A DNA stretch of 63,899 nucleotides, filler included, from Lenisia limosa (GCA_001655205.1; 8 parts of 8 records of this genome joined end to end with filler, not necessarily neighbours in it), one strand, 5' to 3'; positions 1 to 63,899 are shown, counted from the first letter of the whole stretch. Numbers and translations are program-made. The notes: a model not told the origin generated them from the letters alone.

Positions 1-179
1 TACCCATGGTCAGGGTGATTTTTTGACGTTTTCTTGACAATTCTGTCACATACTAAAAACTATTAAATGTCACAACTACAACTACAAAATCAAATCACAT
101 ATCACATACTAACATCATGAAATTATGATAGAGAAAATATACATGTACGCCGTTCCATAGGTCACATAAAAAACAAACA

Positions 180-1400
180 GAATCTCCTTCTGGAAAACAA
201 AGGCCTCCACCGCGACATTGGGGACAATTTCGTCCCAACCTACAAGTTTAACCAGATTATATCCCAGGAATTTACCTCACAAGTAAGGTTAAAAATGCCT
301 CAAGAATACAATGAATCATTATAATATATCATATCATATGTATTATAGTTTATAAGTATGACATATGATACATTTTCAAGAACTTAGATAGAAATTGGAT
401 ATTTCGACCTCTTTGACATAAATAACATGAAATTTCTTTCTTCAAAAGCGTCAAAAAGAAAAACAAACCACAGCGTGAAAATAATACCTTGAAGATTCAG
501 CAAGTCTTCGTAGCACTGGACTTGGTAAAGGTCCATCAAGCATCGTCTCAGGTCAGCTTTTGAAGTTCGACGTAGTAACTGAAGGGACATAAACCTCACA
601 ATATTAACCAACAGATTTGCATGCAAAGTGCAGAAAATTTTCGGTTAACAGGTATTTTCCCGTGAAAACACACTTCGGCAAGAGCTTAATTTGGAATCCT
701 AAGAGTGATAAATAAATAGTTACATAGTTGAAAACAATACCATCATGATTCGAAATCGCAGCCCATTTCAAAATACCCTAGAGACTGTTAAAACGAAAAT
801 TGGGTCACCTACAGAAATTCCGACAATAGTTGAATGGTGCGGCATCTGTACGATGGAAGTCGGACGACGAGAGGTATGTGTGCTTAATACACCAGATACT
901 CCGTGTACTTGTGTAGAAGGAACAATGTCGCAACAGTGGCCACCACCACAGGTAACAGGCACCAAAGTTTCTAACGCAGAATTGCAGTAGTAGCTGCAAA
1001 GAACCTTTAATGAGCCGCAGGTTGACTTAACAACCGAGGTTCTAAGCACAATCAATATTTGAAAGCAAGAATAAGCGAAGCAAATGAAACATACAGGAAC
1101 GGGCAAGGGGATGTCAACATGAACCGGATCATTGTTGGTGGCTTCAGCTTCACCACAATCTGCAACAATATCTTCGTCCTGGTGGTGAGAAAGATAGGAA
1201 ACCATACTGGACAATCACGCTGTCTCTTTGCGGTTAACTCTCGTTCTATTCCGCGCGATTTGCGTCTATCATCATGGGATCGGGTTGTGTACGGATTTTG
1301 CGTATGCACTTCACTCAATTTTGCGAAGACTCAACAAGACACTCTTGGGGAGCAATCCTATTACGAACGAAAAAAGAGGGGCATTCTCAGGGGAGATGAC
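180..1400 (-). pseudogene. Spliced coding remnant of unknown function (probably mobile-element associated)
   Basis: Exon-like blocks bounded by GT/AG, e.g. DEDIVADCGEAEATNNDPVHVDIPLPVP and LLRRTSKADLRRCLMDLYQVQCYEDLLNLQ; in-frame stops between blocks; no family motif recognised. Confidence 0.3.
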
Positions 1401-1961
1401 GTTATGTCATTTGATTTGTACTTATTCAGTGAAAATGTTGACATGCTTGTAGGTTCAAAAAGTCAACTTCCACCAATATACCGACAACGGATCAATTCCC
1501 AGAATCCCTTCATCGGTGTTCGATAGGGCAATCAACAGACATAAACACAATGAATACCCTTTGACAGGAAGAAACGCAGGAAGAAGACCAGTCGAGCACG
1601 ATGCAGTCATCAGAACTCTTCAGAAGTATGAAGCGGTAAGTTTGGAACTTTAATGCAAACTGAATCATCTCACACCCCTTACTATTTACTATTTTTTTAG
1701 TCGAATGTGAGGATAGACAACCCTATTGTAGCTGCTTTCGGACCGACAATTCCACCAATTTCGGTTGAGAATCTTTGGTTTCGAATTCTGTCTTCCTGAA
1801 GGTTTTCTAATTTGGTAATTACCTCGTCTTCCTCAATTGACACAATTCGTTCTCCGGGAAACAAAGGGNNNNNNNNNNTTAATGGCGCCGATTTCCAAAA
1901 CTTGAGAATTTAAGGAATTCTCTTGTAAAAAAAAATACAGGTTGTAATAATTACAATTCAT

Positions 1962-2330
1962 TCAAACCTTTAACACAATATCATGTATGGCTTTGGAGTC
2001 ATGTATTGCTTGTTGGTAATCAGAAGAGGCACACAAAATTGTTGAAGCAGCGAGAACTTTCTTTAAGGCGGAAGGGGGGGCATCAGCACAGAGAAGAACA
2101 GCCATTGAGGCAGCCCCTTCATAGAATGGGTTATTGCTGCCAATATCCTTCTGCACTCGCTCCATGGTTGACTTGACCATTGCAAACTGGTGCTTCAGAT
2201 TGCCCTTTGCGTGCCTTTCATTCAACTTTGTATGGAACTTGATGATTTTCTCAGGTGTGGGCTTCGGCTCTTTTTTTAGTCATCACCCTTCTTTTTCTTT
2301 TCTCTCAGTTCTCTTCAAACGACACTTATA
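1962..2330 (-). pseudogene. Coding-like fragment of unknown function
   Basis: ORF 1962-2225 (KHQFAMVKSTMERVQKDIGSNNPFYEGAASMAVLLCADAPPSALKKVL) has protein-like composition; no motif recognised. Confidence 0.25.
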
Positions 2331-2819
2331 ACTTGTATGAAGCTTTTCGCACCGTAAAAAAGCTGAAAGATGAATATTATTTTTATGATTTCTGGAGATT
2401 CTTGGAGTTGTGGTGTTTCTTTGTTGAAGGTTACTACTACTTGTTATCTCTTCCTTTCTTGTGCTTTTGTATTTGTCAGTCATTACTGCCAGCTTGATAA
2501 AAAAAGGCAGGTAAAAAAGAACAACAAATTGGAGATTCAACTGTCAACCTTGACATGTAATATAATAGATATGCTTCCATTGTATGTACAGTATACCTAT
2601 TTAATCCATGGATCCTGGAGTTAGCGGACAGTTTTGAAGTTGAATTATAGTCCCAAAACACTAAATAAGTTGTCTAATCTCTCTCATAATATGATAGATC
2701 TTCGATCATCGGCTGTGTTACGGGCATTTGTGAAAGGAGTGTTTCATTTGTTCGTGAAGATTGTTGAAATGAATGATACCTATAGCCTATAAAAAGCTAT
2801 CCCCAGCTGTCTACACATA

Positions 2820-3642
2820 GATAGGGCAGTTGGTGGTGAAGAGGTAAGTGATAGAATATTCCCAAATAGCACTGAATATTGAGTTCAACAATCCCATGAG
2901 TCCGAAGATTATCCTAGACAATTATAAAAGAGGTCGGAAACATAATGGATGTGTTATGTGGTTGTCGCATTCTTCTTTGTGCTAAATGATGTTGTTGAAT
3001 TCGACTAGGGTTAAGCTAACGAAAAAGATCTTATTAGTGAGTGGTGGTGATTTGATCATCTATGAAGAAGCGTGTCCTCGTGACAACGGAGGAAAATTTT
3101 GGAGTGTTGATCTATAATTTGCTGATCCTCGATTAGGTGGTTTGTAATTGGTGATCTTCGATCAGGTTTTTTGCTTTTGTTTTTGTTGGTTGCTTGTTCT
3201 TGTAATGTTTTGTTCTTCCTTCGAAATACCATCGTTGATCCGAGTCGCCAGTACAGTAGGCCCTTGGGCCCCATTCAGTGTGATAGGCATGGGTTCGTTG
3301 ACGATTCCCACAGCACCACAGGTACTAAACTTGGCGGACAAGGACCCTTATCAAAAGCTTGTCCAGTCGGTTCTAGAGGCAGTCGATACTATCGTGCTTG
3401 GTATCAATAAGGACGGGACAACGTGAAGACTCTTCAGGGAAGTCAAGTCTGGTTTGGTAGAGATAACCTTGTAAATACTGAGTCTCCGATTAATCGTCGG
3501 ACGCGCAATTTTGCAAGAGTGTTCATAATGATGTATGTTGTTTGGGCTTTTTCATCCAATTCTGTGTTGGAGGAGGTCAGACGGCTGTTGAGTCAGGCGT
3601 GCGAAACGCTTCTCACGAAGTTTCGTGAAAGAGCGGCCACCT
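2820..3642 (+). pseudogene. Spliced coding remnant of unknown function with an internal TGA
   Basis: Frame SLIRVASTVGPWAPFSVIG...VLGINKDGTT*RLFREVKSGLVEITL continues past TGA 3424-3426; an upstream mini-exon ends in gag|gtaagt. Confidence 0.3.
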
Positions 3643-3713
3643 NNNNNNNNNNTTTCGGAGCGTGGGAAAAAGATTCCAAGGCCGTCGGGGCAACTTTGAG
3701 AGGTTTGGTGACA

Positions 3714-4030
3714 TTATAATTCCCTTGGGAGGATGAAATTACCGACATCTATGAGTTGAACCGGGTCCTCCTGTGCGAGAACCGCACCGACAACCATGTC
3801 CGAGGCGTCAGTAACGATGACAATCGGAAGTTCGGGGTCGCGAATAGTGAAGATAGGTTTTCCCACCAAATTGTCCTTCAGTATTTCGAAAGCCAGTTGT
3901 TGTTGAGGCCCCCAGTGGAACTTAACAGCATCGCGCAGAAGATAATTCAACGGCTGTGCTATTTTGGTAAAATTATCAATAAACCGCCTGTAAAATCCTG
4001 TCATCCCAAGGAACGGTTGGGGACTTTCAA
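3714..4030 (-). mobile_element. Ty3/gypsy-type pol fragment (RT C-terminus/connection and start of RNase H-like domain), degenerate
   Basis: PFLGMTGFYRRFIDNFTKIAQPLNYLLR...FHWGPQQQLAFEILK...LPIVIVTDASDMVVGAVLAQ matches the FLGxxGYYRRFI / W..Q..AF..LK / TDAS...GAVL.Q consensus; the RT catalytic core is absent. Confidence 0.9.
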
Positions 4031-4530
4031 GTGAGATGGTTGATGGCTTATTCTTGGTTCCCCAGCTACTTTATTCACTAGATTCACCACCCTAATGACA
4101 GTTCCAGGAGATGTATTCAAACAAACAGGCTTAGATGAAGTCGTTGGGATTAAATACCTGGGGAAGTCAGAATCTGTAACTTCCAACGCATAGGGGATAG
4201 AACAGGAACCCACCTTTACGATGAACTTGATCATACGGCGGACGACCGCATCCTTCTTGTCCTTTCGATGGACATGGCCATTCTTCTTTTCCTCATCCTT
4301 CTTCATCTTCTTCCTGGCGCATAGGGGATAGAACAAGAACCCACCTTTACGATGGACTTGATCATACGGCGGACGACCGCATCCTTCTTGTCCTTTCGAT
4401 GGACATGGCCATTCTTCTTTTCCTCATCCTTCTTCATCTTCTTCCTGGAGTCAAACTTCCTTTCACACTGATGGCCCTCGGAAGCGGACTTCCTAGAGCC
4501 TGGGCCTGATCCACTTGTTTCTTGGATCAT
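4001..4530 (-). mobile_element. Possible gag/protease-region remnant upstream of the pol fragment
   Basis: Basic stretch RKKMKKDEEKKNGHVHRKDKK followed by IVKVGSCSIPYALEVTDSDFPRYLI, loosely like the C-terminal half of a retropepsin; same strand as and directly upstream of the RT fragment. Confidence 0.35.
4187..4448. repeat. 131-bp perfect-junction tandem duplication (2 copies)
   Basis: 4187-4317 and 4318-4448 both begin cgcataggggatagaaca and end cttcttcctgg; two substitutions seen between copies. Confidence 0.95.
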
Positions 4531-4612
4531 GTTGATGCCTATTGCATATGCTAGTCGAGGTCTGACTTCGGCTGAAAAGAACTATATGCAGGACTCCAAA
4601 AGGTTTGGTAAA
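4529..4612 (+). mobile_element. Ty3/gypsy RNase H micro-fragment, opposite strand to the neighbouring pol fragment
   Basis: PIAYASRGLTSAEKNY (4538-4585) is the characteristic Ty3/gypsy RNase H motif. Confidence 0.85.
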
Positions 4613-4750
4613 TGAAGCTTCCCGAGCCTCAACTGGAGAGTTTTCACCAAGAACAGCAGGGAGGCTATAATAAAATAATTAAATTATTTTTTTGAATTCT
4701 TTCCAAAATTTTCAAAAGCTCGTCAAGCCATCCTTTATTTCTATCTACGA

Positions 4751-5062
4751 CTAATTTATTTTGATAGACCGCTTTATTTTTATCAGCATAGTACCACAAC
4801 TATTTGCCCAAAGAATTTTTTTCACCAGCTGTTCCGCCTCTTGCCACTCCTCGTACCTCACTGCAATGGAAATAAAAGTGAAATATTTTGAGTACTTTAC
4901 AAAAATTGCCCCCTTGATCCGGTTCAACTGTGCCTGTAGGTCAGTGGTGGTGGCCAAAACTACGGTTTGAGTCAGCATCTGACAGACAGACCCCAATTTG
5001 GGGCAAAAATCAGTCATTGCATCCCCCTCATACTTGTGGCCATGGGCAACCAAAGCTTTCAA
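4751..5062 (-). pseudogene. Coding-like fragment of unknown function
   Basis: ORF with helical-looking segments (DLQAQLNRIKGAI; VRYEEWQEAEQLVKKILWANSCG) and an AT-rich probable intron; truncated by an N gap. Confidence 0.25.
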
Positions 5063-5488
5063 CTTTTTTGGAGTTTCTTTGAAGTTTNNNNNNNNNNNNN
5101 NNNNNNNNNNNNNNNNNNNNNNNNNNNNNNNNNNNNNNNNNNNNNNNNNNNNNNNNNNNNNNNNNNNNCTCTACCAATTGTCGTTGCTCTCAGATTTCTC
5201 CTCTTCTGACTTGCAGTGCCTTGATGGGGCTAGTGAAACAGCTAAAAGGCTTGACTAATACACATTATTTGGTCATATAATTTGTATATTCACCTCAAAT
5301 CTTGTTAAACAAGGGTAAAGGTAAGAGAAGAGAACAAGAACAACAATCCGAAAACTCGAAATAATTTTCGGGTTTCGGGTTTACAGATCGCCTGAAGAAA
5401 GTTGAAGAAGTCTCATAAAACTCATTAAATGAGATGTGGCTTCATTGCACTGGTTAATTTTGATTGACATACTACTGACGTTTTTAAC

Positions 5489-5540
5489 AAGTCTTGACTG
5501 ATTTTCTACGTCATTTCCCAGGGAAAATCGGTCAAGACTT
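5489..5540. repeat. 18-bp inverted repeat hairpin
   Basis: aagtcttgactgattttc (5489-5506) and gaaaatcggtcaagactt (5523-5540), one mismatch, 16-nt spacer. Confidence 0.8.
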
Positions 5541-6359
5541 TTCCAAGTCACTGTATAGAAATATATATGATATGCTAGGGCTGGTTCTAATCCCCTTTTA
5601 TTGATTGGTTTAACATATTAATGTTTAAATACAATGATATAATCACGAAAAGGTTCATATTAAGCTCCTCTTATTTAGTGTACAAGATCACTATTTTGTG
5701 AAAACTTGTCATAAAAGCCCCCTTTTACTTTAGTCGCACCCAGAAATATTATAAAATGTTAACATTATATTTTAAAGTAAATGATGGGAAGATTACACCT
5801 CTCCCCTTTAGGAGCATGCTTCTCCCAAATGTCGCTTTAGCGACTTGGTGCGTGGAAATTGAACAATCCATTTTTTTCTTCACAACAATATACCATAACT
5901 AGGAAACAAAAAACCAAGAATAAACTTTTGTTAAAAACAGTAAAAGGTGTTCCTAAATTTGAAAAATAGAAAATAATCGACAATAAGGAACACAAAAAAG
6001 TGATTACTTTGCTCCATTTTTCATGTTGTTTTTTACCTTTCAACTATGTCACGACCACGTATTCCCTTGCTAAAGCTACCTGAGGATCTGCAAAAGGCGC
6101 AAAGAACGCCTTAAGCTTGTTCATCCTCTTGAACCTAACGGTTTCTCATACTTTTTAAACTCCGCTGAGCGTAATTTGGTTGTAAGAACTGCCTGTGAAG
6201 CTTATCTCAACCAAGTATTCCTCCCAAATAGCCTCCCTCGCCTCCCTCGCCTTTGTTACTAAGTTGTTGACTATGCAAGCGGATACTCCGTTTTAATCCC
6301 GGATAATATACTGAAAAGGGGGTATCAGAGGTTTTGTCAGGACTTTAAAGCCCCATTGT

Positions 6360-8198
6360 ACGAGCCCAGGCGACCAGGCCGTCCTGCTATCGATAAGAAC
6401 ACAATTAATGCTGCGACGCAAGTTGCCAAAGAAGCGAAGCAGGTTTGTAAAACTTGCTTATACCTTTATCTAAAAAACGTATGACTTGTTGTATGACCTT
6501 ACTCTCTTCAGATTGGTGCTGCCTTATCAACAGAAGAACTGACCAATTATATCTCTTCCATTGAGCCCAAATCTCGAGGAAACAAAGAGATGTCTGCAAT
6601 GTTGTCGAGAGGTATTAACGTTGGTCATCGACTTGCTGCTGAGATTAATGCTGCCTCAATGAACGTCGAATCTGAAAAGGCAAAGGTGAAAGCAGCATAT
6701 GGTGCGTATGGAATCGGTCAAAGCGGGCTTGGACGTCGATCAGCTCTTTCCTCCCTGACATGACTCCTTCTAAGTTGAACACAATTTCATACCGTCACAG
6801 TTTTGGTAAGGTGTCCGTTGAGGAGGATGAGGAGGATGATGAGACGCTCGTTTAAGACGGCGCAGCTGAGGCTGTTTCCACCGAGCAGATGATTTCGACT
6901 ATTGAGGAGGGCAAGCTTTTTAAGCAAAGAACGCAATTGTAACCAATGTGTTAAATGCTGGAAGGTTTTATCTTCTTGGAAAATTTGAAGAAGGTTCGTT
7001 GGAATATATACATACTGAAGTACTTGTAATATCAATAGGAAATGTTCAATATATTAACACTTCAGCTCTCAAACACTATGAAACCCCACCCACTGAGTTC
7101 CAACAGTACTACGACAAGAAGGCTGTCTAGTCTTTGGGTCCAACTGTTCTGACAGCATCAAAAGATCTCTATGATGTAAGATGGGAATAAATGTGTAACA
7201 ATTGGATTCTTTTTGCCCCCTTTAGCCAATTGAGTTGATTATATCAACATGGTTCTACACTCACCCCTCTGTTATTTTCCAAATAATCTTGATAAATATC
7301 GAGAATCTGATAGCCAAACCAACCAAGTCGTCACAGAGTTGGTGAAAGTCATCTGAGATGAATACCTTGGGAGCACACCTGAATTTGAACTGAAACCTTC
7401 TCGGACCGCTCTTTATGAAAGACCTGAAAGGAGAACCTATGGGCTTAGAAATCTCCTGCACAACTGCATCTGGCAATTATGTACCAGCATGTATTATTTT
7501 GGGAGGTAAATCCATAATGAATGAAGCTGAGAAGCGAAAAGCAAAAACTGATGAGCCTGTTGATGTGTCTTTCGGGAACCCCCATGCCGACAAGATCTCC
7601 CCTGATATCATCGCCCCTCATATTGTTGAAGCGACCCCTGAAGTAACTAAAGCGGCAAGGCACAACTCATGTTACCTTTTGGGATGCAATGGCTCCTCCT
7701 TCTTTTCGACAATGAGTGTACTAAAGTTCTTGGAAATAGTATCGAAACGAGGCAATCATGGACCGGATAGCGTTGGCCTTGTCACTATGGATGGCGCCAG
7801 AATTCACGTTTCAGCTGAGGTATGGTATTCTTTTATTTCCATTTTCATCAATTATTATATTTTATTCCCCAGGTTTGTGCACTTGCCTTGTATAAGCTCT
7901 TCCTACTCATCGTCATCGAGCCATCATTCACATCACACTTCCTCCAAGTAAGGATTATTGTCTATGATATTTATTATTATTTATTTTTTTGCATTTAAAT
8001 TCAAGCAACCTAGAGAAGTAACAAAGTAGGTTGGACCACGCGTATGTTAATAAAAAATTGCGATCAAAAATTATAGTAATAGGGATGTCAAAGACGTGCA
8101 TGTTGTAACCCTCATTTCTGAGTCCCTCCATGGCACTAACCTTGAGGTGTATGCTGCCTCGATGAAATGTTGTGGCTTTGAAAAGACAGGGAAACATA
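6360..8198 (+). mobile_element. Intron-containing pogo/Tc5-like (DDE_1) transposase pseudogene
   Basis: ISCTTASGNYVPACIILGGK, GLVTMDGARIHVSAE (cf. LL.LDGH.SH.S), IEPSFTSHFLQ (cf. LP.HTSH.LQP) and CGFEKTG (cf. GF..TG) in the expected order; N-terminal PGRP...IGAALSTEEL is compatible with a CENP-B-type HTH; GT-AG introns near 6440-6510, 7821-7871 and after 7947; stops at 6853 and 7354. Confidence 0.7.
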
Positions 8199-8460
8199 NN
8201 NNNNNNNNNNNNNNNNNNNNNNNNNNNNNNNNNNNNNNNNNNNNNNNNNNNNNNNNNNNNNNNNNNNNNNNNNNNNNNNNNNNNNNNNNNNNNNNNNNNN
8301 NNNNNNNNNNNNNNNNNNNNNNNNNNNNNNNNNNNNNNNNNNNNNNNNNNNNNNNNNNNNNGAATTTCCAATCTGAAAAAAGACCACTCCGGGGTTCGAA
8401 CCCTCGATCTCGAGCTTTATTTCATTTGGCCACTCAAAAAAAGGCGCGCAAAAAATGCCC

Positions 8461-8646
8461 TTTACCCCCGCTTTAATGAGGATTTGTCACTAAGATCATG
8501 GATGATTTTCCAGTCAACAAAAACAAATGTCACATTAGCATGTAAGAGAATAATTTCATACTTACCAAGTATAAATCTGGACTTGACAATTGCAAAGGAG
8601 GGGGTTGTAGCGCCAGGGTCTGGGGGACAATTAAAGCGGGGTTAAA
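8461..8646. mobile_element. MITE-like element with 17-bp terminal inverted repeats
   Basis: tttacccccgctttaat (8461-8477) and attaaagcggggttaaa (8630-8646), one mismatch; non-coding interior. Confidence 0.55.
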
Positions 8647-9019
8647 GTTAAATGGGCTTTTTGGATTTTTCTCGATTTAAACAATTCTAACAATTTTCCC
8701 AGAGCTACCCATTTAAGTTCATTCACTGACACCCATAAGATGAGAAGAAGGTTCTGTCAAAGAAGATCGCCCCAAACCAAATATGTTGAACTCCATTTAA
8801 GATTTTGTTTTTCTTTTTAGATAGTATTCTAGGTATCTTATAACATTCAGCAAGTCAGGATAAGCAATCTCTCTTCCATGTTTTCTTTTTTCCAATTAAA
8901 AACTGAGCGTTGACGTGACGCGAATTGACCACAGTTTACCCCTCCATTGCTTCAACCCTTCAGCCCTCTCTTATTGTAGTTTAATCCTACTGTATTTCTT
9001 AGTGTTACTATTGTAAATG

Positions 9020-9650
9020 TAGCTGGTTTCCAGCGATTTTACTCCACCGCAACTGTAACTAAAATTGATAAATATGAGCACAAGCATTCAGGGAGAACAT
9101 TTCCATACGTTGCCAACTCATGCCCATTCCTGTTTCTGTTCGTTTTGATACCATTGGAAAGAAATACAATGGGCCATTTCTGAGAGTAAGCGGGTTTTGT
9201 AAATGGCAAAACAACATATCACTTTGTTCTCTTTAAATTAGTGGTATAGATTAATAGTTATTTAATACTTATCCACACATAGATTCTACCTAAAGAATAT
9301 GAATCCTTGGATGAGAACGTGGACGTAGCTGACAAGGCCATTACAATGAGTATATTGTATCATACAAGTCTTTTGCTCTACGTTTGGTTTTCTAAGTAAT
9401 ATTCTATGTGCCTATTGTTTCAAATGGAAAGAATTTCAGTTCTGATATCGGCTAAAATTGCTATTGGTTTTCACATTCATTGTTATATCCATTGTTATAT
9501 TCTTCAGCTATTTGTCGTCTTTGGTGATGAAGACACCAGTCCGGATGGAAAACGGCAGTTAGTTGGCACCCTCCGGATGTCCAAGTTTCCTTGTTGTGTT
9601 TTACCGTCGTCGTATCACCCCATGGAACCTGCATTGCGATCAAAGTGGGT
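9020..9650 (+). pseudogene. Spliced coding remnant of unknown function
   Basis: Exon-like blocks MPIPVSVRFDTIGKKYNGPFLR|gtaag and ILPKEYESLDENVDVADKAITM; frames are disrupted. Confidence 0.3.
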
Positions 9651-9819
9651 TTTTCTATGACTAAAAGAAATACTGACAGGTTTAGAAATTATTCTATGTC
9701 TGCATAAATGTCATAGTATTATAGGTGGAGGCACATGATTGTGGGCACTTGTTCATTTTTTTTTCTTTTTTTTAAATAAAAAATCAAAGTTGTTTGAAAT
9801 GCCTCAAAAACTATTTTGC

Positions 9820-10600
9820 AAGTTTTCATTTTGACATAGTGGCTTCAACAGGCTCAGCATTCAGCTCTACTTCGCCCTCCGGTGTTTTGAAGGAGAATCG
9901 TGAATCTAGCGCTTTTTTCCTCTTCTCATCCCTCCCCCCCGGCAAGATCAAGTCCACTGGTACCTTGGGTTCGAAACCAGATAATGTGGTAGGGCGAAGT
10001 GCCTAAACCACAATGAAAAGAGACGCGGTACGCCGCCACAGAGTGATATAAATGCTCTTCCCATTCAGTCTCGTCACGCGTAAACGTGGCCAGCATGTTT
10101 TGGAGCGTCCCATTCATTCTTTCCACTAGACCGTTGGCCTGTGCGTGGTACGGACTTGTGGTCTTCCTCTTGATACTTAACGACATTAAATATGAAACAA
10201 AATAACTGCTCGGGCTTGAAATAACGGGAAAATACCTCAGATATTAACGTATGTGCAATTGTCTTCGATTCAGTAACTGGTAGCGCAAAGGCCTCAGGCC
10301 AGCGAGAATAAACATCCATCACAACCAAGATGTGTTTGTTACCTTTCTTTGTGGTCGGAAATGGATCCATCAAATCAATAGCAAACTTCTCAAAAGGGGC
10401 TTGTGCTGAGGTTTGGGTTAGTTCAGCCGCAGCACGACTGTTCCTTCCCTTTCTCCTTCCGCAATCATCACACTGCTCAATGTATGACACAATGTCCGAA
10501 AACATCCCGTCCCAATAGTATCAAGAAGCGATCTTGGCATAAGTTTTATCAAACGCCAAATGACTTCCCCACAAAATCTGAACACAGAATTCACGAAACT
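9820..10600 (-). mobile_element. Ty3/gypsy-type (retroviral-like) integrase pseudogene
   Basis: GSHLAFDKTYAKIAS*YYWDGMFSDIVSYIEQCDDC (HHCC zinc domain), PFEKFAIDLMDPFP...ILVVMDVYSRWPEAFAL (first Asp), TTSPYHAQANGLVERMNGTL (Glu) and SPY..FGFEPKVPVDL. The segment with the second catalytic Asp (SDQG) is deleted; frameshifts and TGA at 10521-10523. Confidence 0.93.
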
Positions 10601-11019
10601 TACGAAAGTGTATGGACAAAAGCCATAGTCCACGAGGTCAACGAAGCACAGTTCTGCTCCGAGAACGTAGCGGACAGCTTTGTGATTTATTTGTAACTAA
10701 AGACCTTATCCCTTATATTCAGCATCTCACCCCCCCCCTAACATCTGTGTAATATAGTTTAATCTGACTCCTTCAACCCCCTCCCAATTGCGAATTATTA
10801 TTTTGCCCCCCCTGGTGTCATACGTTCAAGGTTGTTTGTGCTCTGGTGTTGTTTCATTTTTAACCACTTATCTAGGTATTTGTTGCAAGTGTCAAGGCAA
10901 CATATGAAAAGTGCACTGTGACACATTACCGCACTATTCTATTAAGGTGAGCGACTTTATGCTTTATTATATAATTATTTATCAACATTGGGGAAGCTCG
11001 AAATTCTTATTTTTGATAG

Positions 11020-11735
11020 GTGGTGAAACCCTGGGAAAGCTAAACAAAATATCCCCAAAGCAGATCACCAAATTATAATTATAATTTAGTTTATTAATTC
11101 CATTTCTTTTGTTTAGGCACATTTTATAAAGGTTCTCGTATTATTATCAATGGAGAGATGATTGTGCTACAACATCAACATTTACTGTGGACATAGAACA
11201 AAATAAATACTATTCAGATAATGTCAAATATCTATTATTCGAGCAGTTGAAGTAATAAATATCCCTACAAAAGCTGTGAGAATGAAGAAGTTTGGAAAAA
11301 TTCCGATTCGATGACGTTGTGAGCCTGTCCAGAATATACCCCCCAAAAAGCCGGACCAGATACTATACACCTCCTAGCCAAAACCGACACAGTTTAGGCG
11401 CCTCAGCAAATCAACAAAATCACGCAATTCAACCAAGCCAGGTTTTGGAACTATGGTCGAGAACATATTGCCCCTTCTCTCCATTCATGGCCAGAGATGG
11501 TTGAATTCTGGAAGGTGAGACAATGTTTCCCTTTGTTTGATTTTTTGAATGGTTTGCCAAAGAAAAGGCTCCCCACCCCACTAAAGGATGTCCCCAAGAA
11601 TCACTTTGAAAACAAAGTTATTCTCGCCAAGGTTGAGGACTTAGTGGCAGTCATTGAGGCTGTGGGCTTCCACACTTTCCAGAGCATCGTCCCAACCCAA
11701 ATGCCAAAGAAACAGGTTGACTCCCTCATGTAAGC
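11020..11735 (+). pseudogene. Spliced coding remnant of unknown function
   Basis: Blocks QFNQARFWNYGREHIAPSLHSWPEMVEFWK|gtgag and LPTPLKDVPKNHFENKVILAKVEDLVAVIEAVGFHTFQ...|gtaag; upstream in-frame TAG. Confidence 0.35.
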
Positions 11736-11949
11736 ATGTGTGCTGCATGCAATTTCGTCTTTTTCTGAGGTTGTTTTGACATGTTTATCTGATGAACATA
11801 GCGCCGAGGGAAAAAAACTACCATTCAACAGCTTTGAGTAGGCAATGGAAAAGTCATATGATGGGGAGAATTATTGTTAAGATCATTTCTCTTTGTTCAG
11901 GCGGTTGTGTTATTTTATCTAATAAAGTGTAAAATCACATGGCAGCATC

Positions 11950-14420
11950 TTCATTATAAACAAGTTCCTCTATATTCTGTATTCAAACAGGGCTCCTCCT
12001 CCCACTTAAAAGTGTCGGTCGTGTGGTGTACGGATAGGAACAAGGGCGATTCTGGGGTGATGAATGCCCTGTTCTTCTCCACAAGAGCAATGAGGTCGAT
12101 GAATGTGCGCTGCAGTTGGAGCTTCTTCTCGTTGTCGACAATGGACAAGAGGGTACCTACAATAATAAGCATATCACTTAATAAATAAGAATGCATCAGA
12201 CATCACAGGAAGTTAACTGGTATCATGGTTGAGACAATCCAGACTCACTCTTCTTTCAATGTGATAATTTGTGGATTGCCCCAGTTCCGAGGAACAAACC
12301 CCGCAGATCAGCCAGAAGTGCGCGAAGTCCTGAAATGGATTCACGATTCTGATGTATGCCGTTGTTTAAATATGCCATCAACAAAATAAAAAAACAAATG
12401 TTAAAAAGCAAAGTTTTATCGCCAACCGGAATCATAGAAGATAAAGATAAAAAGATTTTTTTAGTCTTGTTGGTATTCTTAGATTGCTAAAGCTCTTTCT
12501 GGTAAGTTCAAGCCTTGGGGATACTGCTTTTTTTTCTATTTTAGTTTTCTTTTTTAATAGTAAAAGCGGTTTACCGACCAATAATTCTCAATTTATCGGA
12601 TCAGACCGAAACCGATTGTTTTTTTGTTTTCAATAAGGCCATAACAATTGGGAAGTTCAAGAGAAGGGTTTGTTTTACATGTTCGAATGTTTGTGAAAGA
12701 GGTTCCGAGTTATCTATCGTGCCCATCACATGTAGGTCGTCAAAACTCCCGGACAGATTGAAGGTGCCCTCTTGTCTAATTCAATGGGAATGTTATATGA
12801 AAAACGGTTTGACAGATAGATAGAAAAAAATGCCCTCTGAAAGTTGCCAATTGTGTTCCATGTCAGCAAATTGGGTTGTGTTAAGAAATAAAAATTGCAC
12901 CACTCGGAGTAAAAGGTTGTATATTCGCCTAATGGTGAATCTTAAGAGAGAAAACGCTTTAAATAGCTCTTTGAATTTGGTCAAACTTTCCTTAAAAGTT
13001 GTGTTTTGAACTGTTTTTTGGCACTGTAAGAGCCATAAACAGATAGCCAAGGGACAATGTGAAATTTGCGGTTCACTCTCTGATTCAGATGATATTTCTT
13101 ACGCAACAAGAGTGGAATTAAGATTTGTAGTGATTTTCTAAGAGCTGTCCGAACTTTTCAACAAGGACATTAAAAGTTCCTTACAGGGTATCTGTCGAAA
13201 GTTTTTCGGCTGTGGAGCGGCAGTCACCAATTTATTATTGTCTCGAGTCCATAATTGTCTATCAGGAGGACCGGCAAACAGAATAATAGAAGGGGGACAG
13301 CAGATTCACCTAATAATATCAGTAAATGCTAAGGTGATGAATCATCAGAGTAGCAGCGGAATAAACCTTTGATAAAAATGGAAGAAGTTAATACAATTTC
13401 AGAACAATGATTTATTAACATAAATGAGTCAACAATTTTCCAACAGCGTTATTAAACGATCTTACGACATCTGATTGAGAGGACATATGAGGATGTGCAT
13501 TGCTGACCGCTGAACGTTGAGAATTCTAGCAAACCAATAATTCCAGTGAGTGTGACATTTGTCCAAGGATTCACTATTGAGTAATTATGAATACTTTAAG
13601 TTAGAAATAATTGGCACAGCACAAAATACATACTGTTGAGAGAAAGAGTGGTTTCATTGATTTGGTCATTCACAGCTTTGATATATCCGGAATGGGACAT
13701 CTTTGACTGAGGCTGTAAATCGGCTTTAATTTAGCTAAAATTGCACTAACAGTGAGTGCTACGAATCCTGAAGCACTTTGGGGGAAATGTAAATATAGCT
13801 AATATATATTGTTTAATCCCTGGTAACTTGTCTCGTCATCCCCTTGATAATATTCGTTTTTCTTTTCAATTTCTTCTTCCTTACTCTTTTCTTCCTCCTT
13901 ACTCAAGATTTATTTCACGTTTTTGAAAATTTGATGATTTATATCGACTTGGAGTTGACGCAACAGAGTAGTTAATTCTGATAGTTTCCGTGGTACCTTT
14001 TGNNNNNNNNNNNNNNNNNNNNNNNNNNNNNNNNNNNNNNNNNNNNNNNNNNNNNNNNNNNNNNNNNNNNNNNNNNNNNNNNNNNNNNNNNNNNNNNNNN
14101 NNNNNNNNNNNNNNTGCACCAAGGTTGGAGGACTTTGAATAGATCCACAATGCAAATGGCTGCTGTCTCTCGGGGATGATTGATAACATTTCTTCGTTAC
14201 CCTTCAGCACAATAGCAACCACGAAGACCTTTATGCTTACTGATTCACCCGTCATGCTTTACGGGACTTTCGGTATCAGCCCGAAGGAACTGGTAACCAT
14301 CTTTTCACTATCAAGTTCTATGTAGGCACTTGTAACCATTAAACACGGTTGATTTCAAACTCCGATTAACTCATCAGGCTAATAGCCATCTTTTGACATC
14401 CAAAATAGTTAGGTCCTCTT
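11950..14420 (-). pseudogene. Multi-exon coding remnant(s) of unknown function, co-directional with and downstream of the tyrosine recombinase
   Basis: Strong donors and acceptors (gtgagt near 12245, tgtag|gtacc near 12160, gtaag near 13185); blocks such as TLLSIVDNEKKLQLQRTFIDLIALVEKNRAFITPESPLFLSVHH and ILFAGPPDRQLWTRDNNKLVTAAPQPKNFRQIP; internal stops. Confidence 0.4.
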
Positions 14421-15179
14421 ACACAGCTGTCTATGACGTTGCCTTCCATGTGACTTGGTGAGCCCCCCCTTTACAAATGCTCAATAGAAATATCGTGGGT
14501 TTTTTTGTATATGTGCTATTCGTTTCCATGACATTCATTCAGTCAGATATTTTGATAATGTTGACTGATTAGATTCGGCAACTTGCCTTCAGGGTTATCA
14601 TGTATCAGTCATATGAACGCATGAACAAAGGCGGGCTTACCTCATGAAGGGATTTGGTGATTGACAAATGTTAATAATTCTATCATTATTGATACTCAAA
14701 TAAACAGCATAGGGTCTTGTTGACATAACAAATATTGACTTGTAGGGAGTTTTTGGTAGAAAACATGGTATTATTTTTTTGAAGTGAAGGATCACTGGGA
14801 TCCCACTGATATTAGAAGCGTCCACAATAAAGGTGGTAGTTGGGTGGTAGTCCCTTCCCTCCCCAATTAACCAAAAAATTAACCACGGTTTATTCCCAAT
14901 AATTCTCGATATTATTAATTTTGAATATATTGTAACCTTCTTCATCTCTCCTCAATCTTGGATTTTACAAAACTTAGAGAACAAAAAATTGTAATGATAT
15001 ACATATAGTATGTATAGTCAAAGCTTCGGACATCATTCAAAATTCACCGGACACATCAAAACTCCTGGACAGCTTGAGTTTTTCATATAAAATCATCATA
15101 AACTATTGTCCTTTTGCTTTCGAAGTAATTTCAATCTTAATAAAAGGATGAAAAGCCAATTTTCCATATTGTCGGGTCA

Positions 15180-15650
15180 AAACCAAATTAAGTGGCGAAA
15201 GCTGTGCATATCGTGAAATGGGAGGCTAATTTGTTCGAATAGTGATTTATAAAACGTCTTGTCGTCATTATAAGACATTGGCTCTTCACCGTTGAGCACC
15301 TTGCCGTTCTCAAGTCGCAAGAAAAGATAGCCTGCGATGCCTTCGGGGTTGGTGAGTACAAGAGAATCTTTCAGCCTCGACTCAAGATACGCATTGACGT
15401 ATGAGCTTGTCAACTCATCGAGGACAATTGTTTTATCTTGATAAATAAGTGTTTTAACAAAATCACTGCACCAATAGCTACCTTAACATACATCAAGAGC
15501 ATGGTTCTTGCGGTGGCCAAATGATTCCCTCGACACCGGTCTGAAGTGGAGACTCAGCTGTCCGCCTTCCTCATCTTTGACGTCGCCAATACGGAGCGCA
15601 ACAAGGTCGGAGTGACGTGTCTTAGCTGTGTTCAGGACCTTAGTCATTGC
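15180..15650 (-). mobile_element. Tyrosine recombinase (phage-integrase/Xer-like catalytic domain) with spliceosomal intron, probably decayed
   Basis: TAKTRHSDLVALRIGDV (box I Arg at 15615-15617, cf. TG.R.SEL..L...D), a roughly 50-nt GT-AG intron at about 15437-15490, then YVNAYLESR...GYLFLR and HDMHSFRH (H-x-x-R, 15192-15206). No intact LGH...Y box found downstream. Further upstream exons probably extend to about 16300-16700. Confidence 0.75.
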
Positions 15651-16939
15651 CTGAATAATGTAACAAGAATAAATTGATACATGGTTGTAAACTACAAAAT
15701 GTTACGTCTTGTGTTCACTAAAGACGACCTGACCTTTAATCAAGAAACACAACCCATACTTTACATACAAAAATGAATTACCTCTTAAGTAGTCAGTCAT
15801 ATAATGTCCATCAAAAAGGGGCTAAAACTCCATCAGTAATATATAGTTAAAATAATAATATAGTTTGCTCTTTTGCCAAACATGCAAAAATATACTTCAA
15901 CTAGGTTCTGCTTTACTTTACAGATGTAACAACAAGTTCCCCATCACTCAAGAGTTGAATTAAAAAACAGTTGTGTTTTTTAATTCTATTTTGCCTCAAA
16001 ACTAGTATAAAGTCAGATAATATGGCTTGAAACTATGTTGGTTGTCGGTTCGGTTTGGCAGTAAACAATAACATAAATGATGCATACTGTGAAATATGAT
16101 ATTCTAATAACGTTATTTTGGTCCCCCAGGTTTATCATATTGACCCCTGTCATTTTTTGGGCCTCACCTGTGGGTGTTGTGTAGTGGTGTAGTGAAAGAA
16201 AATAGGTTTGGAATGGAAAATATCTTGAAGCTGGACAAGTTACCCACATTCCCTCAAACAACAGTCGGATGGATGAAATGTGGAATTGGTTTTTTCAATC
16301 ATCACAAGTAATTCTGTTTGAATCTTAACTCGTTTTATTCATGCTATTATATGTTTCAAAAAGGTTCTTTTAAACCATTTTCAAGTTCATTTGTGTTGTT
16401 TTATCAAGCTTGAGCTGTTATATCTGATTGCAGAATGCCTTTTATGTCTTGGTTATATAATTGAAGCTAAAGAATTATTGAAGAGCAATTCTTGTATTGC
16501 TGCAGACAGTATTCAGTCACTCCTACAACTATAGGAGGGCATACAAATATATGGAGGTAAAGACCTAGGAACAAGCAGATACACAGAAGGTGACCTGACC
16601 ACCCCAACATTGTATGCTCCAAGTAGTTGGTCCAGATCTGACTGAAAGGCCGAAAAGCCCATATCCACATATCCATCCATCCCTGGGGTAATTGTTCACT
16701 GATATGATATTGACCTGTAATTGACAACCATATTGAGAACTAAATCGTGACATTGCTCTCCAGTTTAAGTGAAACTAGAGATAGAGGTGAAGCTTGTTTG
16801 AAGGAGTGTATTGATGAGTTAGCCCGCTGGAGTTAGCGTTAACATACCAGATCACCTCCCGGCCTAACTACAAGTTCATAAGTGACATTTATAAACTGTT
16901 CCTAATGTAGGAAGCCCTTTCTTCTCGACCTTCTGGTCT

Positions 16940-17600
16940 CTTTGGTGCCCATTGCCAGGGATCTGACGAATCGACGCATTGTCTCCAAGGTCTTGTCTTG
17001 GGATGAGGTTAACGCCCTTTCTATTGTACCAAAGCTGATTGGTGGTAGTGAGATGCGTCTCTTCCAGAAGGAGGCTGTTGACGCTCCGATCGGATCACGA
17101 CAAAGTGTTCTTTTGAAGAGTTGGTACAGGCCAAGGAAAGTCGGCAGTTTCTCAGTTTTGTTCTATTCATTTGGATTGATTTCGTTTAATTATTCCAGAT
17201 TGCCGCCCTCATGCATGGCCCTGGATCCATCTGTGGTTACCATTGTACTGTCACTTTTATTTGTAATGGACACGACATCTCTGCCTGAACTCGGTAGCCA
17301 TTTCGGGGACTTCACCGTCCCAATATGACCCTGAGCATTTATGGCATGAAGGATAGTCATACCCATTTAGGCTGCAAGAGGAGCGAGGCTGTTTGTTGGG
17401 CGTGTCACATCCCACTCAATTTGTTGAGCATTCCTTATTTCCCTTCCAGGCCGGGTATGTTGTTGACAAGGTAAATGAGCATGTCAAGGCGCAGATGGCC
17501 AAAGAGAAGAAGGACAGAGAGATCTTATACGTCTTGTACAATTCGCTATCGGCGATTGAAGGTGATCTAGAGACTTTGAGCTACGAGAGCTTCAAGAAGG
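16940..17600 (+). pseudogene. RecQ-like superfamily 2 helicase N-terminal remnant
   Basis: Q-motif-like MRLFQKEAVDA (FQ from 17062); after a +1 frameshift, Walker A GTGQGKS (17123-17143); then QIAALMHGPG and VVTIVLSLL (cf. QLPAL...TVVVSPLLSL) and ILYVLYN (cf. LYVTPE). Confidence 0.65.
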
Positions 17601-17984
17601 ATGTAAGCAGGTGTTGAGGAATGAATGATAACGGTGGAATACACTCGTTGAAAATAATCACTTTTCTAATCTGAAAAGCTAATTTCTTTTGACCGGCATC
17701 TGTTTAAGGCCCAAATACTGTCAAAAACACAAAAAAAACCGTTATAAAAGACCATATTCAAGGAATAAATGGCAAATATTGTTAAATTTACAATAATGTA
17801 ACCTCAAACAAGTGGATTTTTATCTTATTTGCCTCTTGAAACAAGTGCTACTATCAAAATGATTGTCCATTGATATATTCAGAGGCTCCGTAACCATTTA
17901 ATGTCACTGAAAGCCCTTAAAAACAATCATCCCCATACATTGAAGTGTCCAAAAGGGAGTGGTTGCTGGTGAATTCCTGGCGTC

Positions 17985-18243
17985 ATGGTGATTCAAGGAA
18001 GGTCCGAGGAGATCAAGGCCGAACTTCTGAAGCGCGCAGCTGGAACAATTGTTTTCGGTGTCATTTGCGAACTAAATAAACGATTAACAACATTTTGATA
18101 TACGTGTAGGTTGGTGTTTGAAACCGTGAACATGATTGAAACCGCAAACAAGCCAAAAATCGACATATATCGCCTCAATAACAGCGAAAATAGCACTCGC
18201 AATGGCAGTGATGCGGAGTTGTGACGACTTGGTACCAGAAAAG
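17985..18243 (+). pseudogene. Coding-like spliced fragment at scaffold end
   Basis: MVIQGRSEEIKAELLKRAAGTIVFG then gtag|LVFETVNMIETANKPKIDIYRL; unassigned. Confidence 0.25.
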
Positions 18244-18343
18244 NNNNNNNNNNNNNNNNNNNNNNNNNNNNNNNNNNNNNNNNNNNNTTAATTAATTAAN
18301 NNNNNNNNNNNNNNNNNNNNNNNNNNNNNNNNNNNNNNNNNNN
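18244..18343. other. Artificial scaffold linker N44-TTAATTAATTAA-N44
   Basis: Six-frame-stop 12-mer at 18288-18299 inside a 100-nt spacer; identical design at six other sites. Confidence 0.98.
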
Positions 18344-18749
18344 AGAGGGGGGGGGGGGACCGGAGGGAGGGGAGCCCTAATTAAAACCCATATCACTCCT
18401 TTCACTTCAAGTGGCATGTTGACCATTTGCATGTTTCACCTTACATGCTCAATAATTCTCTTTTTTTTTGAACAAGAGAAAATTTGGGAAGTATGATTCA
18501 TTCTAGAGTTTGGAGTAGATATATCCCATTTCATTCGACTCATTACCCAGGTCAGTATCTCAGAGAAGAAGATACTATGTTCTAAACCTCATCCAGCCCC
18601 TCACTTTTTTCTTGTTCACCTCGGTATGTCGTACCGGCTATGGTAGTTTTCTGTTCCAGGTTCTAATAGAGTGTTTTAATCTAATCATTCGGTAAACTCT
18701 GTTACTTTTCTCAGAATTCTTCACTAAAATAGAAATACAAAAACACGGT

Positions 18750-18860
18750 TGTCTCCGGCCGAAGCCGTCCACACCAGCACGCTTATAAGAGATATTGAAT
18801 TATAATACTAATTCACCCAATCATTTGCCTTACTTTACACATATACATAGATAGGCCCCA
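18750..18860 (+). repeat. Repeat family B copy (non-TIR, about 135 bp)
   Basis: ctccggccgaagccgtccacacc...cgcttataagagatattg...ttcacccaatcatttgccttac, shared with copies at 20040-20165, 21075-21140, 45981-46112, 50330-50475, 55200-55280 and 62005-62060. Confidence 0.85.
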
Positions 18861-19110
18861 ATGGGGATAACTGACACAATACACTACTACACAATGGACT
18901 AACCTAAGACACACACTCGTCTTTAATCTGAAATGTAAGGAGCAATATAAAAAAGAGAGAGGGGGGGGGGGGNNNNNNNNNNNNNNNNNNNNNNNNNNNN
19001 NNNNNNNNNNNNNNNNNNNNNNNNNNNNNNNNNNNNNNNNNNNNNNNNNNNNNNNNNNNNNNNNNAAAAAAAGAAGAAGAGTATCCCCCCCACACACACC
19101 CTTCTGCTCG

Positions 19111-20779
19111 CTAAGATGACATGAGGTCTACAAACTTATTGAAGTTAAAGTTCCCTTGAGCGTCCGTATCAATCTGAGCGATAGGTAAGTATTGTGTCGA
19201 ATCCGGTCCCAAAAAAGACCAAATATCTCTTGACAAATCCTCGATAAATATTGATATTTTACCGGTCTTTTTCGGACCGCAGGGGGAAGCCCAAGTTGTT
19301 CCTTTTGAGAGTTTATGCAATTGCAATGATTTGGAAATAAGTTTTGGAATTTGTCATATTTACGAAAGAGGAGATGCTCCCCTTACATTTGAAAGCAGCT
19401 TGTCAAGTTCCATCGGCTCTATCGGCGGATCGTCAATGGTACCGTAGTCCTGCAGCATCCTGGAGGAAAGTGATATTGGGATATTGGTAGGGCTCCGTTC
19501 AAAAAAGACCAGCAATACATCGATAGTTTTCGAAGATTTATCGAGATTTTCAGTCTTTTTTCGAACCGAAGTGATATCGGGATATTGGGTCACAAAAATT
19601 ATAAACAAAAGAAAAATATGCATGACATGCATCTGAGTATTCTTATGTTCATAATTACTAAATACTCTTCAGTCAACGAAAAATAATACTAGGTTTGGAA
19701 ATGAAGCAAACCGGTGTAATTTGTAGATATTACAGAAGCCGGGTCGATCAGAATCTTGGAATATCTGTTCAATGAGCAAAAATGTGTTTCAGCTTAATGC
19801 TAAAATTCAAATAAAAAGATACCAGTGTGTATGGAAATGATTTCGTCTGTCCGATGATGGCACTCTGCCTGCCGCCAAACACCACCTCACTCTGAAGGAA
19901 TCTTTAATGACCTGGAGGGGATGCGACGTTTCCACATTTTTCGACATAACAGACACGAACTCTAAGGGTAGTGAGCGAAGCCATTCCAAGTTGTGCCAAG
20001 AATAAAGCTACAACAAAAACGAATATGATATTTTCTCAGGAGGCACACAGAAAGCTATGTGCACAGATTTTTAAGGCAAATGATTGGAAGAATAATACCA
20101 TACAATTATCCAATATCTCTTAAAAGCGTGACGGTGTGGCTTCGGCCAGATACAACCTTGTTATATTTTTCGATACGACATGAAAAAGATCTCTTGTCGC
20201 CCTCAGCCTGAACCAAGATATTGCTTATAAAACTTACTCCGTTTAAATATTCGATAATAATCCCAAGGATATATAATATACTATGATATATACACACGGG
20301 GAAGTAATATTATGTCCAAAATCACATAGTATCTCTTATAAACGTGTGATCTATCATATTTCAACAAATTCCTTCAAGCACCCACCCATGAAGTCGATAT
20401 CACCGGAGCCGTCAGCGTCAATTTCTTGCACCATCGCTTCGATTTCATCCTAAAGAGAAAATAAAGTGCAAAACAGAATCATTGATAATAATAAACGATA
20501 ATAAACTATAGAAAGGAAAGGCACGTTATGTTTGACAAGAACTTCGATCTAATAAAGACCATTAAAACATCAATATTTTAATCTGGTCACATCAAATGCT
20601 TTTAATTTCCTAAACACAAGACAACTCAAAAACAAAAAAACTGACTTTGTCAATAGGAGCCGCTCCCCCACCTTATTCCGGTCCAGGCCCAGTTGGATCA
20701 TGAGTTCGTGAAGCTCATCTGTCGATATAGATCCTCCATGATCCGCATCCACCAAATCAAAAATCTCACGAAGTTCATT
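19111..20779 (-). CDS. Calmodulin-like EF-hand calcium-binding protein (six recognised exons; start exon unresolved)
   Basis: Hand-spliced: NELREIFDLVDADHGGSISTDELHELMIQLGLDRNK|DEIEAMVQEIDADGSGDIDFM|EFVSVMSKNVETSHPLQVIKDSFR|IFQDSDRPGFCNIYKLHR|MLQDYGTIDDPPIEPMELDKLLSN|IDTDAQGNFNFNKFVDLMSS*; EF loops 1, 2 and 4 are recognisable. Confidence 0.88.
19200..19292. mobile_element. MITE family A copy (intronic, degenerate)
   Basis: cggtcccaaaaaagacc...ggtctttttcggaccg inverted arms, inside the last intron of the EF-hand gene. Confidence 0.7.
19490..19574. mobile_element. MITE family A copy (intronic)
   Basis: gggctccgttcaaaaaagacc...gtcttttttcgaaccgaagtga. Confidence 0.75.
20040..20165 (-). repeat. 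Repeat family B, near full-length copy with 3' hairpin (intronic)
   Basis: Reverse strand reads gtatctggccgaagcc...ttaagagatattgg...ccaatcatttgcctta...gcacatagctttctgtgtgc. Confidence 0.85.
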
Positions 20780-20879
20780 CTGGGAAGGGGGGGGGGGGAG
20801 TAAAATTGGAAAATTGATAAACAAAAAAATCCCAAAATCAACTCTGTTGGCTGACAACACACGAGAGTTGATAACTAAC
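20780..20879 (-). repeat. Repeat family C copy forming an intron 3' end (poly-C then AG)
   Basis: Sense strand: caactctcgtgtgttgtcagccaacagagttgattttggg...tcaattttccaattttactc-C-run-ttcccag|exon; homologous to 62892-62986 and 63240-63297. Confidence 0.8.
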
Positions 20880-20984
20880 AAAGCCCAAGCCAGTCGCTTC
20901 TGCAGCACCTCATCCCATCACTCCAACGTACGAAGAATGGATCACAAAATAATATACACCAAGCGTGAATTAATATTATCCTTA

Positions 20985-21070
20985 TGGCTTCACTTTGGTT
21001 CAAAAAAAGACTTAAATCCTCGAAAAGTATCGATATTTTGATGGTTTTTTTTCGAACCGAAGTGAAGCCC
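20985..21070. mobile_element. MITE family A copy, TA-flanked
   Basis: ta-tggcttcactttggttcaaaaaaa...ttttttcgaaccgaagtgaagccc-ta. Confidence 0.9.
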
Positions 21071-21167
21071 TAATGACACTATAATCCAATATCTCTTATA
21101 AGCGCGATGGTGTGGATGGCTTCGGCCAGACACAACTTTGTTTTTTTATTTCTCATTGCTATATACC

Positions 21168-21205
21168 CAAGGCGGTGGGGAGTGGGTGGTCGAGGTACCG
21201 CCTTG
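21168..21205. mobile_element. Miniature copy of the CAAGGCGGT inverted-repeat family
   Basis: caaggcggt...accgccttg, 38 bp; same termini and an internal gtcgagg shared with the 28798-29159 element. Confidence 0.55.
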
Positions 21206-21223
21206 AACACACCCCCCTCCTTA

Positions 21224-21320
21224 GGGCTTCACTTCGGTTCGAAAAAATGACTGAATTTCTCGATAAATCCTCGAAAACTATCAATATTACGCCGGTTTGT
21301 TTCGAACCGAAGTGAAGCCA
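21224..21320. mobile_element. MITE family A copy, TA-flanked
   Basis: ta-gggcttcacttcggttcgaaa...tttcgaaccgaagtgaagcca-ta. Confidence 0.9.
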
Positions 21321-21369
21321 TACCCCCAAGCCTCTCATTTGACGTTCTAAAAGGGAACACTCCCGTACT

Positions 21370-24300
21370 CACGGACCATTATAGGCCCTCGAACACGGTA
21401 CTTCGTCTCGAGTCCAAAATCTCCAGAGAACTGATTTTCTCTTACGCCTCGACTGCTTCTCGGCTCACTCAAATATCAGTTTTCTCTCGATTTTGGGCTC
21501 TACCTTATCCCCACCATTTCTTCCACCGAAAGGGCTCGCTGGCCTGGGGGTGGCGGAGAGGGGCTTGTACTCATTCTGGGGGTATTAATTCAACACTCGT
21601 TTTCTGCGCCAGAGGGGAGTAAAACGAAGGAAATTCTGATGAAGAATATTGGCGTAAAGGTACAAATCACGAACCGAATGATCTGAAACTCCAAACAACA
21701 ACAACAAAAAACAAAAAAAAAACAAAAACAAGCAAGAACAAACACGAGCAACCAACGCTGACAAAAGCCAGATGGCAAATGAGGGGGGTAAATTCTCAAA
21801 AATCACTCAATCAATATAATACAGTGACAAGGATATCCCCTGGGATATCCGTAGGAAATCGGTCAACTTATCCCGGTCAGTATCAGTATATATATATATA
21901 TTATATATTCCTCCAAAGCCCCAATCAAATACCTTGTCTATGTGGGGTAGTGGGGCTGAGGTAAGGTGTAAGGCAATTCTTGGAACGATAAGGAGAGAGG
22001 GGGTTGAAAGGATCTCTGTACCTCTGTCTGTATAAGCCTCTCACTCTGTGCTCGAATCTGCTGGTTATAGGGATTGAGACTCTACTCTGGCTTTTTTTTA
22101 CACTTGTTCGCTTTTTTTCTTCTTTCAATTTTTTTATTATGATTGAAAAGATTGAAGGTCACGGGGGGGGGGGGGNNNNNNNNNNNNNNNNNNNNNNNNN
22201 NNNNNNNNNNNNNNNNNNNNNNNNNNNNNNNNNNNNNNNNNNNNNNNNNNNNNNNNNNNNNNNNNNNNNNNNNNNNNNNNNNNNNNNNNNNNNNNNNNNN
22301 NNNNNNNNNNNNNNNNNNNNNNNNNNNNNNNNNNNNNNNNNNNNNNNNNNNNNNNNNNNNNNNNNNNNNNNNNNNNNNNNNNNNNNNNNNNNNNNNNNNN
22401 NNNNNNNNNNNNNNNNNNNNNNNNNNNNNNNNNNNNNNNNNNNNNNNNNAAGAAGAAAATAAACCGCTAGTGCTCGATAGGGAAGAACGTTTGGATAGGG
22501 AATCTAAAAGGTAAGAAAATTTCTGCTGTTGAAGAAAAAGAAAAGAAAAGAATAATAGGCACTTCTGAAGGCTCATTCGTAATTAAACTGATAATCCATA
22601 ACAAGACACGCCCAAATGGAATAACACAGGAAAATGAAAGCACAAGAAGCACCAGTATATATGTATATTAGCTGAAATCAACCAACCTAAGCAACTTGCC
22701 AGATTCGGGGTCAGTAGCCTGGGTGATGGCAATTTTCACCACCGGACCAAATAATCGGCCGTCTACCTCCACGTACATGCCGAGTTTTTGGTCATGAACG
22801 GCAACCTTTGTGGTAAACGTGGGCGGCATGGTAATTTGTTTATGGTATCCCTATGTATTTATTTGTTTCCCAAGATTTCTAATTTATTCAAAAAAAATGA
22901 AACACAGCATGCTCGCGTGGTGGAGCGAAGGAATTAATGTCGTTGATTGAATTGATTTTTANNNNNNNNNNNNNNNNNNNNNNNNNNNNNNNNNNNNNNN
23001 NNNNNNNNNNNNNNNNNNNNNNNNNNNNNNNNNNNNNNNNNNNNNNNNNNNNNNNNNNNNNNNNNNNNNNNNNNNNNNNNNNNNNNNNCAGAATATCGAT
23101 ATTTATCGAGCATTTATCAAGATACTCGGTCTTTTTTGGAACCTTAGGGAAGCCCTGTGGCGCGGCCGTGACGCATACCTCGATTTCAGTGCATGCGAAC
23201 CTTCTGGCGTTGTCCATCCTCCCGGCCTGGAGGCATGAAAATGGAAAATTTACGAAACAACAGCAACAACAAAAAACAAAACAATTCTATTGAGTATAAA
23301 TCAATTATTGATAAACAAGTGGGGTTCGGGGTATAACTCTCACCTTATATCTCTTTTTGTTATCAGCCTCGAAGAGCTGAACCTCAAGCTCTTCTCGGGA
23401 AGGGTGTGCTGAAGAATAGCCAAGCTGGGGGGGGGGGAGTAAAACGATGGAAATTTCAATGAAGAATATTGGCGTAACGGTACTAATCACGAACTGAATA
23501 ATCTGAAACTCCAAACAAACAAAAAAAAAAACAAGCAATAACAAACGCGAGCAAACGAAGCTTAAACTAGACAAAAACCAGATGACAAAAACACAAACAC
23601 AAAAACACGGGGTGTGTGGTGAATAATACTAATAGGCCATAAGGACAAGATTACTGAATTCGAATTCCCATTTTGGGAATCCCATAAATTTCTTCGGATT
23701 TTTATAAAGTTACATGGGATTCCTATGCGCGTAGTGTAAGGTAATGTGTAAGGGTAACCAAGCAACTCGCACACCATTTCCTCGGGGTTAGGGGTGTTGA
23801 TAATGGAGACGCCAAGTAGACTCTTTGCCTGAAAGATGACAAATGCAGGACAATTGCAATGTTGAAGAATATTTCAACACTGGTTTAATAAAACTAGACA
23901 AAAAAAAAGAAAAAAGAAAGGCACAAAGAGAGAGAGAGNNNNNNNNNNNNNNNNNNNNNNNNNNNNNNNNNNNNNNNNNNNNNNNNNNNNNNNNNNNNNN
24001 NNNNNNNNNNNNNNNNNNNNNNNNNNNNNNNNNNNNNNNNNNNNNNNNNNNNNNNNNNNNNNNNNNNNNNNNNNNNNNNNNNNNNNNNNNNNNNNNNNNN
24101 NNNNNNNNNNNNNNNNNNNNNNNNNNNNNNNNNNNNNNNNNNNNNNNNNNNNNNNNNNNNNNNNNNNNNNNACAATAATTTCTTTATCATAACATAGCAT
24201 CTCACCTGGATAACGGTTTTGATGGTTTTGTTCATCTTGCGGTTGACAAACTTGTACGTCACGGTCATAGTCTGAACAAGTGATGCTGGGTGGGAGGAAG

Positions 24301-25551
24301 GGGCAAAATGTTCTTGGTTCCAAAAGGAAATAACACCTCGTACCTGGGCGTCGTATTTGAAGTTTTTATGAGCAAGTACTTCCTGGAGGGACATGGTATC
24401 CGGCAGTTTCTTCTCTGTCCTGAACCAGGCGGCTACGGCAGCCACACCAACCTCCACGCGCTGCATGGTAGGCACCTACACATTGTGAGTGAAGGGTTTG
24501 AAAAGATGTGAGAAGCCAGGAAAAAGGAAGGAATTTTGCTGGAAGGAGCTGGTAAATGGCTGCATAACGGCAAATGGTATTCGTTACAAAATAGGGCATG
24601 AATGTGAAATCCTGTATCTTTAGCCCTTCGTACGCCTTTTGCAAGGAGAGTGGTTTTAAGTGGTGCTGTGTATTGATACCCCAAGATTCAATCCGATCTT
24701 TTCCTTGCACCCAAAAGAATCAACATACCGAGAAGTAGAGGGCAGATGAGCTGGTGGAGTTGACCGACCTAAAGTGGTGAGACTCGGTCCGGCCCCTCTT
24801 CTTTTTTTCAATTTGGAAAAAAAAAAAAAACTAGGTTGCCCCCCCGCCCCCTTCAGATTTCCCTCTAGAAAAACTGGTCAAGACTACCTATGCTCAGTTT
24901 GCATTATGTTTATTACGTAGATTGTACTAAAAGTGTTTTTGTGTTCTCAAAAAAGTTTTAATGCTCCCAAGCAGCCAACCTGGCGAGCCCCCAGCATTGG
25001 ACGTGATAGACCTGCATGTCGACTGTGTTTCGGGCCTGGGGAGGGGGGGTGACAATGGAAGATTGATGAAACAAAAAAACACAAGCACAACTCTGCCGTG
25101 AAAGGAAGATGAATGAAACATCGTTGACTCAGTTGGCTTAACTTGAAAACACAATGGTTTGAAAACTACAAAACAAAAGAAGACCAGCAGTAGCCTCTAC
25201 ACACCACCCCAAAACTCCAGCGCACAAATTAAAACAAAAAGAATACTTGACAAAAGGATAAAGTAAAAACAAATATAATAGCGTGTCAGCAAGTAATAGG
25301 CGCGGGTACAATGTGGCACATCGAACTGGGATTCCCATAAATTTCTTCAAATTTTCCTAAAATTCCATGGGATTCACATGTAAAATATGGGAATTCCAAC
25401 GTTTTCACAAGAATCCAAAGTCAATGCGCAGTAGTGTACAAGCCCAGATGGCTACCTGGTTAAGGAAGAGGGAAAGTTCGCGTTTGATCAAGGCCATAGG
25501 GTGAGGGTTGTGGAAGATGTCCTCCTTTGTTGAAGCCTTGTTGTCCCAATC
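21370..25551 (-). CDS. Multi-exon gene of unknown function, 5'-truncated at scaffold end
   Basis: In-phase GT-AG exons: DWDNKASTKEDIFHNPHPMALIKRELSLFLNQ; PTMQRVEVGVAAVAAWFRTEKKLP...KYDAQ|TMTVTYKFVNRKMNKTIKTVIQ|AKSLLGVSIINTPNPEEM|LGYSSAHPSREELEVQLFEADNKKRYK|AGRMDNARRFACTEIE|...VAVHDQKLGMYVEVDGRLFGPVVKIAITQ; no family recognised; 3' end uncertain. Confidence 0.7.
21618..21780 (-). repeat. Repeat family C long variant
   Basis: Close match to 23423-23600: tttggagtttcagat(c/t)attc(g/a)gttcgtgatt...tacgccaatattcttcat...aattt..cgttttactccc. Confidence 0.85.
23423..23600 (-). repeat. Repeat family C long variant ending at a splice acceptor
   Basis: Ends ...gaaatttccatcgttttactc-C-run-ag|cttggc (exon LGYSSAHP). 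Confidence 0.85.
23655..23725. repeat. Repeat family D (GGGATTCCCA palindromic repeat)
   Basis: gggaatcccataaatttcttc...catgggattc, shared with 25325-25400 and related to the 37750-37799 hairpin. Confidence 0.65.
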
Positions 25552-25651
25552 NNNNNNNNNNNNNNNNNNNNNNNNNNNNNNNNNNNNNNNNNNNNTTAAT
25601 TAATTAANNNNNNNNNNNNNNNNNNNNNNNNNNNNNNNNNNNNNNNNNNNN
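25552..25651. other. Artificial scaffold linker
   Basis: N44-TTAATTAATTAA (25596-25607)-N44. Confidence 0.98.
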
Positions 25652-25849
25652 ATAATAATAATAATAATAAAATACTAATCAATGGGGGGGAAGCTGCCAT
25701 TGGACTAAACAGAATAATAGTACATATGAAAGCTATGTGTCCCGCATGGTAGAAAAGTGAGAAAAAAAAAATAGGTTGCAATATGGTGGAGAGATAGAAC
25801 AGAAAAAACTATATTACTACTTTTACTGCGCTCCGAAAACCCACTTTTC

Positions 25850-28800
25850 TCTTTAGAGCGTTGGGAGAGTTCTCCGCATTGACCATACGTGAGGGCGGAT
25901 TCATATCGTAGGAACGGGGGGAATCTGGGGGTCAGAGCAATCTTACACAATCCAATATAAACCAGAAGAACCGCCTTCAAAGGGTTTAATGAATTAAAGA
26001 GTCGAGGAGTTAACATGAGATAGGGTTAGACTGATGGAGGGAAGTAAAACCATGTTTGTTCTTCAAATGATGCACAGTTCTGCTGATCCAAACTAAATGT
26101 TGTACTTTAAAACAACGATCACCTATTCCATGAGATTCCCCGACCTACTTGAGAAAGAGGAAGGGGGTGATGGGGGCTCAGCTGCAAGTCTGGGCTTAGA
26201 TGGGACAATGGGGGAACCGTTCGGTCCTGGTATTGGTAAGAAGGGCAATTGGGTCATCATCTCATGAAACCCTGGTATTATTGACCTTTGCGCTGGTAGA
26301 TCGTCATGCAAGTTCAGCGTATGCTTTTAAGTTCAAGAGTATTGTGGAATATATTGTTGGAGTAGATAATAATACTTAGTAATTATATTTGGGATGAAAA
26401 AATCAATACATCCATCACCCACGGTGCTTCTGTATCAACGGTTCAGGCTGTTTGGGGGAATCTGCATCTAAATTGTCACAATCAACGATAAAGATCAAAT
26501 ATATAGTTCTTGTATCTCACAGGAAAACATCCATACCTCTTCCATTATCCCTCCCTTGATAGAAAAACAAACCAGACTTGCTAACCCCTGCACAAATAAT
26601 TGCCCACTCCTACCCCTTGCTGGACACTGGAGGGCGGGACTGTCGTTTCGCAGTTTACTTTGTGCTACTTGTACGTTCTCAATACTGGTAAAGCTGGGAG
26701 GCTCCGAGTCGAGAGAGAGAATGTCAAAATCATCGTCCTCTTGTGAGAGCTCTGCAAATAGTAAAAACAAACAGTGAATTCAGCTTGTAAAATATTCCCC
26801 TGAAAAAAAAAAAGCAGTATTTCACTCAACTATTCTTCATTAGCCTCGTCATTTATAAATATTACCCCTCACCATGCAGACCTCCAACAGGACTGAGTCG
26901 TTCTGAAACCACACCTCGTTGGCCTGGAATGCGAATGAAAAACTAGAGAACATCTGATATTTTCGCTGCCCCTGTTTTTTTTTTGTTTTGTTAATGAAGA
27001 GACAGGTAGCAAAATAAAGGAGGAGAATGCACAAATTTCTTGCAGTAAAGTGAAGCTATAAGTTGAACCTTTAACATCTATTTCTTCGGAGACTTCAGCT
27101 TCACAACAGAGATCTGCCCCTCACCCGCATTACTCGAAACGCTGCTTGAGTTCAGCCGGTTCAACGAGGGCATGGGTGACTCCGATAGGACCGAAATACT
27201 CTCCAGCGACACCATTGGTGAAACGTTCTGTCGGTGTTTCGACATGTCACACGGACTCATGGGCTAAGATGATAAAAACACAGGAGATTTTTCAGGATGA
27301 TAGCCTTCATTTCGACATACTATATTATGAGGTAAACGTGATTTGGACGTTTTTGATTCCGTAAAAATACAAAAAAAAATGATAATAATAAGCAGCATTA
27401 GTCAGAGACGGTACTTTTAATCAAGCTCACCAGCTCAGTATCATCATCGACAACAGTTTGACTAGACACCCTATTGAACGTGGGTGTTGGCAGCCCTTCA
27501 GGGTGAGTATTGAAAATACAAATGAATGCGGGGATAGTTGATTTCTTTATATGACTCAAGGAGAAATCATGTTGTTTATACTTTTCTTCATATTTACATC
27601 ACATTACAATGAATAAAATAACACCCCTGATCAGGGGCACCTACCATTGGAAGGGGGTTGAGGAGAGGCTGGTATCTGCAAAGGTCAGGGGCGGATGGTC
27701 AAAGTCAGACCCACATTTTACACACATTTTGTAGAATCAATCCGAATAATCCAACACGTTTGAGGACACTTACCCACAAACTAATAAATTCACCCAATCC
27801 ACAATCTGTCTGCGTATTTAATTATGTTATAATTATTCCATAGAAACGGATATGGTATACGATATATCGATGTACTATATTATAATAAGATATATCTGAT
27901 ATGTATGTACTACATTGTATATTCGATGAGGAGGAGGCGCGTAGCATTGTGATAAATGTCCAGGACCGAAACACCCTACCACTCCCACAGGGTTGGAGTG
28001 GTCATGTGAAGGAAGGTTGGAAGGTAAGGCGTCTAAACAGTAAGCATTTTATTCAAGACACTTAAGGGATATTCAAAATACCGCGGATTGCAGCATTAAA
28101 AGTCTGTATTGGAGTATTGCCTACCTTTTGTGCTGGAGAGAGCGACAGGTTTTTCGGAAGAACAATGGTCAAGAAAATCCTAAAACGTGAGAAGCTTGGT
28201 AATACACAAGATCTGTAGAGCCATCTTCTCCGTTTTTTTACCTCAGAAAGACCTACAATAATAGCGAATGTACTTGAATGAACATTCCAAAAACCCCTTC
28301 GATCCCGCCAACCATCCCATAGAGGTCAGAAATGTCAGTGATCTGCTGTGAACTGAGGTTTTTGACACTTTGAGGAGTGGCTAAAGTGTCAACCCATTGA
28401 GTGCCCATAAAAACAATATCTATTTTCAGAACAAATATTGACGTAGTTTTATCTTCAAATTACCAGGAATCTGTAAATATTGAACGAAAATGAAACAATA
28501 GACCGCAATAATATGGAACCTGTACGGAAAGATATCAAACACCAGAGTCACAGGGGGCGTACAGGGACTTGTTTGCGGTGTTGACCATTGTGAAGGTGTC
28601 GTCGGGGGTGTTACCGAGATCTGGTGAGGGAGTGGAGTATGAAACAGACAAACCCAAAAACAAGTGAGAGTAAAAGCGCGAAAATGGGACTACTATTCGT
28701 CAAATGAGAAAAGAGACATTCATTAAATAAATTAAAATCCTTGATTTTGGATGATGAAGAAAGATGATAGATCAACAATAAAGGAATATGTTTAAATCAA

Positions 28801-31800
28801 GGCGGTGTGGGGTCGAGGTCCCGATTTTGACTATCCTCAAAATAATGGGCTTGTATATAAAACTGACCTGGGTAGAACAATCTGCTTTCCTGGTGCAAGT
28901 GTAGTGAGTTCGATACCCCTATTACTATTATTATTGCTTTATAGTACCATAGTACCCCTAGATTTAAGTGTTTAACCGTAAAAAACAATGCGCGGTCTTA
29001 TCCTATTCTCTCACATATATAGTTCTCATACAGCGGTTCTCTTACTACAAAGTTTCAAATCCAAAGTTTATAAGTTAATGGTATACAGGTCAGTTCGTCT
29101 TTGGGTATCAGTAACCTTCTTGCATCTGCATCGCATCAGACAGTTCGCCCACCGCCTTGGTTTAAATATTAAAAAACCAAAGTAAAATATGGGCGTTTTT
29201 ACAGCAATGAGAAATAAAAAAATAAGATTGTGTGTAATATTAATAATTGCATACATTTGATGTTTGCTGGCTGGAGGACTTGGAAAACGACGACATGATA
29301 GACGGCTGCTTCTTCCTTGGCTTCTTTGTTGAAGATCGAGGCTGTAAACCTGGAAGACCGGTCTGGGGGGANNNNNNNNNNNNNNNNNNNNNNNNNNNNN
29401 NNNNNNNNNNNNNNNNNNNNNNNNNNNNNNNNNNNNNNNNNNNNNNNNNNNNNNNNNNNNNNNNNNNNNNNNNNNNNNNNNNNNNNNNNNNNCTGCACCA
29501 CTAAGCCAATAAATATGGAATTTTGATAAGTAACAATAACTCAGCTTAGTGCTCTGATAATTATATTATCCCACTGCATATCCTTCCATTATATGATATC
29601 ATATAAATACATGTACCAGTGTAACAATATATATCGATATGTATAATATAACCCCACGTACGGCAGACACTGCACTGAACGGGTAGACTGTGCAGGTTTC
29701 CACGTACCATGCCCGATTGTCCATTACAAATGAGGGCTCAATAAGAGGCTAAAGAGTGAGATACAGCTCTGGAGGAATGTTACGGGAATATTATCTGATA
29801 CAACTACATATGAAAGTAAATAATGCACATGACAGTATTCCATATATACTAATTACTTACACGCATACATAATATGAATGAAAAAATATATATACTTATT
29901 ATGCATATGTGCACTGTTATTCCACATGACACCCTACCTTGTTGAAAGGGGCCTTCTGGGCAACATTGTTGAGTGCAGCCACTACGTGCTCATTGAACCA
30001 GAAGGGCGAAAACTCGGACTTCTTCAGCCTGCAGCCGTAAGAATGTAACAATTACTTCGCTTCAACTAATACTAGACATAGGAAGCTGAAAGCCAAAGAG
30101 TACCCTGTATTGAACACTGATAGTAGAACAATACAGGTTACATATCATATCATATCATATGTATCTATTCATCTATTAATACTTAAGGATCCATTTCCGT
30201 CTTCCTTATCAAAGCGGCACCTAACAAATACCTAAAACCCTACAACTAGCCAACCTGAAAGCAAAGAGAAGAGACGTCGGTCGGTCAGTGCACAGCAAAG
30301 TGAAGGGAAGGAACTTCTCCCTGCCTGGCCCTCGAGGCTGCGGGTTGAGAGAAGTGGACAAATGCTTGGAGCAAAACCTCCTCCATATCATACCATAGAA
30401 TGAAGTAGACCACTGACAAAGGTGAAGAAAAGGTTCAATCGCGTCATCTCTGACACCTGTTGCATTAATTACGGAATATTAGGTTTGTTGACAACGCTAC
30501 TGAACTCTTCAAGTCTTCTTCGCGATAATCAGAAAAGTCACAAACCTCCGGAAACACTTTTTGCTCATAGAGCTTCTGGGTGGACACTATCTCCTTATTC
30601 ACTGCGTAAGGAACGATGCTGTCCAAAAGTTGAATTAGCAGCTCAAATGCCCCTAAATTGGGTTAAGGTTTGTGTTTCTATGATTTAATGAAACAAAAGC
30701 AAAAAGAATCCCTCAAACGATCAAAGAACTCTTCATTTTTACCATAATTGTAGATCTCAATCCTAAAGAGTATGAGGAAACTGAACACACCCATTTTGAA
30801 ATAAAAATGGGAAAGGGATATGTGAGAGAATAATGGTAGCGAACCAGTTTTGTCCAAAACAAGAGTCGCCTAAGTCTCCAACAGGTTCAATTCTAAACGA
30901 GCTTTCTCGAAACTATTGTGGTCAAAATTTGAGCATTGTTGCAACAAATCGGAAGAGAAGGGATCATGTACCCTCGCTTACCTTGTAGATGTTGCAAACT
31001 TTGTCGAACTTTTCAGGAAGTTCAGCGAGGTTCGCAGCAGCAGTTACAAACTTTGGCAGGCAGCGTAGATACTCTGGCTCCGCAGCCTATAATTATAACT
31101 TAATTGAGGCAACAGGGATATGAAGGTAGCAATGTGACCAAGCAATATGCAGAGGTAGAGATGATAAAAAATATTGTTGTATCTGACCGAAACCATGGCC
31201 ACGCAATACCCGGCTTACATCCTCAACTGTGAAGTCCCTCAACGGTTTCACAAATAGTCGCTGGTACTTGCCGCCAAAGAGTGAAGACTGGAGCGTAGTC
31301 TGATCCTGCAATGTGAAGAGAAACACTTTCAAAGGCTATGGCGATAGAGAAATATATATATTGTAAGAAACAATGTTCACAAGACGTAGGTTTTTGAAGA
31401 ATGGACAGGTCATACATATCCTTTTTCTAAGAGATCTTTGGCTTTCAAAATTGCAGGGGCCATGATGGAGAGAATAGCTAGGGAAAGGCGCATTTCGTTG
31501 ATTTTGCCGAATCGGTGGACTGGTGCATCGAATAAATAGTCTGAATGGTTATTACGTATTTGTAGTAGTACATACTGCACCAAGTGATTGACTATTCTGA
31601 AAATTGATATGTAAATTGCACGACTTTCAAACAAAATTATATCATATTACCTTGTGAATACCACAATTATAAGGCTGAGAAATGCACAGAATATTATCGA
31701 AGATATATATAAAAATAATCACTACGTTATAATAACTCACTTCGTAAAAGGACACATCGTTCAGTTGCTGGCATTTCCATCAAGGCCAACTCTTTGTAAA

Positions 31801-32658
31801 GCTACACAATAAGTTGGAAGGAATTCTTATGTTTAAACAAAGAAATTGGCCTAAAGGGTCGGATAATCAATAAGAAACGCACACACCGTTTCTGTTGTCT
31901 TCACCATATGCGTTTTGAGGTCCCCAAGGGAAGGCATAACTTCAGTGAGAATATCATTTTTAACCTGAATATATCAAATCCAGATCCATAACAAAAGACT
32001 GCAAAAAGACTCCCTCAAACCGCAGTGATTGAATCCTCGGCAGAGGTCGAGAGGTGCTCTTCGATATCGGAACAGGCCGCCTGAGTAGTGTTCAGGAGCT
32101 TCAAACCGTGCTCAATATCCTGAAGTTCAATATGTGTAACTTCGTAGGTGCTTTTCTGTTCAGCATAATTGGCCACTCGCGATGGTGTTGGTGGAATGTT
32201 GATTGTTTCTTTGAGAGCAACGGGGAAAGGCACCCAAAGAGGAACCATGCCAGGACCTAAATTGTCAGAAAAACTTGAGTACAGAATCAGAAAAAAGATA
32301 ACATACATATATAATGGGGTTCAATAAGGTTTTTCATTAAAATCAAAAGGTTCCCTGGCTGGGTTTCACCTTTAACAAAGAACGCAAAATTAACAGTAAC
32401 ACCACAATACTCCTGACCAACGGCACAGACCCACATACCAGGTGGAACATATACAGGAACGGGTCCTGTATTGGGGGCAAGCGAAATGTTCGCATTTGGT
32501 TCAAGACTGATTGCATCACTGCTCAGGCGGTTCTGAAGATACTTCAAGGGATCGAAAGAGGGGGTTCGTGATACACCAGGAGTACATGGGGTGGAGGGGA
32601 AGTAATCTGACGTTGCCGTTGTTCCATGACTGCCTTGTGAGTTGTCCTCAGACTCCAT
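25850..32658 (-). CDS. Large multi-exon gene of unknown function (over 20 exons; could be two genes), Ser/Pro-rich C-terminal part
   Basis: ATG at 32658 (MESEDNSQGSHG...); regular GT-AG exons, e.g. DQTTLQSSLFGGKYQRLFVKPLRDFTVED, VHRFGKINEMRLSLAILSIMAPAILKAKDLLEKGY, RLKKSEFSPFWFNEHVVAALNNVAQKAPFNK, then low-complexity S/P exons from 29370 to 25850. Confidence 0.65.
28798..29159. mobile_element. Intronic inverted-repeat element (about 360 bp) with CAAGGCGGTG termini
   Basis: tttaaatcaaggcggtg (28791-28807) and caccgccttggtttaaa (29150-29166), 17 bp with one mismatch. Confidence 0.75.
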
Positions 32659-32979
32659 TATCATGAGGGGAGGCGAGGGGTGAAAGATCACCCAAACTCC
32701 ATGATAGACAAAAAAATGGCGGGACAAAAAACAATTTGGATGGGAGTAAGTTCTGTTTTATTTCAGGGCTTTTTTTATCCTTAATCCTCTGCTGCTTTGG
32801 CAAAAAGGCACCAAAAGCACGTTTTTTGTTGTCTTTCAATATCGCATCCCCAGGTTATATACCTCCTTATTGAATAAATTCACAACCCACGAACTGAAAC
32901 ACAAAACAAAAAAGAGAGAAGAAGGAAGTGAGAGAAGAGGAGGAGACGCAAGCCTGAAGAAGTCTTGAAAGCTTCACCT

Positions 32980-35900
32980 AATGTTTACACTATTACATTT
33001 GCTGGGCTCTCCTGTTGATCTATTGTCCAGAGTATGCCATATTCATTTAATATTCTTATATTTCTCTAGTACTACACGGGCAAAAACACCATAAAGCCTT
33101 TACTACTGGTGTTTTGTTCGGTTCTTCTTTTAGGAGTTCTCTTTCAGTTCTACCACAGCATCTATGAGGTGGAATACAATGATACGATTCTATGGGTCCC
33201 GAAAGTTGGTTTAATTGGAGACTCTTCTATTCACGTAATATGCAAACTGTCTTCTTGTCCTCTTCTGAATAGCTAAAGTTATAATTATTGTATTATTTTA
33301 TTTTTAGTGAGATACTCGCATATTTTGGCCAACCCCTGTAGAACGGACAGGAGCTTGCAGGGAAAGAGCGGAAAGAAGAGCTTTTTGGCAGAAACCGAAT
33401 GGAAAGCGTAATATTGATGAGCAATAATGAAAGGGGTAAGCAGGAAGGAGTAGTTCATGCATAGAAACTTGTGAGTAGGGATACTGGTTCGTTTTGATTC
33501 TGATTTCTTCTTGGAACTCTTCTGAGAATTTCAATGTTTCTTTTATTGACAATGAAGATGATGTAATTCAAAAACCCGTATTGGAGAAAGCCTTTGATTT
33601 CTACGAAGAGCTCCTCGGAGTGTACGTGAATGTTAACAACAGTTGGGGGGGGGGATCATACAACGTTAAAAATCGATTTCGTGTTGTGTGACCGAATCAG
33701 CCAAGAAAGGACTGGCTGAATTGGCGCCCCGACCGTTCCCAGCCATGGACTACTACCTCCACTTCTCCCCCCTTCAATTTTGGCAAGAGATGGTGATGAA
33801 TATGCAGGTTTGTTTGCTGATATTTACTTGGACATCCCATATTAATGCTTGAAGATTAATACTATCCTCATGGCATCATTTGATAAATTCCTTGAAAATA
33901 ATCCCGGAATAATACTGGGAGGAGTCAAACATTTTTTTTCTGGTGGAATATTTGTTTTAAATATAATCTTGATATTGATTCTTTAGGATTCTGATGACTT
34001 GCACGCAGATGTCAGTACCAATAAAATCACCATCACTGGACCAAGTAAGACCACATTCTTCTTGTACATTAACACCATAGTACAACAATGGTAACGAAGA
34101 CTCATATTTGGATATGCTGCTCTTGATGATGATAACTTTTTTGAACTATTTACTGAATATTACAGTTCTACAAAGCATGATGATTGGTGGTGTTGTTTCC
34201 AAAAGACAGCCGGTATGTTTGGAATCACTTGACACTTTTCAAAATTGCTCTTATTAAGATCCAACGAATTAATTTTAATTGATTCCTAGACTATGGCATG
34301 ATGATAGATTCCTCACAGCTGTTAAAACTTTACTTTAAAAGATGAAAATTTGTTTAAAAAATTTTAGACAGATGTTATGGATGCCGTTCCTGTTGATAAG
34401 GCTACGGCACTGAAGTTTTGGCTCTATCTCGATGATAGCAATAACCTGAGGGAGCAGGTCCCAGATTGGGTGGGAATTTTTTGAATTTTTTCTGATGATT
34501 TTGTTGATAACAAATAATAGGTGTCTCTATGACAGTTTCTTTGTTCACTCTTCAGAATGACAAGATGAAAGATTATGAATCGAATCTGGTCGACTTTTTG
34601 GAAGAGTCAGACGGTACCAACTTCACCGTCTATCGCTATACTCAGGTACTGACCGCACAGAATTGAGATATCTAATAGGGTCTCCTCACTTCTTGCTAAC
34701 AATCAAAGAATATGGCAGGATCCGCTATGCTGAACCAAGTCAATAAATCCATCCCAGCTGCCATTTCCACTGCTGCTGTATTTACGCTGCTCTTTGTTAT
34801 TATGTGGAGTGTTCTCTACAAACCTTCTTCAAAGGTACCCACATCTTATCCTTCTTTGTATTTTCGAATTTCAATTTTAACTTTATTTAGGTCGCATTCA
34901 AATATTGGCTTCTGGTTGGGCTTCTTATCACACCGTGCATGATGCTGTTTGATGGGTTGCCAAAACTGCTGTCGACACGGAGCAATACAACTTTACCATT
35001 GTAGCACCTCCATTCTCGGACTTGAAGTTTTGGCTTTTTTCGGACACATACAACATGCAATGTCATTCACAGCTATCTGTATGGCATTCATTCTAGGTTT
35101 GTACAGAGTATAATCTCAAATATTAGTTTTTTTGGGTTTACATTCCAGAATCCATATTGTCAATTTACTGTGGAAGTCTCTACATGCACGCGAGAAGGCA
35201 CAGGTATATTGGATTTTCAGCTCACAAGAAAATGTAACACACTATATCTCTTGATCTCTAGTTTGATGCGATTGATTTTGAAGTCCCAATGTATTATTCA
35301 TGGACACTTTTTCACCTTTAAGAGTGTCGCATATTCCGTGGCCAGAATCCTATGCAACAACCCGAACCGCTCTTGTTCATTTCATGATCATATTCATTAT
35401 ATGCTCTACAGGCGTGGCAACGTATTACACCTCACAAGTGGAAGGTACTGGAGGAAACACTGTGCAATTTTGTACATGCGATAAATCTTATAGTATCATA
35501 TATGATTAATATCCCAGGCTTCCGTAAGACAGGCCTGGAGATTGCAGCTACGGCGGCGGGGACATTGGTATTTTCACTGCTTCTTTTGCCCCTGCTTCTG
35601 GCGGTGAGAACAGTTCTGGATAGAAGATGAACCAGCGTGTTACTGTTTTCATTTTTTGTGTAGATTTGTATTTTAAAATTTAACCCTTCCAATATTGCAT
35701 TTTGAACTCCTCTATTTGTATTTTCTCTGTTTTGTGGAATTTTCTTGTCAGTATCTTATTGTGTTTTTAGATTTGTGAAAGTGCTGCTGCCCAGAGAGAT
35801 CAGAAAGATGAATTGTCTGCATCACTTCTCAATAATGATTCAAGTAAGTTGACACTCTTTTACCTAACCTAATGCATACCATTGTGTATATTTTCACTGG

Positions 35901-37675
35901 ACCTTTTCGGAAAAGAAGTATTTAATGTACTTCCATCAGATATAAAGCCTGAACTTGATGCTCTTGATGACGGGTGGTCTTCGGCGGCCTCACTGGGATG
36001 TCTGAAGTGGATCCTCGGTCCGCGAGGCAGCTTTGCGATGGTGAGACATACTCAACATTCATTTTTGTACGCGCTGATGTGACCAGTTGGTTAAATACAT
36101 TGGTAAACGTATTTCTCAATTGGACGTATCTCTTTTTCTATTCTTACGCTTTAAACAGGTAATGCATATCAGTTTGATTCTCATTCTGGTCACCTTCCAA
36201 ATGGGTGATAGGCCGAAGCTCACCTTCTCGAGGAAGGACATGTACGACTCCGCCGAACCCGCTCACCAGTTCTTTGAAAAGGGTGGGTTCTGAATGGCCA
36301 CTTGCATTTGAGATTTGATTGCTTTTCTATTAATTTGTATAGATGAAGAATTATTCGGTAACCTTACAATGCCATTCGAGATCATTGTTGAATCTGAACA
36401 TTTTGAGGCAATTGAAAGTGGAAAGAAACTGACTGAACTTTCTAATAGAGTATGTTTACAGCCAAGAAATCTAGCACCGACCTTTATCTATTATCTCGTT
36501 TTTCATTGAATAGCTGTCGCAACTTCCCTGGGTTCTTGCCGGATCCTCTTACCGTGACTTTTACCATGAGTTCCTGACATGGCTACAAGACCCTCCCAAT
36601 AACAGTAAGCTTGACATTATCTTATGGATGAGAATGTATAACAACTGTCGTGGGTTTAATTTTGAGTTTATTGTATTGCTTCAAATTACTGAAATGGATA
36701 TATTTCCTCTTTAGAGCTAACTTTGAGGTACACTTATTGACGGATACCCGGACCCGAATCTATTCAATGGCCAACTGCAGGACTTCTTCGATTACAACAT
36801 GAAGGCATGTATGTTCATAACCTCATGATCAGAAAGTCTTTTTCTTTTCATCAATTTAGATGAATTTGTACCAGACATGAAATACACCCCAAAAGGCACT
36901 TTATGCGCAGCGCGAATGCAGGGTCAGGTTCTACCCACACCCGCTGTTGATGACCAAGCCAAAGCCGTCAGAGATATACAGCAAGTTGTCAGCGATATGA
37001 GCACCTCTGATTTTAAGGTTGACATTGTTGTACTTTTTTGTTTGTTTTTGATTGTTTATTGTATTTTCGCTCACCAGTACCATTCAGGTATCAGTCTATG
37101 CTCCCGCCTTTCGTGAATACGCTGAATTCACACATATACCTCGCACCCTGGTACACATTCTCGGTTTTACTATCAGTAAGCCTATTTTCTCACATCACTT
37201 ACATTTAGTATTTTCATTATTTTTTGGTCTCATTTTTTTGCATCCTGTCCAGGCCATTCTTATCTCCACTGGTGTCCTCCTCTCTTCTCGTGAGCTGGGA
37301 GTTATAAAGAGTACATCTGGCACTATTTATATTGACTAACTTTACAGTTACGACTTACGCAATGGTTCTAATAAAACACTTCGCAGAGACTAACAGTCTT
37401 GGCATACCAGTGACCCTCTACACGGGGCTTATACCTGTTGTTGTTTCTGCTGTCACGACAGTTTCGGCTGTTCCCGACTCTTCTGACCCATATCGCTTAC
37501 CAATCTCCTCTTCTGTTCAGAATGAACGGTTTGCCTCAGCAATTGATATCGAAGTATAATTCCCTTCATTTACCCTAAATATGTCATATTTCTCATGTAT
37601 CCAGGAACTGCAGTACTCCTTTATCGCCGCGTTGTCCAAATGACCCTCAAGGACTTTTCCGACCAGTCAGCATGA
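32980..37675 (+). CDS. Patched/Dispatched/MMPL-like RND-superfamily multi-pass membrane protein
   Basis: Luminal region followed by a TM cluster (IPAAISTAAVFTLLFVIMWSVL; ILGLEVLAFFG...FTAICMAFILE; ESYATTRTALVHFMIIFIICSTGVAT; GLEIAATAAGTLVFSLLLLPLLLA), a second luminal region (FGNLTMPFEIIVE; YEFVPDMKY...LCAARM...DQAKAVRDIQQVV; VYAPAFREYAEF) and further TMs. Duplicated RND architecture; start and stop approximate. Confidence 0.65.
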
Positions 37676-37749
37676 TATGATATGATGACATGTTGACTTA
37701 TGAGTTAATTATTAGAGCTCCTGGTTTTTATTATTCACACACTACAGCG

Positions 37750-37799
37750 CATCGACTTGGGATTCCCAACAGAAGAAACATGGGAATCCCAAGTTGATG
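37750..37799. repeat. 19-bp-stem hairpin between convergent 3' ends
   Basis: catcgacttgggattccca / tgggaatcccaagttgatg, one mismatch, 12-nt loop. Confidence 0.85.
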
Positions 37800-37871
37800 T
37801 ACCATAGTATCTTTTCTAGATCTCTGTGGTACCTATTTTATGCATGAACTTTTCTCAATTTAATTAACTGC

Positions 37872-40808
37872 CTACATATTCATCACGCCACAGGTCTGCC
37901 CCATGGTGGTAGGAAAGTGGTTCCGAGGACTGCGACGGTTTACGCTCATCGAATCCCCTGCCAAAGCCGTTTCACTGGGATTGGTTGGGGGGGGGGCAAC
38001 TTCTTCTTGCACTTTTTTCTGCTGAATGCTATAGTCGATTGTATTCCACTCTGTTGCTGTATAACGAAACATAGGTTCCAGTTCTCTCGTTTGTAGGACT
38101 TTTGTTTGCGCCAGCCCCATTTTTGGCGTCTTTTGGCCTTGGCCTTCTAATTGTTTCCGCTCTTTCTCTTTGTTTGTGGGGAGAATCTGGCACTACCACT
38201 CGCCTGTAGGACGTACCACGATTATTTATACCGGTTTCCGCGCGAATGATGTGACATTGTAGTGTTCTGCTGGTGGATGCCTGAAGTTCTCATGGCGATT
38301 TTCACGGACAACCTCCATTCAATCAAGTCTTTTGTAGGAACTAAAATTCATCATTTATTCTTCTAGGGTAATACTGTGTCTTTCCAGGATGTTTAATCCT
38401 GCATTTCAATTGTATAAATTCTGATCTGATTAGATTTAATTTTGTTTATTATTATTTAATACATGTCATCCTTTTCCAAACAGTACCAGTATTATTTCAA
38501 TCAAATTGCTAATAGGCACAATGTGCAAAAGGAAAGCCTGTCCTCTCACAAATATGAATCAAGAATTATCTGAGGGCAACCCACACAGGTGTCACGGCAG
38601 AAGGTCTCTAAATATAGTAACAGAGTACCTTTTCAAACTATCATTCGCTCAAAGACATTTGATAAATATACTAACTCAAGCTAACATATTATATATGATA
38701 TTGCATTTGGATGATATCATACTATCATGAATTACCCCCCCTCACAATTCCAAAAAAAGGAGGCATTTCCGAAAACGAGTTTGAACTATACACTGATGAA
38801 GGAGAAAGCCCTCCATTGTTGTTGATGTATTGGCTAAAGAGTAAAATTAACCGAAAAGCATGAATGCAAAATGGCTAGGTCGCTTACAAGGGATGCATGG
38901 TTTCTTGAATGATGCCTCCACAGATTCCAGCAGCACACCCATGGCTGTCTGACCCTCTTGAATAGTAACGACGATACAGTACACTTCACCTTTCCGAAAA
39001 AATATTCACTTATCTAACAAAAGAACAAAATGTTGCCACTTCGAGGAGATTAAAACTGGTACCGGAAAGCACCAGAACACGCACCGACCCCCAACCTATA
39101 TACTGAAAAAGCGTCACCAGAACTGTGACAACTTATGCCCAAATCAAGCCCTAAATCGTTGATATCTAAATCAAGAGTGGCAAGCAAAATAAACCGTGTA
39201 TTATGAGCTCATATTGTCATTGATACTTTGAGTTTCCCCTCTCCCTGATTATTCTTTCTGCTACACTCATGGAAAACCGCAGGACCGCCATAGGTGGAAT
39301 CACTACGCCTCATCATAATGGCTGACTTGCTAAAAATTGTTGCAATGCCGCCATATTGCTTCCCATCTGAGTACCACTAAACAGTCAAATTCATTATAAT
39401 TACCCAAACATTCCAATAATGTCCATAACCTTAGTTTCTGATTCATTAAAAACTTGAAGGATTACTGCAACAAGAAAAAAAAAACTATAAACCACAATAG
39501 AGAGGAAATATCGGCAGTTAAAAATTATTTCTCACATCTGGACTATAAAAAAAGTCTGTATTGACACAGTCTCCATCGTCAAGGCCATCCATAGCAAACA
39601 TAACGGACTGATCAAGGGTATCAGGGATCTAGAGGACTTTTAGATATCCAAGCATGTATTGTGAACTCTCAGAATGTAGATATACGTCAGGCTAATTGTT
39701 TTAAACGATATTTAAAGATACTAATGCCACCCAATACATTTACTGGCTTCAACCAGCTCCCACCCCTCACCATTGCCCCAGTAATTGTGAGGTAGTCGGT
39801 GCCAAGACCATAGATCAGCTCGGTTGGCTTGAACAACAGATCACGACCTGAATGTATCAATACCAAACTCTTATGAAGAAAATAAGTTTGAAATCAAAAA
39901 CGTGTCCTTCGTACCTGCAATTGAGAATTCCTTGGTTGCGTGAATACCATACTGAGCCTCCCTCTGAAAAATATTAGAAAAAATACCCAATATTTGAAAT
40001 GACAAAAGAAAACCAAATGCATGAACAACTGCTTGCACCATAGATCTACCTTATCTGTTGGTGTTACGTATATCTCCCTACATTGGCATCGCTGGTAGTA
40101 TAGAGGAAACTGGCTGCAGGATACTTCGAAAAGGCCTTACCAACCACTAAATATGAGTGGTTGAATAGCCCCTAGAATCATCAGGTGGACGTTTAACAAT
40201 CCAAGAAAATTAAGATAAACTTTAATAACTAAAAGGGTGATCAGCCGCTACTTCTAAACGTTGTCCATTTCAACCATGCAAACCACAATGCAGTAGGCGT
40301 TAATGATGGAACCATCAGCGAGTTGGAGCTGTATTATCGAGGACTTGGATACTCCTTAAACGTGAACATATGAAATGAGAAAAGCCCAAAGTAGTGAGAA
40401 CAGCATTGAAAGCAGGAACAATGTACACTTCTTTAAAAGAAAAGAAATTGAAGAGCGCTCACAAACCTTCACATGAAGTTCGTAGTCCATTCAGCTCATC
40501 TACCTCTGAATGTGTAAAAGGGAAAAACAGAAATGTTCAAAATAACACTGAAAATTATGTCATCATTCATATGATCTGGGTAAAAAACGAAGACTGAAAA
40601 CAGCAACTCATCTTTTACTATTAGAAATGTACCACGCTGACTATTTTGCAGTTCAGTAACAGTGGCGGTCAAGTTCACAATCGTTTCGTGGAGGGTTTTT
40701 AAAGAAATATCTTCAACATCTATAAAGTCAATTTCAAGGCAATGGGTGCAGCATATACTGTCCTTATAAAGGCCAGGAGATGATTTCAAAAAGAAGAAAG
40801 CATTTTTG

Positions 40809-40843
<35 letters not shown>

Positions 40844-41435
40844 AAGATAAAGGAGGTAACATATTAGATCGATTTTCTGTTTCGTTCAAACGAAGAATAC
40901 CAAATCTACTCATGAAAACTCTTCATCACTCCGACATACCCAACACATACCTTCAATAACGAAATCATATGCTCTAATTGCGGCATCTTTTGAAGAGATC
41001 CTTGAGCATAATAAGAAGAAAATATGGATGAGAGATTATGGTGCCTAGAGGCAAAGCAAATTTAACACAGACTCCGCAAACCAAGTTGCAGAACCTGCAT
41101 ATACAACAGAAGCTAGGAGAATAACGCAAAGGGAAATACAATTTCGGCAAAACACCGTCATCTCGAGACAGATTTGGTAAAAGTGGTATTTGCTCTACTA
41201 TCTGGTGTTCTAGTGTATGATTAAAAAAATAAAATTTCCGTACAATGCTTTTTTCAAGCTATAACAAGCCGAATAACAGCATCAAATTGCCGGTGCGTGC
41301 GTGCCGGGAAACTACAAGGACCACACCCCAACACGTGCAGCAACCGAGAAGTCTAGAGACTAAAAGCAACAGATCAAAAAAAACAAGCAGCACCCACACA
41401 CACACCAGCACAACAGCACAACAGCTTGCTAGCAT
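37872..41435 (-). CDS. Multi-exon gene, possibly secreted, with short coiled coil and a fibrinogen/intelectin-like N-terminal motif
   Basis: Hydrophobic start MLASCCAVVLVCVW (ATG 41435); DVEDISLKTLHETIVNLTATVTELQNSQR; LRTSCE|GVSKSSIIQLQLADGSIINAYCIV|VVGKAF resembles SC..i...sG.y.i.....yC.m; many regular GT-AG exons. Confidence 0.5.
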
Positions 41436-41749
41436 AATGAAACTACTGACTCGGTCTTTCCTCTGCCTTGCCTTTCTAGAAGTGAGGAGACTCAAGTGGA
41501 TCTAATATAATGAAGCAGTTGTTTCTTTCTTCTAATTTTCCAATATATCATGGCAGGAACTTCCATTATGATTACTCATTAAAGAATTTGTATACTTTTT
41601 TTTTTTTGTGTGTGTGTGTGTGCGTGTGCGGCTTGTTAATATAAGACCTTGACCTTGACTTGACGTGAAGAATGTAGAATGTTGTGCATGACGGAAACTA
41701 ACCGTCGATTAGAAACCTTTTATCTTTGATGTGCTTCTTTTTGCTACTT

Positions 41750-43862
41750 GTTTAGATCTTGCAACATTGTTGTTATCTAATACTATAACCATTGTAATTC
41801 TAATTCCTGTCAGGTAAGTGCAGCTAGCAATGGTAACTATACTTGGGCCTTCACCAAAGACTTTACTATAACGGGCTACTCGATATTGAATGGCGAGAAA
41901 GTTCCTTTTAGGTGAGATTGGCGTCTTATTCGAGAGACAATGCAAGGGTATGCCATCATTAGTTTCATGGATACTTCATCCCCTTCTCTTCACCCTCTCC
42001 CTCTAGAATGTCCGTTTTGAAACGCTAGTCACCTCTGGACCTGTCATGTCCATCATAACTGATGAGGATGTGGTGGGTGGGGTAACTAGTTGTAATACAA
42101 CAGAAAAATGTGACATCAGTGGTATAATACAGCATCTTAAAATCCTTTTTGAGGAACTGTTACCGTCAAGGAATCCTGTCATTTTTTTGGAAACTGTTGC
42201 TGGCTGAGCTATGCGCATTGTTTCTTTCTCACAATACAACCCTAATTGGCCAAAACTTTTCCTTTGTAAAGAATATACTATGAGGGGATTTGTAATTGCT
42301 CGGCAGTCCTGCCAGTTTGTTAAAGCAGGTCTCCAACCAGATTCATTACGTAATCTTAACCGGGCCGAAATCTATGATTTTTGCTAAAAAAAAGGGGGGG
42401 GGGGAGGGGGCAGAAGCGGTACCCTAAAACCATGGGAGAAACCTTATACTCCGAGGTTTCATTCTAGTNNNNNNNNNNNNNNNNNNNNNNNNNNNNNNNN
42501 NNNNNNNNNNNNTGCGGACTACATTAACTGACACAAAATATTGGCCACGTATTAAAAAAAATTATATTGAAACGAATTTATTTTGCGTATTTGAAGGTCA
42601 CGCTTCCTTAGCTCTCAAGGCGTACTTCTACCTTGAAAACATCATTTTAAACTCAATATGATTGCAATTTTGAATTCCTATACTCACTTTCTAGCTTCTT
42701 GTTTGTTACCCTGGTGAAGATGGGAAAACAGCCACATGTGAAGTTCGTGATCGCCCAATTCACCGTTTGAGGATTGCAATTAATTGAAGGGATACAGCAC
42801 AATTCTTTTCTGATATTTTCAGCCTCATTCCAAGCCTTTGACATCAATCTCGGTACCATTTTTATGAATAACCATTTGGTGGGAGAAAGGTTAAAATGAG
42901 ATCATGAGATCATCAGATATTGTATTTTGAAAATCCGTTTTCTTGACTATTCAGACTCACAGAATGACTTTTAAGAACAAGGATGGTACCTACAATAATC
43001 CATTCTATATTGATGATGCTACTCGTGGGTGGTACTTTTGAAACCAGACGTACTCATTTTCCAGTCAAAAACAATTACTGAATATTTAGTTAGATATGAT
43101 GTAAAGGAATATTATGGCAACCATAGTAACAAAGTGAATCTAATCTCATATTATGTGAATAAACTGTTTTCTTCCCATTACAATTAGCAGCTATGCTGGG
43201 ACTCCTCGTTGGCGTCCTGAAATTGCCTCTGATATCATATTGAAAATATGTCAAATTTTTTTACAAAAGTGAAACCCTGATGCAGAGTGGTCCACATTTT
43301 GACTTTGTTAGAAAAGCCCATCCAATCTGGTAATGAAACGGATTTACAGTACTTCTACGAGACGTACTCCACGGTTTGGCTTGGGTAGTTGAGTCATAAT
43401 CATAGTATAGCAATTGCATTATATATACTATGTGATATTGTAGTATATACATATCGATATATACATATCATATGATATGGTAGAGGTTATGCGGAAAATG
43501 AAGAGCAATTTTCCGCATCCTAAGGACCCGACAAGAAAAGTCTCAGAAAAGCTGATTTGGAAAACAAGTTTCTTGGGCAACTTTCTCCCGTCCTCAGATT
43601 TATCGAGTTGTCCTCTTCTTCCCCCTAGCTCCCTACCAATAATCAATATGAATGACTGGATGTCAAATATATATTGTAAGTTGTTGTATGTTGTATACTA
43701 TGTATACTATACTATATCGATTATTATATAATATAGTATATCGATATATCATATACATTTGTATTGTTGCTGATTTTTTCCTTTACCTGACAGTCCCTTC
43801 CCGAAAACCCAAAACTCTTCGAGGCAGTTCCATCAATAACGTGTCACAAAAGACTGAGGTGA
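41750..43862 (+). CDS. Multi-exon gene fragment of unknown function, 3'-truncated
   Basis: Exons DFTITGYSILNGEKVPFR|NVRFETLVTSGPVMSIITDEDVV; NKDGTYNNPFYIDDATRG|YDVKEYYGNH|SYAGTPRWRPEIASDIILK|ETLMQSGPHFDFVRKAHPIW|YFYETYSTVWLG with GT-AG borders. Confidence 0.5.
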
Positions 43863-43942
43863 GCGTTATCATGGGGCGGTTATTCGTTTGGTATTGTGAT
43901 ATATGGGGCTTGGTGGGTGTGGGTGGGGATCTGTGAGGCTTA

Positions 43943-44042
43943 NNNNNNNNNNNNNNNNNNNNNNNNNNNNNNNNNNNNNNNNNNNNTTAATTAATTAANN
44001 NNNNNNNNNNNNNNNNNNNNNNNNNNNNNNNNNNNNNNNNNN
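43943..44042. other. Artificial scaffold linker
   Basis: N44-TTAATTAATTAA (43987-43998)-N44. Confidence 0.98.
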
Positions 44043-44094
44043 CCCCCCCCCCCCCCTTATTTTTTGAGACATGTCTGAGCCCTGTGGTAGCACA

Positions 44095-45767
44095 GTGAAC
44101 TCACCTTTGTGGTTTGGAACATTGACAGAGGGTGGGAGGGCCGAAGGAGTGCCTGTAATAACCTGGGGAAGAGTTAATGGATAACTGTGATGCAGAAAAA
44201 GTAAAAGGGTTGATGATCTGGTCAAATCCACCATAATATCAATAACGTTGTGATCAATGCAAAGTATTAAGCAAGTGGGCAAGCGAGCCTNNNNNNNNNN
44301 NNNNNNNNNNNNNNNNNNNNNNNNNNNNNNNNNNNNNNNNNNNNNNNNNNNNNNNNNNNNNNNNNNNNNNNNNNNNNNNNNNNNNNNNNNNNNNNNNNNN
44401 NNNNNNNNNNNNNNNNNNNNNNNNNNNNNNNNNNNNNNNNNNNNNNNNNNNNNNNNNNNNNNNNNNNNNNNNNNCACCGGGACTGCGGGTTTACTGCGAC
44501 CCACCACAGGGTTCGATCTGCGATATCAATTGCACCCAGAGTATATATTAATGAGGTAAGAAAGCCAGAATTGGTTTTGGCACGTTATTATGTGAGACCT
44601 TTCTTGGCGGTTTCCTTTGGGGATATTTGTGCTAAAGCTCATTTTATTAGAAGACAACTTATCACAGATATGAAATATCGATATTTCATGCAATAGAGGG
44701 GGTGTGAAACAAATGTTCCCCTAGTATTAAAACTCAGTCAAACATACCGGATCGGAGAGAGGGGGGTTGTACGCGCAGTGGGGGNNNNNNNNNNNNNNNN
44801 NNNNNNNNNNNNNNNNNNNNNNNNNNNNNNNNNNNNNNNNNNNNNNNNNNNNNNNNNNNNNNNNNNNNNNNNNNNNNNNNNNNNNNNNNNNNNNNNNNNN
44901 NNNNNNNNNNNNNNNNNNNNNNNNNNNNNNNNNNNNNNNNNNNNNNNNNNNNNNNNNNNNNNNNNNNNNNTTCATATTGAAAACGAATTTCAGTGCTATG
45001 ACTTATCGCGGTCAATGCACATACATATATGATATATATGACATATGATAGAAACCATACCAGGTTGCCTTGGCTGGGGTTCAGAGGAGTCGATTCCGAG
45101 AGACGTGTACATTTCGTCATCAAAGTAGTTGTTATCATCCTATAGTGTAAAGGAATTTGTGTTGCCCAAAGAACAACTTTTTTGCAAAAAGCAAAGTTGG
45201 TTGTGAATGATCCTNNNNNNNNNNNNNNNNNNNNNNNNNNNNNNNNNNNNNNNNNNNNNNNNNNNNNNNNNNNNNNNNNNNNNNNNNNNNNNNNNNNNNN
45301 NNNNNNNNNNNNNNNNNNNNNNNNNNNNNNNNNNNNNNNNNNNNNNNNNNNAAAGCCCAAAAAAACCCCATGGCAAGAACCTGCAATGCAAAACACCCTC
45401 GTGCATTCCTCTATGTTCGCTAAAATAATCTTTATTTGATTATTCAATATCAGCCACATACCTGCTCCGGCATGAGCACATCGTTATCAAGCATCCTCAT
45501 CGCCATCTCAAGGCCGCGAATGTTGGTCTTGTGCGACTTTATCCTTGTATCCAAGACCTTCCTTCGGTGACTTTCGCCGTCACTTGCCTCTGAAAACGGT
45601 GAGAAAAATATTATAATTTGGCAAGAGTATTAACACAATATGGCATCGGGTTAAATAAGAAGTTGTCACCCCCCACTCTTCTTGTTTTGAATAATCTCAA
45701 GGTCAGCCCCCATGGCCTCTTCCTCCTCCTCCAGAGTAGAAATCACGATTGATACCCATTCGCGGAC
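44095..45767 (-). CDS. CNOT3: CCR4-NOT complex subunit NOT3/NOT5 (internal fragment)
   Basis: VREWVSIVISTLEEEEEAMGADLEIIQNKKSGG, HRRKVLDTRIKSHKTNIRGLEMAMRMLDNDVLMPEQ (cf. RH..HI..LE.ILR.LDN..L.P.Q) and DDNNYFDDEMYTSLGID match the Not3 N-terminal domain. Confidence 0.85.
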
Positions 45768-45880
45768 CTGAAGAAGGTTACATAATGGATGGACCCTTTT
45801 ATGAGTGCAAGACTAATAAACATTTGATAATGGTTCACAAAAAACAGGTTGTTAGTGTATATATATAAAAAAAAGCTGCA

Positions 45881-45980
45881 NNNNNNNNNNNNNNNNNNNN
45901 NNNNNNNNNNNNNNNNNNNNNNNNTTAATTAATTAANNNNNNNNNNNNNNNNNNNNNNNNNNNNNNNNNNNNNNNNNNNN
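45881..45980. other. Artificial scaffold linker
   Basis: N44-TTAATTAATTAA (45925-45936)-N44. Confidence 0.98.
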
Positions 45981-46112
45981 TCCGAAGCCGTGAACACCAT
46001 CAAGCTTATATATGATATATAAGAGATATTGGATTATAGTATATATAATATGAATTCACCCAATCATTTGCCTTACAACTCTATGCACACATCTTTCTAT
46101 GTGCCTCCCCAG
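45981..46112 (+). repeat. Repeat family B copy with 3' hairpin
   Basis: ccgaagccgtgaacaccatc...aagagatattggattatag...ttcacccaatcatttgccttacaactctatgcacacatctttctatgtgcctcccc. Confidence 0.85.
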
Positions 46113-47506
46113 AATTTTAAATTCTGAACATTATCCAGTAGTGAGATTCATATCCACAAGTGATTCGATTTAAACTTGTGTGCTTTCAAAATCCACCCCC
46201 CCCCCCATCTAACCTCAATGGTTGGATCAAGCAACGAANNNNNNNNNNNNNNNNNNNNNNNNNNNNNNNNNNNNNNNNNNNNNNNNNNNNNNNNNNNNNN
46301 NNNNNNNNNNNNNNNNNNNNNNNNNNNNNNNNNNNNNNNNNNNNNNNNNNNNNNNNNNNNNNNNNNNNNNNNNNNNNNNNNNTTGACTGTTCGAGGGGGC
46401 TGAAACGACGTTAAATCATGAAGTGTCTTTTTCGTGCATGCTCAAATAGGTGTGAGCACCTGTCACACCACAAACCGTGGGCGCGGAAGTATGATAATGT
46501 GTTTATGGTGGTATCCCTATGTATATATTTATTTCCCAAGATTTCTAGAGAATAATATTACTCTTGCCCAAAAAAAAAAACAACCATGGTTAATAGTTCT
46601 GTGGAGGAGGACGGAATGGGGGGCCGGAANNNNNNNNNNNNNNNNNNNNNNNNNNNNNNNNNNNNNNNNNNNNNNNNNNNNNNNNNNNNNNNNNNNNNNN
46701 NNNNNNNNNNNNNNNNNNNNNNNNNNNNNNNNNNNNNNNNNNNNNNNNNNNNNNNNNNNNNNNNNNNNNNNNNNNNNNNACTAATATTGATATAAGGGTT
46801 CTTTTTGGACCAGAATGAATAATTTGATTCAAAACATCCACGTTCCTACATTTCCTTGATAGTGGGGTGAATACATTGCGAAGGAGTAAATAAATACCAC
46901 AAGCAACTTCATTCGCTTTTCAAAGGGCTGCGAACGGAGACAGTTGATCGTGTTCTAAGGGGTGAGTTTTAATGATTAATGGTTAAGATTGAAGGATGAC
47001 TACGGGTGATTGAATCTCGTGAAAGGGAAACCAAGCATCCCATATATTATTCCCTGTTTTATTTCGAATTGAATATATCTGATATATTACTAGTTTAAAG
47101 TAACATCAAAACTAAAAGAGAAAAGTGATTGGTACTTATTGTTGGGCTTCACTAAAATTTAATATATCAAAACCGGTCAAATGGAGAGAGTTTTCGAGAT
47201 TTATTGGGACATCCTGTCTTTTATCAGACAAAAGAGAGGCGCTAGTTACATACCTGCACATGTTGTTTGTGACTATAAGGGCTGGGAGACAAGTTGGAGA
47301 ACGGTGGAGACTACATGCGTTAAAATGGTATATGTAGAGAGGTAAAAATGGGGAACAATTATCACCATCATTCATCATCATCACCCCCCCCCCCCCNNNN
47401 NNNNNNNNNNNNNNNNNNNNNNNNNNNNNNNNNNNNNNNNNNNNNNNNNNNNNNNNNNNNNNNNNNNNNNNNNNNNNNNNNNNNNNNNNNNNNNNNNNNN
47501 NNNNNN

Positions 47507-48230
47507 CGGAGGTAAAGTCGGAGGCGTCGTTGATGAGAGTCTCCAAAAGCTCGACAAAAGGAGATGATCGGTCGCTGGGGAGGGGGTTAATGGGTATTAA
47601 TGAAAATAAAAAGAAATCCCTAAATCAACGATAGCATCACATACGTAATCAACGATGGGAATCCAAGCACAATTGCTGAGTCATTACAGGGGAACAACTC
47701 GTCAGCCACTGCAGCAGCGAAAACAGCTCTGAGTACGGAGTTGAGGTCCTCTTTTTTCCTTGATTGCGATGAATGCAGATCTAAGCAAATGAAGGTCTCT
47801 CATCAGAGTTAGCAGTAAAGTCTCTAATGAAACTTGAATCAAGAGAGAAAAAAAGCCAGTTACCCCCCCCCCCGAAAAAGCAACACCACCCCNNNNNNNN
47901 NNNNNNNNNNNNNNNNNNNNNNNNNNNNNNNNNNNNNNGGTGCTTGCTCGATTTTGCCGCCTGAGCCATAAGCGGCCAAAATCTCGTCAGCTTCAGATAA
48001 GAGGATTGACCAGCTAAGTAATTAAATTTTGGCTTGTTTGGTGTTTTGCCTCCCCCGCAATATACAGTGACCGAGATAAGCCTTGACTTATGCATCTCAT
48101 TTATTATGAAACAGAAAAGCAAAAGACTAAAAGGAGGAAATCGGCCAAGACTTATCCCGGTCACTGCACACACTGTATACCAACCTAATGGGCGTCCAAC
48201 TGGGATCAGGAAGTGATGGCACAATCTGTG
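47507..48230 (-). CDS. Gene fragment of unknown function (several exons)
   Basis: WSILLSEADEILAAYGSGGKIEQA; DLHSSQSRKKEDLNSVLRAVFAAAVADELFP; DRSSPFVELLETLINDASDFTS, each after a YAG acceptor. Confidence 0.45.
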
Positions 48231-48574
48231 ACGTGTAAATAATATGAGCGCAAGAACAATATGAAATAAAACCGGGATACCAAAATAGGGCTACCATTAG
48301 GACTTCGAGCAAATGATTGTTTATCACGCTTTAATCACACTTTTTCAGAGGGTCATGGTTCATGAGGTAAGGTTAAACAATATAATATAGTATATACTGT
48401 ATATCATATTATATTGGATGTACACCCTTCGTGAAAAAGGATGTTTGAGAAGTTAGTTGACAAAATTTGAAACTAACTTGTCTGAAAGGGATAATATTTC
48501 GGATAATTGCACAGAACCCTAGATATACATATATATCTTTATATAATGAATATTTGCGTCGTAAATTGTACCTA

Positions 48575-48638
48575 AGGCTTCACTTTGGTTCGAAAAATCC
48601 CAATAAATATCGATAATTTTCGAACCGAAGTGGAGCCG
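48575..48638. mobile_element. MITE family A, shortest copy
   Basis: ggcttcactttggttcgaaaa...ttttcgaaccgaagtggagcc. Confidence 0.88.
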
Positions 48639-49459
48639 AAATTGTCTCCATATATACATGTAAAGAAAAAATATGTCCTCATCCTCCCCCCCCCCCCAAN
48701 NNNNNNNNNNNNNNNNNNNNNNNNNNNNNNNNNNNNNNNNNNNNNNNNNNNNNNNNNNNNNNNNNNNNNNNNNNNNNNNNNNNNNNNNNNNNNNNNNNNN
48801 NNNNNNNNNNNNNNNNNNNNNNNNNNNNNNNNNNNNNNNNNNNNNNNNNNNNNNNNNNNTTCAACGTAAAACAAAGGAAAATGCGATGAAGAATATTAGC
48901 GTAATTACTTAGTAACAATGAAACATTTATGAAACAACAAACCCAGAATCGACTATGTTGGTGCATTTGGTAAACACACAAGGGGTGGAGAGTGAAATTG
49001 GGAGGGAGGTAAAAGAGTAAATTTTATGAAGCAAACACGAACAATGAACTCTGTTGGCCGGTTGAAAACAACAAACGAGGGTTGAAAACAACACAACAAA
49101 CAGAGTCCGTATTTTGATATAAAGAAAGTGAATTAAGAAATCCTTATTTATGTTAATGAGTATTATTAAGTTTAGAAAGTGAGAATTTTTGATGTAAAGA
49201 AAGTGAGTATTGTATGTAACGTTACAGAAATGACACGAAGAAATAGCTCCCGCTCACCTTCAGAATTTAGAATAACTCGGTTGCATGATCTTGTTTGTAC
49301 ATCTTTGGCAAAGAGAGAGGCGAGAAAGCACAAAATTTAAATAATAAAAGGGATTAGTTTTGATTAGGGTATTTTACTTTCATTTTCAACTTTTCATGCC
49401 TTTTCTCAGTTATTCCCACTCTATAGATATAATAACTATATAACTATCCAAAAAGAAGG

Positions 49460-49700
49460 AAGATACAGCCGTGATCCCTCTTTCTCGAATGAAGATCTGA
49501 CCCTTCTTTTGCTTGGATCGTCGATATCGCAGGTTAGGAACCCTCACTCGGATATTATCTTGGCATTGTTCTTGGTGTTTCTTTTGGAGTTGAGAAGTAC
49601 TTCTCAGTCGAAGGGTGTGGTGCAGACCACATCAACAGTTCTATCAGTCTGTAATAAGATTGCACTCGCAAAAACGAAACTGAGTGTTGAGGAATATTGA
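49460..49700 (+). CDS. Terminal exons of an unidentified gene
   Basis: VIPLFSNEDLTLLLLGSSISQ|gttag...cag|SKGVVQTTSTVLSVCNKIALAKTKLSVEEY*. Confidence 0.35.
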
Positions 49701-50329
49701 AACTAATCATATACATATTGTAAATATTGAGGCTTCAATGAAACACTTTCGAGTTTTATTCCTTTCATGATCTCCCATTTTTACCCTCCCCTCTCTCTCC
49801 TATCTTGTAGATATCATGTATTTCTTTGTGTTAAATGTTTGATTATGTTCACATACTGTGATTTTGTATATAATCTAACTAAGTTTCTTTTTAAAAACAT
49901 TTTTTTTTTCATCTATGAAACCTGCCACAGTGTCTTTCTACCCTTACTTCATCATTCAGTTTTTCAAGTTTTATCTGTATTCTCTCCCTGTCATACATTA
50001 TTTTATTCCTTCCTTTTTAGTTACTTTTTGAGGTGTTGTTGTGTTTACTGACCCCCCCCCCCCTTNNNNNNNNNNNNNNNNNNNNNNNNNNNNNNNNNNN
50101 NNNNNNNNNNNNNNNNNNNNNNNNNNNNNNNNNNNNNNNNNNNNNNNNNCTTATATTTATTAACCTCTACCATTTTTTTGTTATTTTTTTATATTTCATT
50201 TTTTTTCAAGAATAATCCCATATACATTCAATAAAATAGTGATCCTTTTTCAGCTTTGCACCCCGTATTAACAAACCAGGAAACAAAGCGTCTATTGTAC
50301 CTGTGCCCCCCCCCCACCCCCGGTGGATA

Positions 50330-50475
50330 GGTATGAGGGGGCGGGGGAGACACGCAGAGAGTTTTATATACAAAGGTTTTAGGTAAATGATTGGGTAAAT
50401 TAGTATTAGTATACTATCATTCAATATACCCTATAAGCGTGATGACGTGGACAGATTCGGCCAGATACCACTTGT
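50330..50475 (-). repeat. Repeat family B copy
   Basis: Reverse strand: gtatctggccgaatctgtccacgtcatcacgcttatag...tttacccaatcatttacct. Confidence 0.8.
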
Positions 50476-50848
50476 TGTATTTCTCATCTTTACATATGAG
50501 GGGGGGGTATCTCTGTTTTTAAGAAAAAGAAACTATATTAGGAATTCTATAAACATAATTTCAAAAGCCTTCACTTTCANNNNNNNNNNNNNNNNNNNNN
50601 NNNNNNNNNNNNNNNNNNNNNNNNNNNNNNNNNNNNNNNNNNNNNNNNNNNNNNNNNNNNNNNNNNNNNNNNNNNNNNNNNNNNNNNNNNNNNNNNNNNN
50701 NNNNNNNNNNNNNNNNNNNNNNNNNNNNNNNNNNNNNNNNNNNNNNNNNNNNNNNNNTGGCCATTGGCTTCATTACATTTTTGAATACCCCAAGTCCAGC
50801 TTTTTATTCCAAATCTTGTTCATAAAATGACTGCTTGTGTGCAAAGGA

Positions 50849-50932
50849 GGGCTTCCCTATGGTTCCAAAAAAGACCGAAATTCTGGAAAATAGCGAGATT
50901 GAAACGGTCTTTTCTGGACCGAAGGGAAGCCT
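50849..50932. mobile_element. MITE family A copy (GGCTTCCC variant)
   Basis: ggcttccctatggttccaaaaaagacc...ggtcttttctggaccgaagggaagcc. Confidence 0.85.
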
Positions 50933-51631
50933 TAGTGCCGGTACAATCATATTTCCCCCCGGGAAAATTGGCCAAGTCTTCTTACCGTCAGTGCAAATAA
51001 TTCACCCTCTCTTAGTTTTTCTCTTTGTTTTTTCTCTTTTTTTTTTTTGCTTTGTGCTTCATTTCGAATATTAAGGGCTTCTTCCCAACTAATCGTCGGA
51101 AAATGTTATTCAATAAAGTGAAACAGACGCAAAATATTTATACCACTACGTGGTCGTTTCTTTAACCCATCAGTCTTTTTATTTTTGAACAAGAACTGAT
51201 ATCATTCATACGTATACATTAAAAATCTTGGAAAAAACACGCATCCAGCTTCATTCAGCAATACATAGTTGCATTTCTCATCTCTTCTACCCCCCTCCCT
51301 TTTTTTTTTCAAATGCTCAGCCAATTGAGTTGATTTTGGGTTTTTGAAAACCTCCCCCAATTACCCCTTTCACACTTCAGGAACCGGAAACTCTCCCTGC
51401 TGTATTTCCACGTTCTGCTTGATCAAGTTGGAGGGGGAGGGTATATTGGATTGGGAGGAGGGGAGGAGGAGACCTATTGGATTGGGAGGTGTTTAAACAA
51501 AGCGCATTTTTTTTGATCCAGATACATAATTATATGAGAAAAACAAAAGAAGAATAGGGTGGCTTTTTTGGGGTTCTGAAAACAAAAACAAACAAATCTT
51601 TCAATTATCAAGGATAGTGAAGGGCAATAGG

Positions 51632-51731
51632 NNNNNNNNNNNNNNNNNNNNNNNNNNNNNNNNNNNNNNNNNNNNTTAATTAATTAANNNNNNNNNNNNN
51701 NNNNNNNNNNNNNNNNNNNNNNNNNNNNNNN
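51632..51731. other. Artificial scaffold linker
   Basis: N44-TTAATTAATTAA (51676-51687)-N44. Confidence 0.98.
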
Positions 51732-51827
51732 AAATTCTTTTTTTTTTGTTTTTTGCACCCCCAGAATAACTATATAGCTTGCTAATCCTTCAGTGATTAG
51801 CGATTATAATATCGTTACTTGCTAAAG

Positions 51828-54119
51828 CTAATCTGGTGACCCTATACCAAACCCACCAATTGTGCCCGGAATTTTATAACGAGTCGTGTTTTTTGACTGG
51901 GCGGATTCCAAATCAAATGCCTTTTGGAGTGAAGAAAACGGACAGAATATGGGTATATTAAATGGGTATGTTGCAAAATGAGAAGAAGAGCAGGTGAAAA
52001 TAGTTAATTTATGTAAGCTCATAGTATGCAACTGGTCCAGATGAGTTTATACATACATCCAACGTTTCTTGATTTCATAATATATACAACGCAAATAATG
52101 ACTGTCTAAGAAGGGAAACAATGGGAAACAATGGATATTTTGAACTGTATGGGGCTTTTTGGGTTAAATATAACCTCAACAACTACGCATCATACCACAC
52201 CCAGATCCATGATCAAACCTTGACCTTGCACTTTTCATCATCAAACGTTAAACCAAGATTCATTGGCTGAAGATTGTTAGGCCAGCATCAACCTATTTTT
52301 TTGTTTTTGAAAAACACTAATATTTAAACAGGGTCCCTCAGCACTACCTTGATATCTCCGTGGAACAGTTTCGCATTGTGGNNNNNNNNNNNNNNNNNNN
52401 NNNNNNNNNNNNNNNNNNNNNNNNNNNNNNNNNNNNNNNNNNNNNNNNNNNNNNNNNNNNNNNNNNNNNNNNNNNNNNNNNNNNNNNNNNNNNNNNNNNN
52501 NNNNNNNNNNNNNNNNNNNNNNNNNNNNNNNNNNNNNNNNNNNNNNNNNNNNNNNTGATGACTTTATCCAAGACTTTCTCAAGCAAGCCTACCATAATAG
52601 GGATAGGTGTGGATCCAAGAACCAAGGCATATTGTTCAATAGCGATTGCGTTGATATTTTCTCCGTTGATTCTATAAAAAGTGACACAATAGGGACAAAG
52701 GAGAAGAAAATTGAAATATCTATGGTACACACATATCATATACTATGCAGTAAATATTATATTTTCATGAGATATATCGAACATATGATATAATATGTAG
52801 CTATGTATAGTATACTGGAAAAGAGGCTGAACAATTTAAACTAAAGCTTCACTTTCGGTTCAGGGAACGATTTTCAGACAGAGACCGGAACCAGATGTTT
52901 GACAATCGTTTGTTAGTTTGTTTTTGGTAATAAAATCGTACTCTATTCTGTTCGTATTTCCTGAGAGATTATTATTCACTACGCTAATACTTATACACCC
53001 CATGGGGACAATTTTAAAAGAAAATGCCAACTATCCGAGTGACATTATTTAGGAAAAAGAAGACAAAAGAAGAAAAAAAAGACCCATCTCGGGATCAAAC
53101 CCAAATTCCGGTTCTTAAAAAAACCGGAATCGTATTGTCAGAATTTGGGAACTGGAACCGTGAAGAACCGGAAATGAAGCTTTAATTTAAACAGAGACAA
53201 ATCACTGCAAAACCACAAACTGTATATTGCCATAGAAATCGGGGATAGTACTGACAGCCGCATACTTGACATAGGCCAACTGTTCAGATCCAGGCTGCAT
53301 TTTCTGGAAGGTGAAGATTACAAAACAGGGCATTGGGATAACATACGAAGATTTGGTTCAACAAAGAGGCAATAGTCCAAACCTTGACAATCACCCTGAT
53401 CGGCTATGTCTCGTCAGAAAGATGCGCAGGACCAACATATTTGAAAGCGTTTTTTACCAATTCAGCTTCAGCTAAGGAGGTGAAATACAGAGCTCACTGG
53501 GTCAAAAAAATCGGCACATTATCAATATTTTAATGGGGACCATATTACGCTATCAGAAGTAAGCAAAAATACGGCTGAAATGATATGGGGGGGGGGGGGG
53601 GNNNNNNNNNNNNNNNNNNNNNNNNNNNNNNNNNNNNNNNNNNNNNNNNNNNNNNNNNNNNNNNNNNNNNNNNNNNNNNNNNNNNNNNNNNNNNNNNNNN
53701 NNNNNNNNNNNNNNNNNNNNNNNNNNNNNNNNNNNNNNNNNNNNNNNNNNNNNNNNNNNNNNNNNNNNNNNNNNNNNNNNNNNNNNNCACACTGGAGGTA
53801 AAAATAGCAATTATAAAGAAAATGAAAAAAGTATTGAGTATGAATTATGCTATAATGAGTCACTATTCCCCTTCCTGGCAACTTTCCATGGCGCTAAAAT
53901 GCCCTTACTACAATAGCTCACCTTATCAGGAAGAGCGATGCCTCCATAATAAAGATGTGCATATTTGTTGTAAACGTCTTTAGCACTAGCTGTCTTCTCC
54001 ACCTCCTGAAGCTTAAACTTTTCATTGGAGTTCTTCTTCTCAAAGGAAACCGTTGTGTCAAACGCCGTTTTGCCGTCGAATACATTGATGTAGTTTACAT
54101 TGATCTTGTTTCCCTGCAA
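51828..54119 (-). CDS. Protein kinase (fragment, multi-exon)
   Basis: Splicing across aag|gtag...cag|cca gives HNAKLFHGDIKPMNLGLTFDDEKCKVK (catalytic loop), followed by the exon AFDLESAQSKNTTRYKIPGT (subdomains VII-VIII position); upstream exon GNKINVNYINVFDGKTAF...GGIALPDK. Confidence 0.7.
52844..53182. mobile_element. Long family-A-related MITE (339 bp), TA-flanked, intronic
   Basis: ta-aagcttcactttcggttc ... gaaccggaaatgaagctt-ta. Confidence 0.8.
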
Positions 54120-54180
54120 ACGTCAGTCAGTAAAGCCGCAACGAATGTTAACAAAGAGTTCCCATTTTTGGAGTCCGTTA

Positions 54181-54280
54181 NNNNNNNNNNNNNNNNNNNN
54201 NNNNNNNNNNNNNNNNNNNNNNNNTTAATTAATTAANNNNNNNNNNNNNNNNNNNNNNNNNNNNNNNNNNNNNNNNNNNN
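54181..54280. other. Artificial scaffold linker
   Basis: N44-TTAATTAATTAA (54225-54236)-N44. Confidence 0.98.
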
Positions 54281-54339
54281 AAGAGACAAAATGTTTGAAG
54301 AAATATAAAATAAGGGGGATACAGGCTGATTGTCAAACC

Positions 54340-56256
54340 TGGTAGGACTGAGGCTGGGGGTAGTTCTGCGCATAAGGCTGAGGCTGCTGAGGCTGGGAAT
54401 AGGGCTGAGCGGCGTAGCCTTGAGGGGGAGGGACTTGTTGCTATGGCAGGTCAGAGGGAATCGTTGGGCTACCATTTTCATCCTTCTTATTCCCATTTCC
54501 ATCATCCTTCTTATCCCCATTTCCATCAACCTTACTTCTTATCCCCATTTCAAGACTGCCTTGCTAATCCCCATTTCAGCCCCGGCCAACCTGGGGGTAG
54601 CCACCCTGTTGCTGTCCGGGAGGGGGAGGGGCGAAGGTGTGGTTGTTGGGTGCTTGGTGCAGCGTGCGAGAGTCCTAGGGGGGGGGGGNNNNNNNNNNNN
54701 NNNNNNNNNNNNNNNNNNNNNNNNNNNNNNNNNNNNNNNNNNNNNNNNNNNNNNNNNNNNNNNNNNNNNNNNNNNNNNNNNNNNNNNNNNAAGTAAAAAA
54801 TAAGGTTGTACTCTGGCCGAAGATGAGAAACAATAATAATAATTACTCGATAAATCCTTGAATATATCGAACATTGTGAATTCCCAGTGGTAACAAAACG
54901 ATGAAGTAACGCAAAGAATAATATTACACATAAAAAATATTGAGGAAAACACAATCTTTCAACAAAAGATGCCATCTCACCAAGGATCCGAGAAGCCCGC
55001 TTGAGAAACCGCTTCCAGGGATGTGTGAGCCTTCCGCAATACGGGCGTCAACTTCCTAATATGGTAACTATTGTCCATCCAACAGACACACGTATCAACA
55101 TCGGAAATATTTTTATTGCGAGATATGAAATGGAAAGACTCTGTCAATACAAAGCTGTTCACAGCATCAGATAGTGGTATATATGATATATTATGTGTCT
55201 CTGGTAAGAGTTATTGATTATAGTATCATGAACTCACCCAATCATTTGCCTTCAAACTCCCAACACAGTTTTCTCCGTGTCATAGCAGCATAGCTATTCT
55301 GCATTTTCCCACTGAGTAAAACGCACCCTCAAATCACTATAGAACTAACACGCTATATATCTATTGGACAACTACATCAATATTGCCAATCTTGGACGAA
55401 GTTCAGCATTGATAATCCTCGTGTCACCCACCATGGCCACTTGGCAAGTTGCACAGGGATTGCAACAGACGTTGACGAGAACCTCGTTCAACTCGTCAAC
55501 GGGCGCAATGCCTAGTGGGTGGCGTAAAAACATGTCTAATATTGATATTATTTGAATGTTAAACAACAAAAAATGCACACATCCAAACAGAAAAAGAGAG
55601 AATATAACGATTAGCCGCCCCAGTTTAACCGAAAAGGCATTGACGAGCTTTTTCCACGACAAAAAGTTAATGCATCGTTAGTATCTACATAACTTTACCA
55701 CATATCGTCTAGGATGCAGAAAACGCCTTTTTTAAAACAAACTACCATCCAAGGAGATCAAGCCAACAAAAGCTGAGTTTCCTCAGAAAAACGTGGGGAC
55801 ATCCGGCAAACCAAATTGCAGCCTCGAGTCCTTTCTGTAGACCATTGACAAAATACAGCAAAGCCCAAAGTAGGAGGCGCAAGTTCTAAAAGAGTGAGCC
55901 CTCACACCCAACCATTTTCGTTCAGCCATTTTCTGGAAAGCCAGACTCACTGTACAAGGGAAACGGCGACGCAATTTGTGCCGTCAAGCTTCTCCTTTGT
56001 CATACCGAGAAGACAGGGTGTGCAGAAGGTTCCAAGAATGCAAGTCTAACAAAATAAAAAGAACATTCAATTCAGTTCCACTCGCCCTACAGATACATGT
56101 TTCCTCAATGTATAAATTACAACCATTAAGTCCTCTAAAGCCGACCTGAGGGTCTTCAAAGCAGTCAAAGATGTCATAGCGGAAATCTAAGGGGTTTGGT
56201 GGAATCGTGAATGAAGAAACAGCAGTGGTTTGTCCAACTACTTGTGGATAGGACAT
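54340..56256 (-). CDS. PLAC8-family Cys-rich protein with Pro/Gln-rich C-terminal extension (3'-truncated)
   Basis: MSYPQ...FRYDIFDCFEDPQ|ICILGTFCTPCLLGMTKEKLDGTNC, TCASYFGLCCILSMVYRKDSRLQF|GIAPVDELNEVLVNVCCNPCATCQVAM match PLAC8 motifs (l.dCf.D, CxPC, CCxxCaxCQ); later exons PPPGQQQGGYPQ and QQVPPPQGYAAQPYSQPQQPQPY. Confidence 0.88.
54474..54580. repeat. Intronic minisatellite, about five degenerate 21-25-nt units
   Basis: Repeats of catccttcttat(t/c)cccatttc. Confidence 0.8.
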
Positions 56257-56538
56257 AGTGAAAGTAAAAGAAGAGCTGTCTTTAAAATTTAAATAAATGA
56301 ATCCGTATTTATTTGAACTGTTTGTTTTACTGTAAACTAACGAGGGGAATTAATTATTTGACAAATTTTCAAATTTGTGTAAAACTCTTTTCAACCAGTT
56401 TAATGTCCCTGGGGGGTTTATATCTTTAAAAGAATCTCCTTCGCGCCTAGTCTAAGTTTGTTGGTCACTCGTGCCGAGATAGCCTCTGGTTGGTCCAGAA
56501 GGTCTTTAAAAACACTTTAACCCTCTGTTAACCCTTTT

Positions 56539-56612
56539 CAACATGCTTTATAATGTATGCCGTTTATGAGGGTCGTCAACATGCTTTATAATGTATGCTG
56601 TTATGAGGGTCG
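56539..56612. repeat. 38-bp tandem duplication (intergenic)
   Basis: caacatgctttataatgtatgc(c/t)gtt(t)atgagggtcg, two copies. Confidence 0.9.
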
Positions 56613-56715
56613 GGGCATGGGATATGATAACGACTCAAAAAGACCAATCAGATATAAATCTAAGTATTATGTCAATAACACCACTTCCAACAGGCCACTT
56701 GTTTCTAAAAATACA

Positions 56716-58908
56716 TTACTCTTGCTCAGGAACCATTTTGCTGTCGTCTTCCCTGCATAAGTTAGAATGATAAAATCTTTGGTTCAAATACATGTATATT
56801 TGTAGTAAAGTCTATCAACAAAGGAAGCGGTGAAATATCCAATAAAAAACCGAATTCGGTACTGATGCTGGGATGAATATTACTTGGATGATGATTTCTG
56901 TATTGAATCCGGTCATAACCGCGAATTCAACTAGTAAATCCGTCCCTCCGCACCTCTTGCACTGCCTTTTCAAGGCTTGCACTTCACTCTCCAGCGCTGC
57001 GTTGGCCTTGGCCACTGAGTAGTTCCTTCGGATGGTCTCCACGAACTCGTCGTTCAACGTGGATAGCACCTGTCCAGCGGCAAGCTGCGAGGGGGGGGGG
57101 TGATATAAATTGGAAGCTTAGAAAACAAAAAGGACAATTTCTATGAAGATATTGGCAAAAAGGTTTATCACGAACTGAATAATCGGGGGGAGGGGGGTTA
57201 AAATGGAAATGTATGAGAACTCCAAAGCCAACTCTGCTCACAAAACAAAAAAAAACGCATCATCACTCGGGGTAAAAATTGAAAAAAGTTTCGGCTNNNN
57301 NNNNNNNNNNNNNNNNNNNNNNNNNNNNNNNNNNNNNNNNNNNNNNNNNNNNNNNNNNNNNNNNNNNNNNNNNNNNNNNNNNNNNNNNNNNNNNNNNNNN
57401 NNNNNNNNNNNNNCTTTTGGTAATAAAAGCGTCAATACACAATCCTATCATATCAATATCTTACAAAAACAATATGACGAGAAAAATCGTAACCAAAGAG
57501 TTGGAAAGAATCAACTAAATCTTGGTATGTTGTAGAAAAGCATGCAAAATAGTATCTGAGGGTAAGTGTCCAAAACAACCGCCACAAACCTGGTCGGATT
57601 TACGTTTTCTGTTAATATTTTCGACTTCTCCATCGAGGTTGATCTGGGCATCCTCAGCGCTGTGGGAGTGAAATACTACTTTAGAGGAGGAAACACAAAA
57701 TCGATATGCAGGACCTCAAAATAGCTCAAAAATATTGTGGGTAGTGTGAGCAAAAAAACTCAAACGCATGAGGGGTTTGTAACAGTAAAAGAAATAAACA
57801 TAAGCCAGCCTGGGAGAAGATAGATGGAACCAATGATGAATGGTTCACTAGCTTTAAAAAAAAAATCAATTTGAAATGCCCAATTTTCTGGGGCAAGAAT
57901 ATAATCATTTAGTGCTTATCATCAAAACAATTACCCAGCAAACGCGATAGTTGTCTTTTCCAATCGCTTATTGTACTCAAGCCAGGCCTGGGATGAGAAT
58001 CGTTGGCTCAACTCAATGTTCATTCCCCTGAAGAGTCAAATGCTGTAATAGATCTATTAGTCCATTTATCTTTCAGAAGTGCTCATATTTTATTGAACTC
58101 TAGTAACGAATAAGATAGAGACTATGCATATCAGCGAAGGTTTATAGATTGAAGCAACATGGTATCCAAGGTTTGAGGGCCCTATCATCATCTCACCCTC
58201 CCAGGAGTGGAATTGGAACTCTATTTCAAGAATAATGCAATATTCACAATACAAAGTACCTCTTGGAATCACCCTCAACCTACCAAGCTTCATGCGCCTG
58301 AAGCTGACTGTAGGCGTGGCCTATTGATTTCTGCCAGGCAGCAGGGTCTGTGGGGTCGCTGAAGGGTGAAAGAAATAAAACACAAGCAACAAATCTCACA
58401 AGAACACAGTATAAACAAATCAGTATCTTGATAGAAGAACAAAAATGATAGAAATATCAGGAGAAATCGCATTTTAGATGTTAGGTAGAACATTTCCAAA
58501 GATAATTAGAGCTGTCATGTCACTTACTTGGGAACGGAAGTGGAGGGAAATTTGATCTTGGGCATGGGTTCGTTGGCTTTGTGGCGCTCCATCTCGGCAA
58601 GAAGGAGTGGTGATGTCTAGGTATGTTAATGGTGCCACCTAGAAGAGCAAGGAGGGGCTCAGGCAAACCAAAAGGGACTTGGGAGCGGGGAACTTTTCTG
58701 AGATATCTGGAAGGGGCATTGGATTCATTCTCATTTCCTACTTGAGTGAGCAAAAATACCCTAAGAAGCTCCGTACACTACCTCTTCAATAAGGCTATCA
58801 ACCTTCTGCTTGAGCTTCCCCGAATATTCATTGTCTAAAATGTTAACAATGCATAGAAACCTTTGGAAACGAACCAATATACGGCAGAGAAGTCAAAACC
58901 GTGGTCAT
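56716..58908 (-). CDS. BCAS2: Pre-mRNA splicing factor SPF27/BCAS2 (Prp19/NTC complex)
   Basis: Hand-spliced: MTTVLTSLPYI|DNEYSGKLKQKVDSLIEE|EMRMNP...|TSPLLLAEMERHKANEPMPKI...|DPTDPAAWQKSIGHAYSQLQAHEAW|GMNIELSQRFSSQAWLEYNKRLE...|...EVENINRKRKSDQ|LAAGQVLSTLNDEFVETIRRNYSVAKANAALESEVQALKRQ; motif order matches BCAS2; last exon tentative. Confidence 0.9.
57085..57296 (-). repeat. Two tandem family C units in an SPF27 intron, each ending in a C-run
   Basis: ...gcagagttggctttggagtt...atttccattttaa-C-rich, then gattattcagttcgtgat...gccaatatcttcatagaaatt...ccaatttatatca-C-run-tcgcag|exon. Confidence 0.7.
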
Positions 58909-59131
58909 TGTGAAAAGTCTGTTTCTGAAAAAACCTAAACTCTATGGGGTAACTTAATCAATAGGCTACTAACAGAACAACATAAAAAGAGGGACCCTTT
59001 TCTCACAAAATTGTCCTGAATGACTAATGTATAAACCCCCGTGACTTTTACCATATTGTCCTTCCAAAAATATTTTCAGCCCCTTTCCAGTGTTTGATTA
59101 AGGATAAAGTGCATCTTTAAGCTCACCAAGC
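58909..59131. promoter_or_regulatory. Putative bidirectional promoter between SPF27 and CLF1
   Basis: Only 223 nt, free of Ns and recognisable repeats, separate the two divergent ATGs (58908 minus, 59132 plus). Confidence 0.65.
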
Positions 59132-61852
59132 ATGAATATTCCCGACCACAACGCCCGTGACTCCGGTCATAGAGGTACTCAGCACACTAAAACCAATATC
59201 GTGAGGTTTACAGCAAGTATTAGGTATTATTAACGATATTAGGTCCAAAACAGAGCACCCTCGAATGTTCAAATTACAGCAGAGCAGATTCTCAGAGAAT
59301 CTAGAGGTTACCAGGATGTTCAGTCTTCAACTCCTCGTTCCAAGGTTACAGATGGTGATGAACTCAAGGAATTCCGGTGAGGAGAGATGGTCGCAACTTT
59401 TGTCTTCCTTTGACACTCTCTTATGCCTTCCACAGTACCCAAAAGCGTACTGAATTCGAAGAACGTCTTCGCAGAGATCGTATGAAGATCAAAGAATGGT
59501 TGAGAGTAGGTCCCTCTTTCCTTTTGTATTAACTGTTGCAGTATGGCAAATTTGAAGCTGATCAAGGAGACTATGAAAGAGCCCGCTCTGTGTACAACCG
59601 TGCTCTTGACCTTCACCCCCGTGTTGNNNNNNNNNNNNNNNNNNNNNNNNNNNNNNNNNNNNNNNNNNNNNNNNNNNNNNNNNNNNNNNNNNNNNNNNNN
59701 NNNNNNNNNNNNNNNNNNNNNNNNNNNNNNNNNNNNNNNNAGAACTCAATTCATTACGCGATCAAGGGGAAATGCGGCATCCGTATCTTCTCCAACCCTC
59801 ACCATCCAGACCATCTGGCAAGCCTACGCTGAATTTGAAGAGAGTGCGCGAATGATTAACCATGCTCGTAACGTTTGGGATCGCGCCGTCACGCTTCTAC
59901 CCCGTGAAGACAGATTATGGTACGGACGACTGATATTATAACAATAGGTGTGCATAGCTACATTCTGAATTCCATTACTTTCCTTTGTGTATTTAATTTT
60001 CCAATTTTACCCCCCCCCCCCCCNNNNNNNNNNNNNNNNNNNNNNNNNNNNNNNNNNNNNNNNNNNNNNNNNNNNNNNNNNNNNNNNNNNNNNNNNNNNN
60101 NCAGCCCGCCAACTCTTTGAGAGATGGATGGCTTTCGGCCCGGCCAAAACGTCATGGCATTCGTAGGAGGGGTGGCTTATTATGTTGGGGAGTACATTAT
60201 TAATTATTATACCATTTAAGCGTGAGGGGGTGGGTACGTACGAGAAAGCCAATCTTGATATAATGGAAAATTGATCTGAAGTCCTTTCGGAAGAGTGGGG
60301 TGGGTGGTGGAGTGTTTTTTTTGAAAAAAAAAAGTAAGATATGCAAAACTATTTACAGCTGACATATTGAAATCTACATTTCGTCTCTGACATTCAGGTA
60401 CATTAACTTCGAAATCAAACTGAAAGAGTGGGACCTTGTCAGAGGCATTTACAAAAGATGTAAGCAATAAAGGGATAACATTGACGTTTTTTTTTCTTAT
60501 AAGTATGATAGTGTGGACAGCTTTAGCCTGGCTGCCATGTCATTTCAACTTATTATTATGTCAAATTCCGACAAACTCCACAATGACCTTCAGACATTGA
60601 ATGCCACCCTTGTGTTGAAAGCTACCTGAAGTTTGCTAAGTTCGAAGACGGACGAAACGAAGTTGCCAGAGTAGGCTGGGGGTGCAAGGTTTTTGTAAGA
60701 AAGCTGCGGGCTAGACGGTTATTTGAAGGGCTGTTTACGAATTAATTTATTGTGGGAGCTCAAGATTGTGAATAATGGAGAACGAAGGGTTATGGCGAAA
60801 AATCATTTTGGTGTTTCTAACAATACATAGGTTCTCTTTTTATGTGTAGTGAAAAAGGCTTTTCTTCCGTTATTAAGTGACGTATTGCTACTGATTGAAG
60901 CACTGTCCACATTGACCATTGCAGGCAAGGAAAGTGTACATGGACTGCAGTATTGAGCTTGGAGAGGCTGCCGAGACAGAGGACTACTTCACCACCTTCG
61001 CCCGTTTTGAGGAGAAGCACCATGAGGTAAGATCCGGCTTTTTGCACGTATTATTGCGGATGTCTTGCAATCAAATTACACAGTTCACACCTTTTCTGCT
61101 TATATAGCCTTATTCTTTAGTTCGACCGTGCACGTGGCATCTACACTTATGGCCTCGACCATATCCCTAAGCACCAGGTATGTGTAATGATATACATATT
61201 CCACCACCTCCCCCTCAATTCGGTAGAATCTTTTTAGTATTGTTTTTATGATTTTTTTATTTAAATAATTCTTTAACTATTTTCCTTAATCCACCCCCCC
61301 CCCCCCNNNNNNNNNNNNNNNNNNNNNNNNNNNNNNNNNNNNNNNNNNNNNNNNNNNNNNNNNNNNNNNNNNGGTGACGGGTCCGGCATCGACACTGTCA
61401 TTGCCCATAAGAAGCGGTTCCAGTACCAGGAGGTGAGTGAGAGATTCACTGGCGGAGTTTGGATTTGGATTTTCCTCATGTTTTCCTCCTTTCGCTAAAA
61501 CTGAATTCGTTTGGGGCAGCATACATACCTAATACATGTATATACTAACACAATTTGCATCTCTCCTTTACCAAATCAGGAAGTCCGGGCGGACCCTCAC
61601 AACTACGACGCCTGGTTTGAGTACCTCAGGCTGGAGATGTCCGAAGGCGATGTGCCCAGGATTAGAAGCGTGGGGGGGGGGTGGATGTGTGGATTGTTAT
61701 TTCTTTCATTTTGTGCACTTTTCTCTCACTGCCCGTTGACTTTCCCCCTTATACTTTGCTCAGGTTTTCGAGGACGCTGTCTCGAACATCCCCCTTATTG
61801 AGGAGAAGAACTACTGGAGGCGCTATATCTACATTTGGATCTTTTATGCCAT
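59132..61852 (+). CDS. CRNKL1: Crooked neck-like protein / CLF1 (HAT-repeat NTC splicing factor), 3'-truncated
   Basis: [115 protein letters not shown] are hallmark crn/Clf1 sequences. Confidence 0.97.
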
Positions 61853-62004
61853 GTGGGTCTTTAAGGATTGAGCGTTTTTTTTTACATTAAATAGAACCGA
61901 ATCGGCCAGATACTGCCATCTTGTTTTTTCTCTCATTTCCTCCTTTAACAAACATTTATGCAGGGGCTATTGTCCTTATTCATGAATCTAATTCTTGTAG
62001 GTAT

Positions 62005-62060
62005 GCTGGGGAGGCACACAGAAAGCTGTGTGCACAGAGTTGTAAGGCAAATGATTGGGT
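62005..62060 (-). repeat. Repeat family B 3' half with perfect hairpin
   Basis: acccaatcatttgccttacaactctgt-gcacacag-cttt-ctgtgtgc-ctccccag (8-bp stem, 4-nt loop). Confidence 0.85.
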
Positions 62061-62160
62061 NNNNNNNNNNNNNNNNNNNNNNNNNNNNNNNNNNNNNNNN
62101 NNNNTTAATTAATTAANNNNNNNNNNNNNNNNNNNNNNNNNNNNNNNNNNNNNNNNNNNN
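62061..62160. other. Artificial scaffold linker
   Basis: N44-TTAATTAATTAA (62105-62116)-N44. Confidence 0.98.
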
Positions 62161-62341
62161 GTGATTGTGGAGTTTTTTTAGGGGTTGATGATGGGAGGGG
62201 TTTCATTTTATTACATACTCTATAGTATAGATGATATAGATAAGATAAGATGACGTATTCTTCTTGTTGATTTTTGATTTAGATAAAGTGTATGTTGTAT
62301 GATTTCATTTTTTTTTTATTATTATTATTATTTCCTTTTTA

Positions 62342-63899
62342 GGAAGGTCATTTCAGTCAAGCTCGCGCCCAATTTCAGCAACAAAACCCCAAAAAAGGGT
62401 AGTCCGACCAATTTCCGGTGAGATTTTGAGATTTGTATAGCTAACTAATTAAGTAACAGGAAGGTCCAAATAAAACTTACTACTATAACAGATACAACCT
62501 TATTTTTTATTTCCCATTGCTATATTATATAACAGGAAAATCTAGTTACTATACAGGAAAGTCACGCCCTGTATCAGCTAGTCGAGTCTCTCAGAAGGGT
62601 GGACTGCAGGTTGGTGGTTCTTTGAAGATAATAGAGTAAAGAAAATACATGGGGGCACGAAACAGTAAATTTTTTGGGAACCTTGTAATTGTGTATTCTG
62701 ACTGCCTTTATTCTGTTGTGATTAGAACCTTTTTACAACTATCCTTTATCAAATTGCTTCTTTCATCCCCCCCCCCNNNNNNNNNNNNNNNNNNNNNNNN
62801 NNNNNNNNNNNNNNNNNNNNNNNNNNNNNNNNNNNNNNNNNNNNNNNNNNNNNNNNNNNNNNNNNNNNNNNNNNNNNNNNNNNNNNNNNNNTCTTTGTTG
62901 TTTGCAACCCTTGTGTGATGTGACAACAGAGTTTATTTTGGGGTTTTAATTTTTTCATAATTTTTCAAATTGTACTCATCTCCCCTCAGGTACTTGGTGC
63001 AGATAATATGAAGACATTTGACCGTCCCATGCAATCCGAGCAAACTTCCATAGTAAAGAAGCAGGACCGTCCTTCTCAATCCGAGAAAACTTCCTCAGTA
63101 AAGACGCCGACTATGTGGGCAAGAGTACCTTACCCCCCAACGATGTTGATTTTGGGTGTTTTTTTCTTATTTTTTTTTATTTTTTTTCAGATGTTGCTTT
63201 TATTTTTATTTTTTTTTCTCCAGCATTCACCCTCTCTGGGCTTTGTGTATTGTCAGCCAACAGAGTTGATTTGGGTTTTTGTTTCATATATTTTCCANNN
63301 NNNNNNNNNNNNNNNNNNNNNNNNNNNNNNNNNNNNNNNNNNNNNNNNNNNNNNNNNNNNNNNNNNNNNNNNNNNNNNNNNNNNNNNNNNNNNNNNNNNN
63401 NNNNNNNNNNNNNNNNNNNNNNTCTCCCCCAAGAACCCCAAAGGTTGCTTTGTTTTTAACCCTTGTGTGTTTCCCAAATAATACTAGCCAACATAGTTGC
63501 TTCTGGGTTTGTTTGCTTGAGATATTGATTAAATGACTGAAGCCGTCCAAGTACATTATATGGCATATTATGGGTTATTGTATCTAGCCGAACCCGTCCA
63601 TCATGTTTGCTCCCTACTGTGCAAAGAACGTTATTTTAGGTTCCAAAATACATGAATTATCGATATTTATCAAGGATTTATCTAGAATTTAGTCTTTTTG
63701 GAACCGAAAGTGAAGCTCAAATTCTTATTCTAATAAGGTTTTGCCCATATCACGTTGATATTTGGATACAATTACGTTCCAGTGACTCCTATAGTAACCC
63801 AGTGGAGGGTTCTTCGGTATCCGAGGAAATGGACGAGGAAGAAGACCTTTCTGAGGTGGTTGACACCTTGGACGTTTTCAAAGACTGGTCTCAACGTAT
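62342..63899 (+). CDS. Gene fragment of unknown function, low-complexity exons
   Basis: EGHFSQARAQFQQQNPKKG; GKSSYYTGKSRPVSASRVSQKGGLQ|VLGADNMKTFDRPMQSEQTSIVKKQDRPSQSEKTSSVK; SEEMDEEEDLSEVVDTLDVFKDWSQR. Confidence 0.5.
62892..62986 (+). repeat. Repeat family C copy forming an intron 3' end
   Basis: caacccttgtgtgatgtgacaacagagtttattttgggg...cataatttttcaaattgtactcatctcccctcag|exon; colinear with 20780-20879 on another scaffold. Confidence 0.8.
63637..63717. mobile_element. MITE family A copy (left arm eroded)
   Basis: ggttccaaaa...gtctttttggaaccgaaagtgaagct. Confidence 0.7.

Follow-up and report, generated by a model that had tools for sequence, protein, structure and literature searches.

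The window analysed here is a 63,899-nucleotide stretch of Lenisia limosa DNA made up of small, gap-rich scaffolds, and our sample is the 36 supported introns that it contains. By homology, the host genes encode an EF-hand protein, SPF27/BCAS2 and CLF1/CRNKL1. For a further host gene, on scaffold 2, the protein has no significant homolog (one exon frame was searched) and no Pfam match; by eye, its end may resemble a diacylglycerol-kinase accessory domain. In several long introns, from genes unrelated to one another, one repeat forms the terminal ~150–210 bases; it is present in five clear and two weak cases among the supported introns, spread over four genes. It occurs as two distinct subtypes, type-1 and type-2, with a common head. 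The original prediction placed copies at or near their actual positions but missed the clear case at 25036–25228. Copies in the window are as follows.

7215–7270, plus strand: short type-1 fragment after a C-tract (exact core match; profile E 0.088).
20780–20932, minus strand: longest type-1 unit, with a ~50-nt head, a body, a putative branch-point motif, C12 and the acceptor AG (RNA piece end 20779; profile match).
21604–21780, minus strand: type-2 unit in a predicted 5ʹ UTR intron, 21576–21932 (90% identical to 23438–23600 over 143 nt).
23227–23318, minus strand: weak, decayed match at the 3ʹ end of intron 23227–23343 (profile E 0.08).
23425–23607, minus strand: type-2 unit at the 3ʹ end of scaffold-2 intron 23425–23774, with a C-rich tract before it (RNA piece end 23424; exon chain).
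25036–25228, minus strand: a head-bearing type-1 unit and a 5ʹ-truncated type-1 unit at the 3ʹ end of intron 25036–25455 (profile match).
28620–28663, minus strand: weak tail match at a predicted acceptor (profile E 0.03).
47575–47629, minus strand: weak tail match at a predicted acceptor (profile E 0.054).
48860–49112, minus strand: two type-1 units arrayed with the 3ʹ portion of a type-2 unit, in a predicted host; the array runs into a gap (profile and core matches).
51286–51380, plus strand: 5ʹ-truncated type-1 unit after a C-tract, near a predicted acceptor in a predicted host (core match).
57085–57296, minus strand: three stacked tails (near 57270, 57190 and 57095) of truncated type-1 and type-2 units (RNA joint 57084>57590).
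59984–60023, plus strand: tail-only match at the 3ʹ end of a CLF1 intron (z 9.1; ~40 nt in common).
62708–62776, plus strand: decayed type-2 unit with a C10 end at a gap (profile E 0.011).
62892–62989, plus strand: type-1 unit ending at a predicted acceptor (62989) of the scaffold-8 gene (83% identity with the 20780 copy across 82 nt).
63130–63297, plus strand: two 5ʹ-truncated type-1 units, each with a C-tract before it (94% identity with the 20780 copy across 52 nt).
63424–63530, plus strand: type-1 unit without a C-run tail, away from an acceptor (profile match).

The copies are homologous beyond their composition. After homopolymers were collapsed, 9 of 136 pairs of intron 3ʹ ends scored above every one of 200 dinucleotide shuffles, and in eight of these nine both ends are repeat-bearing; repeat-bearing ends score z 13–33 against the shuffles. 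The first of two repeat cores has nine matches in the window versus 1.7 expected, the second has three versus 0.02, and the reversed window gives zero profile matches at E≤0.1. Pairwise identity between copies is 77–94% over 41–143 nt. As a rough measure, the summed DNA depth of the repeat is ~7,000 times the single-copy level; both subtypes are at thousands-fold depth, and depth reaches 237,703–383,887 at 20863–20888 in the EF-hand copy. It is likely that the genome carries thousands of copies. No exact match to the repeat core was found in metagenome contigs or in viral contigs.

Three repeat-associated acceptors are demonstrably used. An RNA joint (57084>57590) fixes that of SPF27 at 57085, and RNA pieces end at the acceptors 20780 of the EF-hand gene and 23425 of the scaffold-2 gene. 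In four of the five clear cases (three by RNA directly and one inferred) the acceptor lies 0–5 nt after the C-run, which supports the alternative of a 3ʹ splice signal provided by the repeat. The claim of sense orientation where the host strand is known also holds, for seven of seven supported introns (p 0.016), and no clear antisense copy lies in any supported gene. Certain copies nonetheless end away from acceptors. One is that at 63424–63530, originally listed as 63455–63520, which lacks a tail. Another, recognised from 21618 and extending from 21604, falls 28 nt short: its own AG at 21604 appears to be bypassed in an RNA contig for a predicted acceptor at 21576.

Several intron boundaries were redrawn. 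The EF-hand copy had been given as 20780–20879; its acceptor stands, but the repeat runs to ~20932 and the GT-AG intron spans 20780–21514 (735 nt), with the upstream exon placed from RNA record length, bin depth and an open frame. A 100-nt intron at 20780–20879 was considered and is ruled out by RNA record length and frame. In SPF27 the intron is 57085–57589, ~431 nt once its gap is closed, and the repeat makes up its 3ʹ half as a stack of three tails, not the two tandem units proposed. The likeness of the tail in CLF1 is limited to ~40 nt; the intron begins at 59920, and its acceptor lies ~27 nt inside an N gap, a position derived from P0037, a protein of the organism itself, and from DNA record lengths. 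The acceptor at 25036 was placed from RNA record length and an open frame. Splice sites on scaffold 2 come from RNA piece ends and reconstruction; we inferred five of the nine exons of one gene and one exon of the other.

Did the repeat create these introns, as was suggested? In all five clear cases it begins 152–582 nt from the donor and occupies the terminal 21–52% of the intron. Donor ends of repeat-bearing introns have nothing in common beyond GT, and intron 5ʹ ends are unrelated, with 1 of 120 pairs similar by way of a different repeat. Repeat-bearing introns are 350–735 nt long, versus a median of 147 nt in 26 further introns whose length is known (p 0.0004), and this excess fits added sequence. 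The repeat is genuine but is no whole-intron introner. It was likely inserted into existing introns.

The age of the introns was addressed with 80 outgroup CLF1 loci by spliced alignment. None has an intron at the tail-bearing position, but these loci have zero to two introns each (31 none, 48 one, 1 two) and contain none of this gene's other intron positions either. Because the outgroups are intron-poor and have no position in common, the absence is uninformative on intron age. In the CLF1 tree, L. limosa sits on a long, unplaced branch, and a scan of viral contigs found no CLF1 relative.

The original prediction regarded the C-run as an unusual substitute for a U-rich tract. Of 27 ordinary introns in the window, 23 carry a T-N-A-Y motif whose A lies between −8 and −11 (background 16%), whereas in the four repeat-ended introns the motif lies at −15 to −22 with the C-run between motif and end. 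Because ordinary introns hold a branch-like A at a fixed 8–11 nt, the tail is likely better read as a branch-point cassette in which the C-run is an expanded spacer, rather than as an odd pyrimidine tract. The tail motif (T-N-A-C, then the C-run) would be the branch point used, and the C-run may have been lengthened by slippage. C-runs also occur outside the family: of 33 C/G runs of at least 7, 6 are repeat tails. Furthermore, 10 of 30 within-scaffold gaps adjoin such runs, so small scaffolds are probably enriched for them. A near-fixed distance from branch motif to acceptor was reported for intron-poor lineages in a 50-species survey (excerpt of PMC2483917). The present genome is intron-rich, yet its branch-like motif is nearly fixed in distance from the acceptor.

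What class of element is this? As in introners, many similar copies occupy introns of unrelated genes, run co-linear with transcription and have their splice site at the repeat boundary; similarity comes within ~10 nt of the 3ʹ splice boundary and does not do so at the 5ʹ boundary. The units have no terminal inverted repeats, the mark of DNA-transposon introners and MITEs, and junction repeats are 1–5 nt long and consist of the splice consensus itself (one junction is in a gap). Helitron-type non-autonomous elements have a conserved 3ʹ hairpin followed by a CTRR end; this is absent here, the repeat ending in the C-run plus YAG. Like SINEs, the units combine variable 5ʹ truncation with a common simple-repeat 3ʹ end, although the C-run may be host-derived or slippage-grown. 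Rfam at gathering score has no match in the window, and no tRNA, 5S, 7SL or snRNA-type head was matched even at E≤10 over 20700–22000 and 23089–25551. Among 36 open frames scanned there is no LINE partner, only Ty3/gypsy-type fragments. Seven type-1 bodies yield no consensus RNA structure, and the fold is superior to that of shuffled sequences in one of seven copies. Three copies show a short inverted repeat internally.

The 5ʹ starts of units vary, while the 3ʹ tail of putative branch point plus C-run is common to them, and units are stacked tail to head. DNA joints from other genomic copies connect tails to heads or bodies at differing points (20930>20794, 20932>21622, 20909>25054, 20875>23427), and others are type-1/type-2 hybrids (23447>20845, 21667>20827). 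Unit junctions often fall at short C-rich matches. With unit boundaries chosen from local alignments, some hand-adjusted, CCCC occurs within 25 nt upstream of the 5ʹ start in 9 of 20 units, versus 2.5% of 3,231 overlapping intron-interior windows; in at least two of the nine the C-tract is simply the tail of the preceding unit. It is absent from 11 of 20, including both long head-bearing copies. A 12-bp near-direct repeat (branch motif plus C-tract) flanks one copy, at 21612–21623 and 21781–21792; beyond the C-tract, no target duplication is evident at the copies. Both long copies begin near a GT. A conserved donor GT as the start of the head was ruled out by joints from other copies that lack it.

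We propose, with a probability of about one half, that the family is a high-copy non-autonomous mobile repeat that inserted into pre-existing introns near a branch point and C-tract and took over the 3ʹ splice signal. It probably moved by retroposition. The repeat would move through an RNA intermediate, the C-tail of which would pair with the G-strand of a C-tract in the genome, and an unseen partner would carry out target-primed reverse transcription. The landing site would be the host's predicted branch point and C-tract, or a position right behind them; the repeat's own tail would assume their role, and selection would retain insertions in which the old exon start still has a working acceptor. 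Pairing of the C-tail would account at once for the orientation, for the nearness to acceptors and for the stacking of units on earlier ones. The absence of CCCC upstream of the head-bearing copies argues against this reading, since a strict target duplication should flank them. A bolder form, less likely than not, is that an element homing to branch points rewrote the 3ʹ splice signals of about a tenth of the genome's introns and repeatedly reinserted into its own copies. Its C-tail would prime insertion at the branch-point/C-tract of the host, and the replacement branch point that it carries would let it be spliced out without harm. Such an element would be a “half-introner” parasitic on existing introns, of a kind that whole-intron introner screens are designed to discard.

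The main rival, which we consider rather unlikely, is that a non-autonomous transposon inserts without preference and that selection purges antisense copies and acceptor-distant sense copies because these, with the branch point and AG that they carry, disturb splicing; those at intron 3ʹ ends would persist. Other repeats in the window show that selection alone can yield such a pattern: an unrelated family (B) is sense in 9 of 12 cases, with hosts partly predicted, and the difference from 12 of 12 for the main repeat is not significant (p 0.22); a further unrelated family (E) is also found at an acceptor. The copies off acceptors at 63424–63530 and 21604, and the lack of an upstream C-tract at both head-bearing copies, fit this account as well. 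On its own, however, it leaves unexplained both the tail-to-head stacking at varying 5ʹ points and the excess of upstream C-tracts, and at thousands-fold depth the lack of a clear antisense copy would demand very many purged insertions.

An old introner that made these introns, with 5ʹ halves since diverged or overfilled by other repeats, is improbable. Introner-like elements are co-linear with transcription and degenerate fast (excerpt of PMC3443670), and an introner would account for the sense-only, multi-gene distribution, the very high copy number, the branch motif and AG carried by the repeat, and the GT near which both long copies begin. Moreover, families B, C and D do occupy 5ʹ parts of repeat-bearing introns; family C is palindromic, with below-threshold matches to microRNA models of Rfam. 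The intronless CLF1 position in 80 of 80 outgroup loci would also agree, but those loci are intron-poor and lack the gene's other positions, so that this says nothing. Against such an origin, 3ʹ parts are 77–94% identical while donor ends have only GT in common, none of the window's copies spans an entire intron, and joints of other genomic copies do not retain the G before the head. Quite improbable, too, is a process with no selfish element, in which the repair of breaks or of stalled replication at C/G runs draws on the 3ʹ ends of other introns, by ectopic conversion or template switching, and so spreads and shuffles a 3ʹ cassette. The hybrids, the C-rich junctions and the failure to find terminal repeats, a Pol III head or a partner agree with it, but thousands-fold depth of two head-sharing subtypes points to a few amplified master copies, and 29 of 36 introns with the same branch motif take no part. 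Finally, similarity through low-complexity T/C-rich sequence and general 3ʹ splice consensus is very improbable for the family as a whole. The shuffle scores, core counts, empty reversed window and DNA depth refute it for the five clear cases, contrary to a possibility raised at the outset. It may hold for weak, tail-only matches; those in CLF1 and at 23227 are short, and branch motif plus C-tract is also found in ordinary introns.

What would the proposed mechanism mean? If the pattern extends across the genome, a single recent repeat family is the source of thousands of constitutive 3ʹ splice signals in one eukaryote. Splice sites would then turn over, and introns lengthen, by a route that introner screens of the published kind, as described in an excerpt of PMC9860276, filter out. 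If instead insertion is random and selection alone shapes the pattern, this is striking but ordinary transposon survival. Our literature search, over titles and the openings of abstracts, found no report of a repeat supplying intron 3ʹ ends in this way; supplementary family tables of introner papers may list this organism.

Among known systems, the repeat resembles target-specific non-LTR retrotransposons and SINEs in its fixed 3ʹ end at a simple-sequence target, 5ʹ truncation and occasional tandem insertion. Such elements include the microsatellite-targeting Togen and HERO and the U2-targeting Utopia and Keno, some with tandem insertion (excerpt of PMC4640811). Unlike them, it comes without a demonstrated autonomous partner or clear target duplication.

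SIRE of Trypanosoma cruzi reportedly inserts in pyrimidine tracts and gives a new trans-splicing acceptor. It derives from VIPER (PMC6681497) and has 2,233 copies in one strain (PMC12618653). Like SIRE, which is retroelement-derived and has ~2,000 copies, the present repeat is short, likely non-autonomous and found in a protist. In contrast to SIRE, which acts in trans-splicing and intergenic DNA, the present repeat lies in cis-spliced introns, has a branch-motif and C-run tail, and has no known parent.

Introners and introner-like elements are described from Micromonas, Aureococcus and dothideomycete fungi (PMC9860276, PMC12130899 and PMC11282704). One introner pipeline demands that similarity reach to within 10 intronic bases at each end, and it sets partial matches aside as secondary insertions (excerpt of PMC9860276). 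Like introners, our repeat is a multi-copy non-coding family in protist introns of unrelated genes, co-linear with transcription and carrying the 3ʹ splice site; unlike them, it stops well short of the donor, has no terminal inverted repeats and stacks in tandem.

Transposons that insert secondarily usually land at scattered places along introns, with occasional new exons, and an antisense Alu can supply a pyrimidine tract and AG. The repeat is like these in covering part of an intron and in being able to give 3ʹ splice signals. It differs in that its copies are concentrated at the constitutive acceptor, in the sense orientation, which they supply in about one in seven of the supported introns.

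The T-rich intronic repeat is real, abundant and intronic. Self-comparison and profiles identify about 20 units in the window, belonging to two subtypes; the tail is common to both, and copies elsewhere in the genome show a common head too. Copies are 77–94% identical over 41–143 nt. Intron 3ʹ ends were compared in 136 pairs with homopolymers collapsed; nine pairs scored above all 200 shuffles, and eight of these nine join repeat-bearing ends. Repeat cores occur nine times versus 1.7 expected, and three times versus 0.02 expected. These shuffle tests and core counts confirm the homology suggested in the original prediction. Summed DNA contig depth reaches 237,703 (position 20863), 383,887 (20888), 224,823 (21645) and 85,647 (23458), ~2,600–11,500-fold above unique flanks (depth 17–38); summed contig depth is not copy number, but these values are consistent with the window, where one unit occurs per 3 kb. 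All results derive from one window and a single study, in which the sequence is present as contigs of a DNA run (X1) and of a polyA RNA run (X2), one of each. The eight scaffolds are small and eukaryotic, and have 30 gaps besides the spacers that join them, 10 of which adjoin a G or C run of at least 10.

Genes in the window include those for an EF-hand protein, SPF27/BCAS2, a PLAC8-like protein and CLF1/CRNKL1. On the minus strand, SPF27 is in tandem with the PLAC8-like gene (55987–58960). CLF1 lies on the other strand and starts ~140 nt from SPF27, as RNA pieces stop at 58960 and resume at 59098. SPF27 and CLF1, both splicing genes of the NineTeen complex, are thereby arranged head to head. 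Decayed Ty3/gypsy-type retrotransposon fragments with RT-RNase H and integrase domains lie at 3717–4070 and 9929–10520 (minus), and a 131-nt tandem duplication lies at 4187–4448.

The RNA data bear out splicing at the repeat. At least 15 RNA joints were found, all listed ones being GT-AG on the host strand and including the SPF27 joint 57085–57589; RNA pieces also stop at 20779 and 23424, immediately at the AG of the repeat. The remaining exons on scaffold 2, the second joined record, were inferred. A nine-exon chain is open in one frame and totals 692 nt, matching the span of the RNA record; separately, a 61-nt exon at 21515–21575 agrees with record length, bin depth and frame. Protein P0037, identical letter for letter to the CLF1 exons, was used as the organism's own spliced CLF1 product. 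Together, 36 introns are supported: 15 by listed joints, 10 by P0037 and 11 by the scaffold-2 reconstruction. The repeat is clear in five (20780–21514, 21576–21932, 23425–23774, 25036–25455 and 57085–57589) and weak in two (23227–23343 and the CLF1 intron from 59920). As had been proposed, copies are sense to their hosts, in 7/7 of these introns (p 0.016); seven further loci, sense to predicted genes, were left uncounted, since the genes were predicted partly from these very acceptor motifs. A 174-nt RNA contig (depth 4) matches the unspliced copy 21596–21767, and may be pre-mRNA, retained intron or library DNA.

What does the repeat contribute to splicing? With two gapped ends excluded, 23 of 27 repeat-free introns have a T-N-A-Y motif with its A 8–11 nt before the intron end (19 at 9–10), versus a background of 16% elsewhere in introns. 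This motif is most likely the branch point. An A so close to the end would leave no space for a long pyrimidine tract, and the suggested C-run tract is better read as a spacer. The repeat does provide 3ʹ splice signals: its tail consists of the same motif and then a C-run, pushing the motif to -15, -16, -17 or -22, and so the repeat is likely the source of branch point and spacer. The letters separating C-run and AG vary among copies, and the AG may be the repeat's or the host's. In a 5ʹ UTR intron, the copy's AG appears to be passed over for an AG 28 nt downstream with its own motif at -10. C-runs also occur at acceptors without the repeat (54678 and 61294).

Across introns 20450–25455 and 54441–61763, the branch-motif position is nearly fixed in repeat-free introns despite intron-rich genes (12 introns within the first 360 residues of CLF1). 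Fixed branch-point-to-AG distances have been reported for intron-poor lineages (PMC2483917). G-runs of 10–15 nt on the presumed sense strand (48686–48699, 53587–53601 and 61670–61681, the last directly behind a supported donor) mirror the C-runs at acceptors.

The window holds four further repeat families, of which B and E are unrelated to the studied repeat:

Family B: 18731–18835, 20039–20173, 21074–21156, 45982–46110, 50344–50488, 55199–55281, 62009–62060 and shorter pieces; intronic, ~140 nt; depth 180,627 at 21105; hosts partly predicted.
Family C: 19203–19290, 19494–19574, 20973–21082, 21218–21322, 23089–23154, 47169–47240, 48573–48637, 50848–50948, 63639–63716; palindromic, MITE-like, ~100 nt, inverted arms 26–39 nt; depth 321,841 at 21248.
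Family D: 23656–23741, 25327–25439, 37739–37795; partly palindromic; depth 5,800–10,900; near the donor end in two introns of one gene, each ending in the studied repeat.
Family E: 22810–22889, 46466–46549, minus strand; ends at or near the acceptor in sense; depth 28,161 at 22872 (~850-fold); supplies the branch-like motif of intron 22806–23178.

The repeat is not an introner under the published definition, which demands that similarity extend close to either boundary and assigns partial matches to secondary insertion (PMC9860276; PMC12130899; PMC11282704). It fills 21–52% of its introns, beginning 152–582 nt from the donor; intron 5ʹ ends are similar in only 1/120 pairs, via another repeat; and no terminal inverted repeats were found on its units. 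These observations speak against the proposal that the family created introns. An introner that has since eroded is improbable. Repeat-bearing introns are longer (350–735 nt versus a median of 147 nt for the 26 introns that lack the repeat and have a known length; three gapped ones were excluded). The 80 CLF1 loci compared are intron-poor (0–2 introns each over residues 10–400) and have no positions in common with this gene; in a phylogenetic tree, the organism sits on a long branch without placement.

We propose that the family spreads when an RNA copy inserts, primed at genomic C-tracts, and give this roughly even odds (about 0.5). Such priming would explain orientation, position and stacking in one. 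Units have variable 5ʹ starts and uniform ends; they stack, with three tails in SPF27 and three units at 48860–49112, while in other genomic copies the tail joins head or body at several points and subtypes are mixed (80% likeness, single or few contigs per joint); CCCC lies within 25 nt upstream in 9/20 units versus 2.5% of intron-interior windows; and one copy is bounded by a 12-bp near-direct repeat (branch motif plus C-tract). Target-specific non-LTR elements offer a precedent for target-primed insertion (PMC4640811). Against C-tract priming, 11/20 units, both long ones included, have no upstream C-tract; unit boundaries partly set by hand weaken the case; and two repeats of unrelated sequence behave alike, family B being sense to its hosts in 9/12 matches and family E lying at an acceptor. 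Also against it, open-frame, Rfam and folding scans in the window found no partner element, Pol III head or conserved structure. Undirected insertion followed by selection would fit such shared tendencies, and is possible though doubtful. Ectopic conversion is improbable as the source of the pattern.

Our literature search, limited in subscription journals, found no description of a repeat family supplying intron 3ʹ ends. We conclude that the repeat is an apparently undescribed form of transposon-supplied splice sites. Its closest analogy is SIRE, which may supply trans-splicing acceptors in Trypanosoma cruzi; the studied repeat sits in cis-spliced introns.
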